From Planctomycetota bacterium (lineage in GTDB: Bacteria > Planctomycetota > UBA11346): a stretch of 64,000 nucleotides of DNA. The notes beneath the pieces were generated by a model that saw only the letters and a program-made list of their open reading frames with translations, searched no databases and had not been told where the DNA came from. The stretch's first letter is position 1. The number at the start of each line of letters is the position of its first letter. Location of the stretch: the NCBI GenBank assembly GCA_038213805.1, contig JBBQSO010000013.1:16980-80979 (forward strand), read 5' to 3'. The position numbers and the translations under genes are program-made. Shown in pieces: positions 1 to 64,000 of this stretch.

Positions 1-190
1 CCGCCTTGCCGAGACCGCCGCACACGCCGAAGTCGACCGCTGCGCCGGATACGGCTACGGTGGTCGGCGCGGCGTCCGCGGACCACACGCGCAATCCGCC
101 GCAGGCCAGCAGCGCGGCGCTGCCACCTGCCAAGCGAAGCAGGGCGCGGCGCGAAATCAGTGTGTGCTTCGAAGGGACTGACGACGGCAT
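1..190 (-). CDS. Tat-exported protein, 5' part only (runs off window start)
   Basis: ATG at 190 with GGAGAG RBS; MPSSVPSKHTLISRRALLRLAGGSAALLACGG has a twin-arginine motif and hydrophobic stretch. Confidence 0.7.
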   Translation of the reverse strand, partial: MPSSVPSKHTLISRRALLRLAGGSAALLACGGLRVWSADAAPTTVAVSGAAVDFGVCGGLGKA

Positions 191-348
191 GAGCTCTCCA
201 GATCGGGCAGGTGATACCGGGTGCGCCCTGCGACCGTTGTCCCATGGGCGGAGCACGCGAGGATTCATCCTGCGATGGCGAATCCTAGGGATTTGTGTGC
301 TGCCACGCCGGTAATATCGTCACTCCTGCATGCGACGTTTTCGCACTC

Positions 349-3300
349 TCACCGTTCCTGCGGCCATGGCAACAGGGTCGCCTGGATCCCGCCGTCCAGC
401 CACCACGCGCGTGGACCCGGCGCGATCAACCCGACGGCCGCCGGCGCGACCATGTCGAACCGCCAGAGCTGGTTGTCCCCACCGGTGGCGTGGTACTGGT
501 TGATGCGCGCGCCGTCGAGCAGACTGGCGCCGGTGACGTCGAGCAGTTCGCCGCCATGCTTGCAGGCGATGGTGGACCAGCCGCCCCCCGCGTCCGTGAA
601 CGACCAGCGCTGGTTGTCCCCGCCATTGTCGGTCCATTGGTGCAGGACCACGCTGTCGGCGGTCGAATTTCCAGGCACGTCGAGCACCTTGCCGCTGCGC
701 GCGTTGGTGAAGCGCCAGAAGCCGCCGCCCATGTCGTCGAGCCGCCAGCGCTGATTGGTGCCGCCGTGGTCGCCCCACTGCTGGATGAAGGTGCCGTCGC
801 GCTGGCCCACGCCCGAACCATCGTCGAACAGGTCGAGGAGTTTTCCGCTGTGCTTCGCGGTCACCGTGTAAATGGCACCGGACACCGGCCCTGCCGCCGC
901 CCCACCGCCCACCTGGACGCGGGTCAGGATCCAGCGCTGGTTGTCATTGCCGTTGTCCTGGTACTGGTGGATGCGCGCGCCGTCGGCCGTGCTGGCGCCG
1001 TCGACATCGAGATTCTTGCCGCTGTTCTGATTGGTGACGCGAAACAGCCCGCCACCCATGTCGGTGAACGACCAGCGCTGGTTGGTGCCGCCGTTCTCGA
1101 CCCACTGCTGCAAGGCCACACTGTTGTTGGTCGAGGCGCCTGGTACATCGAGCACCTTGCCGCTGCCGACGCAGGTCAGACGCCACCAGCCGCCGATCAG
1201 GTCGAGCTTCCACTGCTGGTTGGCCTTGCCGTTGGCTGTCCACTGCTGGACATAGGTGCCGTCCAGATTCAGCGCGCCCGCGCCGTCGTCGAAGACGTCG
1301 AGCAGCTTGCCGCTGTGCTTCGCGGTCAGCGTGTAGGTCGCGCCGCTGACCGGGCCCGTACCGGTGCCGGGCGGCAGCGAACCGATCCACTGCGCGAGCG
1401 CCGCCACTGCGGTGGCATCAACGACATTGCGCGCCAGGGGCGGCATCTGCCGCGCGGGATCCGTCGTCCCGAGGCGCAGATGCATGATCGAACGGCCCAG
1501 GTCGCCCGGCGCCACCACCGCCGCGCCGGCGATGCCGAAGCTCTCGCGCACGGGGCCATCGATGATGCCCTGACTGGCGAGCGGCGTGTCGAAGCGCCCG
1601 TCCCATTGCGCCCCGGTACCGCCAGGACGGTGGCAGTGTGCGCAGTTGGCGTCGAGGTAGGAGCGCACACGCGCCTCCAGCGGCGCACTGGCGTCGTCGA
1701 CGGTGACGGTGTGGGCGAATCCGGCGATGGCGCTCTCGGCCGGTGCGCCACTGAACATCTGCAGATAGCTCCAGGTGCGCAGCTGATTGTCAGAGCGGCC
1801 TCCCGGATATGCGAAGACGCCGTTCAGCTGACGGGTCTTGGGCCCGAGCACGAAGCCGGCGTTGCCGGTATGGCACTGCAGGCACTGGCTGCGCGCCGGG
1901 TAATGCCAGGTCTGGGTGTGGCCACCGCTACCGCTGACGGTGACGACGTCATCCTGGCCGCCATCGCCGACCAGGTCGGCATCGCTGTTGTCGCTGCGCC
2001 AGCGGTAGGTCACGCCGTAGCCGTTGCCGGCATTGGCGCCCTGCACCAGCACGCGCGTTTCGAGCCGGCGCCGCGCGCCGCTGCCGGTGTCGATGACCAG
2101 TTCGAAGTGCTTGATGAGGATGGTGCCGGCGGGCCACGCGTACTCGCCAGTCGCGGCGAAGCCGATGCGTCCGCCTGTAGGCAGCAGCACCCAGCGCTGC
2201 TTCACGGCGTTGTCCGACCACAGCGGACTGTTCACGGTGTACGGCACGATGCCGGCCTTGACCTTCAGGCGCGCGACATCGCTGAACAGCCCGGTGGCCG
2301 ACAGCGTTGCCGGTAACGTACCCGATGCGGTCGCGGGCATCGCAACGCCAGTGACCGCAGGCCGGTAGTCGAGGCCATAGGGCGTGCCGCCAGTGATGGT
2401 CAGGGCCGCGCTCGTCACCGGGCTGGCGGACAGCCCGGATTTTTCAGCCTCCGCCTTCACCGTGCGGCTGGCGGAGATCTGGAACGCGCCCGCGTAGGTC
2501 GCCGACGAGCCGCCCGGCGTCGAGCCGTCGGTGGTGTAGTGGATGGCCGCTCCTGGAGTGGGGCTGGTGATCTGCACCCAGATCGGTCCGCTGAAGGTGC
2601 CACCGCCCGGGGTGACGATCGGCGCCTCGACCTGCGCCCGCACCGTGAACGACGCGCTGCCGGCCGCGGTCAGTCCACTGCTGGCGGCGCGCAGTGAAAA
2701 ACCGCTGCCAGCCGTGTCCACGGTCAGACCGGGGAAGGTTGCCACACCCGCCATGGCGGCGCGCGCCAACGTTCCGGAGAGCGTGCTGCCAGCGGTGCCG
2801 GAGGAAAGCGACAGCGTCACGGTTGCGCCCGCGGTGGTCACGACCTGGCCGCTCGCATCCTGGATGGCGACGGAGACCGCCGGGCTGATGGCCGCACCCG
2901 CACCGGCATCCGTCGGCTGTTGCACGAAGGCCAGCTTGGTCGGACCCCCGCCACCGGTGTAGGTGACGCGCCACAACGAACCGGTGCCGCTCGACGTATT
3001 GTCCGCGTCGGAGCCACCGCCGAGACCAGCGCGCGCGATGTACCACAAGCTGCCGTCGGGCGCGATCTGCACGTCGATCGGCCGGTCGATGGCGGTGGCG
3101 AAGTCGAGCCGCGTGCCGGGCTGCGCGGGATCGATGTATTTGATCCAGCCGCGGTAGTCCGAGAAGAAGAAGCGCCCGTCATAGGACGCAGGGAATGCGC
3201 CGCTGCCGCGCGCGGCGGGGTTGTAGAAGTCGCCGCCGCACAGCGCGGTGCCCTGGCCGCCGCCGTGGTCATAGGCGTAGGTCGGCGCACGGTAGTCCGC

Positions 3301-4131
3301 CGGCACGGTCTGACTGCCCGGCGGCCCGTCGATACCCGGCCAGCCGTAGTTGACGGCCTGCGCGGCCGAGCCGGTCTCGTAGCGCTCGATCTGCTCATAA
3401 TTGGCGCCCACCATGTTCACGTACAGCAGGCCGGTACCTGGCTGCACGGCGATGGTGAAGGGGTTGCGCAGGCCGAGGGCGACGATCGCACGATTGGTGC
3501 CCGAGTACGTGCCGTAATGCGGGTTGTCGGTCGGGATCGAGCCGTCCTTGTTGAAACGCAGCAGCTTGCCGAGCAGGTTGGCGGAGCTCTGCGCGTAGCC
3601 GCCGTTGGCATTCTCGCCGGTCGACACGTAGAGCTTGCCGTCCTTGCCGAAACGCAGACCGCCACCGTTGTGCCAGCCGACGCTGGAAAGGTCGGTGATC
3701 TCGACCAGCACTTGCTGACTGCCGGGCGCAGCAGTATCGCCGCTGACGGTGAAGCGGGCCACGCGGTTGTGCGAGGCCGGCGCCTTGGCCGTGTAGTAGA
3801 GGTAGATCCAGCCGTTGTTCGCGAAGTCCGGGTCGATGCACACGCTTTCCAGCCCGCGCTCGTTCCAGCTGTCGACACTGCCCGAGATGTCGAGCACCGG
3901 CGTTCCCAGCAAAGCGCCGTCCCTCACCAGGCGCACGCGGCCCGGCTTCTCGCAGAGGAACAGCCGGCCGTCAGCGGCGAAGGCCATGGTCGTGGGGTCG
4001 AGGCCGCTGGCGATCCGGGTTTCGGCGAAACCGCTCGGTAGGGTCGCCGCCGGCAGCGCGGCAGCGCCGACGAGCAGCAGCATGAGCAGGAGTCCGCACG
4101 GGGTCGGGAAGGCTGAGCGGGAAATGGTCAT
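349..4131 (-). CDS. Secreted PQQ/glucose-sorbosone dehydrogenase-family protein with Ig-like and chitobiase-type domains, two c-type heme motifs and two ricin-B lectin domains
   Basis: ATG 4131 with AGGAG RBS and signal peptide; GSDH motifs (ERGL, HNGGGLRFGKDGKLY, GLRNPF, NYGWP); IHYTTDGSTP; CLQCH and CAHCH; repeated QxW/NQxW ricin motifs. Confidence 0.85.
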   Translation of the reverse strand: MTISRSAFPTPCGLLLMLLLVGAAALPAATLPSGFAETRIASGLDPTTMAFAADGRLFLCEKPGRVRLVRDGALLGTPVLDISGSVDSWNERGLESVCIDPDFANNGWIYLYYTAKAPASHNRVARFTVSGDTAAPGSQQVLVEITDLSSVGWHNGGGLRFGKDGKLYVSTGENANGGYAQSSANLLGKLLRFNKDGSIPTDNPHYGTYSGTNRAIVALGLRNPFTIAVQPGTGLLYVNMVGANYEQIERYETGSAAQAVNYGWPGIDGPPGSQTVPADYRAPTYAYDHGGGQGTALCGGDFYNPAARGSGAFPASYDGRFFFSDYRGWIKYIDPAQPGTRLDFATAIDRPIDVQIAPDGSLWYIARAGLGGGSDADNTSSGTGSLWRVTYTGGGGPTKLAFVQQPTDAGAGAAISPAVSVAIQDASGQVVTTAGATVTLSLSSGTAGSTLSGTLARAAMAGVATFPGLTVDTAGSGFSLRAASSGLTAAGSASFTVRAQVEAPIVTPGGGTFSGPIWVQITSPTPGAAIHYTTDGSTPGGSSATYAGAFQISASRTVKAEAEKSGLSASPVTSAALTITGGTPYGLDYRPAVTGVAMPATASGTLPATLSATGLFSDVARLKVKAGIVPYTVNSPLWSDNAVKQRWVLLPTGGRIGFAATGEYAWPAGTILIKHFELVIDTGSGARRRLETRVLVQGANAGNGYGVTYRWRSDNSDADLVGDGGQDDVVTVSGSGGHTQTWHYPARSQCLQCHTGNAGFVLGPKTRQLNGVFAYPGGRSDNQLRTWSYLQMFSGAPAESAIAGFAHTVTVDDASAPLEARVRSYLDANCAHCHRPGGTGAQWDGRFDTPLASQGIIDGPVRESFGIAGAAVVAPGDLGRSIMHLRLGTTDPARQMPPLARNVVDATAVAALAQWIGSLPPGTGTGPVSGATYTLTAKHSGKLLDVFDDGAGALNLDGTYVQQWTANGKANQQWKLDLIGGWWRLTCVGSGKVLDVPGASTNNSVALQQWVENGGTNQRWSFTDMGGGLFRVTNQNSGKNLDVDGASTADGARIHQYQDNGNDNQRWILTRVQVGGGAAAGPVSGAIYTVTAKHSGKLLDLFDDGSGVGQRDGTFIQQWGDHGGTNQRWRLDDMGGGFWRFTNARSGKVLDVPGNSTADSVVLHQWTDNGGDNQRWSFTDAGGGWSTIACKHGGELLDVTGASLLDGARINQYHATGGDNQLWRFDMVAPAAVGLIAPGPRAWWLDGGIQATLLPWPQER

Positions 4132-4197
4132 GGAGGTCTCCTGACGCACGGGGGCGCGCGCCGGATCCGCTCCGGCGTGCGCATGCGCCATCACCTA

Positions 4198-4224
4198 GTG
4201 GCAGCCGCCCCCCCGACCGTAACG
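4198..4224 (-). promoter_or_regulatory. Putative ECF promoter CGTTAC-N16-GCCAC upstream of the dehydrogenase
   Basis: Same bipartite motif and spacing as upstream of the ECF sigma gene (6430-6456). Confidence 0.6.
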
Positions 4225-4373
4225 AGTTTTTCCCGCTGCTCGGCAGGTACGGCGGGGCGAACGGCAACGCGTTGGTGATGGGCACTGTGCCGGAATGGTC
4301 GACCGCGGCGCGCGACAGCCTGGTCGCGCTGGACCCGACGCTCGCGGCGTTCGCGATGCGCAACCTGGAGGAA

Positions 4374-5900
4374 TCAGCGCGCGGGGCTGGCGCCGTGTGC
4401 GGCCGCGAACGCCTCCAGGCGCGCGCTGAGCGCCGCGTCGTCCAGTTCACCGCGCACCAGTTCAACGGCCGCGAGGTCGCCCATGAACGCCTGATGGTCG
4501 ATAATGCTGCCGAACTGCAGAGTCGAGATGCGCGGCGGCGGCGGTCGGCCTCGGCCGCTCGCCATCACGCCGCCCGGCGCGCGGAGGGTGACGGTGCCGT
4601 CCGCGCGCCAGCGGCAGGCCAGCGCCAGCGCCTGACCCGCCGAGACGGGCAACCCGGCAATCTCGTCGCCGTCGACGAGCACCGCCATGCGGAACGTTCC
4701 GGCTCCGCCCAGGCGGACCAGCGCGAGGTCTTCGCCGCCGTCCGCGCTGAGCACCACCGCACGGTGGCCGGCGCCGAATTCGCGCACCATGGCCACCACC
4801 AGCAGCGTCAGCCCTGCGCGCGCGTCGCCCGGCGGCAGGGGCGCGGTGAGGCACTGGTTGTGGTCATCGAAGCTCACCCAGCGTCGACCCGCGATGGTGC
4901 GCGTGGTCGGCATCTCGTGGACCTTGCCGACCGCGGCCGCCAATCCGCTGCCAGCCGGCGCGCTGGCACGCCAGTCGCTGACGTGTTCGCCGTTCATGAT
5001 CAGCGCGTCGGGCGCGGCCGCATCGAACGATGCCACGATCTGCGCAGGTGCGGTGGGCGGCGCGGCGTGCGCCTGCCCGCCCGCGGCGACCACCACCTCC
5101 GCCCGGCCGGCAGCGAGGAAGCGCACCCGGCCGCTGGCCACCTCAAGGTCGCTGCCCGCTGCGCCATGGCCGATGCGGAACGAAGTACCGACCACCACCG
5201 CCTCGGCCAGCGGGGTATCGATCGCGAGGGGCGCCTGCACGTCCTGCTTGGCGGCGACCACCGCGATGCCGCCTTCATCCAGGCCGAGCCACGTGCCGGA
5301 ACGGCCGCCGACGCGCAAGGTGATCGCGGTGTCAAAAGTGAGCCGCGTGCCGGGCGCCAGGACGATGCGCGAGCCATCGCGCAGGCGCACCGTGGCCTCG
5401 CCCGTGGCCACCAGCGCATCGCCAGGCATGAGGATGCGGCCGACGTCGGCGGGCGCGCCCGCGCAGCGCAGACCCTGAGCCGCGACCACCTCGGCCCACG
5501 GCCCGGGACGGCCCGGCGCGTGCAGCACCACCAGGGCTACGATACCCACGCAGAGCGCAGCCAGGCCCAGCAGCACGGGCAGCCGCGGGACGCCGCGCCG
5601 CACGGGCTGGCGGCGCCAGGCCGCAGAGCCGGGACCCGCACTGCGTCGCACGTGCGTGGCGGTGATGGGGAGGTGCGCGGCGACGGCCGGGCGCCGCGCG
5701 GCGACCGGAACCTCGGCGGGCGACTCCGCAACCGCCGCGCCGAGCAGCAGGCGGTGTGCTCGCACCGCCGCGGCGAAAGCTCCACGACAGTCCGCACAAC
5801 CGCGCAAATGGGCGACCAGCCGCTCCTGCTCCACCGCCTGCGAGTCACCATCGAGGGTCGGCCAGAACAGCTCGCGGACCGTCACGCACGGGTCGTTCAT
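4374..5900 (-). CDS. FecR-family anti-sigma factor (zf-HC2, TM helix, FecR domain, LamG-like C-terminus)
   Basis: HLRGCADC zinc finger, TM segment, LRDGSRIVL and IDTPLAEAVVVGTSF FecR motifs; overlaps the sigma gene by 4 bp. Confidence 0.85.
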   Translation of the reverse strand: MNDPCVTVRELFWPTLDGDSQAVEQERLVAHLRGCADCRGAFAAAVRAHRLLLGAAVAESPAEVPVAARRPAVAAHLPITATHVRRSAGPGSAAWRRQPVRRGVPRLPVLLGLAALCVGIVALVVLHAPGRPGPWAEVVAAQGLRCAGAPADVGRILMPGDALVATGEATVRLRDGSRIVLAPGTRLTFDTAITLRVGGRSGTWLGLDEGGIAVVAAKQDVQAPLAIDTPLAEAVVVGTSFRIGHGAAGSDLEVASGRVRFLAAGRAEVVVAAGGQAHAAPPTAPAQIVASFDAAAPDALIMNGEHVSDWRASAPAGSGLAAAVGKVHEMPTTRTIAGRRWVSFDDHNQCLTAPLPPGDARAGLTLLVVAMVREFGAGHRAVVLSADGGEDLALVRLGGAGTFRMAVLVDGDEIAGLPVSAGQALALACRWRADGTVTLRAPGGVMASGRGRPPPPRISTLQFGSIIDHQAFMGDLAAVELVRGELDDAALSARLEAFAAAHGASPAR

Positions 5901-6418
5901 GGCAGGCCACCCGCATCCAGGCGCACGCCCAGGCAGCGCGCCAGAGCCTGACGTCCGCGCATCAGCGCCATGCGCACGCCCTCGCTGGATAGGCCCAGGC
6001 GTGCGCCGACCTCGCGGGCGTTCAGACCCTGCTGGTAACGCAGGTCGAACATGCCGCGCAGACGCTCGTTGAGCTCGCCCAGGCAGGCGCGCAGCGCGGC
6101 GTGTTCAGGCCCGGTCTCGGGCGGCGCCGGCGCGGCCTGCCAGGCCAGCTCCACCAGCTCCTCGAGGGCGTGGTGACGCGGGTAGCGGCGGCGGTGGCGG
6201 CTGGCGAGGTGGCGCGCGATGCCGCGCAGGTAGGCGCCGGGCTCGTCGCCGCGCAGCAGGATCGCGGGATTCGCGAGCACCTCGAGGCAGACGTCCTGGG
6301 CGACGTCGTCGGCATCGGCCGGCGGCAGCAGATGGCGCAGATAGGCGCGCAGCCCATCGAGCTGGCGGTGCAGCTCATCGCGGGCGCGTTCGGCCTCGTC
6401 GGGGATGGGCGCGGTCAT
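5897..6418 (-). CDS. ECF sigma-70 factor
   Basis: DADDVAQDV region 2; LRACLGEL...LRYQQGLNAREVGARLGLSSEGVRMAL region 4. Confidence 0.9.
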   Translation of the reverse strand: MTAPIPDEAERARDELHRQLDGLRAYLRHLLPPADADDVAQDVCLEVLANPAILLRGDEPGAYLRGIARHLASRHRRRYPRHHALEELVELAWQAAPAPPETGPEHAALRACLGELNERLRGMFDLRYQQGLNAREVGARLGLSSEGVRMALMRGRQALARCLGVRLDAGGLP

Positions 6419-6429
6419 GCTGCAGGGAG

Positions 6430-6456
6430 GTGGCGGATGGCGCGTCGGGTGTAACG
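6430..6456 (-). promoter_or_regulatory. Putative autoregulatory ECF promoter CGTTAC-N16-GCCAC
   Basis: Motif ends 11 bp before the ATG at 6418; second copy at 4198-4224. Confidence 0.6.
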
Positions 6457-6505
6457 CAGATACCGCAGCGGGCTGCACAGGCGCATCCGGGCAGCGCGAC
6501 GGGCC

Positions 6506-7621
6506 TCATCCACCACTGACGCCCGCAGCTCCGCTGGTGGCGGGGGCCTGGCCGGTATCCAGCCCACCGGCTGCCGCGTACCAGGCGCGCACCACCGCAA
6601 GATCAGCGCAGCGCAGCAGCCGTTGGCGCGCCTCCGGCTCGGCCGCAAACAGTCCGCCGGCCCGGTAATAGCGGGTCAGCTGCTTCAGCTTGGTGAGACT
6701 GGCGTGGGGGCCGCGCGCCGCGCAGATCGCCGCGTCGTAGCGCAGCACGAAGGCCGCTGCCTCGGCGGCGTCGGCAGGCGCTCCGCCGGCCGCGACGCGG
6801 AAGATGAAAGGGTCGGCGAGCGCCGCGCGCCCAACCATCGCCGCATCGCAACCGGTCTCGGCGCGCAGGCGGACGAAATCGGCAGCGTCCTCGATTCCGC
6901 CATTGCCGACCAGCGGCGGTGCACCTGGTACCTGCGCCAGCGCCGCCTTGGCCACGGCCAGCCACGCCCAGGTCGCCGGCTCGGCATAGGACTGGCAGCG
7001 CAGGCGCGCGTGCACGGTGATCAGCGCCGCACCCGCCGCGGCCGCGGCCAGCACCAGCTCGGCGATGTGGCGCGGCGAGTCGATGCCGGCGCGCAGCTTG
7101 GCGCTGACCGGCAGGCCGGTGGCGGCCACCGCGGTGCTGATGATGCGCGCCAGGACCTCGGGCTTGGCGAGCAGCGCCGAGCCGGCGCACTTGTTGAACA
7201 CCACCGGCACCGGGCAGCCGAAGTTGAGGTCGATCCACGGCGCGCCGGCGCGCTCCGCGGCCTGGACGCTGGCCGTGACGTGACGCTCCTCGGCGGCCAT
7301 GAACTGCACGCCCACCGGACAGGGGTGGCGGCGCGGCCCCAGCTCGCGGGCCACTACCTTGGCCGACATCGCCGAGCTGCTGATGCGGATGAATTCGGTG
7401 CACGCCCCGCCAACCCCGCCGAGGTCGATGACCAGATCGCGGAACAGCGGGTCGGTGATGCCCTCCATCGGCGCCAGCAGGGCACGGCCAGGGAAGACCA
7501 GCGGCCGGCCGGAGCGGCCATGGATGGTGAACGGGCCGCTCGCGCTGGTGGCGGTTGTGGTGGTGCGCGGCGCGTCCATGGTCGCAAGGGCGGTCCCGAA
7601 AGCGCTCGCCGCTCCGTTCAC
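6506..7621 (-). CDS. dus: tRNA-dihydrouridine synthase (Dus family)
   Basis: LAPMEGITD, IDLNFGCP, GSALL, TVHAR, GNGGI, MVGRAAL; start uncertain. Confidence 0.9.
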   Translation of the reverse strand: MNGAASAFGTALATMDAPRTTTTATSASGPFTIHGRSGRPLVFPGRALLAPMEGITDPLFRDLVIDLGGVGGACTEFIRISSSAMSAKVVARELGPRRHPCPVGVQFMAAEERHVTASVQAAERAGAPWIDLNFGCPVPVVFNKCAGSALLAKPEVLARIISTAVAATGLPVSAKLRAGIDSPRHIAELVLAAAAAGAALITVHARLRCQSYAEPATWAWLAVAKAALAQVPGAPPLVGNGGIEDAADFVRLRAETGCDAAMVGRAALADPFIFRVAAGGAPADAAEAAAFVLRYDAAICAARGPHASLTKLKQLTRYYRAGGLFAAEPEARQRLLRCADLAVVRAWYAAAGGLDTGQAPATSGAAGVSGG

Positions 7622-7953
7622 GCGATGACGAAGAAGCGCTTCAGGCGCAGCACGTCGAGGTTGGCGATGATGCTACGGTGGGCGTTGACCAGGGTCACCG
7701 GCGTGGCCGTGCCGCCCTTGGCATAGTGGACGTGCAGCTGCATGAGTCCGGCGTAGAAGGTCGAGCTGGCGCGCAGCGCCCTGGCGAGGTCGATGCGCAC
7801 CCCGACAAATGGGCCCGGGTGCATTGCGGTGATCGCCGTCGCCCAGTCCTGCTGCAGGCTGGCGCTGTCGAAGTCGTGTCCCACCGCGACGATGAGCTGG
7901 TCCCCGACGACGGTCACGTCGTAAGCCTGTCGATCCTTGCCACCGTCGGTCAT
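7618..7953 (-). CDS. Small STAS-like protein
   Basis: About 111 aa; IDL..A....STFYAGLM...VTLVNA...IIANLDVLRL resembles the STAS pattern; stop overlaps the dus start. Confidence 0.55.
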   Translation of the reverse strand: MTDGGKDRQAYDVTVVGDQLIVAVGHDFDSASLQQDWATAITAMHPGPFVGVRIDLARALRASSTFYAGLMQLHVHYAKGGTATPVTLVNAHRSIIANLDVLRLKRFFVIA

Positions 7954-8110
7954 GGGTGCGTGCTCCTTTGCCATCCGAACTCGCCGGGGGCGTTACCGCC
8001 AGGCCCGTCGGATGGCCGCGCCTTGTCTGCGATGATGGTCGTAACCTCTCCAGGGGCAATACCCACGGACATTGGCCCCAACATTCACAATGCGCCGCGC
8101 GACAGCTGGG

Positions 8111-8141
8111 AAAGCAAGAACCCCTGCTTGCGCAGGGGTTC
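8111..8141 (-). terminator. Intrinsic terminator after tRNA-Phe
   Basis: 10-bp stem GAACCCCTGC/GCAGGGGTTC, GCAA loop, then TTGCTTT on the minus strand. Confidence 0.75.
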
Positions 8142-8145
8142 CTGG

Positions 8146-8221
8146 TGGTGGCCTTGGCCGGATTCGAACCAGCGACACGTGGATTTTCAATCCACTGCTC
8201 TACCAACTGAGCTACAAGGCC
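8146..8221 (-). tRNA. tRNA-Phe (GAA)
   Basis: 76 nt: GGCCTTG acceptor stem, AGCTCAGTTGGTAGAGC D-arm, TTGAAAA anticodon loop, GGTTCGAATCC T-arm, encoded CCA. Confidence 0.97.
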
Positions 8222-8303
8222 CTGCGGCTGCGCCCGCTGCGCGAAGCGGCGCGGATGCTAAGAGGACTGGAAGGGAGCGCAAGGACCTGGGGATGGGCAG
8301 GCG

Positions 8304-8506
8304 GATGGTGGATGGTGGATGGTGGATGGTGGATGGTGGATGGTGGATGGTGGGTGGTGGGTGGCTGATGGCTGATGGCTGATGGCTGATGGCAGTGCGA
8401 ACGTCAGTGACGGTGCCGCACCTGCCAAAGGAGCCGGCATTGCGGCAGGGCCTTCCACCAGCGTCATGACCTCAGGACTTTCAGCCATCAGCCATCAGCC
8501 ATCAGC
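8304..8506. repeat. Heptamer array (GATGGTG/GATGGCT, 13 units) with inverted arm (TCAGCCA)n
   Basis: Left arm 8304-8394, right arm 8481-8506, unique spacer of about 86 bp. Confidence 0.95.
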
Positions 8507-8515
8507 CTCGCTGGT

Positions 8516-9001
8516 TCAGGTCTGTGGCAATCCCTGCGGCGGCGTATGCGGTGAGATGCCCTTGCCACGACAATCGGCGCACACCCCGTACAGTTCCATG
8601 CGGTGGTTGCCGAGCACGAAGCCAAAGCCCTTCGCGACCTCCTCCTGGAGATCCTCGATGCGCTCGTTGTGGAACTCCTGGATGCGACCGCAGCCGGTGC
8701 ACACCAGGTGGTCGTGGTGGTCTTTGTTGACCTCGAGTTCGAAGCTGGCCGAGCCTGGGGCGAACTGGCGCTTCGCGGCCACGCCCATCTCAACCAGCAT
8801 GTTGATGGTGCGGTAGACGGTGGCCGCGCTCACCGTGCGGTCGATGGCGCGCACGCGGTGGTGCAGGTCCTCGACGGTGATGTGCTGGTCGCAGATGATG
8901 AAGGTCTCGACGATCGACTGGCGTTGGGTGGTCCAACGCACGCCAAGGCGACGGGCCTCGTCGCGCACGCGGCGCAGGATGTCGACGGTCTGGACGGCCA
9001 T
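8516..9001 (-). CDS. fur: Fur-family transcriptional regulator
   Basis: TTQRQSI, ATVYRT, HHDHLVCTGCG, C-terminal CADC. Confidence 0.92.
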   Translation of the reverse strand: MAVQTVDILRRVRDEARRLGVRWTTQRQSIVETFIICDQHITVEDLHHRVRAIDRTVSAATVYRTINMLVEMGVAAKRQFAPGSASFELEVNKDHHDHLVCTGCGRIQEFHNERIEDLQEEVAKGFGFVLGNHRMELYGVCADCRGKGISPHTPPQGLPQT

Positions 9002-9072
9002 GCGCGCCAGGGTAGCGCCGCCGGGCCAGGAGCCAAGGGCAGTGACCTGGTCTTAGGCATGGGGTGGAGACG

Positions 9073-9148
9073 GCGGAGTGCGGAGTGCGGAGTGCGGAGT
9101 GCGAAGAGGCACACCGCTCGACCTTGGTTTCCAAGCACTCCGCACTCC
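9073..9148. repeat. Inverted heptamer pair (GCGGAGT)4 ... (GCACTCC)2
   Basis: Arms 9073-9100 and 9135-9148 between divergent fur and mdh. Confidence 0.9.
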
Positions 9149-9285
9149 CCACCAAGCCCGTCCCGGCCGCAACGATGTCTCCAGGCCACCGCCATCCATC
9201 CACCGGGAGCATACGGTGGCCTGGCCGCGATTCCCGGCTACCGTGCCGGCCCCCCGACGACCAAATCGCCCCTCACGAGGAACCC

Positions 9286-10272
9286 ATGCCCAAGCCCATC
9301 CGTGTTGCCGTGACCGGCGCTGCCGGTCAGATCTGCTACAGCCTGCTGCCGCGCATCGCGAGCGGCGACGTCTTCGGCAAGGACGTTCCGGTCATCCTGC
9401 AGCTGCTCGAGATCCCGATGGACAAGGCCCAGGCTGCACTGCGGGGCGTCTCGCTCGAACTCGACGACTGCGCATTCCCGCTGCTCCAGGACATGATCCT
9501 CACCGATCAGCCGGACGTCGCCTTCAAGGACGCCAATTGGGTACTGCTGGTCGGATCGAAGCCGCGCGGTCCCGGCCAGGAGCGCGCCGACCTGCTCAAG
9601 GACAACGGCCGCATCTTCATCGGCCAGGGCAAGTCGATCGACGCCGTCGCTGCCGACGACGCGCGCATCGCGGTGGTCGGCAACCCGTGCAACACCAACT
9701 GCATGATCGCCGCCCGCCAGGCCAAGCGCCTGCCCAAGGAGCGCTTCACCGCGATGGTGCGTCTCGACCAGAACCGCGCCGTGGGCCAGCTCGCCAAGAA
9801 GGCCGGCGTAGCGGTGACCACGGTGTCCGATGTGATCGTCTACGGCAACCACAGCCCGACCATGTTCCCCGACTTCGCGAACGCGAAGATCGGCGGCAAG
9901 CCCGCCACCCAGGTGATCAGCGATCACGCCTGGCTGCGCGACACCTTCATCCCCACGGTTGGCAAGCGCGGCGCCGAGATCATCGCGGCGCGCGGAGTGT
10001 CCAGCGCCGCGTCGGCCGCCAACGCGCTGATCGATCACGTCAAGGCGCTGACCACCGTCGGTCCCGCCCTGCACTCCATCGCCGTGTACAGCGACGGCTC
10101 CTACGGCTTCGCCGAAGGCATCTGGGCCGGCATGCCGGTGCGCACCACCGCGCCTGGCACCTACACCGTCGACAAGGGCTTCACCCACGACGAGTTCGCG
10201 AAGGCCAAGATCGCTGCAACCAACGCTGAGCTGGTCGGCGAGCGGGATCTGGTGAAGGAACTGCTGGTCTGA
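9286..10272 (+). CDS. mdh: Malate dehydrogenase
   Basis: [42 protein letters not shown]. Confidence 0.95.
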
Positions 10273-10280
10273 TTGCCCCC

Positions 10281-10349
10281 GTGCGGAGTGCGGAGAGCAG
10301 AGTGCCAGGTTGCGCTCCGGCTATCCGTACTCCGCACTCCGCACTCCGC
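10281..10349. repeat. Inverted heptamer pair (GTGCGGA)n ... (ACTCCGC)3
   Basis: Arms 10281-10305 and 10329-10349 between convergent mdh and the PIN gene. Confidence 0.85.
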
Positions 10350-10360
10350 ACCGTGGTCCA

Positions 10361-10765
10361 TCACACCAGCGGACAACCGTGTGGGGCCAGTACCTGCCAG
10401 TGCCGTTCCTGGCTCCAAATGCGGCCCTGGAGGCGTTCGGCGATGGCCCACATCAGCGCCTGCCAGGGGCTGGCGACCTGGCCTGTAGCACGCAGACGCT
10501 GGATGATGGCGGCGGCACGGGTGTGGTCGCGGCCGAGCATGGGCAGGTCGGGGAAGGCGGAAAGCACGTGGTTGAGGCGCACCCCCTGACGCGGGTCGCG
10601 GGTGCGCGCGAGCAGCGCCTGCCGCACCAATCCCAGGAGATAGACCTGACGGCCACGCACGCGCTGCGCGAAGCCATGGACGACCAGTGGATCGGGATCC
10701 TGACGGCTGAACGCCTTCAACCAGATGTCGACATCCGGAAGGATGAGTTCGAGCGCTTCGGACAT
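10361..10765 (-). CDS. vapC: PIN-domain VapC-like protein with degenerate active site
   Basis: ILPDVDIW start, PIN-like length and pattern, directly after a VapB-like gene. Confidence 0.75.
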   Translation of the reverse strand: MSEALELILPDVDIWLKAFSRQDPDPLVVHGFAQRVRGRQVYLLGLVRQALLARTRDPRQGVRLNHVLSAFPDLPMLGRDHTRAAAIIQRLRATGQVASPWQALMWAIAERLQGRIWSQERHWQVLAPHGCPLV

Positions 10766-10766
10766 G

Positions 10767-10964
10767 TTAAACCGGCGCCGCGGGGGCACCTTGGGCCTGG
10801 GCTGCGAAGTCGATGGTACCGAGGAAGTCGAGGGCCTTGAGCTGGCGGCGGTAGGTAATGGCCTCGGCCACCGCCGCGTCGACCGCCTCGCGCTTGCTCT
10901 TGAATCCGGCGATGCGCATGAGCTCTTCGATCGCCTGGGTATCCACGTCGAGATTGGTGGCCAT
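10767..10964 (-). CDS. vapB: VapB-family antitoxin
   Basis: MATNLDVDTQAIEELMRIAGFKSKREAVDAAVAE is a typical RHH-type VapB; 65 aa. Confidence 0.85.
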   Translation of the reverse strand: MATNLDVDTQAIEELMRIAGFKSKREAVDAAVAEAITYRRQLKALDFLGTIDFAAQAQGAPAAPV

Positions 10965-11144
10965 GAGTACGCACAATAGACTGTGCGACTCTGCCCGCAA
11001 GCGAGCAGTTACCTCTTGCCGGCTGAAGCACCAAGCGTCTGATTGTCTGACCTTCCTGAGATGGCAGCGCGAAATACGATGTGATCGGACATCTCGCGCA
11101 TCCTTCTCAGGCCTTATCGCACAGCTCAACGCACAAGGCCAGAC

Positions 11145-13934
11145 ATGAGTTCCGCCCCCAACGCCTTCGCCTCCGTGGCCAATCTCGCCCTTCTTGAGGA
11201 GCAGTATGGCAAATGGAAGGCTGATCCCGCCACGGTCGATCGCGATTGGCAGCTGTTCTTCACTGGCTTCGACCTCGGTTTCGAGCGGCCGGCCGCGGCC
11301 GGCGCCAGCGAGACCACCACCGACGCGCTCAGGATCCCCGGCCGGGTCGAACAGCAGCGCGCCGACACCTTGATCAACGCCTACCGCGTCTTCGGGCACA
11401 TGGTCGCCGACCTTGACCCGATCGGGATCAACAACACCAACATCGACAGCGTGCCCCACTTCCAGCTTGAGAGCGTTGGCCTGAGCGAGGCCGATCTCGA
11501 CCGGGTGTTCGCCTGCGACATCGTCTTCGGCCTCGCCCAACGCGACACCCTGCGCGCCATCATCGCCCACCTGCGCCCGACCTACTGCGGCAGCATCGGC
11601 GTCGAGCAGCACCACATCCAGGATCGCGAAGTGCGCCGCTGGCTGCACCGCGAGATCGAGACCCATCGCAACCAGCCGCAACTGACCAAAGAGGAGAAGC
11701 GCCGCATCCTGATGAAGGTCAACCAAGCAGAGATGCTGGAAAGCTTCATCCACACCAAGTTCCTTGGCCAGAAACGCTTCTCGCTTGAGGGTGGCGAAGC
11801 GCTCATCCCTTGCCTGGACGCCATCCTCGACCTCGCTCCCGAACTCGGCGCCAAGGAAGTGGTGATGGGCATGGCCCATCGCGGCCGTCTCAACGTGCTG
11901 TGCAACACTCTCAACAAATCCTATGAGGAGGTCTTCACCGAGTTCGAGGGCAGTTACGACCACACCGAACTGCAGGGTGATGGCGACGTGAAGTACCATC
12001 TCGGCTACAGCAGCGACTACACCAGCAGCAAGGGCGGCAAGCTGCACGTCACGCTCAACGCCAACCCCAGCCACCTGGAGGCGGTCGACCCGGTGGTGCT
12101 CGGTCGCGCGCGCGGCAAGCAGCGCCAGCACAACGATACCGTCGAGCGTGGCACGGTCATCCCCATTCTCATCCACGGCGACGCGGCCATGGCCGGTCAG
12201 GGCCTGGTCATGGAGGTCTTCCAGCTCAGCCAGCTCGAAGGCTACACCACCGGCGGCACCATCCACATCGTCACCAACAACCAGATCGGCTTCACCACCC
12301 TGCCGGCGGATGCGCGCTCAACACGCTACTGCACCGATATCGCCAAGATGGTCGATGCGCCGATCTTCCACGTCAACGGCGACGACGTCGAAGCGGTGGT
12401 GCACGTCACCAAGCTCGCCACGCGCTTCCGCCAGGAATTCAAGCGTGACGTGGTCATCGATATCGTCTGCTACCGCCGCCACGGCCACAACGAAACCGAC
12501 GAGCCCAATTTCACCCAGCCGACACTGTACGCGCGCATCGCCGAGCATCCGCGCATCAGCATGATCTACACCGCCAAGCTGCTCGAGCGCGGCGACATCG
12601 TGCAGACCGAGGCCGACGCCATCGCCACGATCTTCCAGAACCAGCTCCAGGACGCGCTCAATACCGTCAAGGTCAAGCCGGCCAAGCTCACGCGTAGCCG
12701 CTTCGGTGGCATCTGGCAGGGTCTGAGCAACCGCTACAGCCACGATCCGGTCGATACCGGCGTACCGCTCGAGACGCTCGACCTGGTCGGTAAGGCGCTC
12801 TCGACGTGGCCGGCAGCCTTCAACATCCACCCCAAGATCAAGCGCCTCGCCGAGGAGCGCGGGCGCGTGGTCCAGACGCGCGGGCGCGTCGACTGGGCGC
12901 TCGGCGAGCTGCTCGCGCTCGGCACGCTGCTCGCCGAGGGCACGCCGGCGCGACTCTCAGGCCAGGACTGCCGGCGTGGCACCTTCAGTCAACGCCATAG
13001 CATGTGGTACGACGTCGCGACGCGCGAGCGCTACAAACCGCTGGACCACGTTTCACCCAGCCAAGCCAAGCTCTGCGTCTACAACAGCCCGCTGTCCGAG
13101 GCGGCGGTGCTCGGCTTCGACTACGGGTATTCGCTGGCCGAGCCCAACATGCTCATCATCTGGGAAGCGCAGTTCGGCGACTTCGTCAACGGCGCACAGG
13201 TCATCATCGACCAGTTCATGGCCTCGAGCGAGAGCAAGTGGGGCCGTTCCTGCGGATTGGTGCTGATGCTGCCCCACGGCCAGGAGGGCGCCGGGCCGGA
13301 GCACAGCTCGGCGCGCCTTGAGCGCTTCCTGCAGAACTGCGCCGAGGACAACATGCAGGTCGCCTACTGCACCACCGCGGCCCAGCACTACCATATCCTA
13401 CGTCGGCAGATGCACCGCAAATTCCGCAAGCCGCTGATTTTGATGACCCCCAAGAGCCACCTGCGCTCGAAGCAGGCTTCGAGCGACATCCAGGATTTCG
13501 TCAGCGGACGTTTCCGCGAGATCCTTGTCGACCCCTCGCCGAAGAAGGCCAAGCGCGCGGTCATCTGCACTGGCAAGATCGCCCACGAGCTCAATGACCG
13601 GATTGCCGCCGACAAGCTCGAGGAGGTCGCGGTGGTACGCATCGAGCAACTCTACCCGCTCAACGAGACCCTGCTCAAGAAGACTCTCAAAGGGTTCGAT
13701 CCCGGCGTCGATTTCGTCTGGTGCCAGGAGGAGCCGCAGAACATGGGTGCCTGGACCTTCATCGAGCCGGCGCTGCGCCACCACCTTGGCAAGGAGTTCG
13801 CCTACGCGGGCCGCGAGGCCGCGGCCAGCCCTGCCCCAGGCAGCATGGGACTGTTCCTGGTCGAACAGGAACAGCTGATCTCGAGCGCGCTCGGCATTCC
13901 TGCGCGCAAACCCGTCAAGGGCGGCGCGCACTAG
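11145..13934 (+). CDS. sucA: 2-oxoglutarate dehydrogenase E1
   Basis: [51 protein letters not shown]. Confidence 0.97.
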
Positions 13935-13996
13935 GGGCGCAGGCCCTGGTGACGCCCACCCTATTCCCCCTCCATCAGCGAAGAACGGAACCTTCC

Positions 13997-15217
<1,221 letters not shown>

Positions 15218-15229
15218 GCCGAGCAGGAT

Positions 15230-15366
15230 CCGGAAGTCCGGAAGTCCGGAAGTCTTCAAGCCCCGGAAGCGCAGCGCGTACGGGGCGCCCCCCTCTCTAT
15301 GGGTCGCCCGCGACTCCATCCCACGAGACTCCCGGACTTCCGGACTTCCGGACTTCCGGACCCTCC
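15230..15366. repeat. Inverted octamer pair (CCGGAAGT)3 ... (GACTTCCG)n
   Basis: Arms 15230-15253 and 15327-15366 between sucB and lpdA. Confidence 0.92.
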
Positions 15367-15382
15367 CCCAAGGTTCCCAACC

Positions 15383-16798
15383 ATGTCCTCTTACGACCTG
15401 ATCATCATCGGCGCCGGTCCCGGCGGCTATGTGTGCGCGATCCGCGCGGCCCAGCTCGGCATGAAGGTGGCCATCGTCGAGAAGCGCGCCGAAGGGCCGA
15501 AGGTGCGGCTCGGCGGCACCTGTCTCAACGTCGGCTGCATCCCTTCGAAAGCGCTGCTCGACACCTCCGAGCACTTCGCCAACGCGAGCAAGCACTTCGC
15601 CGAGCACGGCATCGACGTCGGCAAGCCGGCGATCAACGTCGCGCAGATGCTGAAGCGCAAGGACAAGGTGGTCGGCACGCTGGTCGATGGCGTGTCCTTC
15701 CTGATGAAGAAGAACAAGATCGAGGTGCTGACCGGCGTCGGCGCGCTGAAGAGCGCGGGCGCGGTGACTGTCACCAGCCAGGACGGCAAGGCCGTGGAGC
15801 ACACCGCAAAGAACGTGGTGCTGGCGCTCGGCTCGGTACCGATCGAGCTGCCCTTCCTGAAGTACGACGGCGTCAGCGTGGTCTCGAGCGACCAGGCGAT
15901 CTCCTTCCCCAAGGTGCCGGAAAAGCTGCTGGTGGTCGGGGGTGGCGTGATCGGCCTGGAACTCGGCTCGGTGTGGTCGCGCCTCGGCAGCCAGGTCACG
16001 GTCATCGAGTTCCTGCCGCAGATCTGCCCGTTCCTGGACGCCGACGTCGCCAAGGAGCTGCAGAAGGTGCTGACCAAGCAGGGCATGGCCTTCCAGCTCG
16101 AGACCAAGGTCACCGGCGTGCGCCAGGTGGACGGCAAGCCGGTGCTCGACGCCACCGACAAGGACGGCAAGGCCGTGACCTTCACCGGTGACACCGTGCT
16201 GGTCGCGGTCGGCCGCAGACCATATATCGAGAGCAGCGGTCTGGAGGCCGCAGGCATCGCACTCACCGAGCGCAAGCGCGTCAAGGTCGACCACGACTTC
16301 CGCACCAACCTGCCGGGCGTCTACGCCATCGGCGACCTCATTGATGGCCCCATGCTGGCGCACAAGGCCGAGGAGGAAGGCTCAACGGTCGCGGAGATCA
16401 TCGCCGGGCAGAAGAACGTGCTCGACCACGATCTGATCCCCAATGTGGTCTACACTTGGCCGGAAATGGCCAGCGTCGGCCTGACCGAGGCCGATGCGAA
16501 GAAGCGCGGGCTGACGGTGAAGGTCGGCAAGGCGCTATTCATCGCCAACGGCCGCAGCAAGGCCGCCGGTGAGAACGATGGCTTCGTCAAGCTCATCGCC
16601 GATGCCAAGACCGACAAGGTACTGGGCGCCGCCATCCTCGGCCCGCGCGCCAGCGACCTGCTCGCCGAGATCACCGCGGTGATGGCCTTCGGCGGCGCCA
16701 GCGAGGACATCGCGCGCACCTGCCACTCGCACCCGACCTTCTCGGAGGTCGTGAAGGATGCGGCGCTGACGGTGCTGGGGCGGCCGATCAGTTCGTGA
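15383..16798 (+). CDS. lpdA: Dihydrolipoamide dehydrogenase E3
   Basis: GAGPGGY, GGTCLNVGCIPSK, GGGVIGLE, HSHPTFSE. Confidence 0.97.
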   Translation: MSSYDLIIIGAGPGGYVCAIRAAQLGMKVAIVEKRAEGPKVRLGGTCLNVGCIPSKALLDTSEHFANASKHFAEHGIDVGKPAINVAQMLKRKDKVVGTLVDGVSFLMKKNKIEVLTGVGALKSAGAVTVTSQDGKAVEHTAKNVVLALGSVPIELPFLKYDGVSVVSSDQAISFPKVPEKLLVVGGGVIGLELGSVWSRLGSQVTVIEFLPQICPFLDADVAKELQKVLTKQGMAFQLETKVTGVRQVDGKPVLDATDKDGKAVTFTGDTVLVAVGRRPYIESSGLEAAGIALTERKRVKVDHDFRTNLPGVYAIGDLIDGPMLAHKAEEEGSTVAEIIAGQKNVLDHDLIPNVVYTWPEMASVGLTEADAKKRGLTVKVGKALFIANGRSKAAGENDGFVKLIADAKTDKVLGAAILGPRASDLLAEITAVMAFGGASEDIARTCHSHPTFSEVVKDAALTVLGRPISS

Positions 16799-16802
16799 AC
16801 AG

Positions 16803-16836
16803 TCCGGAAATCCGGAGGTCCGGAGGTCCGGAAGTC
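16803..16836 (+). repeat. Solitary octamer array (TCCGGARR)4 just after lpdA
   Basis: tccggaaa tccggagg tccggagg tccggaag tc. Confidence 0.88.
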
Positions 16837-17005
16837 GCGTAGCGCGGGGTCGGAATCGCGATCGAGGCTTGCGGGGGACGCGAGCGTGCGCCCTGTTGCG
16901 CGGACGCTGGCAGACCGTCGGATCGGTGGTGGAACCGGCGGGGCCTGGCGCGAGGGTAAGGCTGCGACGGCGGGCAATGTCGGCGCGCGCAGCCACGAGG
17001 ACCGC

Positions 17006-19141
17006 ATGCCGCTCCATTCCCTCGATTTCCACGCCCACCACAGTCCGCTCGGGGCCTATGCCTCGTTCACCTGCGGGCGCTTCGGGGCGGGCGGCGGGCT
17101 GGCTATCGAAGGCACGCGGCCGCCGACCCAGGATCTGGTCATCGGTTACGCCGAGGCGGACGGCGTGGTCCACGCGCTGCCGTTCTACACCGGGGCGCTG
17201 GCCAAGCAGGAGGACTTCGGGCTGGCCGCAGCCGCGGATGACAAGCCGCGGCGCCGGCCGCTTGAGGCCGGTCTGGAGCGTCACTACGGACGCGGCAGCG
17301 ACCGCTGGACCTGCGGCGACTTCTCTTTCGCCATCCATACGCCGGTCTTCCCCCTGCCGGATCCGGACCACGGCGGAACAGAGGCCCTGCAAGACGTGGT
17401 CCTGCCGGTAGTGGCGGCGACGCTGCGCCTCGACAACCGGACATGCGCGCATGCACGGACCCTGGTCTTCGGCATCTCGCCGGGCCGGCCGTGCCGCATG
17501 ATCGACGACGCCGGCGATGGACTTGCGGTTGGCTGGGGCCTGGAACTCGGCTTGGCGGCCGCACGGCAGCCCGGACTGCAGGCCTGGGTCGAGTGGGATG
17601 AACAGGCCTTCCTGCGCCATGGCCGCAGCCACCTGCTCGGCGCGGCGTGCGGATTCGTGCTGACCGTGCCCGCGGGGGAGGCGCGCGAGCTCGACCTGGT
17701 GTGCGGCTTCCATCGCGCCGGCGTTGTGACCACCGGCCTGGAAACGCGCTATTGGTACACGCGGCGCCATGGCTCGCTCGGCAGCGTCCTAAAGGCGGGG
17801 CTCGCGCGCCTACCACTTCTCAAGGCGCGCGCCGCGGAGATGGACCGCGCGCTGGCGGCGAGTGCGCTTGACGACGACCGCCGCTTCCTGGTCGCGCACG
17901 CGGAGCGCAGCTACTGGGGGAACACCCAGCTTCTCGATCACGGTGGCAAACCCTTGTGGGTCGTGCTTGAAGGTGAGTACGCGATGATCAACACCTTCGA
18001 CCTGACCGTCGACATGTGCTGCTACGAGCTGGCGCGCAATCCCTGGACGGTGCGCAACGTGCTCGACCAGTTCATCGACCGCTACAGCTTCGTCGACACC
18101 CTGGCGCGGCCCGCGGAGGGCGCGACGCGCATCGCCCACTCGCATAACCGCGACCCGCACCAGCTCGGGCGCTTCGTGCCGCCGCCGGCGGCGACCGGGC
18201 TGCCGGGCGGCATCAGCTTCACGCACGATATGGGCGTGTACGGGCACTTCACCGCGCCCGGGACCTCCAGCTACGAGGTCTCCGGGTTGGCTGGCTGCTT
18301 CAGCCAGATGACCGCGGAACAGCTGGTGAACTGGATCCTGACGGCGGTGAGCTACGTGCACGCCAGCGGCGATCGCGACTGGCTGCGTGCACGCGCCGGA
18401 GTCTTCGCGTCCAGCCTGGAATCGCTGCTCAACCGCGATGATCCCGACCCGGCGCGACGCGCCGGCATCGTGCGCCTCGACTCGGATCGCTGCGCGGGTG
18501 GTTGGGAGATCACCACCTACGACAGCCTCGACGCCAGCCTTGGCCAGGCGCGCGGCAATCTCTATCTCGCGACCAAGGCGTGGGCAGCGTGGCTGGGACT
18601 GGAGCACGCCTGCACGCTGCTCGGGGACGCGGATCGTGCCGCAACGGCAGCGCAGGGCGCCGCGCGCGCCGGGGCGACCATCGCTGCACATTTCGACACC
18701 GCGCTGGGGTGGATCCCGGCGGTGTTCGAGGCGGGCAACCGCAGCGCCATCATCCCCGCCGTCGAAGGCCTGCTCTTCCCCATGCGCTGGGGCATGGCCG
18801 CTGCGCTCGACCGCGCCGGCCCGCACGGCGCGCTGCTCGCTGCGCTCGAACGCCACCTGTGCGCGGTGCTGCGCCCCGGCGTCTGCCTGTTCCCGGACGG
18901 CGGCTGGAAGCTGTCGAGCACGTCCGACAACAGCTGGATGAGCAAGATCTTCCTCTGTCAGCACGTCGCAGAACGGGTCTTTGGCATCATTCCCGATCCC
19001 GCCAGCCACGCCGCGCATGCGCGCTGGCAGCAAATCGGCTCACGCGACTGGGCGATGAGCGACCAGTGTTTCAGCGGCGAAGGCAAGGCGAGCAAGTACT
19101 ACCCGCGCTGCGTGACGGCGGATATGTGGCTGGACGCATGA
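17006..19141 (+). CDS. Glycoside hydrolase family 52 (beta-xylosidase)
   Basis: FHAHHSPLGAYASFT, EGEYAMINTFDLTVD, FTHDMGV, EITTYDSLDASLGQARGNLYLA, SKYYPR. Confidence 0.88.
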   Translation: MPLHSLDFHAHHSPLGAYASFTCGRFGAGGGLAIEGTRPPTQDLVIGYAEADGVVHALPFYTGALAKQEDFGLAAAADDKPRRRPLEAGLERHYGRGSDRWTCGDFSFAIHTPVFPLPDPDHGGTEALQDVVLPVVAATLRLDNRTCAHARTLVFGISPGRPCRMIDDAGDGLAVGWGLELGLAAARQPGLQAWVEWDEQAFLRHGRSHLLGAACGFVLTVPAGEARELDLVCGFHRAGVVTTGLETRYWYTRRHGSLGSVLKAGLARLPLLKARAAEMDRALAASALDDDRRFLVAHAERSYWGNTQLLDHGGKPLWVVLEGEYAMINTFDLTVDMCCYELARNPWTVRNVLDQFIDRYSFVDTLARPAEGATRIAHSHNRDPHQLGRFVPPPAATGLPGGISFTHDMGVYGHFTAPGTSSYEVSGLAGCFSQMTAEQLVNWILTAVSYVHASGDRDWLRARAGVFASSLESLLNRDDPDPARRAGIVRLDSDRCAGGWEITTYDSLDASLGQARGNLYLATKAWAAWLGLEHACTLLGDADRAATAAQGAARAGATIAAHFDTALGWIPAVFEAGNRSAIIPAVEGLLFPMRWGMAAALDRAGPHGALLAALERHLCAVLRPGVCLFPDGGWKLSSTSDNSWMSKIFLCQHVAERVFGIIPDPASHAAHARWQQIGSRDWAMSDQCFSGEGKASKYYPRCVTADMWLDA

Positions 19142-19163
19142 CCTGGCGCGACAGATCGCACAC

Positions 19164-19463
19164 ATGCAGCTCGACCAAACCCTGATAGCCCGACTTCGCT
19201 CCCTCTTCGAAGAAGGAGCGACGGTGGTGGCCATCGTATCCGTCATTTGCGAGGCTCTCCAGCTGGAGAGGGAAGCGCGGATCCTCGTCCTCGTCTATTT
19301 CCGCGCCGCATTCCTGCTCAGTCTGCCTGAGGCGCTTCCCATCGGCGGATGGTCGGGATTCTTCGGCGGGGGCACGTATAGCGATGGAGACATCGAGCGC
19401 ATGCTGCGACCCATCATCGCCGCGCGTCAGGACGAGTGGAGCCGGGAATGGGGTGATTCCTGA
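19164..19463 (+). CDS. Small hypothetical protein (99 aa)
   Basis: Fills the gap after GH52 and has ordinary protein composition. Confidence 0.6.
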   Translation: MQLDQTLIARLRSLFEEGATVVAIVSVICEALQLEREARILVLVYFRAAFLLSLPEALPIGGWSGFFGGGTYSDGDIERMLRPIIAARQDEWSREWGDS

Positions 19464-19545
19464 GTTGCAGAATTCCACACTCCGCTCATGCCATCCGAAG
19501 GCGCTTCCGTCTCAGCCCGCTGTTCCCATCGGCGGCACGCCCCCT

Positions 19546-21015
<1,470 letters not shown>

Positions 21016-21088
21016 GACGGGTTCTTCCTACTTTCTCGGCTGTTCTCGATGCGCGTCTGCGGACTATTTCATGGTCAAAGTCTTCTCC

Positions 21089-21114
21089 GACTTCTGGACT
21101 TCCGGACCTCCGGA

Positions 21115-21117
<3 letters not shown>
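21089..21117 (-). repeat. Solitary octamer array overlapping the DUF1553 stop codon
   Basis: gacttctg gacttccg gacctccg gacta. Confidence 0.85.
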
Positions 21118-23328
<2,211 letters not shown>

Positions 23329-23394
23329 GGCGGAGGACGGCTCCGAGGAAGGATATCTTCCAACCTAGGCACCGGGCGCCGGAAGCGCTGAACG

Positions 23395-24252
23395 TCAGGC
23401 CGGACGTTCTGAACCGGCGCGCAGGCGCCACTCGCTGGGCGTGGCGCCCATGGCGCGGCGGAAATGCCGCGCGAAATATTCCGGGTCGCGGTAACCGACA
23501 CGGCGTGCGACCTGGGCGATGGTCAGCGAACCTTCGGCGAGCATGCCTGCGGCGCGATCCATGCGTAGCTGGGCCAGGTACTTGAGCGGCGTAGTCCCGA
23601 GCGTGCGCTGGAACACCCGATTGAGGTGCTGGGGGCTGAAGCCGGCGCGCCTCGCCAGGAATTCCAGCGTCAGCGGCCGGTCGACGTGGTTGCCGATCAG
23701 GACCAGCAGCTCCGCGACCAGCGGATCGGCGACGCCCTGGTCGAGCAGCCCGCGCGCCGCGTTGTCGCGGAACAGCTCGCGCACGATAAGATGCGCCCAG
23801 CCCGGGAACATCTGCAGGCGCTCCTCGCTGCGCGGTCGCGCGAACTCGCCCATGAAGCCGCGGAAGTAGCCATCGAAGCGCGACCCCGGCGGAATGAACT
23901 GGTGCGCCGGCGGGCCGAGCAGACGGAACGCATCCTGGCCGCCGGGCAAGGTCGCCAGCACGTGCAGCGAGCCGAGCGTGACCGCCGGTTCCAGGCAGTA
24001 CCCGGAGTGCCACACGCCCGGCGGCACGATGGTCAGCCAGCCCGGCTCGAGCAGCAGCTCGGTGTCCTCGACCACCCACACCACGCGGCCACGGGTGACG
24101 TAGATGAAGTTGTAGTCCGGCACGGTGCGGTGCTCGAGCGCGTAGTCACGCTCGTGATGCTGCAGCGAGCACAGCTGGGTCACCACGTGCATGGTGCCGA
24201 GAATGCGGTCAAGCAGGGCGTCGATGGGCGAGAGCGCGGGCGGTGTGGGCAT
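23395..24252 (-). CDS. AraC-family regulator with cupin domain
   Basis: VPPGVWH cupin; LARRAGFSPQHLNRVF and VGYRDPEYFARHFRRAMGATPSEWR; start uncertain. Confidence 0.9.
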   Translation of the reverse strand: MPTPPALSPIDALLDRILGTMHVVTQLCSLQHHERDYALEHRTVPDYNFIYVTRGRVVWVVEDTELLLEPGWLTIVPPGVWHSGYCLEPAVTLGSLHVLATLPGGQDAFRLLGPPAHQFIPPGSRFDGYFRGFMGEFARPRSEERLQMFPGWAHLIVRELFRDNAARGLLDQGVADPLVAELLVLIGNHVDRPLTLEFLARRAGFSPQHLNRVFQRTLGTTPLKYLAQLRMDRAAGMLAEGSLTIAQVARRVGYRDPEYFARHFRRAMGATPSEWRLRAGSERPA

Positions 24253-24330
24253 GGGGCGGTTCCCGACGCTCAGCATGCTAGCGCGCCCGGAGAAAATGAG
24301 GATCGGGGCATGCTGCGCGACGTTGTCTTC

Positions 24331-24365
24331 CCTGGGACAGCGGGCCACTGGCCCGCTGTCCCAGG
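24331..24365. repeat. Perfect 17-bp palindrome (REP-like)
   Basis: CCTGGGACAGCGGGCCA-C-TGGCCCGCTGTCCCAGG. Confidence 0.88.
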
Positions 24366-24391
24366 ATGGAGACCTCCTGCGGCGGCGAAGC

Positions 24392-24928
24392 TCAGCGCGG
24401 CAGCGCGCGCTCGAGGTAGTGCAGGCCGTGCACCAGGAAGCTGCTCGCCGGCTGCTTCTCGGTGAGTGTCCAGGCCTCGGCGCGGGTCATGAGTTCGACC
24501 TCGATCAGCTCGAGCGCCTCCAGTGCGCGCGTGCCGGTCGGGGTCAGTCCGGTGGCCAGCACCACGTGCACGGCGTGCCGCAGCAGGCCGGGCAAGGCCT
24601 CGTAGCTGCCGAGCAGACGGCAGGCGCCGGCGCGATAGCCGGTCTCCTCCTCGAGTTCGCGCACGCCCGCGGCGCACGGGTCCTCGCCATGCTCGATGCC
24701 GCCAGCCGGAAACTCGTGGAGCCAGGCACGGTAGGGATGGCGGTAGATGCGTTCGACCACCAGGCGCCCGTCGTCGAGCACCGGCACCACCACCACCGCA
24801 TCCCATTTCGATTCGACGAAGGAGTAGGTGTACGCGCCGGTCGGCGTCGTCAGGTCTTCTTCGACGTGGGTGAAGAAGCGGTTGCTGCCGCGCTCACGGC
24901 GCGCGGCGATGGGCGGGATGTGGCTCAC
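24392..24928 (-). CDS. Nudix hydrolase (ADP-ribose pyrophosphatase-like)
   Basis: EFPAGGIEHGEDPCAAGVRELEEETG Nudix box; probable GTG start. Confidence 0.9.
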   Translation of the reverse strand: MSHIPPIAARRERGSNRFFTHVEEDLTTPTGAYTYSFVESKWDAVVVVPVLDDGRLVVERIYRHPYRAWLHEFPAGGIEHGEDPCAAGVRELEEETGYRAGACRLLGSYEALPGLLRHAVHVVLATGLTPTGTRALEALELIEVELMTRAEAWTLTEKQPASSFLVHGLHYLERALPR

Positions 24929-24982
24929 GGGGCCGCCGTCGGCGCCGCTGCGAACCACGGACGCACTTCGCGGCGGCCCCGG

Positions 24983-25112
24983 GTCCGGAAGTCCGGAGGT
25001 CCGGAAGTCCGGAAGTCGACACCCGCTCGCGCAACGCCGATCCGCAGCACGGGCACCTGCAAACGCGCCAGCGTCCCGACTTCCGGACTCCCGGACCTCC
25101 GGACTTCCGGAC
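24983..25112. repeat. Inverted octamer pair
   Basis: Arms 24983-25017 and 25078-25112. Confidence 0.92.
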
Positions 25113-25118
25113 GTTTCG

Positions 25119-25517
25119 TCATGGCAGAGGCAGGAACGGCGTCTGATCAAAACGCTCGTCAAGGTCCTCGTAGACCGCGGTGATCTCGTCGATGGGGATG
25201 TAGACGCGGTAGCGGTGCGCCTCGGCGCCGAACTTGTCGATGGCGTCGGCGAGCAGGATCTCGCGGCGGCCCTCGTTGAATTCGTCCTTCTTGGTGCCCT
25301 GGTAGATGCGCCGGCTCATCTCCGCCGACCAGTGCAGGCAGCGCACCTCGCCGACGATCAGCTCCTTGCGGAATTCCATCAGCTTGAGGATGAAGCGCTC
25401 GCCGCGCCGCACGATCACCGTCGCCACGCGCTGCTGGTCGACCATCGATTCGAGGACCTTGGCCAGGCTCCCCGGGTGGTCGGTGCCCGGCACGATGATC
25501 TTCTTGTCCCCGCTCAT
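25119..25517 (-). CDS. Hypothetical protein (132 aa)
   Basis: ATG 25517 with GGAGG RBS; normal coding composition (MSGDKKIIVPG...). Confidence 0.75.
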   Translation of the reverse strand: MSGDKKIIVPGTDHPGSLAKVLESMVDQQRVATVIVRRGERFILKLMEFRKELIVGEVRCLHWSAEMSRRIYQGTKKDEFNEGRREILLADAIDKFGAEAHRYRVYIPIDEITAVYEDLDERFDQTPFLPLP

Positions 25518-25579
25518 GCGTCCTCCGCTGAACGCCGTGTCGCGTGCGCGACCCCCGCGACCGGTTTCAGCCGGTCGTC

Positions 25580-25616
25580 GACTTCCGGACTTCCGGACCT
25601 CCGCACTTCCGGACCC
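25580..25616 (-). repeat. Solitary octamer array just after the HisG-like gene
   Basis: gacttccg gacttccg gacctccg cacttccg gaccc. Confidence 0.88.
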
Positions 25617-25620
25617 TCCC

Positions 25621-26802
25621 TCACACCAGCCTCGCGCCAAGCTTCTCGCGCAGCTTCGCGCGCCACGCCGGGGTGTGGTCGGCGTCGGTGACCGGCGCCA
25701 GGCACTCGACCAAGCGGCCGATGGCGGCGTTGTGGTTGAGACGCTCCTGGTTGACCGCGACGATGGTCTCGGAGGTGATGATCTCATCGCCGACCACGCA
25801 CAGTTCGGGCATGCACGCCACGGTCGAGCCGCTGCGCACGATGTAGATGCCGATGCGGCCCTGTTCGGCGCAGACCTTCTCGATGTCCTTGGGGCCGACC
25901 TCGAAGGTGATGCCAAGCGCGCGCGCGTCGAGTATGCAGGTGTAGAGCTCTTCATACTGCGGGTCGATCAGCACCGGCTGGCCGCGCAGCAGCGCGAGCT
26001 TGGGATCGCTGCCGTCGGTGGCCCAGCGCCGCCCGCCACCCAGGGCCGTGGCCTTGGCCGCGGTGGCGCGGTCCATCAGCACGCAGTGCCCGAGGTAGTC
26101 GTCCAGGCCGAGGCTGCCGAGGATGCGCACGTCGGTGTTGGTCTCGATGAGGTGGCTCTTGAGCTCCTTCCAGTTGCGCACCTTCGGCGTGTCGAGCGCG
26201 TCGAGCAGGGTGTTGTGGAAGGCGTCGTAGCAGGTCAGCGAGAGGTCGCGCTTGTGCTTGCGCAGGTAGGTCGGCGTGACCTCGTGGTCGGTGCCGAGCA
26301 GCACCCCGCGCACCGCGCAGGTCGCGCCCGGCGGGGTGTAGTCGAACTCGAGCTGGTTGAAGACCATGCGGCTGGGTTTTCCCGGCCGCGTCAGGTCGAG
26401 CTGCAGGTGCATGCTGAGCGCCGCCTCGCTGACCTCGTGATCAAGGTCGTAGCGCAGCTTGTTGAGCATCAGCTCGACGCCGCTCTTGCCGGTGTAGTCG
26501 AGCTGGGTCTTGCCGGACCCGTCCTGATAGCGGCGCATGCGCTTGAGCGCCTGGTCAATCTCGTCGAGGTCGTGGCCGAAGCGGTCGGCGGCGCGCATCG
26601 TCGATTCGACGGCATAGCCGCTGCTCTGCCACAGCTGGATGAGACCCTCCTCAAGCTTGACGCGGCGCTTGTCCTCCTTGATCAGACGGCGCAGCGCCGC
26701 GACCAGTTCGGGGCGCAGCCAGCCCAGGGCGACGAGCCGCTTCAGCACATCGTCGAAGCTGCCCCCCTTGGGTGGGATGGCGACCAGCACCGGTTCGGAC
26801 AT
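25621..26802 (-). CDS. Divergent ATP phosphoribosyltransferase (HisG)-like protein with large insertion
   Basis: VAIPPKG, DLSLTCYD, IE...IYIVRSGSTV, EIITSETIVAVN align with HisG motifs. Confidence 0.6.
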   Translation of the reverse strand: MSEPVLVAIPPKGGSFDDVLKRLVALGWLRPELVAALRRLIKEDKRRVKLEEGLIQLWQSSGYAVESTMRAADRFGHDLDEIDQALKRMRRYQDGSGKTQLDYTGKSGVELMLNKLRYDLDHEVSEAALSMHLQLDLTRPGKPSRMVFNQLEFDYTPPGATCAVRGVLLGTDHEVTPTYLRKHKRDLSLTCYDAFHNTLLDALDTPKVRNWKELKSHLIETNTDVRILGSLGLDDYLGHCVLMDRATAAKATALGGGRRWATDGSDPKLALLRGQPVLIDPQYEELYTCILDARALGITFEVGPKDIEKVCAEQGRIGIYIVRSGSTVACMPELCVVGDEIITSETIVAVNQERLNHNAAIGRLVECLAPVTDADHTPAWRAKLREKLGARLV

Positions 26803-26940
26803 GGGACGATTCCTCGGAGGGGCACAGGGTGCGATCCTCACCCGGGATCGCAAGCGGGGACGCCCGCGAACCGGCAGTCCACATGAGCACGGACGCAGGC
26901 CACGAGAGTCGAGACCAGCGACCCTCGACACGAGGTTCCG

Positions 26941-28329
26941 CTAGTGTCGCCGCTCCAGCGCGATGCGCACCGCGACCCGCTCCGGCCCATCGCTGAGCAG
27001 CTGGGGCAGGGCGGCGCCCTGCGGCTTGTCGAGCAACTTGCGCAGTCCTTCGGCCGCACCCGGATCGCCGAGCTGATCGAGGAGGATGATCAGCCCGAGC
27101 CGCGCGCGCGCATCGGCGACGGCGTTGATGCGCGCCAACAGCGGCTGCGTCCAGCGCGCCGCGTCGTCGGCGGCGAGCACCGCCCAGGCGCGCGCCGGCC
27201 ACCACGGCGAGCCGTTGCCGAGCGCGCCTTCGACCAGGGGCATGAGCTGCGCCGTGGTGAACCCGGCGAGCTCGGCGCGGGTGGCCACGTGCGCGGGATC
27301 GTGGCAGGCGGCGATGAACTGGTCACGGAACACCAGCGCCTGGACCTCGGCACCGTGGTCGCGCCACCACAGGTCCCAGGCGTGGCCGGCACCGGCGGCA
27401 TAGCCGGTGAGCTGGCGCAGGGTCTCCGCAGCGGCGGTGCGCAGCTCGTCGCCCGAGCCGTCGGCGGCAGCGGCGCGGCACAGCACCTCCAGCGCGCGGC
27501 TGTCGCCGTTCGCGCCCAGGGAACGGGCGGCGGCGGCGGCGACCGCGGTGCTGCCGGGTGCCGCCAGCACCGCGGTCAGGGCCGGGCACAGGCGTGGGTC
27601 GCCGACCATCTCGCTGACTTCGATGAGCGCGAGCTGCTCGAGCCCGCGGCGCTCGCCGATGAGGCCGGCGAGCGGTGGAACCGCCGCCGCCTGCATGACC
27701 AGGGCGCCGAGGCTGGCGCGCTCGTCGCGGCGCACCAGGTCGTCGCTCTCGCGTCCGTAGCCGCACAGCACGGCCAGGCCCTGGGGGTCGCCGAGCAGCC
27801 CCAGGCCGCGTGCCGCGGACTGGCGGATGTCGGGCTCGCTGGCGCGCAGCAGCTCGCCGAGGCGGGCGAACGCGCCGGCGCCGCGCGCGCGGCCGAGGAG
27901 CAGGGCGCTGAGCTCGCGGACGCGGCGGTCCGGGTCATGGCTGATACCCAGCACCAGCTTGGTGCCATCGTCCCCGCCGATGCTCGCGGCGACCGTCGCG
28001 ACGCGCACGCGCACCTGCCAGTCGGGATCGTTGGCGAGCACCCCTAGGTCGGGCAGCACCTCGGTCCCGCGCCGGATCAGCGCCGCCATTGCTTCATTGT
28101 GGACGTCGGGTCGCGGATCGGTGATACCGGCGATCGCCTGCTCCCACGGTTTGCCTTTGCCGGCCTTGGCCTCGGGCAGGGGCCCGACCGCAGCTTTGAG
28201 GTCTTTGACCGCCTGGATGACGTCGACGCCCTGGACCGGGGGCACATCTTCGGCGCGCAGCGTGGGTGCGACGGGCGCAGCGAGCGCGGCGACCAGCAAA
28301 ATACGAAGGATGCAAGTCGGGATGGCCAT
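26941..28329 (-). CDS. Exported HEAT-repeat protein
   Basis: Signal peptide; DPDWQVR, DPDRRVRE, EPDIRQSAARGLG repeats; WDLWW. Confidence 0.85.
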   Translation of the reverse strand: MAIPTCILRILLVAALAAPVAPTLRAEDVPPVQGVDVIQAVKDLKAAVGPLPEAKAGKGKPWEQAIAGITDPRPDVHNEAMAALIRRGTEVLPDLGVLANDPDWQVRVRVATVAASIGGDDGTKLVLGISHDPDRRVRELSALLLGRARGAGAFARLGELLRASEPDIRQSAARGLGLLGDPQGLAVLCGYGRESDDLVRRDERASLGALVMQAAAVPPLAGLIGERRGLEQLALIEVSEMVGDPRLCPALTAVLAAPGSTAVAAAAARSLGANGDSRALEVLCRAAAADGSGDELRTAAAETLRQLTGYAAGAGHAWDLWWRDHGAEVQALVFRDQFIAACHDPAHVATRAELAGFTTAQLMPLVEGALGNGSPWWPARAWAVLAADDAARWTQPLLARINAVADARARLGLIILLDQLGDPGAAEGLRKLLDKPQGAALPQLLSDGPERVAVRIALERRH

Positions 28330-28541
28330 GCGCGTATGATGGAGTCGGGAAAACCGTGGCAACCAGCGTCCTGGCAGCAGGTTGGCAGTCTGCAACCGGT
28401 TGCGCCACCGCGCTCATGGCGCACACGTCAGCCCTTGCGGCCCCCATGCTCAGCCGGTATCACCCGCTCCCCACCTGAACGAGTCCTCGGCCCCTCGCCT
28501 TTCTGCTTTCCGCCTTCTCCTTCCCGATTCGGAGCATCCTC

Positions 28542-29450
28542 ATGAGCGCGCAATTCGGCACCTGGATCGGCAGCGGCGCGGCAGGCACCTGGAAGCCCCA
28601 GATCGATCCCAGCCTGGTCGACGATCCGCGCTTCCCCGCCCTGCTGGCGAGCGCCGCCGACGGGGTCTCCTTCGCGGGCGCGGTGGCGCTGGTCACCGGG
28701 GCCAGCGACCCCAACTCGATCGGGTACGCGATCGCCCGCAATCTCGCCAGCGGTGGCGCGAAGGTGGTAATAACCGGCAGTCGCGACCTGCCCCGCATCA
28801 TCGCCACGGCCGAGCAGCTGGCGCGCGAGGCCGGCGCCGGCGCGGTGCTGCCGGCGCAGGTCAACCAGGGCGACTTCGCCCAACTCGACGCGCTGCTCGA
28901 GCACATCAAGGGCCAGGGCCTGGCGTTCACGCACCTCTTTCCGTTCGCCGCGGTCAATCACCCCGCATTGTTCGTCGGCATCAAGCCCGAGGACTATGCG
29001 CGGGTGTTCTCCGTCAACGTCTTCGGCGTCTACCATCTGGTCGGCAAACACGCGCGTCAGGCGCCGCGCAGCACGCCGTGGTACGTGGTCGTGCCCCTGT
29101 CGCCCAATGACGGCCGCCTGCAGGGCTCCGGGCTCTACCCGGCGACCAAGCAGGCGCTCATCCCGATCGTCATCCAAGGCCAGAACGAGGTTGGCGACCG
29201 CCGCAACGGTCACTACCTGGGCGTGAGCATCGCCTGGACGCGCTCGGCGCTGATGAGCCAGCTCGATGCCGGCGTCGAAGCCGCCCGCGCCCAGGGGCTG
29301 AAGGTCTTCGAGACGCGCGACACCGCCGATGTCTGCACGCTCTGCGGCACCCCCGGCGCGCAGGCGCTCAAGGGCACCACCATCGACGCGGCGGGTGGTT
29401 TCGGGAAGGTCGACGCGAAGGCCATGGGCAAGGTCTTCGCCGCGCACTAG
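28542..29450 (+). CDS. SDR ketoreductase resembling the KR domain of fungal/mycobacterial FAS-I
   Basis: ALVTGAS..SIG, LFPFAA, VPLSPNDG, LYPATK (YxxxK), IAWTRSALM. Confidence 0.75.
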   Translation: MSAQFGTWIGSGAAGTWKPQIDPSLVDDPRFPALLASAADGVSFAGAVALVTGASDPNSIGYAIARNLASGGAKVVITGSRDLPRIIATAEQLAREAGAGAVLPAQVNQGDFAQLDALLEHIKGQGLAFTHLFPFAAVNHPALFVGIKPEDYARVFSVNVFGVYHLVGKHARQAPRSTPWYVVVPLSPNDGRLQGSGLYPATKQALIPIVIQGQNEVGDRRNGHYLGVSIAWTRSALMSQLDAGVEAARAQGLKVFETRDTADVCTLCGTPGAQALKGTTIDAAGGFGKVDAKAMGKVFAAH

Positions 29451-29493
29451 AGGACCGGACCGTCGACCGCGCCCATCACGCCTTGGAGCTCAC

Positions 29494-31554
29494 ATGGTCG
29501 TCGGCAAGGGAGTGGAGCGGAGTATCTGCGGGCTCGTGCTCGTCTGCCTGCTGCTGGCCGTCGCTGTGGTCACCAGCGGGGCCGTGGAGCCGCTGGGTGC
29601 GGAGCGCCGCTCCGCGCTCACCGCCCTGCACCGGGATCTGGTCGCTGCGCGCGACGTGTGGAGCGCGCTGCAGGTGGAAGCCCTCGCCCGGACGCGCGGC
29701 CTGGCGTTGCCGCCGGTGCTCGGCGCATCGCGCATCATCGGCGACCCGCTGTTCGCCTTTCCGATGAGCATCGACCGTTGCTGGGAAGGTGGCGGCTGGA
29801 CCGTGGTGTGGGCCTGCGATCGACTGTACTTCCTGGGCCTCGACGGCTGCCCGCTGGCCCCATCGCACCAGCTTGGACGAGCGCCGATGCGGGTCGGCCT
29901 GTCCCGCGACGGCCGCTGCATCTGCACCATCGACCATGCGGAGCACGGCCCCTGGCGGTTGGCGGGCACCCGCCTGGGCGATGGCGCCGCGACCCTGCGC
30001 GCCGAGATCCCCGAGCAGGACGGCGACTTCTATGCCAGCGAACCCCTGCTGTCCGACGATGGCGGTTCGATCATGTTCTTCGTCCTGCGCCGTGCCCCCC
30101 CGGACGGCCACGACGAGTTCCGCACCATCGTGGTCGCGCCGGGCGGCGTGCAGGTGATCGGCGCAGCGCTCGGCGAACTCGGCCTCGGGCCGGCGGGCGC
30201 ATGGGCGGCGGTGTGGAACCAGGAATTGAAGCGCTCCGAGCTGCGCACCCAGGGACGGGTCAAGCCCTTCTCCAAGATCGCGTGTGGCGGGGGCACTGCT
30301 GCCTGCGGCGATCAGAATGGCGTGCAGGTGGTGAGGCCGGACGGCAGCCTGGTCGATATGCCCGTGCCCTTCCCGCTCGGCAATAATCCCGAACTGCTCT
30401 CCGTGGGCGACTGGCTGGTCATCGGCGCGGACGTGGCCGAGGGAGCATGCGTCGCGTTCTATCGCTGGTCCGAGGTCGCCGCCGACCCGCGCGCACCCCC
30501 GGTACGCGTGGTCGAGGGCCGCTGCAGCGCGGCCAACCGCGATCCCAACGCGCTGTGGCTGTTCCGTGGACGCGACTACGCGATCGTGGACTGCAGCGGT
30601 GCGACGCTGCGCATCACGCCGCTCGGCGTTGCGACGGAAACCATCCAGATGATCAGCGACGAGTTCGACCGCTGCCTGGTGCGCTACGCGGGCGGCGTCC
30701 TGGTCTGCGACCCGGCCGGCGCCGAGCTGTGGCGCGGCACATGCAATGGCTGGTACCTCATCAACCGCGACCTGCTGGTGATCCGGCGCGACCGCGACGC
30801 GCAAGCGCCGCATCAGCTGGTGCGCCTCGCGCGGGATCCGCGCGAGCGTGCGGAACTGCCGCTGCCGCTGGACAAGCGCGCCTGGCGGCTGCTCTACGAC
30901 CACACCCACGCCGTCATCAGCGCGCGCTGCGACCGCGCCTGGGAGCGCATCGATCCGCGCAGCGGTCGCGTGGTGGCGCACGCGGAAGCCGACGAGCCGC
31001 CCTTCGAGAGCATCGTCGAGCGCGCCGGACGCCGGGTGGTCGCCTCCGCCCGGCTGCGCGCGCGTGGGCCGGCGCCGGACCGCGTCGAGGAGCGCCTGCT
31101 GTGCACGGACGCGTGGCAGAACGCGGGCACGACCACCATCATCGGCGGCGGCGCCCATCTGCTCACCCGCGACCGCAACGGCCAGTGGGCCGACCACGGC
31201 TCTTTCGATGGCGCCATGCGCCTGGGCAACGATTCGCGCGGCCGCCTGGCGCTGACGCCGCACGCCATGGTCTACCTCGGCTCCATCGTACCCGCCGGCG
31301 AGCGGCTCACGCTGGTCAAGGATCCCACGGTCACGGTGGATGACCTCCCGGCCGGTGACTGGCAGGTGCAGCGCGATGGCACCTACACACCGCCCGGCGG
31401 CCGGGCACTGCGCTGGGACGAGACGGCCGGCTCGCACCCGCTCACCCTGCGCGCCCCGACCCGCGGCGCGCTGCTCGCGGTCACGGCGAGCGCGATCCTC
31501 GAATTGACGCCGGCGGCGGCCACGCTGCTGGGACGGCCCGTGGAGACGCGATGA
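29494..31554 (+). CDS. Unknown exported beta-rich protein, copy 1
   Basis: GGAG RBS, signal peptide, paralog of 34294-36357, ATGA overlap with the kinase. Confidence 0.8.
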   Translation: MVVGKGVERSICGLVLVCLLLAVAVVTSGAVEPLGAERRSALTALHRDLVAARDVWSALQVEALARTRGLALPPVLGASRIIGDPLFAFPMSIDRCWEGGGWTVVWACDRLYFLGLDGCPLAPSHQLGRAPMRVGLSRDGRCICTIDHAEHGPWRLAGTRLGDGAATLRAEIPEQDGDFYASEPLLSDDGGSIMFFVLRRAPPDGHDEFRTIVVAPGGVQVIGAALGELGLGPAGAWAAVWNQELKRSELRTQGRVKPFSKIACGGGTAACGDQNGVQVVRPDGSLVDMPVPFPLGNNPELLSVGDWLVIGADVAEGACVAFYRWSEVAADPRAPPVRVVEGRCSAANRDPNALWLFRGRDYAIVDCSGATLRITPLGVATETIQMISDEFDRCLVRYAGGVLVCDPAGAELWRGTCNGWYLINRDLLVIRRDRDAQAPHQLVRLARDPRERAELPLPLDKRAWRLLYDHTHAVISARCDRAWERIDPRSGRVVAHAEADEPPFESIVERAGRRVVASARLRARGPAPDRVEERLLCTDAWQNAGTTTIIGGGAHLLTRDRNGQWADHGSFDGAMRLGNDSRGRLALTPHAMVYLGSIVPAGERLTLVKDPTVTVDDLPAGDWQVQRDGTYTPPGGRALRWDETAGSHPLTLRAPTRGALLAVTASAILELTPAAATLLGRPVETR

Positions 31555-34064
31555 GCACGCGCGCGCCGGATCCGTTCCTAGGATTCAGCAACGGGCAGCT
31601 GCGCTTCGATGCGCTGCTCGGGCGCGGCGCCATGGGCGCGGTCTACCGCGGTCGCCAGCTCGGTCTCGACCGCGAGGTGGCGATCAAGATCATCGCGCCG
31701 CATCTCGCTGACGATCAGCAATACCTGGAGCGCTTCCGCCGCGAAGCGCAGGCGCTGGGGCGGCAGGTCCACCCGCACATCATCACCTGCCATGACGTCG
31801 GCCCATGCGTGGGGCCGGATGGCGGCACGGTGATCGCCATGGTCCTTGAGTTCGTCGATGGCTCGAGCCTGGGCGAGCTCATGCAGCGCGGGCGGCTGAC
31901 AGTGCGCACCGTCTTGGAGCTGCACGCGCAGGCGGCAAGCGGACTGGCCGCGGCGCACCGGCTCGGCATCATCCACCGCGACATCAAACCCGACAACATC
32001 ATGGTCACGCGCACGGGCTCCGCCAAGCTCGCGGACTTCGGTTTGGCGCGGCACGACGACTCGGCGACCATGACCACCAGCGGCACGATGCTGGGCAGCC
32101 CCGCGTACATGTCGCCGGAGGCGTGCCGCGGAGAACGCGTCGGCGCGCGCGGCGACATCTACAGCCTGGGCTGCTCGCTGTTCCACGCCTTGACCGGCCG
32201 CACCCCCTACGAGACCGGCAACAGCTTCGCCGCGATCCGCCACCACACCTCGTCGCCGATTCCCGAGATCCGTGAACGCCGGCCCGACCTGGCCGGTCTC
32301 GATCCCATCCTCAAGCGGCTGCTCGCCAAATCCGAGGACGGGCGCCCGGCGGATGCCGCTTTGGTGGCCAGGGAGCTCGCCGAGCTCGCCCGCGCGCTGC
32401 CGGGGGACGCGCTGGCGGGCCGGATGGATCCCACCGCGCACGCCGACATCCCATTGGCGAGGACGCTGATCGCGGACCCTGTCCCGGTGAACGCCGCGCC
32501 ACGCCGCAGCGGACGCGATCGCGCGGACGCCCGCCCCGGACCGCCCGCGACGCGCGGGACGACCACGCCCCGTGCCCGCTGGCGGCGCGATCTGGCCTTC
32601 ATCGCCGTGATCGCCGGCTGCCTGATGGGCGGCGGTGCGATCCTGACTTGGCGGGGCGGCGGTGGGACGGCGGCCGCGCCCCCGGCGAGCGGCGCGAACG
32701 AGGCCCAGGCCCTGGCTCTCGCTGCGGCCCTCGCCGAGATCGAGGGCCTGATCGCGGAAAAGCGCCTGGCCGAGGCAGCACAGCGGCTCGCTGACGTGGG
32801 TCCCGCCGACGCGGGCGAAGGCCGGATCACGCCCGCCCTGGCCGAACTGATACAGCGGCTCGCCCGGGTGAAAGCGGAGTTGAGCGAGGCGGGCTTCAGC
32901 CCGACGCGGCCGCCACCATCTCCGCATGCGCCCGCGGCACCGGCCGCCCACAGCGAAACCGTGGGCGTACGCGGCCCGGCTCCCGCCATCCCGGCGGAAC
33001 CGCTGGCGCAACCGCTCGTCCAGCTCGTGCCCGGCATCGATTTGGTCGGGTGGGCAGCGCCGCCGGGCTTTGCCGGGCTGCCCGATCGCCTGCCGGGCGG
33101 CGGTGGCGCGGTCGTGCTGAGCGGCTATCCGTCAGCCGGCGGTGCGGCGGGATGGGAAAGCGAGGGGCGCCAGGTGCTGACCCTGCGCGTGCCGGAAGGG
33201 CGGCGTGGCGGCAACCTGTTGCTGCTGGTGACGGGCCAGCAGGCAGGACGCCCGCTCGCGATCACCGCGATCATGGGAACCACGCGCCAACCGCTGCCTG
33301 GGACGGTGCTGGCTTCCGGCGGGTGGGATCTGGTGCGCATCGCCGTGCCGGCGGCTGACCATGAGGTCGAGGTCGCCGCGTCGGGCGACCTGCGTCTGGC
33401 GGTGGCGCGCGCCGTGTGGGCGCCCGAGGGCGTCCCAGCACCATCGCCTGCGGCTGCACACATCATCCCCGGCACGCTGCAGCGGCTGGTGGCCGATGAG
33501 TACCGTTTCCCGACCACGCTGGCGAGCGTGGACGTGGCATTGCGTCGCGCCCGCGCCGCCGGGCACGGGCACCGCTCCATGCTTGCCATCCCTGCTGCCG
33601 ATCGCTTTGCGGCGGGCGTGGCAGCGACGCTGGGCCGGGCACTGGCGGAAAGCGATGTCCCGGTGATGACCTACACGGGAGGCATCGTGCTGGATCCGGA
33701 CAAGGTGTCGGCGCGCATGGCGGATCGCGACCTTCTGTTCGTCTACATCTCCACGGCCGCCCCCTGCCAGCTCGGGTCGGCGTTCGGCGCGCTGTGCCAC
33801 GATTTGGTCGCGGGCGGCCACGTGCCGGTGCCGATTCTGGGCCCGGAAGCATGGCAGGGCGGCGCCCGCGAAGGCTGGGATCGGCTGCTGGAAGACTTGG
33901 CGCATGCGGTCGCGGGCCTGCCGGTGATCGATCTGCGGCAGGTACCGCTCTTCCAGGCGCGGCATCAGCTGCCCCTAGGGCTGCTGGACCCGACCGTACA
34001 GGAGCTGATCTCCTGTGGCCTGATCGCCGGCGTGCAGGATTTGCAGGCGCGCCTCGCGTGGTAG
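31551..34064 (+). CDS. Membrane Ser/Thr kinase with large C-terminal domain, copy 1
   Basis: GRGAMGAVY, VAIK, HRDIKPDN, DFG, YMSPE, then a TM helix. Confidence 0.93.
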   Translation: MSTRAPDPFLGFSNGQLRFDALLGRGAMGAVYRGRQLGLDREVAIKIIAPHLADDQQYLERFRREAQALGRQVHPHIITCHDVGPCVGPDGGTVIAMVLEFVDGSSLGELMQRGRLTVRTVLELHAQAASGLAAAHRLGIIHRDIKPDNIMVTRTGSAKLADFGLARHDDSATMTTSGTMLGSPAYMSPEACRGERVGARGDIYSLGCSLFHALTGRTPYETGNSFAAIRHHTSSPIPEIRERRPDLAGLDPILKRLLAKSEDGRPADAALVARELAELARALPGDALAGRMDPTAHADIPLARTLIADPVPVNAAPRRSGRDRADARPGPPATRGTTTPRARWRRDLAFIAVIAGCLMGGGAILTWRGGGGTAAAPPASGANEAQALALAAALAEIEGLIAEKRLAEAAQRLADVGPADAGEGRITPALAELIQRLARVKAELSEAGFSPTRPPPSPHAPAAPAAHSETVGVRGPAPAIPAEPLAQPLVQLVPGIDLVGWAAPPGFAGLPDRLPGGGGAVVLSGYPSAGGAAGWESEGRQVLTLRVPEGRRGGNLLLLVTGQQAGRPLAITAIMGTTRQPLPGTVLASGGWDLVRIAVPAADHEVEVAASGDLRLAVARAVWAPEGVPAPSPAAAHIIPGTLQRLVADEYRFPTTLASVDVALRRARAAGHGHRSMLAIPAADRFAAGVAATLGRALAESDVPVMTYTGGIVLDPDKVSARMADRDLLFVYISTAAPCQLGSAFGALCHDLVAGGHVPVPILGPEAWQGGAREGWDRLLEDLAHAVAGLPVIDLRQVPLFQARHQLPLGLLDPTVQELISCGLIAGVQDLQARLAW

Positions 34065-34293
34065 ACGCGAGACCAGGGCGCCAGTGGCCCGGTGCAGGGC
34101 CTGCTGTCGACGCAGTGAGGTGCGCCGCCAGGGGACGCAGCTGCTCCGTACCGTTGCCGCCTGGCACCGGATGCCCAGCGCGGGCAAGCGCGGCCCGCTC
34201 CTACGCCAGGCCGCCACTGGCGCCCACCCCATTCCGGTGCGATCCTAGCACCGGCCGATACGCAAAACTGCCCGCAACCGGGCTGGAGTTCCG

Positions 34294-36357
34294 ATGAGGT
34301 GCAGCGCAGTCGCGAGGTGGATGGCAGGCGCGCTGCTGACGGCCGTCCTGTGCAGCCGTGACGCCTCCGCCGCTGCGGTGGAAGGTCTCGACCTCGACCG
34401 CCGGGCGCAGCTGACGACCCTCCATGACTCACTGGTGCACCAGCGCGACATCTGGAGCGCGTTGCAGCTTGAATCCTTCGCGCGCAAGCGCGGTCTGGAG
34501 CTGCCGCCTGCACTGGGCGAGGCGCGCATCATCGGCGATCCGCTGTTCGCCTTCCCGATGTCCATCTCCCGCGTCTGGGAAGGCACCAACTGGCAGGTGG
34601 TGTGGGCCCGCGACCGGCTCTATTTCCTGCGCCCCGACGGCTGTCCCATCGCCCGTTCGCGCGGCCTCGGGCGCATCCCGCTGCGCATGGCGATGTCCGC
34701 CTACGCCCGCCACATCTGCACCGTCGACCGCCAGGACAAAGGCCCCTGGATAGTGAGCGTAAGCCACACCCTCGACGGGACCGAGACCTTGCACTGCGAA
34801 TTCCCCTCCCTGCCCGGCGAGGACTGGCTGCCCGAACCGACCCTCGCCGACGATGGCAGCGCGTTGGCGATGGTCATCAACCGCCATGACGCAGGTGGCC
34901 ACGACCACTTCCGCCTGGTGACCGTCAATGCGGACGGCGCGCACACCATCGACGAGGAACTCGGGGTGCTCGGGATCGGCCCCGGCAACGCGTGGCTGGC
35001 GGTGTGGAACCAGCGCCGCGAGCGCACTGAACTGCGCCTCGGCGGCAATGCGCTGCCATTCACAAAGATCCTCTGCGGCGGCGACACGGCGCTGTGCAGC
35101 GGGGACGGCCGACTCGGCCTGGCGCGCGGCGATGGCACCATCGCGCCGATGCCGGCCCCCTTCCCGCTGGGCCAGAACCCGCAGCTGCTCGCCTGCGGCG
35201 GATGGCTGGCTATCTGTTCCGACCACGGCGAACCCTCACGCACCGCGTTCTACCGCTGGGCCGAGCTCGGCGCCGACCCCGCTGCCCCGCCTGTGCGCGT
35301 CGTCCCGGGCCATTGCTTCGAGTGCGTGCGCGATCCCGGGGCGCTGTGGCTGGCGGATGGACGCACCTACGCGAGCGTCGACTGCATGCATCGCGAAGGC
35401 CTGCGCTTCGCCACCCTGGGCACCGCCCCCGACCCCGTGCAGATGATCACCGATTCTCTCGACCGCTGCCTGATCTCGATGGAGAGCGCGCAGCTGATCT
35501 GCGCGCCCGACGGCACCGAACTGTGGCGCGGCCGCGCCGAGAGCTGCGCCGTGCTCACCGGCGACCTGCTCATGGTCCGCACCACCAGCGCCGGCAAGGC
35601 CCGACGGTCGCTGGTCCGCCTCGATCCCGACCCCGCGCAGCGCACCAGCCGACCGCTGGCGCTCGACGACCGCGACTGGCATATCACCTACGATCGAACT
35701 CATGACGCGGTCATGGCCCGCTGCGCCGACGACTGGCGGCGCTTCAATCCGGTCAGCGGCGTCGAGACCGCGCGCGCGACGCCCGGCGTGGCGATGGCGC
35801 CCTACAGTGACCTCACTGATCAGAAGGGCAGGCGCATCACCGACCTCGCCCGGCTGATCCCGCGCGGCCTTTCGCACCTCCCGTTCGCCGAGCGTCTGCT
35901 CGCCCACGACGTCTGGCGGTTGGCCGGAAACACCTACATCGCCACCCCCTACGAACACCTGCTTGAGATCGATGCTGCCGGCACGTGGACAGACCTCGGC
36001 CAAAGCGAGGGCAGCTCGCGCCTGGCCAGCGATGCGCGCGACCGCCTGGTGATGACCCGGCACACCGGCGAGACCCTGTCGGTCCTGGAGCGCGGCGGCG
36101 ATGGCCGCATGCACCTCTCCCCCCTGCCGGACGCCCCGACCAAGGGTCTGCCCGATGGCTCCTGGCAGATCGGACGCGACCTGCAGTTCGCCGCCCCCGG
36201 CGGACAGCCGCTGAGCTGGGATGATGCAGTCGGCTTCCGGCCGATCACCCTGCGCAATCCGTCCGGCAGCGGACTCTTGGCGGTCACGGAGTCGGTGATC
36301 ATCGAGTTCACTCCCGCCACCGTGGGTCTGGTCACCAAGCACGCGGGTGCGCCATGA
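34294..36357 (+). CDS. Unknown exported beta-rich protein, copy 2
   Basis: Signal peptide; shares RIIGDPLFAFPMSI.R.WEG..W.VVWA.DRLYFL..DGCP with copy 1. Confidence 0.82.
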   Translation: MRCSAVARWMAGALLTAVLCSRDASAAAVEGLDLDRRAQLTTLHDSLVHQRDIWSALQLESFARKRGLELPPALGEARIIGDPLFAFPMSISRVWEGTNWQVVWARDRLYFLRPDGCPIARSRGLGRIPLRMAMSAYARHICTVDRQDKGPWIVSVSHTLDGTETLHCEFPSLPGEDWLPEPTLADDGSALAMVINRHDAGGHDHFRLVTVNADGAHTIDEELGVLGIGPGNAWLAVWNQRRERTELRLGGNALPFTKILCGGDTALCSGDGRLGLARGDGTIAPMPAPFPLGQNPQLLACGGWLAICSDHGEPSRTAFYRWAELGADPAAPPVRVVPGHCFECVRDPGALWLADGRTYASVDCMHREGLRFATLGTAPDPVQMITDSLDRCLISMESAQLICAPDGTELWRGRAESCAVLTGDLLMVRTTSAGKARRSLVRLDPDPAQRTSRPLALDDRDWHITYDRTHDAVMARCADDWRRFNPVSGVETARATPGVAMAPYSDLTDQKGRRITDLARLIPRGLSHLPFAERLLAHDVWRLAGNTYIATPYEHLLEIDAAGTWTDLGQSEGSSRLASDARDRLVMTRHTGETLSVLERGGDGRMHLSPLPDAPTKGLPDGSWQIGRDLQFAAPGGQPLSWDDAVGFRPITLRNPSGSGLLAVTESVIIEFTPATVGLVTKHAGAP

Positions 36358-38924
36358 GCGCCGCGCCCGGCGACGGCGATCCGTTCGTCGGTTTCGCCAA
36401 CGGCCAGCTGCGCTTCGAGGCCCTGCTCGGCCGCGGAGCGATGGGCGCGGTCTACCGCGGCCGCCAGCTCGGGCTCGACCGGCGGGTGGCGATCAAGATC
36501 ATCACCCCGCACCTCGCGGACGACGAGCTCTATCTCGAACGCTTCCGCCGCGAGGCGCAGGCGCTGGGCCGCCAGATCCACCCGCACATCATCACCTGCC
36601 ACGACGTCGGGCCATGCCCCGGTCCCGAGGGGCGCACGGTGATCGCCATGGTCCTGGAATACGTCGACGGTGCGAGCCTGGGCACGCTGCTGCGCCAAGG
36701 GCCGCTGCGCGTGCGCGCCGTCCTCGAGCTGCACGCGCAGGCGGCGCTCGGGCTGGCCGCGGCGCACCGCCTCGGCATTGTCCACCGCGACGTCAAGCCC
36801 GACAACATCATGGTCACGCGCGACGGCGTGGCCAAGCTCGCCGACTTCGGGCTGGCGAAGGCCGACGGCCTCGCCGGCGTGACCACTAGCGGCACAATGA
36901 TGGGCAGTCCGGCCTACATGTCGCCGGAGGCCTGCCGCGGCGAAGTGGTCACCGGCCGGGGCGACCTCTACAGCCTGGGCTGCTCGCTGTTCCATGCCCT
37001 GACCGGCAAGCCACCGTACGACACCACCAACAGCTTCGCGGCGATCCGCCACCACACCACCTCGCCGGTGCCGGATCTCTGCGCCCGGCGCCCGGATCTG
37101 CACGCGCTCGAACCGGCCCTCAAGTGCCTGCTCGCCAAGCTTCCGGAGGAGCGGCCCGCGGACGGTCGGGAGGTCGCGAAGACGCTGCGCGCCCTGGCGG
37201 CCACGGTATCCGCCGATCTGCTGGCGGGGCGCCTCGACCCGACCGCGCATGGCGACATCCCTCAGGCCATGACACTGGTCGAGCTGCCGGCTGCAGTCCC
37301 GCGCACGACCCCGCACCAGGCCCAACCGGCCGCCGTCGCCGCCGCGCGTCTGACCAAGTCCCGCACGGCGCGGGGGCGGCGCGACCTGATCTTCCTCATG
37401 GTGGTGGCCGCGCTCGCCACCGCAGGTTTGGTCATCGCCATGCGCTCCCACCAATCCGCGCCCGCGCCGGAGCGATCGGTGACAGCGACCACTGGCGGAC
37501 TGGACGAGTCGCAAGCCCTGGCCCTGGCTGAGACCCTGGCCACCGTCGAGGGCCTTATCGCCGAGCGTCGCCTGGAGGAGGCCGCGCGCGTGCTCGCCGC
37601 GCAGACCGCGGCCACCACCATCGATGATCGTCAACTGCCGGCAGCGCTGAGTGGCCTCAGCCAACGCCTGGCGCGTGTCCGGGCCGAACTCTCGGCCGGC
37701 GGTCTGCCCACCACCACCAGCACGGCCACCACCGGCACCGCCGGCACCGCCCGCCCTCAGGTTTCAGTCGTCGTACCCAGCGGTATGCGCGCGGCACCGG
37801 TGTGGCCGGCGACAGAACCCCTCGCCGCACCACTGGTCCAGCTGGTGCCGGGCCGTGACATCGCCGGCTGGCAGGTGCCTGCCGGCTATCCCACCCTGCC
37901 CGAATGCCTGCCGGGTGGCGGCGGGGCGGTGGTGCTCAGCGCCTTCGCACCTGGCGGCGATGCGGTCCGCACCGCGCGCGAGGGCCGGCAGGCGCTGACC
38001 CTGCGCCTGCCGGATGGTCGCCAGGGCGGGCGCCTGCTGGTGCTGCTCAATGGCCACTACGGCAAGCGCCAGCTCGAATGCACCGCCCTGGCCGGCACCC
38101 AGCGCCTGAGCCTGCCGGCGCAGACGCTTGGCCGTGGTTGGCAGCTCGTAAGCGCCGATCTCGCCACGTCGCCTCCGGCCCAGGGCCTGGAGATCGCCTC
38201 CTACAGCGACGCCCACCTGGCCGTGTCGCGCGCGGTGTGGTCGCCGGCAGCAGCCATCGCCGCGAGCGCCGCCCGCATCATCCCCGGCACCCTGCTCGCC
38301 TGCGGCACCGACGCCGGCCCGCTCAGCTTCGGCCTGGCGTCCATGCTCGAGCCGTGGCGGCGCAACCATGCCACCGGAGTCCGGCGGATCATCGCGCTAC
38401 CTGCCGGCAGCGGCGGGGGCGAACGCGTGCCGGCAGCACTCACCCGCAACGTCGCCGGCACCCCCGGTGGCGTGATCCACCACGATGGCGCAGACTTCAC
38501 GGCGGCCGCCACCGCGGCGCGCAGCGCCAAGGTTGACCAGCTGGTGATCCTGCTGCCGACCGTCGCCGCCTGCCCGCAGTTGCGTAGCACAATCGAAGTC
38601 TGCAGCGGCCTTGTCAGCGCTGGCATCCTGCCGGTGCTCGTGATCGGACCCGAGGCGTGGCAGGAGGATCGCCGAACAGGCTGGGACCAATTCCTGAGCG
38701 CGCTGGCGCACCGCTTCGCCGGCATACCCGTCATCGACCTGCGCCAAGTGCCGATGTTCCAGGCCCGGCACGAGCTGCCGACGGATCTCGGCGACGCAGG
38801 CGTCCAGGCACTGGTTGAGGCCGGCCTGGCAGCCGGCCTCCAGGACCTCCAGGCTCGCCTCGCGTGGCAGCTTCAGGAGCATCCCGGCGGCGGGATCGAG
38901 GGCGAGCTGCACATCGGCGATTGA
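36354..38924 (+). CDS. Membrane Ser/Thr kinase, copy 2
   Basis: Intact Hanks motifs, TM helix, C-terminus homologous to copy 1 (PVIDLRQVP.FQARH). Confidence 0.93.
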   Translation: MSAAPGDGDPFVGFANGQLRFEALLGRGAMGAVYRGRQLGLDRRVAIKIITPHLADDELYLERFRREAQALGRQIHPHIITCHDVGPCPGPEGRTVIAMVLEYVDGASLGTLLRQGPLRVRAVLELHAQAALGLAAAHRLGIVHRDVKPDNIMVTRDGVAKLADFGLAKADGLAGVTTSGTMMGSPAYMSPEACRGEVVTGRGDLYSLGCSLFHALTGKPPYDTTNSFAAIRHHTTSPVPDLCARRPDLHALEPALKCLLAKLPEERPADGREVAKTLRALAATVSADLLAGRLDPTAHGDIPQAMTLVELPAAVPRTTPHQAQPAAVAAARLTKSRTARGRRDLIFLMVVAALATAGLVIAMRSHQSAPAPERSVTATTGGLDESQALALAETLATVEGLIAERRLEEAARVLAAQTAATTIDDRQLPAALSGLSQRLARVRAELSAGGLPTTTSTATTGTAGTARPQVSVVVPSGMRAAPVWPATEPLAAPLVQLVPGRDIAGWQVPAGYPTLPECLPGGGGAVVLSAFAPGGDAVRTAREGRQALTLRLPDGRQGGRLLVLLNGHYGKRQLECTALAGTQRLSLPAQTLGRGWQLVSADLATSPPAQGLEIASYSDAHLAVSRAVWSPAAAIAASAARIIPGTLLACGTDAGPLSFGLASMLEPWRRNHATGVRRIIALPAGSGGGERVPAALTRNVAGTPGGVIHHDGADFTAAATAARSAKVDQLVILLPTVAACPQLRSTIEVCSGLVSAGILPVLVIGPEAWQEDRRTGWDQFLSALAHRFAGIPVIDLRQVPMFQARHELPTDLGDAGVQALVEAGLAAGLQDLQARLAWQLQEHPGGGIEGELHIGD

Positions 38925-38944
38925 GCCGCCCGGTGCGCGCGGCC

Positions 38945-40162
38945 TCACCCCCCTGCAGATGCCGCCGCGGCCCGGCAGCGCCCGAGCGCCGCGACCAGGC
39001 GGTTGCGGTCCGAGGCGGTGTGGGCCAGGGTCACGATCAGGCGCAAGCGGCAGGCCCCGGCCGGAACGGTCGGCGGCCGGATGGCGGGTGCGTAGTGGCC
39101 GGCCTCGCGCAGGCGCGCGGCGAGGTCGAGCGCGGCCGCCTCGTCGCCGACCAGCAGCGGGATGATCGGCGCACGGCCCTCCGGCACCTGCCAACCTTGG
39201 GCCCGTAGCGCGGCGCGCACCTCGCCAGCGACGGCGAGCAGCTGCGCGGGCAGATCCGGCTCATCGCGCAGCAGGTCGAGGGTCGCGACCGCCGCGCCCA
39301 TCGCCGCCGGCACCGGCGCGGTCGAGTACATGAAGCTGCGTCCGCGATTGACAACCAGCTCGACGATCTCGCTATCCGCGGCGATGAAGCCGCCCTGAGC
39401 GCCAAGGCTCTTCGAGCAGGTCCCGACCAGCACGTCCGGCACCACGCCGAGGGCCGCGCACAGTCCGCGCCCGCCCGGCCCGAACACGCCCAGGGCATGG
39501 TCCTCATCGACTACCAGCAGGGCGCCGTGACGCTGGCACAATTCGGCGATGGCGGGCAGCGGCGCCTCGTCGCCGTCCATCGAGTAGACCGACTCCACGC
39601 ACACCAGCCGGCGTGGCGCGCCGGTGGTGCGGCGCAGCTGCTTGTCCAGGTCCTCGAGGTCGTTGTGCTGGAAGCGCAGCATGGTGCCGTTGGCGAGCTT
39701 GGCGCCGTCGTAGAGCGAAGCGTGGCACAGCCGGTCGAGGATGACCACGTCCTCGGCGCCGCTCGCCAGGGCGACCAGCACGGCGAGGTTGGCCTGATAG
39801 CCGGTGGTGGTGACCAGTACGTCCTGCGCGCCCAACCAGCCGGCGAGGCGCTCCTCGAGGCGGCGGTGGCAGCGCAGCCCGCCGGCCAGCAGCCGCGAGG
39901 CGCCCGCGCCCGCTCCGTAGGTGCGCAGCGCGCGCGCCGCCGCGTTCTTGACACGCAGCCGGTTGGCCGCGCCGAGGTAGTCGTTCGACGCCCAGTTGTG
40001 CAACTTGCGCCGCCCGCCCGGTCCGGGCGCGATCACCACCCGGCCGTCGGCCGAGTCCAGCACCGGACGCACGCGCAGCCGCCCGCCGGCGCGCAGCTCC
40101 TCAAGCTCAGCGCGCAAGGCGGCGCGCAGGTCGGCGTGGGTCGGCGGGGGTTCGTGGGACAT
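38945..40162 (-). CDS. bioF: 8-amino-7-oxononanoate synthase
   Basis: SNDYLG, GASRLLAG, GYQAN, HASLYDG, ESVYSMDGD, GTCSKSLG, IRPPTVP. Confidence 0.9.
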   Translation of the reverse strand: MSHEPPPTHADLRAALRAELEELRAGGRLRVRPVLDSADGRVVIAPGPGGRRKLHNWASNDYLGAANRLRVKNAAARALRTYGAGAGASRLLAGGLRCHRRLEERLAGWLGAQDVLVTTTGYQANLAVLVALASGAEDVVILDRLCHASLYDGAKLANGTMLRFQHNDLEDLDKQLRRTTGAPRRLVCVESVYSMDGDEAPLPAIAELCQRHGALLVVDEDHALGVFGPGGRGLCAALGVVPDVLVGTCSKSLGAQGGFIAADSEIVELVVNRGRSFMYSTAPVPAAMGAAVATLDLLRDEPDLPAQLLAVAGEVRAALRAQGWQVPEGRAPIIPLLVGDEAAALDLAARLREAGHYAPAIRPPTVPAGACRLRLIVTLAHTASDRNRLVAALGRCRAAAASAGG

Positions 40163-40186
40163 GGGGTCGGAGTTATAGGGGGGATG

Positions 40187-40353
40187 CGGAGGTCCGGAAG
40201 TCCGGGGGTCCGGAAGTCCGGAAGTCTCGTCTGGCGGCAACTCCGCTGGGACCGACGTCTGCATCCGCAGACCTGCTGCCTGCGCGCTGCCCTCTGATCC
40301 ACGGCTGGCCGCCGACTTCCGGACTTCCGGACCCCCGGACTTCCGGACTTCCC
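40187..40353. repeat. Inverted octamer pair with five units per arm
   Basis: Arms 40187-40226 and 40314-40353 between divergent bioF and pdxJ. Confidence 0.93.
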
Positions 40354-40404
40354 GCCTCGTGCCCCTCCCCACCTTGCCTCCCGCTCCCATGCCGATGTAC
40401 TGCG

Positions 40405-41157
40405 ATGACCATGATCCACCTTGGCGTCAACATCGACCACGTCGCCACTGTGCGCCAGGCGCGCAAGGCCTGCGAGCCCGATCCGGTGATGGCAGCGCAC
40501 CTCGCCGAACTGGGCGGCGCACAGGGCATCACCGTCCACCTGCGCCAGGACCGCCGCCACATCCAGGACCGCGACGTGCGGCTGCTGCGCGAGACCGTGC
40601 AGGGCGTGCTCAACCTCGAGATGGCGGTGGGCGAGGACATCCTCGGCCTGGCCCTGGAGCTGCTGCCCGACCAGGTCTGCCTGGTGCCGGAGCACCGTCA
40701 GGAGATCACCACCGAGGGCGGCCTGCAGGTCGCCCGCGCCGACCGCGACCTGGCCGACTGCATCGGCAAACTCAAGGACAGCGGCGTGCTGGTCAGCCTG
40801 TTCATCGAGCCCGACCCGGCCACCGTGCGCCTGGCGCGCGAGCTGGGCGCCGACGCCGTCGAGCTGCACACCGGCAGCTGGGCCAACGCCTGGGCGCAGT
40901 GCCGTGGCGACGAACACGACGGCGCCCTGATCACCCAGCTCGCCCGCCTCGAGGACTCCGCCGACGCCGCCGCCACCGCCGGCATCCGCCTGCATGCCGG
41001 CCACGGCATCACCTACGGCAACGTGCGCAGCCTGCTGCACCTGCCGCTGCTGCGCGAACTCAACATCGGGCACAGCATCGTCAGCCGGGCGGTGCGGCTG
41101 GGCATGGAGCGGGCCGTGCGGGATATGCGCGGGCTGATGGATTTGGGAGCGGGCTGA
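40405..41157 (+). CDS. pdxJ: Pyridoxine 5'-phosphate synthase
   Basis: LGVNIDHVATVRQAR, HLRQDRRHI, TTEGGL, ELHTG, AGHG, ELNIGH. Confidence 0.96.
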   Translation: MTMIHLGVNIDHVATVRQARKACEPDPVMAAHLAELGGAQGITVHLRQDRRHIQDRDVRLLRETVQGVLNLEMAVGEDILGLALELLPDQVCLVPEHRQEITTEGGLQVARADRDLADCIGKLKDSGVLVSLFIEPDPATVRLARELGADAVELHTGSWANAWAQCRGDEHDGALITQLARLEDSADAAATAGIRLHAGHGITYGNVRSLLHLPLLRELNIGHSIVSRAVRLGMERAVRDMRGLMDLGAG

Positions 41158-41173
41158 CTGGTGAAGGTACGGG

Positions 41174-41307
41174 GTGCGGAGTGCGGAGTGCGGAGTGCGG
41201 GAGGAGAGCCAAACCGTTGTAGCCACATCCGCCTGGAGCGCCCCTGAGAGCGGGAAACAGCCCCTCAAGCCGGCCACTCCGCACTCCGCACTCCGCACCC
41301 GCACCCC
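41174..41307. repeat. Inverted heptamer pair (GTGCGGA)n ... (CACTCCG)n
   Basis: Arms 41174-41200 and 41275-41307 between pdxJ and dapA. Confidence 0.92.
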
Positions 41308-41389
41308 CTATCCATACCACGGAGGCCGGCCCCTTTTCGTTTGTCTAAACCCCGTGATGCGCCAGCCTGCGGCCTCCAGCGAGGATCCC

Positions 41390-42268
41390 ATGTTCAGCGG
41401 CAGCATCGTAGCCATCGTCACCCCCTTCGACGGCGACAAGGTCGATGTGCCGGCGCTGAGGAAGATGGTCGACTGGCACATCGCTCAGGGCACCCAGGGC
41501 ATCGTGCCCTGCGGCACCACCGGCGAGAGCGCGACGTTCAGCCACGACGAGCAGCACCAGGTCATCGGCGAGGTCGTGCAGCAGGTCGCCGGGCGCGTGC
41601 CGGTGATCGCCGGCGCAGGCTCGAACAGTACGCGCGAGGCGGTCAGCCTGGCCAAGGCCGCGGAACGCCTCGGCGCGAACGGCATCCTCACCATCACGCC
41701 CTACTACAACAAGCCCAACCCCGAGGGCCTGTTCCAGCACTTCAAGGCGGTGCGCGAAAACACCGCGCTGCCGCTGGTGCTGTACAACGTGCCTGGGCGC
41801 ACCGGCGTCAACATGCTGCCCGAGACCACCGCGCGGGTGTGGGCGCTGGGCAACATCGCCGCCATCAAGGAGGCGAGCGGCTCGTGCGAGCAGGTCCACG
41901 ACGCGGTCGTACAGGGCATCCGCGTGCTGTCCGGCGACGATGCCATGACCCTGCCGTTCATGGCACTGGGCGCGGCCGGGGTGATCAGCGTGGTCGCGAA
42001 CTTCGCGCCGCGCCTGATGCGCAACCTCACCGACGCCTGCGCGAGCGGCGACTTCGCCAAGGCGCGCGCGCTGCAGGTGGTGGTGGCGGAACTCACGCGC
42101 GTCGCCTTCAGCGACACCAACCCGATCCCGGCCAAGGCCGCGGTGCACGCTCTCGGCTTCTGCCGCGACGAGTTCCGCCTGCCGATCGTGCCGATGGTAC
42201 CGGCAAAGCGCGAGATCCTGCTCGCCGCCCTGCGCAAGCACGGCGTGCTGGTCGCGGCCAAGCAGTGA
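41390..42268 (+). CDS. dapA: 4-hydroxy-tetrahydrodipicolinate synthase
   Basis: GTTGES, PYYNKP, LYNVPGRTG, IKEASG, NPIPAK. Confidence 0.96.
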   Translation: MFSGSIVAIVTPFDGDKVDVPALRKMVDWHIAQGTQGIVPCGTTGESATFSHDEQHQVIGEVVQQVAGRVPVIAGAGSNSTREAVSLAKAAERLGANGILTITPYYNKPNPEGLFQHFKAVRENTALPLVLYNVPGRTGVNMLPETTARVWALGNIAAIKEASGSCEQVHDAVVQGIRVLSGDDAMTLPFMALGAAGVISVVANFAPRLMRNLTDACASGDFAKARALQVVVAELTRVAFSDTNPIPAKAAVHALGFCRDEFRLPIVPMVPAKREILLAALRKHGVLVAAKQ

Positions 42269-42283
42269 TGATCTGAACCGGCG

Positions 42284-43030
42284 ATGAGCCTGACCCTCGC
42301 CGACCGCGTCACGCTCGCGCGCCTGGGGCTCGCGCCGCTGATCGTCGCAGCCTACGTCTGGCTGCCGATGCAGTGGTCGCTGTGCTTCTGGGTCGCGGGC
42401 TGGCTGTGCGCGTTGGCCGAGTACACCGACCTGATGGACGGACGCATCGCGCGCCGCCGCGGCGAAGTCTCGGACTTCGGCAAGCTCGCCGACCCGTTCT
42501 GCGACGTCTTCTACCGTATTGCGGTGTTCTGCGCTTTTCTGCTGCCCGCCGGCGGCGTCGGCTGGCCGGTCGCCCAGGTTCACGACCCGGTCATGCACGT
42601 ATTCGCCGCCGCCTACGAGACCTCCGCCTACGCCGACGTCCGCCAGCTGGTCTTCGTGACCGGTTTCGACGCGCACGGCCAGCCGCTGCTCGGCGCCGGC
42701 CTGGTGCCGTGGCTGCCGGTGCTGCTGATGGTGCTGCGCGAGATCATCGCCGGCGCGCTGCGCGCCATGACCGCGACGCGCGGGCTGGTGCTGGCGGCGC
42801 GCACCTCGGGCAAGATCAAGGCGTGGATCCAGGGCTTCACCCTGATCACCCTGATGGCCTTCCAGGCCTGCTGGTGGACGCGCTGGCAGTGGCAGCTGGA
42901 CTATGCCTTCTGGCTGACCTGGCTATGCGCCGTGATCAGCGTCGGCTCGATCCTGGAATACATCTGGGTCAACCGCGCCCTGCTCGCGCAGCTTGCCCTG
43001 CGCACTCGAATACCCGATACTCGGGCATGA
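42284..43030 (+). CDS. CDP-alcohol phosphatidyltransferase (PgsA-like)
   Basis: D..DGRIARRRGEVSDFGKLADPFCD signature; GKIK. Confidence 0.88.
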   Translation: MSLTLADRVTLARLGLAPLIVAAYVWLPMQWSLCFWVAGWLCALAEYTDLMDGRIARRRGEVSDFGKLADPFCDVFYRIAVFCAFLLPAGGVGWPVAQVHDPVMHVFAAAYETSAYADVRQLVFVTGFDAHGQPLLGAGLVPWLPVLLMVLREIIAGALRAMTATRGLVLAARTSGKIKAWIQGFTLITLMAFQACWWTRWQWQLDYAFWLTWLCAVISVGSILEYIWVNRALLAQLALRTRIPDTRA

Positions 43031-44130
43031 GACGTCTGGTCACCGGCATCCTGATCGCGGCATTCTCGATTACGGCAGGTGCCTTGCGCGGCACCGCAAG
43101 CGAGGCCGTGCAGAGCGACGACGAAGTGGTGTTCCTGCCGACCTTCGCCCAGCCCGCCGCCGACGGTGGCTGGGAGGCGACCATCCACGGCTGGGTCTAC
43201 CAGCCCGAGCGTGACAGCGTCAAGCGCCGCATCCTGCTCAGTCTGCTCGGCCGTTCGCTGGGCCATGACGAGGCCGACCTCGACCGCGAGCAGTTCCGCA
43301 ACCGCGCCGGCGCCTTCTTGGTCGACAACCAGCCCGGCAAGCGCCTGGCGGTCGAGATCGGCGACCACGTCTACCCCTTGCCGCCCTCGCTGCCCAACGG
43401 CCACTTCGGCGCCACCGTGCACGTTACGGCCGCGACCGTCGCGCGGCTGCGCACGCTGGCGCCGGACGCCACCGGCATCCCGTTCAGCCTGAGCCGCGCG
43501 AGCTTTGCCGACCCGGCCGACGCGCGGCGCTTCACCGGTGTTATCGAAACGCTCGACGCCACCGGCGTGTCGGTGGTGTCCGACGTCGATGACACCATCC
43601 GCATCACCGAGTGCCGCGACCGCAAGGCGCTGGTGCGGAACACCTTCCTGCTGCCCTTCCGCCCGGTCACCGGCATGGCCGCCGCCTACCGCCGGTGGGC
43701 CGCCGGCGGCGCGCGCTTCCATTACCTGTCGGCCAGCCCGTGGCAGCTCTACAGGCCGCTGTCCGTGTTCGCCGACGCCGAGGGCTTTCCCGCCGGCACC
43801 TGGAACCTCAAGCAGTTCCGCTGGAAGGACGAGACCTTCTGGGACCTCTTCGCCGATCCCGAACTGCACAAGCGCACCACCCTCGAACCGCTGCTCGCGG
43901 CTTTCCCCCAACGACGCTTCGTGCTGATCGGCGATTCCGGCCAGAGTGATCCCGAGTGCTTCGGCGCGCTGGCCAGGAAGCATCCCACGCAGATCGTGCG
44001 CATCTTCATCCGCGACATCACCGGCGGCGGGCGTGGGGCACCGCGCTATGCGGGCGCGTTCGCGGGGCTACCGGAAGAGACGTGGCTGCTGTTCGAGGAG
44101 GGTGCGCACCTGCCGACCAGTCTGCCGTGA
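43027..44130 (+). CDS. App1-family phosphatidate phosphatase-like protein
   Basis: SDVDDT (DxDxT), YLSASPWQLY, LIGDSGQSDPE, IFIR; N-terminal signal-like segment. Confidence 0.85.
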   Translation: MRRLVTGILIAAFSITAGALRGTASEAVQSDDEVVFLPTFAQPAADGGWEATIHGWVYQPERDSVKRRILLSLLGRSLGHDEADLDREQFRNRAGAFLVDNQPGKRLAVEIGDHVYPLPPSLPNGHFGATVHVTAATVARLRTLAPDATGIPFSLSRASFADPADARRFTGVIETLDATGVSVVSDVDDTIRITECRDRKALVRNTFLLPFRPVTGMAAAYRRWAAGGARFHYLSASPWQLYRPLSVFADAEGFPAGTWNLKQFRWKDETFWDLFADPELHKRTTLEPLLAAFPQRRFVLIGDSGQSDPECFGALARKHPTQIVRIFIRDITGGGRGAPRYAGAFAGLPEETWLLFEEGAHLPTSLP

Positions 44131-44244
44131 AGCGCCTCGGAAAGGCGCATGCGGAACATCGGATCGCTCGACCCTGCCACCTGACTTTGCGTTCGCGATC
44201 CGCTCGCCCATCGCAAAGTACCGATGCCGTGTACATGGCATCGA

Positions 44245-44629
44245 GAGCGCCAACGGCGCGACCAGAGGACCAGCCCAGGGCGAAGCCCTGGGTAGTGCAA
44301 AAAAAAATATTTCCGAGCCCTGAAGGGGCGGTTCATATCAATCGGCGCTAGGGAAGAACGAGCACTTGCGAGCGTATTCTCGGGACATGAAACGCTCGAA
44401 GACACAGCACCTCGCTGGTAAGGTGCAGCGCCATTGGCCGCCCCTTCAGGGCTCTCGCATCATTTTTTCCCATGTTCCCAGGGCGTTGCCCTGGGCTGGT
44501 CCTCTGGTCGCGCCGTTGGCGCTCAAGGCAGACGGCTTGCTGGCAACGCGGTTCCCGGCTGACCCGGAATTGTGGGCAATCCACAGGGCAACGCCCTGGG
44601 CTGGTTCTCTGGCCGCGCCGTTGGCACTC
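44245..44629. mobile_element. REPIN/MITE-like element: about 87-bp imperfect inverted arms plus a third partial copy
   Basis: 44245-44331 is the reverse complement of 44438-44524; internal CCCAGGGC-N4-GCCCTGGG hairpins; partial copy 44581-44629. Confidence 0.75.
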
Positions 44630-46046
44630 TGGGCAGATAGCGGCTTACTCCGCGTTTCTCCATGCGCATCTCCGCCTCCGCCAGCTTGCGGATGTGCTCC
44701 AGCACGCGCGCATGGATCGCGTGGATCAGACCGTCGCCCCACAGATGCCAGTACGGCCCCGGCGACACCTGCAACTCGTACCAGGTGCTGCCCTCCAGGC
44801 GGGTGCGGCGCCCCCCGTCGAGCGGCACCAGGCGGAATTCGCCGCGCCGGCTGCGCAGGTAGCCGTCCAGGTGCGGCGGGTGGATGTCACCCCAGGGGCT
44901 GAGCTCGCGCATGGTCGGCGGCTGCGAGGTGACGGCGAAGGCCAGACGGCGCGGTTCATCCCACGTGGTGATCGGCTCGACGAAGGGGCCGGTGGTAAAC
45001 TCGCAATAGCGCATGGCACCCACGCCGGTCCCGTCAATGCGTGCGCGCAGCGGGCAGGCGATACCGGTGGAGAAGATGCCGTCGGGCGGCGGCAGGTCGG
45101 GGAAAGAGACGACGTGGCGCCACACCATTTCCGGTGGGGCATCGATTTCGACAGAACTGCTGATTTCGCGCAGCGGCACGCGCTGATCGCGCGCCTCGTT
45201 CCAGGCGACCAACGGCAGCAGCAACACGGCGAGCAGCGGCACCACCCGCCGCGCCCGGCGCGCGGTTGGCGCCTGGGGCCGGCCGAAGGCGTAACCCAGG
45301 ACACCGCCGATCCACACCAGGATCGCCGCCAGCGGCCAGGCCATGGCCAGGCAGATCGCCCCCTCGACCGCGGCGACCAGCATCAGGACCATGGCGACGA
45401 GCAGCGCCAGCTGGCCCTGCAGGGCGGTCCTGGACAGGCCCTGGTCCAGCCGCGCGTTGTACACCACCGCGCTGACGAAACCCATCACCACCGGGGTGAG
45501 GACGAAGAGGCTGGAGCCGTAGTCGCGTAGCACGTAGATGCAGAGCACCACCATCACGCCCGCCACCGCCAGGCTGAGGAGGCCCGCAAGCAGCGGTCCG
45601 GCGATCGGCAGGCCGATGTCATCGGGATCCACGTCCGAATCTGCGACCCGTGTCAGCGAGCGGGTCGGCCAGACCGAGAACGCGAGCATCGCCAGGTAGT
45701 TCAGGTACGGAACGAGGAAGAGCAGGCCGAGGGCCGGATGGCGTCCGGCATCGCGGGCGCGGCGCATGCTCATCGACAGGCCTATCCAGATGAACGGCAC
45801 CGTCCACAGCAGCAGCGCCCAGGCGAGCGTCGGCGAGGCCTTCGAGAAGATCACCAGGCGGTGCAGCAGGACCGGGTCGAGAAATTGCACGGGTGGCAGC
45901 GCCACTCCGGTCATGAGCAGGAAAGCCAGGGACTCGACCAGGTACTTCACCGCCATCAGCGTCGCTCCGACGGTGATGTACAGGCGCCGATCGACGGGAG
46001 CCTCAAGACTGAGAACGCGTGCGCACCAGCCGGTCGCAGATGTCAT
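44523..46046 (-). CDS. Membrane protein: DUF805-like N-terminus plus SRPBCC/START domain
   Basis: RRARDAG...LLFLVPYLN; IDAPPEMVW; CEFTTGPFVEPITTWDEPRRLAF; HARVLEHI. Confidence 0.85.
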   Translation of the reverse strand: MTSATGWCARVLSLEAPVDRRLYITVGATLMAVKYLVESLAFLLMTGVALPPVQFLDPVLLHRLVIFSKASPTLAWALLLWTVPFIWIGLSMSMRRARDAGRHPALGLLFLVPYLNYLAMLAFSVWPTRSLTRVADSDVDPDDIGLPIAGPLLAGLLSLAVAGVMVVLCIYVLRDYGSSLFVLTPVVMGFVSAVVYNARLDQGLSRTALQGQLALLVAMVLMLVAAVEGAICLAMAWPLAAILVWIGGVLGYAFGRPQAPTARRARRVVPLLAVLLLPLVAWNEARDQRVPLREISSSVEIDAPPEMVWRHVVSFPDLPPPDGIFSTGIACPLRARIDGTGVGAMRYCEFTTGPFVEPITTWDEPRRLAFAVTSQPPTMRELSPWGDIHPPHLDGYLRSRRGEFRLVPLDGGRRTRLEGSTWYELQVSPGPYWHLWGDGLIHAIHARVLEHIRKLAEAEMRMEKRGVSRYLPRVPTARPENQPRALPCGLPTIPGQPGTALPASRLP

Positions 46047-46107
46047 GGCGGTTGCCTTTCAGGGTGCCGACGTTTGACACGTGGGGCGCGCTGACGCGCC
46101 GTGGGAC

Positions 46108-46581
46108 TCAGCCGGGGTGGCAGCCGGCGCTACGACAGCGGCGATGCTCCGCGACCCAGCGGTAGCCCCGGTCGAGCGCAGTGCGCAGCGCCCGGCAGCG
46201 GGCCACGCGGCGCAGCCGCGCCAGCCACGGCACGATCGTGATGACGGCGAGCAGCGCGCTGACCCCACCGAGCACGCGGCCGTCGGCGCACAGCAGCTTG
46301 ATCTCGTCCGGCACAACGCCATCGCCGCCGAGTGCGCGCCGCATGGCAGGAGATTGCAACGGCGCCAAGCGGAAGCCGTGATGGTGCGCGAACGGTCCGA
46401 TGATGCGCGCGGCAGCGCGGCACATGGGACAGTCGCGGTCGTAGCCAAGAATACCACGCGCCGGCCGCACGCGCGGCGCGGCGCACGGCGCTGGCACCAT
46501 AGGCGGACACATCGCGGCCGTGACCGCGCGCGGTGTCGGCGGGCGCTCATCGAAGAACGAGAACAGGCGCACCAGGCTCAT
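46108..46581 (-). CDS. DCC1-like thiol-disulfide oxidoreductase (DUF393)
   Basis: YDRDCPMC, APLQ, GYRWVAEHR. Confidence 0.8.
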   Translation of the reverse strand: MSLVRLFSFFDERPPTPRAVTAAMCPPMVPAPCAAPRVRPARGILGYDRDCPMCRAAARIIGPFAHHHGFRLAPLQSPAMRRALGGDGVVPDEIKLLCADGRVLGGVSALLAVITIVPWLARLRRVARCRALRTALDRGYRWVAEHRRCRSAGCHPG

Positions 46582-47126
46582 GGCTTATCCTTCGCCGCGC
46601 GGCCGAAGCCGAGCATGCCGCGCAGTTTCTTGCCGAAGCGCAGCGCCTCGACCAGGCCGGCCATGGGCAGCCGGCGCAGGTCGTCGTACCACGCGGTCAT
46701 GGTGGTCAGGAATTCGTGCAGGGTGCGCAGGCGGGTCGCGACGTGGGCCTCCTCGGGCCCGGCCTTGTCGGCCTCGGCGATGCACTCCGCGAGCAGCGCC
46801 ACGGTCGGGTCGATCTCGCGACGCTTGCGTTCCTCGATGACCGTGCGGAACAGCTCCCAGACGTCTCCGACCGACTCGAAGTGGTCGCGGCGATCGCCCT
46901 GCAGGTGCACGGTGCGCACGATGCGCCAGCCCTGCAGCTCGCGCAGGCTGGTGCTGATATTCGAGCGCGCGATACCCAGGGCCTCGCCGATCTGGTCGGC
47001 GTTGAGCGGCGCGCGCGCGACATAGAGCAGTGCGTGGATCTGCGCCACCGAGCGGTTGATCCCCCAGCGGGTACCCATCTCGCCCCAGTGCAGGATGAAC
47101 TTGCGGGTGATCGGGGTGGGGGTCAT
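46578..47126 (-). CDS. GbsR/MarR-family regulator
   Basis: FILHWGEMGTRWGINRSVAQIHALLY, ARSNISTSLREL, GDRRDHF. Confidence 0.9.
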   Translation of the reverse strand: MTPTPITRKFILHWGEMGTRWGINRSVAQIHALLYVARAPLNADQIGEALGIARSNISTSLRELQGWRIVRTVHLQGDRRDHFESVGDVWELFRTVIEERKRREIDPTVALLAECIAEADKAGPEEAHVATRLRTLHEFLTTMTAWYDDLRRLPMAGLVEALRFGKKLRGMLGFGRAAKDKP

Positions 47127-47140
47127 CGATGATCTTCTTT

Positions 47141-47185
47141 TATTTCTGTCTCTACAGAAATATCAGACTTCCGGAAATAAGTCAA
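47141..47185 (-). promoter_or_regulatory. Putative operator TATTTCTGT-N4-ACAGAAATA and TTGACT -35 box
   Basis: Perfect 9-bp inverted repeat at 47141-47162 in an AT-rich patch; TTGACT on the minus strand at 47180-47185. Confidence 0.65.
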
Positions 47186-47357
47186 GCGCCGGATGCCTGC
47201 ACATCTCCGCAGGCCGCCCATTGAATCAACCCAGCGACGCTTGGGCCTTCCCTGAAACCGCGCGCCGCTGGCGCGCTCGCGGACCACTGCGCGCCTGCGG
47301 CGCGCGGTCCCAGGATGGATCCTCACGTCCTGAGGTGACGATCTGGTGCCTCACGCC

Positions 47358-49424
47358 TCACGGCGCCGCATCACCCGGGAAGAAGCTCTCCAGCACCCCG
47401 AGGTTGTGCCCGGCCAGGCCGGCGAGCAGCCACAAGCCGACCGCGCCGAAGGCCACGCCGATCAGCACCCGGCCAAGGCCGGCCTCGGCGACCGGGGCGT
47501 CGCCCGGCATGCGTACGCGACCGAGGGTGTAGAGCGCGAGGAACAGCGCCACCGCCGCCCACACCGCGATGGTCAGGGTCCGCCCGACCACGCCCCAGCC
47601 CCAGGCCAGGTCGCAGATGGCGAGGAATTTGAGCGCAGCGGCGAGCTCGACCATGCCGCCGACCACCTTGAACTCGTTCATCCACGCGCCGGCACGCGGG
47701 ATGCGCGCGAGTGCGCCCGGGCTGATGGCGAGCAGGAAGAAGGGCACGGCGATGGCGCTGGCGTAGATCGCCATGCCGAGCATCGCGCGCGTCCAGCTGC
47801 CGGTCGAGACCGCGTCAGCGAGCACCGAGCCGGCGAATGGCGCCGTGCAGGTAAAGGCCGTGATTGCAAAGGTCAGACCCATGATGAGCGCGCCCAGGTA
47901 GCCGCCACGGCTGCCGCCCAGGCTGCCCTCAAGCGCTGAGGGCAGGCGCAGGAAGAACGCGCCAAGAAGGCTGAGACCGAGTAGCGTGAAGAGCAGCGCG
48001 ATGACCAGGTTGGTCACCGGATGGCCGCTGACCGTGGCCAGGGTCGAGCCGAAGATGCCGGTGATGAGCACGCCCAGTCCGACAAAGCACGCGATGATGC
48101 CACCGGCGTAGAAGGCGGCGAGCGGCACCAGCCGGCGCCCACTGGCCGCCTGCTTGGCGAAGAAGTTCAGGGTGAAGGGGATCATCGGATAGGTGCAGGG
48201 CATGACGAGGGTGAACAGGCCGCCAAGGAGCGCGATGAGGATGAACTGGCCCATGCCCGAGCCGCTGCCGACCGTGACCCCGCGTCCGCCGCCAAGGAAG
48301 GCCAGGAAGCGCTGCATGGTGGCGCCATCGCCTCGGTCGAAGACCTTGTTCCAGCGCTCCTCTGAGGCGGGCGCAGATGGTGCCGAAGACCCGGCGGCCA
48401 CCGGCGCCACGCCACCGCCCGCAGGGTGGGAAGGCGGATCGAGACGCACGTAGAGCGGGCGCCCCTGGTCCTTGAAGCGCTGTTGCTGCCATGCCGCCAG
48501 CTCGTCGAAGGGTGGATCGGTATTGACCGAGATCGGCAGGGCACTGTTCCAGGCCGCGATCACTCCGGGGTCGCGGAACACGGTCTTCTCCATGTTCTGG
48601 CAGTTGCTGCACGATGGCCCGGTGAAATCGAGCAGCGCCGCCTTGCCGGCCTGGTGGGCCTCGGCGATGAGCTGCTCGACCTCGGCGACCGTGCGCGGGT
48701 GACGCCAGCGGATGCTCTTGCCGGCCGCTGCCTTGGCCAATTCCTCGGCGATGAGCGTGCGCATGGCCTCGCCATCGGTGGCGCGCGTGGCGTCGAGTTC
48801 AGTACGTACGATCTCGCGCAGCACCGCGGGGTCGATGGACGCCGCGGCCGGCTGTCCGCTGAGCGTCCCGGCGTCCGCCGGCACCGTGGGCAGACTCACG
48901 GTTACGACCTGCTTCGCGACCGGCTGCAGGCAGTAGTCGCGACTGGAGTCTTTGGGATCCGGACCGGTGCCGCAGACCATGTAGGTGACCTGGACAATCA
49001 CGTCCACCGCCTGGCCCACCGGCCCGGCGGGCAGGCGGATGGGCAGGCGCAGGGTGACCGGGCCTTCCGGGTAGACGGGTAGATCCTCATCAAGGCTTTT
49101 GAGTACGTGGACCGGCTTGTCGGCGCTGAGCGCGCCGGTGGCTTGGACCGGACCGCCCGGCTTGAGCTCGATGAGCGTCGGCCGGCCAAGTGTGCTCTTC
49201 AAATCGAGGCTGTAGAAATGACCCGGTGGACGGTCGCCGACGGGCGGATCTGGAACGAACGTGCCGATCAGGGTCGCAGCCGACCCCTGCCCGCGCTCGA
49301 GGGTGATGGTGACCACCGCACCGCCCTTGTGCAGGCTGCCGAGCGGGGAAGCCCCCTCTTCCGCCCACAGCCCGCGCATCCCGGCGCACACGATCAGCAG
49401 GGCGGCGAAGAGAGCGGCGCGCAT
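47358..49424 (-). CDS. dsbD: DsbD-like protein-disulfide reductase with thioredoxin domain before the TM domain
   Basis: Signal peptide; YMVC...YC pair; [24 protein letters not shown] and FTCTAP; PRAGAWM. Confidence 0.82.
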
Positions 49425-49652
49425 GGGAGTCCTCCGGGGTCGGCAGGGGTCGAGTCTGGACAACGTCGCCGGGGTCGCAACCCATGCGCGCATCTCCCTA
49501 CGTTGCGGACGGCCCTGGCGATTGGCGCTTTCCGGGCGCCCCTTCCTGCGTCGCCCGGCCGTCCCGCCGCAGCCAACCATGCCTTGCCGGTTGGTGGGCC
49601 GATCCTAGCATCCGGCCGCCGCAAATTTACCTCCGCGGCCCGAGGCCAGACC

Positions 49653-51449
49653 ATGAAGCGCACCCATACCTGCGGCGCCCTGCGCGCGAGCCACGTCGAC
49701 CAGACCATCACGCTGTGCGGCTGGGTGCAGAACTTCCGTGACCACGGCGGCATCATCTTCATTGACCTGCGCGACCGCGACGGCCTGACCCAGCTGACCT
49801 TCGACCCCGACCTGTGCGGGAAGGAGGTCCATGAGTTGGCCACGCGCGTGCGCTCGGAGTGGGTGCTGCAAGTCAGCGGCACGGTCAAGAGCCGTGGCGA
49901 GCGCAAGAACCCCAACCTCGCCACCGGTGAGATCGAGGTCTTCGCCACCACCCTCATCGTGCTCAACAAGGCCGAGACCCCGCCCTTCGAGATCGACGCG
50001 CACTCCAAGGTCGGTGAGGAGGTCCGCCTCAAGCACCGCTTCCTCGATCTGCGCCGGCCGCAGATGCAGGCCAACCTGATCCTGCGCCACCGCGCCACCA
50101 AGCTGGCGCGCGACTACTTCGACGCCAACCGCTTCCTCGAGATCGAGACCCCGGTGCTGTGCAAGTTCACGCCCGGCGGCGCGCGCAACTACCTGGTACC
50201 GTCGCGCGTCCACCAGGGCTCGTTCTACGCCCTCGCCGAGTCGCCGCAGCTGTTCAAGCAGCTGCTGATGGTCGGCGGCTACGACCGCTACATGCAGATC
50301 GCGCGCTGCTTCCGCGACGAGGACCTGCGCAACGACCGTCAGCCGGAATTCACCCAGATCGACATCGAGATGTCGTTCATCGAGATGGCCGACATCATGG
50401 CCATCGGCGAAGGGCTGGTGCGCAGCCTGTGGAAGGAGCTGCTGGGCGTCGAGGTGCCGCCGCTGCGCCACATGACGTACACGGAAGGCATGCTGAAGTA
50501 CGGTTCCGACAAACCGGACCTGCGCTACGGCATGGAGATCGTCGATCTCACCGCGTGGGCGCCGACCAGCGGCTTCACGGTCTTCCAGAACGCGGTGGCG
50601 GCGGGCGGCGTGTGCCGCGCGCTCAACGCCAAGAAGGCCTTCGAGGTGCTCTCGCGCCGCACCCTCGACCAGCTCACCGAGTTCGCCAAGGGCCTTGGCG
50701 CCAAGGGCCTGGCCTGGATCAAGGTCCAGGGCGATCCCGCCATCACCGAGAGCTGGCAGGGGCCGGCGGCCAAGAACATCACGCCGGCGGCGCGCGCCGA
50801 GCTGCAGAAGCTGCTCGACGTCGGCGACGGCGACGTGCTGTTCTTCGGCGCCGACCGCGAGAAGACCGTGTGCACGACCCTGGGCGGCATCCGCGTCGAA
50901 TTGGGCGTCAACCGCCTGGGCCTGGCCAAGCCCGGCCAGTGGGAATTCCTGTGGCTGCACAGCGCGCCGATGTTCGAGTACTCTGACGAGCACAAGACTT
51001 TCGTCGCCAACCACCACCCGTTCACCGCGCCTTACGACGACGACGTCGCCAAGGTGCTGAGCGATCCGGGCGCGGCGCGCTCGAAGAGCTACGACATGGT
51101 GCTGAACGGCAATGAGATCGGCGGCGGCTCGATCCGAATCCATGACGCCGGCATCCAGAGCACGGTCTTCAAGGCCCTGGGCATCTCGGAAGAGGACGCC
51201 AAGCAGAAATTCGGCTTCCTGCTCCACGCCCTGTCCTTCGGCGCGCCCCCGCACGGCGGCATGGCCTTCGGACTCGACCGCCTGATCATGCTCATGACCG
51301 GCGCCGAATCGATCCGCGACATCATCGCCTTCCCGAAGAATCAGAAGGCGCGCGACGAGATGCTGGACTGCCCCAATCCGGTCACGGAGCGCCAGCTCAA
51401 GGACCTCGCCCTGGTCACCGTGGTGCCCAACCTGGCCCAGGCGAAGTAG
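49653..51449 (+). CDS. aspS: Aspartate-tRNA ligase (RDHGG suggests non-discriminating type)
   Basis: [43 protein letters not shown]. Confidence 0.97.
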
Positions 51450-51459
51450 GGGTCGGAAG

Positions 51460-51661
51460 GTCCGGAAGTCCGGGGTCCGGAAGTCCGGAAGTCTTGGAGC
51501 GCGATGGCCACTCCGCTAGCGGAGTGGCGCCTGTCTCGGCGTGCGGCCGATGTGCGCATGCACCCGACCATCTCACCGTCGTCGCCTCAGCTCGTCAGGT
51601 TGCCGCTCGTGACCTGGGACCCCTCGACTTCCGGACTTCCGGACTTCCGGACCTCCGGACT
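51460..51661. repeat. Inverted octamer pair enclosing a 10-bp palindrome
   Basis: Arms about 51460-51493 and 51626-51661; GCCACTCCGC-TA-GCGGAGTGGC at 51507-51528. Confidence 0.9.
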
Positions 51662-51818
51662 GTGGCCGGCCCCACTGGCCACCGCCGCAGCACTTTCCCG
51701 CTGTTCGCCCCTTGTCTGGCCGCTCAAACTTTTATCATACCGCTCCTCTGTGGATCAAATGCTTACCAAGTAAACATGCTTGGTTAGATTTTGGTCAGCT
51801 TTCCGAACCAGCGAGCCC

Positions 51819-53315
<1,497 letters not shown>

Positions 53316-53369
53316 GCGACGGCGTCCGGGCCTTCCGTACCTGGCCGGCCCCCCTATCGTCATCCCGCC

Positions 53370-56300
53370 ATGCTCACCTCGCATCCCGTCGATGTCTCGG
53401 GCCGCAGTGGCGGCGCTGGTGCGGATGGCCGCAGCCCAGGCGGTGAGGCCGGCCGGGCCAGCGACGGCGCAACAGGCGGCAATGGTCGGCCGGGTGGTGA
53501 CGGAGTGGATGCCGGGCGCATCGAGGCAACCCTGGCAGTGGTCGGCGGCACGGTGGTCCTGCGCGGCGTGGCAGAGGCCGACCGTGGCAGCCGTCCAGCC
53601 GAGGTGGCCTTCCCCCTCGCCGCCGACGATCTGATCGCACTGCGCGCGCGTGGCGGCGACGGCGGGCGCGGCGGCGATGCCGGCGATGGTCAGGACGGTG
53701 GGCGCGGCCATTCCGGTTCCGACGCCACGCGCTTCAGCGACGGCGACGACGGTGGCCCTGGCGGCGACGGCGGCGATGCCGGCGAACCGGCGGACGGCGG
53801 CGCGGCCGGGCGCGGCGGCGCCATCGCGTTGAGCCTCGACGAGCACGACATGCACGCGCTGATGGCGCTGGCCATCGACCTCGGCGCCGGCCGGCCCGGC
53901 GCCGGTGGTCGCGGCGGGCGCGGCGGCGCCGGCGGGGTGGGCGGACCCGGCGGCTCGGGCTACAGCTGGACGGAGTCCTACAACGACACCGAATCCTATA
54001 CCGACAGCAACGGCAACTCCGCAACGCGCTCCGTCACGCGCACCACCAGCCACCACAACTCCGGAGGTTCGCGCGGCCCGACGGGTGCGGCGGGCCGGCC
54101 GAGCAGCCGCCGCGCCGCGCCGGGCGCGGCGGCGCCCACGGGCAGCCTGGCCATCACCATCGACCACGGCGGGCGGCGCGTCACCTATGTCGGTATCTAC
54201 GACCTCGAACTGGTCGCCTGTACGTTCGCACCGGTCGACGAACGGCTGTTCCCCGGCGACTGCTTCGAGCCCGGCCAGCGGGTGCGCATCGCCAGCGTCG
54301 AACTGCGCAATCGGGGTGCGATGCCGACACCGGTGCACCAGGATATCACCATCGAGATCGCCGCCGAAGCGGGCGTGCAGCCGCTCACCAGTGCCGCAAT
54401 CCCGCGCGCCATCCCGCCTGGCGGGCAGATGACCCTTGATGACCCCGGCATCACCTGCCGGCTCGGCGACCTGCGCGGGGTCACGGCGGAACCCTTCGCA
54501 GGCGCGGGCGCCATCACCCTGGTCGCCGTAGTGGGTGGCATCGGTCGCCACTTCGCCGACACCTGCGTGCGGCCCTTTGTGCTGCGTTCGCCGGTGGTCC
54601 TCGAAGAGCCTGAGATCTACACCTCGCTCGGCCCGGGCGAACGCACGGCGTGGAGCTGGACGGTACGCAACCAGGCGCTGCTGCCGTTCGGCGCCGGATC
54701 ACCGCTGGCGCGCGCGCTGGCCACCACCATCCACGATCCGGGCGGCGACTGCCCGGCGGAGCTGGTGGTGGTCGAACGCGACGGGCAGGCTCTCGACCGC
54801 ACCCAGCCGTTCGCCGACGCCATCGCGCTGCTCGCCCCGGGCACGAGCGCGACCCTACGCGCGACTTTCGCGTTCGCGGCGGCGGCCAAGCCCTTCACCG
54901 GGCGCAGCGTCGCGGTCGCCTTCAGCGTCGGCGGGCGCGATGGAGGCGCAGCCCAGGCGCTGCAGCGCCGCGCGGCCCTGGTCAAGGTCGCGCCTCTCTA
55001 CCGCAAAAGTCCCGAAGCCGCGGTGCTGCTGATCACCAATCACGGCACCACCGTCGCCGAGGTCGATGCCTGGGTGGGCTTCCTCGCCGCGCTTGGACTC
55101 GAGGCCGACGTCTTCGACCTGTCGCACGCGGGCTCGGTCGACCTCGACCGCGCCTGGTCGGCGACCCAGACGCTGCGCGAGGAGTGGCGCGGACGCACCG
55201 TGGTCGCGCTCAACAACCTGTTCACCGGCCCAGCCGGCGAGCAGTCCGCGGCCGACTACCTGTTCGACCGGCAGGTGCTGGGCAGCATGCTCGACGACGA
55301 CATCGGCTGGTACGCGCCCGGACGCGGCCGCCCGCTGATCACCGCCGAGGCACTGCTCAGCACCAGACGCCGCTCGCGCCATCCTCTCGAGATGTGGAGC
55401 GGCCACGCCGACGCGCCGACCGCGGTGCACGCGCGCATCGCCGACGAAGAGGCGGTGCTGTTGCACGTCGCACGGCGCCGCTGGTTCCACCTGCAGATCG
55501 ACGCGGGCCACCTTGAGGGCGTGGCGCGGCGGATCATCGCCGAACTTTCGTTCCGCGATCCGACCCGGCGCTACGTGGTGGTGCACGACTTCGTGCCGAA
55601 GCGCACGGTGCGCACCTTCTGGTCGTCGACCTGGGACCTGGGTACCATCTCCGTCGCGCCGGTCCCGGGCCCCGGCACGGCCGGCGCGGTGCACCTCGCC
55701 CTGGCGGACGGACAGGTGCACGACGCCACCGTGATCGGCGGACGCGCCAACCGAGCGGCCTTCATCCTCGCCCTGCCCTTCGCCGAGAAGCTGCGCCTGT
55801 TCTGCAGCCTGGTGGTGGCAGGGTACAATTTCGATCTGGTGCCGGAGCGCCGCGAGCTGGCCATGGCCTACGCCGACGCCCTGGTCGCCGATTGTGCGGT
55901 CGAACAGGAGGCGGTGCGCCGCGACGCGCGCCGCCTGCGCACGTGGCGCCTGGCACGCCTGCTGACCACCGGCCGGCGGGTGTGGTGCGAGCGCCTGCGG
56001 CTGCTCTGCACCAGCGGCTTCATCGCCTCGGTGCCGGCCGGCAGCGAGCGCGGCCGCATCCTCGCCGACCTCATCGGTCGACTGCACGCCGTCATCGATG
56101 CCTGGCAGCCGTGGTGGGCCTGCCTCTTCCCCGGCCTGCGTGCCGGCGAGATCACCGGCCAGGGCCGCGCGCTGCTACGCGCCTTGGCGCGCACCGCCTT
56201 CGGCCAGGAACGCCGCCTGTTCGTAATGCCCGGCGAGCCGGAGGGCGACCCGCGCACCAACCTCGCCCAGGCGGCCGCCCGGATCGCGACGCGCCGCCGG

Positions 56301-56618
56301 CGCCGCGCCGCCGCCAGCCGTGGCGGCAACCCGACCACCGCCTCGACCCTGGCCGCGCTCTGCCCCGGCCTGCCGATCGAGGCGCTGTCCCTGTTGCGCC
56401 TGCTCGGCCCCGACGAGGACCGCGTCATCAGCGCCGCACGCCGGGCCCGCGCCAGTGCCGCCCAGGACCGCGAGGACGACGCCACGCGCGCGCGCAGCAC
56501 CGCGCACGAGAACGCGCAGCGGCGCCTGGTCTCCGGGACAACACCGGAACCAACCGCGAGTGGCGAGTCGCGCGCCGCGAACAGCGCTGCCCCACCTCAA
56601 ACCGCGAGCGACCACTAG
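53370..56618 (+). CDS. Large hypothetical protein with Gly-rich N-terminus
   Basis: 1082-aa ORF; GGxG repeats then globular regions; fits between neighbours. Confidence 0.8.
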   Translation: MLTSHPVDVSGRSGGAGADGRSPGGEAGRASDGATGGNGRPGGDGVDAGRIEATLAVVGGTVVLRGVAEADRGSRPAEVAFPLAADDLIALRARGGDGGRGGDAGDGQDGGRGHSGSDATRFSDGDDGGPGGDGGDAGEPADGGAAGRGGAIALSLDEHDMHALMALAIDLGAGRPGAGGRGGRGGAGGVGGPGGSGYSWTESYNDTESYTDSNGNSATRSVTRTTSHHNSGGSRGPTGAAGRPSSRRAAPGAAAPTGSLAITIDHGGRRVTYVGIYDLELVACTFAPVDERLFPGDCFEPGQRVRIASVELRNRGAMPTPVHQDITIEIAAEAGVQPLTSAAIPRAIPPGGQMTLDDPGITCRLGDLRGVTAEPFAGAGAITLVAVVGGIGRHFADTCVRPFVLRSPVVLEEPEIYTSLGPGERTAWSWTVRNQALLPFGAGSPLARALATTIHDPGGDCPAELVVVERDGQALDRTQPFADAIALLAPGTSATLRATFAFAAAAKPFTGRSVAVAFSVGGRDGGAAQALQRRAALVKVAPLYRKSPEAAVLLITNHGTTVAEVDAWVGFLAALGLEADVFDLSHAGSVDLDRAWSATQTLREEWRGRTVVALNNLFTGPAGEQSAADYLFDRQVLGSMLDDDIGWYAPGRGRPLITAEALLSTRRRSRHPLEMWSGHADAPTAVHARIADEEAVLLHVARRRWFHLQIDAGHLEGVARRIIAELSFRDPTRRYVVVHDFVPKRTVRTFWSSTWDLGTISVAPVPGPGTAGAVHLALADGQVHDATVIGGRANRAAFILALPFAEKLRLFCSLVVAGYNFDLVPERRELAMAYADALVADCAVEQEAVRRDARRLRTWRLARLLTTGRRVWCERLRLLCTSGFIASVPAGSERGRILADLIGRLHAVIDAWQPWWACLFPGLRAGEITGQGRALLRALARTAFGQERRLFVMPGEPEGDPRTNLAQAAARIATRRRRRAAASRGGNPTTASTLAALCPGLPIEALSLLRLLGPDEDRVISAARRARASAAQDREDDATRARSTAHENAQRRLVSGTTPEPTASGESRAANSAAPPQTASDH

Positions 56619-56647
56619 TCGCGAGTCTCGGATCTCAGGCCCGAAGC

Positions 56648-57313
56648 CTACCCCTTCCGCCCATCCGTCCGCGTCGCCCGCTGCTCGCGCCGCCAGCGCG
56701 CGATCGCCTCGTGGTCGCCGGAGAGCAGGGCTGCGGGCACCTCGAGGTCGCGGAACTCGCGCGGCCGGGTGTAGCAGGGATGATCGAGGTCGCCGGCGCC
56801 AGCGAAGCTGTCGCTCAGCGCGCTTTCCTCGTTGCCGAGCGCACCCGGCTGCAGGCGGGTGACCGCGTCGACCAGGATCAGCGCGGCGAGTTCGCCGCCG
56901 GAGATCACCAGGTCGCCGATCGAGAAGGGCTCGGGGCGGTAAAGCTCGACGATGCGCTCGTCGATGCCCTCGTAGTGGCCGCACAGCACGATCAAATGCT
57001 GCTCCTGGGCGAGACTGGCGATGCGGCCCTGGTCGAGGCGGCGGCCCTGCGGCGAGGTCAGCAGCACGCGCGGCGCCGCGCTCTGCGCCATCAGGTGGTC
57101 GAGCGCCCCGGCGAGCGGCGGCGCCATCATCACCATGCCCGGCCCACCGCCGAACGGCCGGTCGTCGACCTTGCGATGCCGCCCGCCTGCCCAGCCGCGC
57201 GGATCGACCGCCTCGACCGCGATCAGTCCGCGCCGCCGCGCCCGCCCGACAATGCTGGCATCGAGGTAGCCGCGGCAGACATCGGGGAAGAGCGTGACCA
57301 GATCGATGCGCAT
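56648..57313 (-). CDS. trmD: tRNA (guanine37-N1)-methyltransferase
   Basis: [46 protein letters not shown]. Confidence 0.96.
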
Positions 57314-57580
57314 GGAGGGACCGGGAGGATGGTGGGGGAAGGCAAGTATGGAGAGGTGCGAGGGGCGCGTGATGGTTTACGGCACGGTGAAGGGACTAGG
57401 AAAACGTGCGATCATCACCCACCCGACTGTACCCCGTCCCCGAGCGGAAACGCAAGGGCTCGCGTGGTGCCCGAGCGCTGTGGACAGCCTGTCTGGCAGG
57501 TCACCAACCGCCACCGCCAGGGCGCTGCCGGTCTCACGTCGCGCGTCCCTTCACCATCTTGTTGGCCCATGCCCTCACCC

Positions 57581-57973
57581 TCACCAATCCTCCACCCTGG
57601 TCTTTGTTGCGAAATACACCTCGCCGACGCCCGCATGGCGCAGTGCGTCTACAACCTCGACGACCCGGCCGTGGCGCGCCTGGGTGTCGGCGAGCACGGT
57701 GGCGCGGGTGGCGCCGCCGACCAAGGCGGCGAGATCCTTGAGCTGGAGCGGGCGGCCGCGGCAGGTGAGGGCGCCGCCGGCGTCGATGACCACCTCCAGG
57801 GGTGCCGCTGCGGCCGCATCGGCGGTGCCGGCGGCGGGCAGCGCCACCGGCAGGGTGCGCATCTCAATGGTCTGACTGGTGAGCACGAAGAACACCACCA
57901 GCACCAGCGCGATGTCGACCAGCGAGGTGAAGTCGAGGGTGCCGGGCTGGCGGGAGTGGCGGCGGCGCAGCAT
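57581..57973 (-). CDS. exbD: ExbD/TolR-family protein
   Basis: TSLVDIALVLVVFF, VALP, AD...HGRVVEVVD.LR.AG. Confidence 0.88.
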   Translation of the reverse strand: MLRRRHSRQPGTLDFTSLVDIALVLVVFFVLTSQTIEMRTLPVALPAAGTADAAAAAPLEVVIDAGGALTCRGRPLQLKDLAALVGGATRATVLADTQARHGRVVEVVDALRHAGVGEVYFATKTRVEDW

Positions 57974-58623
57974 CACCCCGCCGCCGGGCGCAGCGCGCCG
58001 ATGAAAGCCGGCAGGTCGGCGGCGCCATTCTCGAGCTCGTCGATGAGGCGGTTGCTGACCCCGGACAGCAGGCTGTACGCGACGTAGGAGGTGATCGCCA
58101 CGACCAGACCCGCGACGGTGGCGCCCAAGGCCTGGCCGATGCCGGCCGCTACCGCGCCCGTGGCGAGCGCTGCCGCCGGGCTGGTGGGAGCGGTGGCGCT
58201 GCCGCCGACGTTCTGGAAGACCTCCATCAGGCCGACCACGGTCCCCATCAGGCCGAGCCACGGCGCGACCTGGGCTGCGATCTGGATCACGCCCAGGCCG
58301 CGCTCGATCCCCGCGACCTCGCGCTGGGCGCAGGCGCGCGCGGCGAGGTGCATGGTCTCCGGCCCGCGCTCCTGGGCGAGCAGGCCGGCGCGCAGTACCC
58401 GGGACATGGCGTCATCGCCGGACATCCCGGCCAGGGCCTGCGCCGGGCCGGCGCGCAGCAGCGCCTCGTTGCACGCGTCGCGTACCGCGGCGAAGCGCCG
58501 GCGCAGCGGCAGCAGGCGCCAGGCGCGCTCGATGGCGATGGTCAACGCCGCGAGCGAGACCAGGGCGATGAGCGCGACGGTCAGGCCGCCATGCTCGATG
58601 ATGTGTCGCAGGACGGCGATCAT
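57973..58623 (-). CDS. exbB: MotA/TolQ/ExbB proton-channel protein
   Basis: APWLGLMGTVVGLM, GIGQALGATVAGLVVAI. Confidence 0.88.
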   Translation of the reverse strand: MIAVLRHIIEHGGLTVALIALVSLAALTIAIERAWRLLPLRRRFAAVRDACNEALLRAGPAQALAGMSGDDAMSRVLRAGLLAQERGPETMHLAARACAQREVAGIERGLGVIQIAAQVAPWLGLMGTVVGLMEVFQNVGGSATAPTSPAAALATGAVAAGIGQALGATVAGLVVAITSYVAYSLLSGVSNRLIDELENGAADLPAFIGALRPAAG

Positions 58624-58860
58624 GGCCACGGGCTCCGGACAGGGTGCTGGGGATGCCGGCTCGGCGGCGTGCCGGCCCGGCGTCCTCTGCGGCAGCGTTG
58701 GGCGGAACCAGGAAATGCTCCACATTTTCCGCGCGGCGGCCAGGCGCCGGGCCGAAGCGTCGGGTACGCCGGCACCCGCCTGTCCAGGACCAGATCCGGG
58801 CGGGACAGGGCCGGGGACGCGTGCGATTGATTCCGGCGGCGCGATGGTCTAGAGTCGGGC

Positions 58861-59343
58861 ATGGTCGAAAGCGCGTCCTCGTCAGGCATCATCACGGCCG
58901 AACTGGTGCCGGTGCTGGTGGGCACCGCCGGACTGGTCGACGGCGAGTGCTTCCTGCTCGACAAGGGCATCGATGTGATCATCGGGCGCAGCCGCTCCTG
59001 CGACATCAGTCTGCGGCGCACCACCGCGTACCTCAAGACCCCAGCCCTGGCGCGCGACGGCGACCACGACTTCAACACCGTCAGTCGCCGCCATCTGCGC
59101 ATCCAGGTCACCGGCACCATCGCCGCGATCAACGACCTCTCGACCAACGGCACCTTCTTCAATGGCGAGCCGATGCGCGAACCCCAGCGCGTCGATCTCA
59201 GCCTCGGCAGCTGCAACCTGCGCCTGGGCACGCGCGAGTGCTTCCAGCTCGCCCTGCTGCCCAAGGATGACCCGCGGGTCCGCGACCTGCAGCCGGTCAG
59301 CAGCATGGCCAAAGAAGCAGAGACCGACCCGCGCGAGCTCTGA
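58861..59343 (+). CDS. FHA-domain protein
   Basis: IIGRS, VSRRH, DLSTNGT. Confidence 0.88.
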   Translation: MVESASSSGIITAELVPVLVGTAGLVDGECFLLDKGIDVIIGRSRSCDISLRRTTAYLKTPALARDGDHDFNTVSRRHLRIQVTGTIAAINDLSTNGTFFNGEPMREPQRVDLSLGSCNLRLGTRECFQLALLPKDDPRVRDLQPVSSMAKEAETDPREL

Positions 59344-59375
59344 TCCGGCAGCGGCCCGCAGGCTGCCGCCAGCGA

Positions 59376-59392
59376 TTGGCCCGGCGTGTGCG
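59376..59392 (+). promoter_or_regulatory. Sigma54 promoter for fliK
   Basis: TTGGCCCGGCGTGTGCG with exact GG-N10-GC spacing. Confidence 0.65.
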
Positions 59393-59417
59393 TTCCTCCC
59401 CAGTACGGAGGACCGTC

Positions 59418-60983
59418 ATGCAATCGGCCACCTTGCCTGAGATCATCGCCCCGCGCCCCCCTGAGCCCGCCCGTAGCGGTGCCCGCGCCGACGCGTCCGA
59501 GAGCCCATTCTCCACCACGTTGGAGCAGGTGCACCACGACCAGGCGCGCACCGCCAAGCCCGCCCAGGACGATCCCGCCAGGCCATCAGACCAGGCGTCG
59601 AAGCCGGACCGCGGTACGCCTGAAGATGCTCCGGACACCGCGAAAACCGGCTCCCCAGCCGCCACGGGCGACAAGCTGGCACCGGCCAGACCAGGCAAGG
59701 ACGACAGCACCGATCAGGCACCCGCCGATCCCACCGTGCCGGTCATCCTGCCGATTGATCCCGCCCTGCCAGCGATCCCGGTGGAGGTCGCAGTGGTTGT
59801 GGCGGCAAATCCCCAGCCCCTCCCACAAGTCCTTCCGGATGCCGTGGACCTTGGCAATGCGCTGCCCGTGACCACCCAGGGGCAGGGGCAGGGGCAGGGG
59901 CAGGTCCCGCTCCCTCTGCTGACACCCGACCAAGCGCCATCATTGGCATCCACGACCACAAGCCTCACCATCGGGCTGCCGCCCGCGGCGTCCCAGGCGG
60001 CGCTCGCCGCGCAGTTGGCGACCCTAGCTAAGGCCGGCAAGGACCGCGGTCCCGCCACCCCGGTGGCCACGGAGGCCAGCGCCGCCACCACTCCGGGAAC
60101 AAGTGCCACCGCGCCAGCGGATGCCAGCCTGCTCGCAACGCTTGCTGTCACAGCCGGCACCAACGCGCCGGTCAAGGATGCCAAGGACGACAAGGCCGCG
60201 ACGGTGACGGACGCAAGCAGCGTCGATGGGGGCGCAGCGGCGGCGACCGCCGCCATCCCCCTCCCCACCCCGGTGGTGAACGCGGCAAGTGCGCCGGCGG
60301 CCCGGATCCAGGCCTCGGCGATCACGCTGGGAGACAAGGCCAGGAAGGCCGCACCCGACAGCGGCACGAAAACCAGCGAACCCGCGGCCGCCAAAAGCGG
60401 CAGTGCCTTCGACAGCCTGATCCAGCAGCAGGGCGCCACCACCACGCCGGCTGCGCCCACTGCGCCGGTGCAGCGTCCGCTCTCCGAGACCATCGCTGCG
60501 CAGGACGCGCTCGCGGCCGCCGGCAACGCCGCCGAGAAGGCGGTCTCACAGCAGGTCGGCAAAGCGCTGGTGCAGACCCTGCCCGGCGGCGACAAGATGA
60601 TGGTGCTGCGCCTGACGCCGCCCGAGCTCGGCACGGTGCGCATCGAGGTGGTCGAACACCAGGGCGTGCTGAGCGCCCGTCTGCACGCCGAGGACGATGG
60701 CGTGCGCGTGGCGCTCGAACGATTCCTGCCGCAGATGCAGCGCGATTTGCGCGCGCAGGACGCGCCCATCCAAGAGATCACACTCTCGGATCAGACGCAG
60801 TTCGACCGTTCCTTCGCCGACACCTCGCGCCAGCCGCGTGACCAGGACAGCGGTGCGCGCAGCGGCCGCGACGATGGTCCGGCCTTCACGGTCGATGGTG
60901 CAGCGCGCAGCGACGAGCCGAACGGCGTGACGCGCAGTCTCGGCGGGCGCAGCAACGCGCGCGGGGTCGATGCATTCGCGTGA
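59418..60983 (+). CDS. fliK: Flagellar hook-length control protein
   Basis: GGAGG RBS; long A/P/T-rich region; C-terminal LRLTPPELGTVRIEV. Confidence 0.9.
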   Translation: MQSATLPEIIAPRPPEPARSGARADASESPFSTTLEQVHHDQARTAKPAQDDPARPSDQASKPDRGTPEDAPDTAKTGSPAATGDKLAPARPGKDDSTDQAPADPTVPVILPIDPALPAIPVEVAVVVAANPQPLPQVLPDAVDLGNALPVTTQGQGQGQGQVPLPLLTPDQAPSLASTTTSLTIGLPPAASQAALAAQLATLAKAGKDRGPATPVATEASAATTPGTSATAPADASLLATLAVTAGTNAPVKDAKDDKAATVTDASSVDGGAAAATAAIPLPTPVVNAASAPAARIQASAITLGDKARKAAPDSGTKTSEPAAAKSGSAFDSLIQQQGATTTPAAPTAPVQRPLSETIAAQDALAAAGNAAEKAVSQQVGKALVQTLPGGDKMMVLRLTPPELGTVRIEVVEHQGVLSARLHAEDDGVRVALERFLPQMQRDLRAQDAPIQEITLSDQTQFDRSFADTSRQPRDQDSGARSGRDDGPAFTVDGAARSDEPNGVTRSLGGRSNARGVDAFA

Positions 60984-61002
60984 GGCGGCGCTTTTGCGCC
61001 GC

Positions 61003-61162
61003 AGACCCTAGACCCTAGACCCTAGACCCTAGACCCTAGACCCTAGACCCTAGGTAGGCTGACCTACGCTGCGTCCTCGTTATATGCCGAGATTTCCCGT
61101 GGATTCTCCATTTCTGCACACCGCGGCGACCTGCCTTCACTAGGGTCTAGGGTCTAGGGTCT
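61003..61162. repeat. Inverted heptamer pair (AGACCCT)7 ... (AGGGTCT)3
   Basis: Arms 61003-61051 and 61142-61162; preceded by a GCGGCGC-TTTT-GCGCCGC hairpin at 60985-61002. Confidence 0.95.
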
Positions 61163-61177
61163 TCAATCAAAAAAAAA

Positions 61178-61194
61178 TTGGCACGGAATCAGCG
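61178..61194 (+). promoter_or_regulatory. Sigma54 promoter for flgE
   Basis: TTGGCACGGAATCAGCG with GG-N10-GC spacing, preceded by an A-tract. Confidence 0.75.
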
Positions 61195-61260
61195 TTACAG
61201 CTTCGACGAACCCACCCCCGCGGCCAACGCCGCCCCGCCGCGCCCCCAGGAGTCACCGCC

Positions 61261-63867
61261 ATGGCCTTGCTGCAAGCTCTCACGACCGGCGTCACCGGCA
61301 TGATCAACCACCAGTTGATCCTCGACACCACGGCCAACAACTTGGCCAACGTCAACACCCCTGGATTCAAGTCCAGCCGCGTCGACTTCGCGACCTCGCT
61401 GAACCAGACCAACTTCGGTGGCTCGGCCCCGACCAGCATCGACGGCGGCCGCAATCCCGAGCAGCTCGGCCTAGGTGTGACCACCGGCGCGGTCGACGTC
61501 GATTTCAGCCAGGGCTCGTTGCAGTCGACCGGACGCAACTTCGACCTCGCCATCTCCGGAAGAGGCTTCTTCCAGATGGCGCGCGTCGACTCGACCGGCA
61601 ACGCCACCGAGTCATTCTTCAGCCGCGTTGGCAATCTCACCTTCGACAAGGACAACAACCTGGTCGACCAGAGCACCGGCCTGAAGGTGCTGGGCAAGCA
61701 GACCGACCCGGCCGGAACCACGCTCGGCAACCTCATCCCGATCAACACCACCGACAACCAGTCGCTCGACGCGGTGCAGACCAAGGTGGTGAATTTCCAG
61801 GGCAATCTCAGCTCCGCGGCCGGCGCCCTGCAGGGCCCGTCGCTGACCACCGCCTTTCCGCTGCTCGCGGTCGATCCGAACAACAACTCGTCGGTCGCGA
61901 ACGAGAACACCGTGCTCAGCCAGACCCAGGCTTTCAATCTCAACAGCGGACTGACCCCGTTCACCATCCCAGCGAGCCCCGACCGCACGATCTACGTGGT
62001 CGGCACCAAGCCCAACGGCGATTCGTATGCCGGTCAGTTCGACATCAACCCCTGGACCAACACCGTCCAGGACCTGATGAACAGCATCAACACCGTGTTC
62101 AGCCAGGGCAACAACGTCTTCGGACAGGTGACGCTGAGCAACGGCGTGATGACTGCCGCGGGCATCGGTGACGGCAAGGGCTTCTCGCTGTTCCTGGGCG
62201 AACGCAATCCCATCCAGGGCACCGCCAACCTGCCCGCGGTCGGCGCCACGCCGGCAGGGGCGAACGGCGGACCCACCAGCACCGTCAACGCGACCACCAC
62301 GCAATTCGCCAGTTTCACCTCGACGGTGGCCGACGCGGGCGCCTACGATCCGACCTTCACCATCAATGGCACGGTGACGACCAGCAGCCCGATCACCATC
62401 AAGGTCAAGGTCGGTGGCGTCGCCGTGCAGTCGCTGACCTTGCAGCCCGCCACTTACAACAACGGGCAGACCTTCCAGCTGCCCAGCTTCCCCAACGTCA
62501 AGCCGAACGACGCGGTGACCTATGAGGTGGTGGGGCCGGCGATCGGCAACAACCTGACCTTCGACTTCGCCACGGTCTCGCACGGGCTCGACGATGCGAC
62601 GGGCGTCAGCTATTCGGGCGTGGGCGTCGCGCGCACCATCGGCAGCCACACCGTCCAGGCCGGAGAGGCCGGGCTCCTCCAGCCGACCTTCACCATCCCC
62701 GCCGACACCTACGGCGGCGCGAACGGCACCTTGCGCGTGGCGGTGAAGATCAACGGCGTCGAGGTCGGTACCATCACGCCTACCGGTGTGCTCGCCGCGC
62801 CGACCGCGTTCAGCCTCAGCAGCTACCCGCACGTCAAGGTCGGCGATGTCGTCAGCTACGAAGTTTCGGGCAACAAGGCGACCGCCGCACCGATCACCAC
62901 CGCCACCCAGATCGTCGCCGACAACAACAGCAGCAACCTCACCTCCGACACCGACGCCGACGGCATTCCGGACATGTTCCAGAGCGGCAGCTCGACCGAC
63001 ATCAACGCCTGGCAGTATGAGAAGGCCTCGAACGCGACCATGGACTGGTACCGCATCCGCTTCTCGCCGGCCTGGGTGACGAGTTCGATCCCGGTGTTCG
63101 ACAAGAACGGTGGCAGCCACATCCTGCAGGCCGCCTTCCTGCGCACCGGCACGGAATCGACCACCCAGAACGGCCTGACCTCGGTGACCAACGACTGGGA
63201 CATGCTGCTCAACGTCAAGCCCGAGGACGGGCAGATGGTCGACGACCTGGTGGCGGGCGTGAAGTTCGACGACAAGGGCCGGTTCAAGGGCGCCGCCAAC
63301 CTCGGCTCGACCGCGCACGGCACGGCGATCTCCGACTCCAACATCTACGTCGGCACCCCGATCGACAACTCGATCCGGGTCAACTGGCGCACCACGGGCA
63401 CCTCGGTCATGAACATGGACCTGGGCACGGCCAACAGCACCAACGGCCTGACCGGCTTCGGCACCGGCTCGACCGCGGCCGCGATCAACCAGGACGGCAA
63501 CGCCAACGGCGCGCTGGCCTCGCTGTCGGTCAGCCCGAACGGCAACATCATCGGCCTGTATTCGAACGGCAAGAGCGTGCCGCTCTACCAGGTCCAGGTC
63601 GCCACCTTCGCCAATCCGGGCGGTCTGACCAACTCGGGCAACAACCTCTGGCAGGTGTCATCGAACTCGGGCGACCCCATCGTCCGCCAGCCCGGCACCG
63701 CCGGGTCGGGCGCGATCACCGCCGGCGCCCTTGAGGGTAGCAATGTCGACATCGCCAGCGAGTTCACCCGACTGATCACCGCCCAGCGCGGCTTCCAGGT
63801 CAACGCCCGCGTCATCCAGACCGCGGATAGCATCCTGCAGGAGCTGGCGGGGCTGATTCATGGCTGA
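61261..63867 (+). CDS. flgE: Flagellar hook protein, unusually long (868 aa)
   Basis: ANNLANVNTPGFK, DLAISGRGFF, ALEGSNVD, LITAQRGFQVNAR. Confidence 0.93.
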   Translation: MALLQALTTGVTGMINHQLILDTTANNLANVNTPGFKSSRVDFATSLNQTNFGGSAPTSIDGGRNPEQLGLGVTTGAVDVDFSQGSLQSTGRNFDLAISGRGFFQMARVDSTGNATESFFSRVGNLTFDKDNNLVDQSTGLKVLGKQTDPAGTTLGNLIPINTTDNQSLDAVQTKVVNFQGNLSSAAGALQGPSLTTAFPLLAVDPNNNSSVANENTVLSQTQAFNLNSGLTPFTIPASPDRTIYVVGTKPNGDSYAGQFDINPWTNTVQDLMNSINTVFSQGNNVFGQVTLSNGVMTAAGIGDGKGFSLFLGERNPIQGTANLPAVGATPAGANGGPTSTVNATTTQFASFTSTVADAGAYDPTFTINGTVTTSSPITIKVKVGGVAVQSLTLQPATYNNGQTFQLPSFPNVKPNDAVTYEVVGPAIGNNLTFDFATVSHGLDDATGVSYSGVGVARTIGSHTVQAGEAGLLQPTFTIPADTYGGANGTLRVAVKINGVEVGTITPTGVLAAPTAFSLSSYPHVKVGDVVSYEVSGNKATAAPITTATQIVADNNSSNLTSDTDADGIPDMFQSGSSTDINAWQYEKASNATMDWYRIRFSPAWVTSSIPVFDKNGGSHILQAAFLRTGTESTTQNGLTSVTNDWDMLLNVKPEDGQMVDDLVAGVKFDDKGRFKGAANLGSTAHGTAISDSNIYVGTPIDNSIRVNWRTTGTSVMNMDLGTANSTNGLTGFGTGSTAAAINQDGNANGALASLSVSPNGNIIGLYSNGKSVPLYQVQVATFANPGGLTNSGNNLWQVSSNSGDPIVRQPGTAGSGAITAGALEGSNVDIASEFTRLITAQRGFQVNARVIQTADSILQELAGLIHG

Positions 63868-63916
63868 TGGCTGATGGCTGATGGCTGATGGCTGATGGCT
63901 GATGGCTGATGGCTGA
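63860..63916 (+). repeat. (ATGGCTG)8 array starting within the flgE 3' end
   Basis: Eight perfect units; the flgE TGA (63865-63867) lies at the first unit junction. Confidence 0.95.
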
Positions 63917-63963
63917 CTTGAAACACTGACACCGGCGCTTCGCGCCGGTGTCAGTGTTTCAAG
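63917..63963. repeat. Perfect 22-bp hairpin
   Basis: CTTGAAACACTGACACCGGCGC-TTC-GCGCCGGTGTCAGTGTTTCAAG. Confidence 0.92.
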
Positions 63964-64000
63964 CTACCTGCCTGTTGCGCTCAGAATTCATGAATGGTAC

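Follow-up and report, generated by a model that had tools for sequence, protein, structure and literature searches.

Arrangement of the arrays in the window and the genome

What are the short tandem arrays that face one another between the genes of this planctomycetal contig, and what process puts them there? The window (the whole stretch of DNA analyzed, 64 kb) contains 13 arrays of at least three copies with a period of 7 or 8, and each of 30 order-5 Markov simulations of 64 kb contained none. All arrays listed in the initial annotation exist, at or within a few bases of where it had placed them. Genome-wide, we found 556 arrays, 508 of them intergenic by gene calls made in the present analysis, and 644 arms from four unit families. 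The genome contains about 200 small inserts in which runs of a 7- or 8-base word flank a unique middle as mirror images, and most lie directly behind a stop codon. Same-family neighbors no more than 250 nt apart are ordered lead-then-trail in 204 of 208 cases and never trail-then-lead (four families, genome-wide). This bears out the shared layout read from the window, (unit)n, a unique spacer and (reverse-complement unit)m, and is the convergent inverted-pair arrangement of Xanthomonas-type intergenic tandem heptamers.

Some array lengths may be mis-assembled, given a fragmented assembly (90% complete) in which 21 arms touch contig ends. However, identical units occupy identical sites in separately assembled relatives whose spacers have diverged, and together with the empty simulations this already largely refutes chance or assembly error as the source of the arrays, an explanation to which we attach next to no weight. 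SSU rRNA was not found in the assembly, and a metagenome scan gave no close strain (best protein identity 87%).

The elements of the window are listed below, with the strand where one was assigned and the state of the site in related genomes (G002 to G007) where noted.

8303..8507: paired, between tRNA-Phe and the fur stop; lead arm GATGGTG/GATGGCT (8303-8393) and trail arm AGCCATC (8481-8507) around a unique spacer; G003 has the same unit family, G004 lacks the element
9073..9148: paired, GCGGAGT arms, the right arm of about two units; divergent fur-mdh gap; degenerate pair in G003, absent in G002, G004 and G007, different insert in G005
10281..10351: paired, GCGGAGT arms with an 18-nt loop, 8 nt past the mdh stop; AGACCCT-type element in G003, no gap in G004
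15229..15372: paired, CCGGAAGT arms, between the 2-oxoacid dehydrogenase E2 and E3 genes; GxxExxY cassette in G003 and G007, short plain gap in G002 and G004
16801..16836, + strand: unpaired CCGGAAGT lead arm, 2 nt past the E3 gene stop; no partner found downstream
20957..21116: mixed pair at the DUF1553-DUF1501 junction, GCGGAGT arm 20957-20985 facing CCGGAAGT arm 21089-21116
24983..25112: paired, CCGGAAGT arms, upstream of a NUDIX gene; absent in G004 and G005
25580..25614, - strand: unpaired CCGGAAGT arm, 6 nt past the stop of the gene at 25621-26802
40187..40353: paired, CCGGAAGT arms, divergent gap before pdxJ; absent in G004
41170..41307: paired, GCGGAGT arms, between pdxJ and dapA; four-helix-bundle cassette with AGGGGCT arms in G005, inverted 9-mer arrays in G007, none in G002 and G004
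51454..51661: paired, CCGGAAGT arms, 4 nt past the aspS stop; GGGACTC arrays in G007, small ORF in G002, none in G004
61003..61162: paired, AGACCCT arms, after a fliK-like gene
63860..63916, + strand: GATGGCT lead arm supplying the TGA stop of the gene at 61261-63867; 84 nt from the contig end, beyond which a partner may lie

The pairs originally reported are present as given, except for the short right arm at 9073-9148. Among the arms called solitary, those at 16803 and 25580 are indeed unpaired, the one at 21089 belongs to the mixed pair, and the one at 63860 is too close to the contig end to be judged; the observation that such arms hug stop codons stands for 16801, 25580 and 63860. There are four families as claimed, but they are not all unrelated, since GCGGAGT and CCGGAAGT are one indel and one substitution apart and an intermediate 8-mer array occurs in G010. 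Rfam matches in the window are confined to tRNA, and the elements are flanked by protein genes, not 23S rRNA.

The median distance from an arm to a stop codon is 7 nt, and of the arms located between -12 and 30 nt of a stop, 287 of 294 present the lead form on the mRNA strand. The lead form was initially described as G-rich, which fails for AGACCCT because its lead arm is C-rich; judged from sequence only, the three G-rich lead units contain GG at most, and no unit has the G-tracts needed for a G-quadruplex. In tandem gaps, the upstream stop is nearer to the element than the downstream start in 101 of 116 cases. This polarity follows in part from the pair layout and the room needed by the ribosome site, but unpaired arms also lie close to stops (96 of 109 with the outer edge facing a stop are within 30 nt of it). 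Elements are present in convergent and divergent gaps as well, as first noted, although divergent gaps hold fewer than their share (23 of 189 classed pairs versus 596 of 2109 gaps of at least 100 nt). The gaps used by the elements also harbor GxxExxY and RAYT cassettes, which have other arms, and may therefore be no more than hot spots; tolerance of inserts at such places may account for part of the closeness to stops. The arms have a fixed phase: of 190 CCGGAAGT arms, 125 have GAAGTC at their inner end.

Turnover of the elements in related genomes

At the gaps of the window, relatives have nothing, a different unit, or a cassette of the four-helix-bundle or GxxExxY type. Within a 1.25-Mb sample, 53 pairs had an orthologous gap in G003, which was empty in 11, carried the same unit in 11, other repeats in 21, no repeat in 9 and a long insert in 1. 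A comparison of 162 gaps with G010, at 93% flank identity, gave 9 swaps, 15 present/absent differences, 4 cases of the same unit that could not be aligned and 26 that could; the lineage-specific elements were gene-less already. Empty sites thus exist in orthologous gaps, and this turnover, together with the arms shared by gene-bearing loci, supports the common generating process that had been postulated. Local hypermutation of upstream gene ends was also considered, and its apparent signal was lost, without significance, under proper controls.

Across 48 genomes of the family, arrays occur in 24 of 30 that carry a PF05635 gene, which encodes a four-helix-bundle protein, versus 5 of 18 that do not (odds ratio 10.4, p = 0.0006, for kin that are not independent). 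The same genomes gave no link of arrays with GxxExxY (p = 1.0). G004 has no four-helix-bundle gene and 0 arrays in 431,541 bases. Counting against the gene link, no PF05635 gene is detectable in G039, the genome richest in array matches (4316), or in G051, G001 and G006, which have fewer (61-79% complete range).

The elements might instead be RNA structures that benefit the host: slippage-prone 7/8-mers would be maintained as stems controlling RNase III processing or the stability of mRNA between genes, and the four-helix-bundle gene would be no more than a passenger in some of them. The position behind stops and the joint change of both arms are consistent with this, as are the stems predicted for 8 window elements, at -46 to -124 kcal/mol (raw energies without a shuffle control). 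Xanthomonas repeats are mostly transcribed (PMC4692102) and the stem of the Coxiella intervening sequence (IVS) is cut by RNase III (PMC4990558). However, gaps whose flanks are 93% identical can still differ by an empty or swapped site, G004 lives without arrays, convergent and divergent gaps are occupied too, and the specific co-occurrence with PF05635 would be left unexplained; we consider this explanation unlikely.

Gene-bearing cassettes and the origin of the spacers

Loci at which the same arms enclose a whole gene do exist. At two sites, window-type arms surround a four-helix-bundle gene (PF05635/TIGR02436, the 23S-IVS protein family), with GATGGCT arms at L001 and CCGGAAGT arms at L005; these are 2 of the 5 PF05635 genes of the genome, and none lies within the window's own elements. 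The PF05635 locus L004 has arms of a further unit, and no cassette with AGACCCT or GCGGAGT arms was found in the part of the genome assembled. Among 32 PF05635 loci of this genome and its relatives, 12 have complementary arrays on both sides (by eye, in 260-nt flanks), and 10 have no array nearby, which counts against a cargo model. Gene-less units outnumber gene-bearing ones by about 100 to 1.

The L001 cassette is absent in G010, G003, G007 and G002. Comparison with G010 places its junction at the stop TGA, shows 28 nt including the host start codon to be replaced, and reveals no target-site duplication at this one clean junction (the other empty sites are too diverged). The inserts therefore rewrite gene ends, as is also seen in the 55 lead arms that overlap or supply a stop codon. 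One orthologous cassette carries GTCCGAT arms in G002 and G009, GTCCGGG in G007 and GTCGCGGG in G018, both arms having changed together; G000 has nothing at this site. Vertical inheritance over long times is seen for some cassettes and would suit a domesticated gene no less than a mobile one. G026 has 52 matches to the gene family, many with stops. The sole solved relative of the protein is 2GSC, an uncharacterized homopentamer for which no catalytic activity is known. The Avd model gave a score of 27.7 (cut-off 80), and no match to the reverse transcriptase family PF00078, the partner expected of a diversity-generating or other retroelement, was found in the genome assembly (90% complete).

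The spacers are unique, with a median of 84 nt and quartiles of 72-105 nt. A short piece is shared with another spacer in 22 of 207, mostly through nested repeats, and the spacers lack the multi-copy internal sequence expected of a MITE. Their composition is host-like (TA odds 0.38 and AT odds 1.35, as in host DNA), which rules out random synthesis; comparison with the local 1-kb flanks was negative, so that copying from these was rejected, as was host-coding-like DNA, the spacers being non-coding. A spacer alone folds weakly (mean z -0.6), pairing of its own ends is no better than that of ends from other spacers, and neither arm length nor inner motif gave the elements an internal direction. 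As to CRISPR-like acquisition of spacers from viruses, the two spacer 20-mers scanned had no exact match in viral contigs, and one arm word had none in a viral scan. Host-like, non-coding spacers that are not cassette remnants and have no siblings make copy-and-paste of whole units unlikely, and for want of siblings no parent-daughter pair was caught.

The initial annotation had raised the possibility of scars of a cargo-carrying element. Of the three options it offered, the cargo link is the one upheld, by the arms around four-helix-bundle genes and by gaps that are empty or hold other cassettes in relatives, and the strict version, in which each pair is a former cassette with its gene deleted, appears quite unlikely. 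In its favor, the guaB-guaA gap holds a full cassette in G000 and G010, and in G007 a GTCCGAT pair with no gene, whose loop of about 10 nt begins with bases matching the start of the leader in GTCCGAT cassettes. A GAC[AG]GC motif at the inner end of 57 of 193 spacers (versus 7 of 316 mid-spacer windows), with a similar word after the arm in L001 and L005, points the same way. Against it, none of 193 spacers exceeded 5 bits with the four-helix-bundle profile (2 of 965 shuffles did), no DNA likeness to cassette interiors was found, and a ribosome site plus start occurred in 57 of 193 spacers versus 64 when shuffled. The spacers thus show no trace of a cargo gene or leader, which, with the fixed arm phase, leaves strict scars unsupported; the narrow range of spacer lengths and the gene-less state of the lineage-specific elements also speak against them.

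Relation to known systems and proposed explanation

Cyanobacterial STRR and REP/REPIN elements had been suggested as analogs. STRR are abundant, oriented intergenic heptamer arrays with units that hold stop codons. Similar in these respects are the TAACTGA repeats of Beggiatoaceae, which unlike the pairs here are mostly unpaired and point to start codons, with no cargo gene seen (excerpts of PMC4679880). The closest published match, not named initially, is the Xanthomonas GGGAATC repeat of Rehm et al. (2015), so that the gene-less layout is already known. According to the excerpts of that paper (PMC4692102), it forms intergenic arrays of about 4 units, with 70 convergent inverted pairs in Xcc and 75 in Xac and the lead form on the sense strand no more than 50 bp past the stop, and is generally not tied to mobile elements. 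Xanthomonas has one G4-prone unit mostly kept at the same gene context in two species (PMC4692102), whereas here there are four main 7- or 8-base units, one with a C-rich lead, and fast turnover. A search of PMC4692102 for "helix bundle" and "xcc0516" gave no match, and its supplementary gene lists could name the gene. Our literature search, outside which most subscription papers and supplements lay, found no report linking gene and arms.

The ORF-bearing 23S rRNA IVS of Coxiella (S23p; excerpts of PMC4990558) has the same protein family inside a stem-loop, a patchy distribution and, like the armed cassettes, heptameric direct repeats upstream of the ORF. It lies in rRNA and is excised by RNase III, whereas the present elements lie between protein genes and both of their arms are tandem arrays.

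REPINs with their REPtrons or TIRtrons offer another parallel (excerpts of PMC3116915 and PMC3733652), with many gene-less inverted doublets, few gene-bearing copies with the same ends, and singlet remnants. Mobilization by resident RAYT (Y1) transposases is nevertheless very unlikely here. The hairpin-forming doublet, the preferred spacing and the less conserved spacer do resemble REPINs (PMC3116915), and at least 3 of the 5 Y1 matches in the genome have inverted arms. However, the RAYT arms of this genome are palindromic and differ from the tandem arrays; REPIN ends are tagged palindromes that accompany an HUH transposase gene, not tandem 7/8-mers with a non-HUH gene; the arm ends here (GTCCGG, GGCTGA, AGACCC and GTGCGG) contain no GTAG or CGTC tag; none of the 4 Y1 loci viewed has tandem-array arms; and arrays and Y1/RAYT do not co-occur over the 48 genomes (10 of 14 versus 19 of 34, p = 0.35).

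Starting from the observed layout, polarity, turnover, two gene-bearing copies and co-occurrence with the gene family, we read the arm-spacer-arm units as lineage-specific post-stop inserts that are gained, lost and swapped between related species, and as belonging, without a gene, to a mobile family in which a complete element has a PF05635/TIGR02436 gene between arms of the same kind, a reading that we put at somewhat better than even (roughly 55%). The family is likely a poorly described one in which the full form is rare. The arms would pair as a 25-40-bp stem, either in single-stranded DNA or in a transcript, and leave the middle as a loop, by analogy with ORF-bearing 23S rRNA intervening sequences. 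The four-helix-bundle protein may recognize its cognate repeat and act in trans to make or keep the arms, as RAYT serves REPINs. The arms would be the replicated part, fresh host-like non-coding DNA being enclosed at each event, and entry may replace a few bases after the stop codon without target duplication.

More speculatively, and with odds clearly against it, the elements could constitute a new class of bacterial mobile DNA. Avd-like pentamers, with a different 7/8-base word specific to each, would direct the construction of mirror-image arms on freshly captured DNA and its insertion at the stop codon of an expressed gene. If true, two loose ends would meet: the excess of 7-base repeats in bacteria would be explained, and the 23S-IVS proteins, a large family whose ring structure has been solved, would gain a function. 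The orthologous cassette that combines three units over four species supplies matched protein-unit pairs, on which cognate binding is directly testable.

Inverted arrays in the window and across the genome

All the arrays listed in the initial annotation were found in the window, which holds 13 arrays with at least three copies of a 7- or 8-base unit, and no such array occurred in 30 simulated windows. The arrays are real, and there is next to no chance that they are an artefact. The window forms the terminal part of contig C13, and its planctomycete-type domains point to Planctomycetota. Across the assembly (5.5 Mb, 69% GC, 90% complete) we counted 556 arrays, of which 508 are intergenic, and a more sensitive scan for four families detected 644 arms, with 207 pairs spaced by no more than 450 nt, as follows.

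CCGGAAGT family: 97 pairs
GATGGCT family: 62 pairs
AGACCCT family: 26 pairs
GCGGAGT family: 22 pairs

The annotation's claim of inverted pairing was upheld genome-wide, with the order lead-then-trail in 204 of 208 same-family neighbours within 250 nt and trail-then-lead in none. The census it proposed also placed arm edges close to stops: stops lie at a median of 7 nt from the outer edge (n = 216) and starts at a median of 69 nt (n = 162), the latter figure being less certain with our own codon-model gene caller (4009 genes), and 55 lead arms overlap the stop codon. Arm ends hold a constant phase, the inner end being GAAGTC in 125 of 190 CCGGAAGT arms and the start GTCCGG or AGTCCG in 155 of 190. 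Folding predicts long stems for 8 window elements, consistent with RNA stems serving the host, which we regard as a possible if unlikely explanation.

Immediately 3' of a GATGGCT arm, two perfectly inverted 22-bp copies flank a 3-nt loop (63917-63963), and similar hairpins occur within other GATGGCT spacers. A separate dispersed repeat of ~90 nt (44237-44331, 44436-44524 and 47242-47329) has many 77-82% matches in the relative G003.

Spacers and the same gaps in relatives

The spacers (median 84 nt, quartiles 72-105) are single-copy and non-coding, carry the dinucleotide signature of the host, and showed no relationship to cassette interiors or to local flanks. We searched 15 spacers from lineage-specific sites: all 7 from this genome matched their own site only, and among the 8 from G010, one matched the orthologous site and another matched a repeat elsewhere. 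Copy-and-paste of the whole unit does not fit, because spacers are single-copy and lineage-specific ones lack sibling copies. A search of this genome found no reverse transcriptase.

Comparison of orthologous gaps, also proposed by the annotation, revealed empty sites, among them window gaps that are plain in G002 and G004.

E2-E3 gap: G003 and G007 carry a GxxExxY cassette; G002 and G004 have a plain gap
pdxJ-dapA gap: G005 carries an AGGGGCT-armed four-helix-bundle cassette and G007 inverted 9-mer arrays; the gap is plain in both G002 and G004
After mdh: G003 carries an AGACCCT element; G004 has no gap

The comparison with G003 covered 1.25 Mb of its roughly 4.6 Mb and yielded an orthologous gap for 53 pairs; it was empty in 11, held the same unit in 11, other repeats in 21, no repeat in 9 and a long insert in 1; the spacer was alignable in 5 of 49, versus 97 of 146 control gaps. 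The G010 comparison covered 287 kb in 41 stretches, 40 of them contigs chosen for holding arrays, so that G010 gains are over-counted; its 162 gaps comprised 93 plain, 26 and 4 with the same unit in alignable and non-alignable form, respectively, 9 swaps, 15 present/absent, 7 with other shared repeats and 8 one-sided. We consider it doubtful that the pairs are scars of deletion. Where the unit is shared, the spacer was inherited in 10 of 17 sites, and 26% of columns differ versus 15% in plain gaps (a small sample); lack of selection could explain the higher divergence.

In the fur-mdh gap of G005 (L080), an insert of ~150 nt with terminal inverted repeats stands where this genome has a GCGGAGT pair. 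Between this genome and G003, synonymous divergence in genes upstream of arms rises from ~15% in the body to ~27% in the last 30 codons, versus ~24-27% throughout in genes before plain gaps; the rise may reflect recombination tracts or relaxed codon bias.

Gene-bearing cassettes and their junctions

A search for loci where the same arms flank a whole gene, again suggested by the annotation, yielded two cassettes enclosing genes of the four-helix-bundle family PF05635.

L001: GATGGCT arms, within an ABC-transporter operon
L005: CCGGAAGT arms, at a putative guaB-guaA

The names guaB, guaA, moxR, DUF58 and rtcB are those we presume from peptide sequence. The genome has five PF05635 genes, and the three scanned are all TIGR02436; the sole solved relative, 2GSC, is a homopentameric ring according to PMC4990558. 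We examined 32 PF05635 loci, in this genome and its relatives: 12 have complementary arrays on each side, 9 have a one-sided array or unmatched units, 10 have no arrays and 1 returned no match. The sole GxxExxY gene (PF13366) and three Y1/RAYT loci also have inverted arms, of other kinds.

The L001 cassette is missing from G010, G003, G007 and G002. In its place G010 has 28 nt that run from the stop into the next gene as far as its sixth codon; in this genome the arm starts at that TGA stop, the cassette provides a new start codon, and the trail arm encodes the N-terminal end of the downstream gene product. Comparison with G010 showed no target duplication at this junction. In-frame trail arms translated as N-terminal extensions occur at L043, L054 and L237 as well as at L001.

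At the moxR-DUF58 junction, empty in this genome, G002, G009, G007 and G018 hold cassette proteins 50-85% identical, enclosed by three different units with arms that match each other every time. These proteins group with those of L005, L244 and L041 in one clade (support 100/99) in which every lead unit contains GTC. The association is suggestive only, because some units from beyond the clade contain GTC too and kin share labels.

Another set of four-helix-bundle genes in this genome (L002, L003 and L004; C6, C9 and C115) has a common GC-rich hairpin upstream, with arrays absent, one-sided or reversed in polarity. RAYT-like genes of this genome at L223, L224 and L226 (C48, C97 and C70) lie within long palindromic inverted arms directly after host genes. 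The GxxExxY gene of this genome, L162 (C28:59099-59443), has inverted 8-mer-like arms and follows an rtcB-like gene; gene-less pairs with similar arms are frequent in G003.

Co-occurrence and relation to known systems

Arrays were detected with one degenerate 7-periodic pattern summed with its reversed form, which likewise detects arrays; with a threshold of 10 matches, our own choice, and a pattern that misses other units, arrays were present in 24 of the 30 family genomes that have PF05635 and in 5 of the 18 that lack it, the genomes being incomplete and mutually related. Under stricter E-value cut-offs than for PF05635, neither Y1/RAYT (10/14 with, 19/34 without) nor GxxExxY (13/22 and 16/26) was linked to arrays in the family genomes. 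The absence of a Y1/RAYT link argues against REPINs moved by RAYT, which we judge very improbable. G039 is the clear exception: its array count is the family's highest (4316 matches), and at the cut-offs applied it has no gene of the four-helix-bundle, GxxExxY or Y1 type.

We favour, at a probability of roughly 0.55, an insertion family linked to the four-helix-bundle gene. Its organisation resembles that of REPtrons and REPINs, whose logic, with that of TIRtrons, is set out in PMC3116915 and PMC3733652; it differs in its tandem-repeat arms and IVS-type gene. In such a family the four-helix-bundle protein would have a role, the element would enter its site by some route, and a new middle would be captured into it. 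Gene-less layout and stop polarity like those of the pairs here were already published for Xanthomonas repeats (PMC4692102). The 23S IVS, as published in PMC4990558, shares the gene family of L001 and L005 within a stem-loop and has heptamers on one side. Our literature search found no paper joining gene-less paired repeats with the four-helix-bundle gene. The present analysis adds data on swaps at individual sites, one clean junction, an orthologous cassette whose units changed in concert, co-occurrence controls and negative tests on spacer origin.

The closed genome G026 (C1) holds 52 PF05635 matches, many of which share one pattern of stops, and we read these copies as a burst followed by decay.
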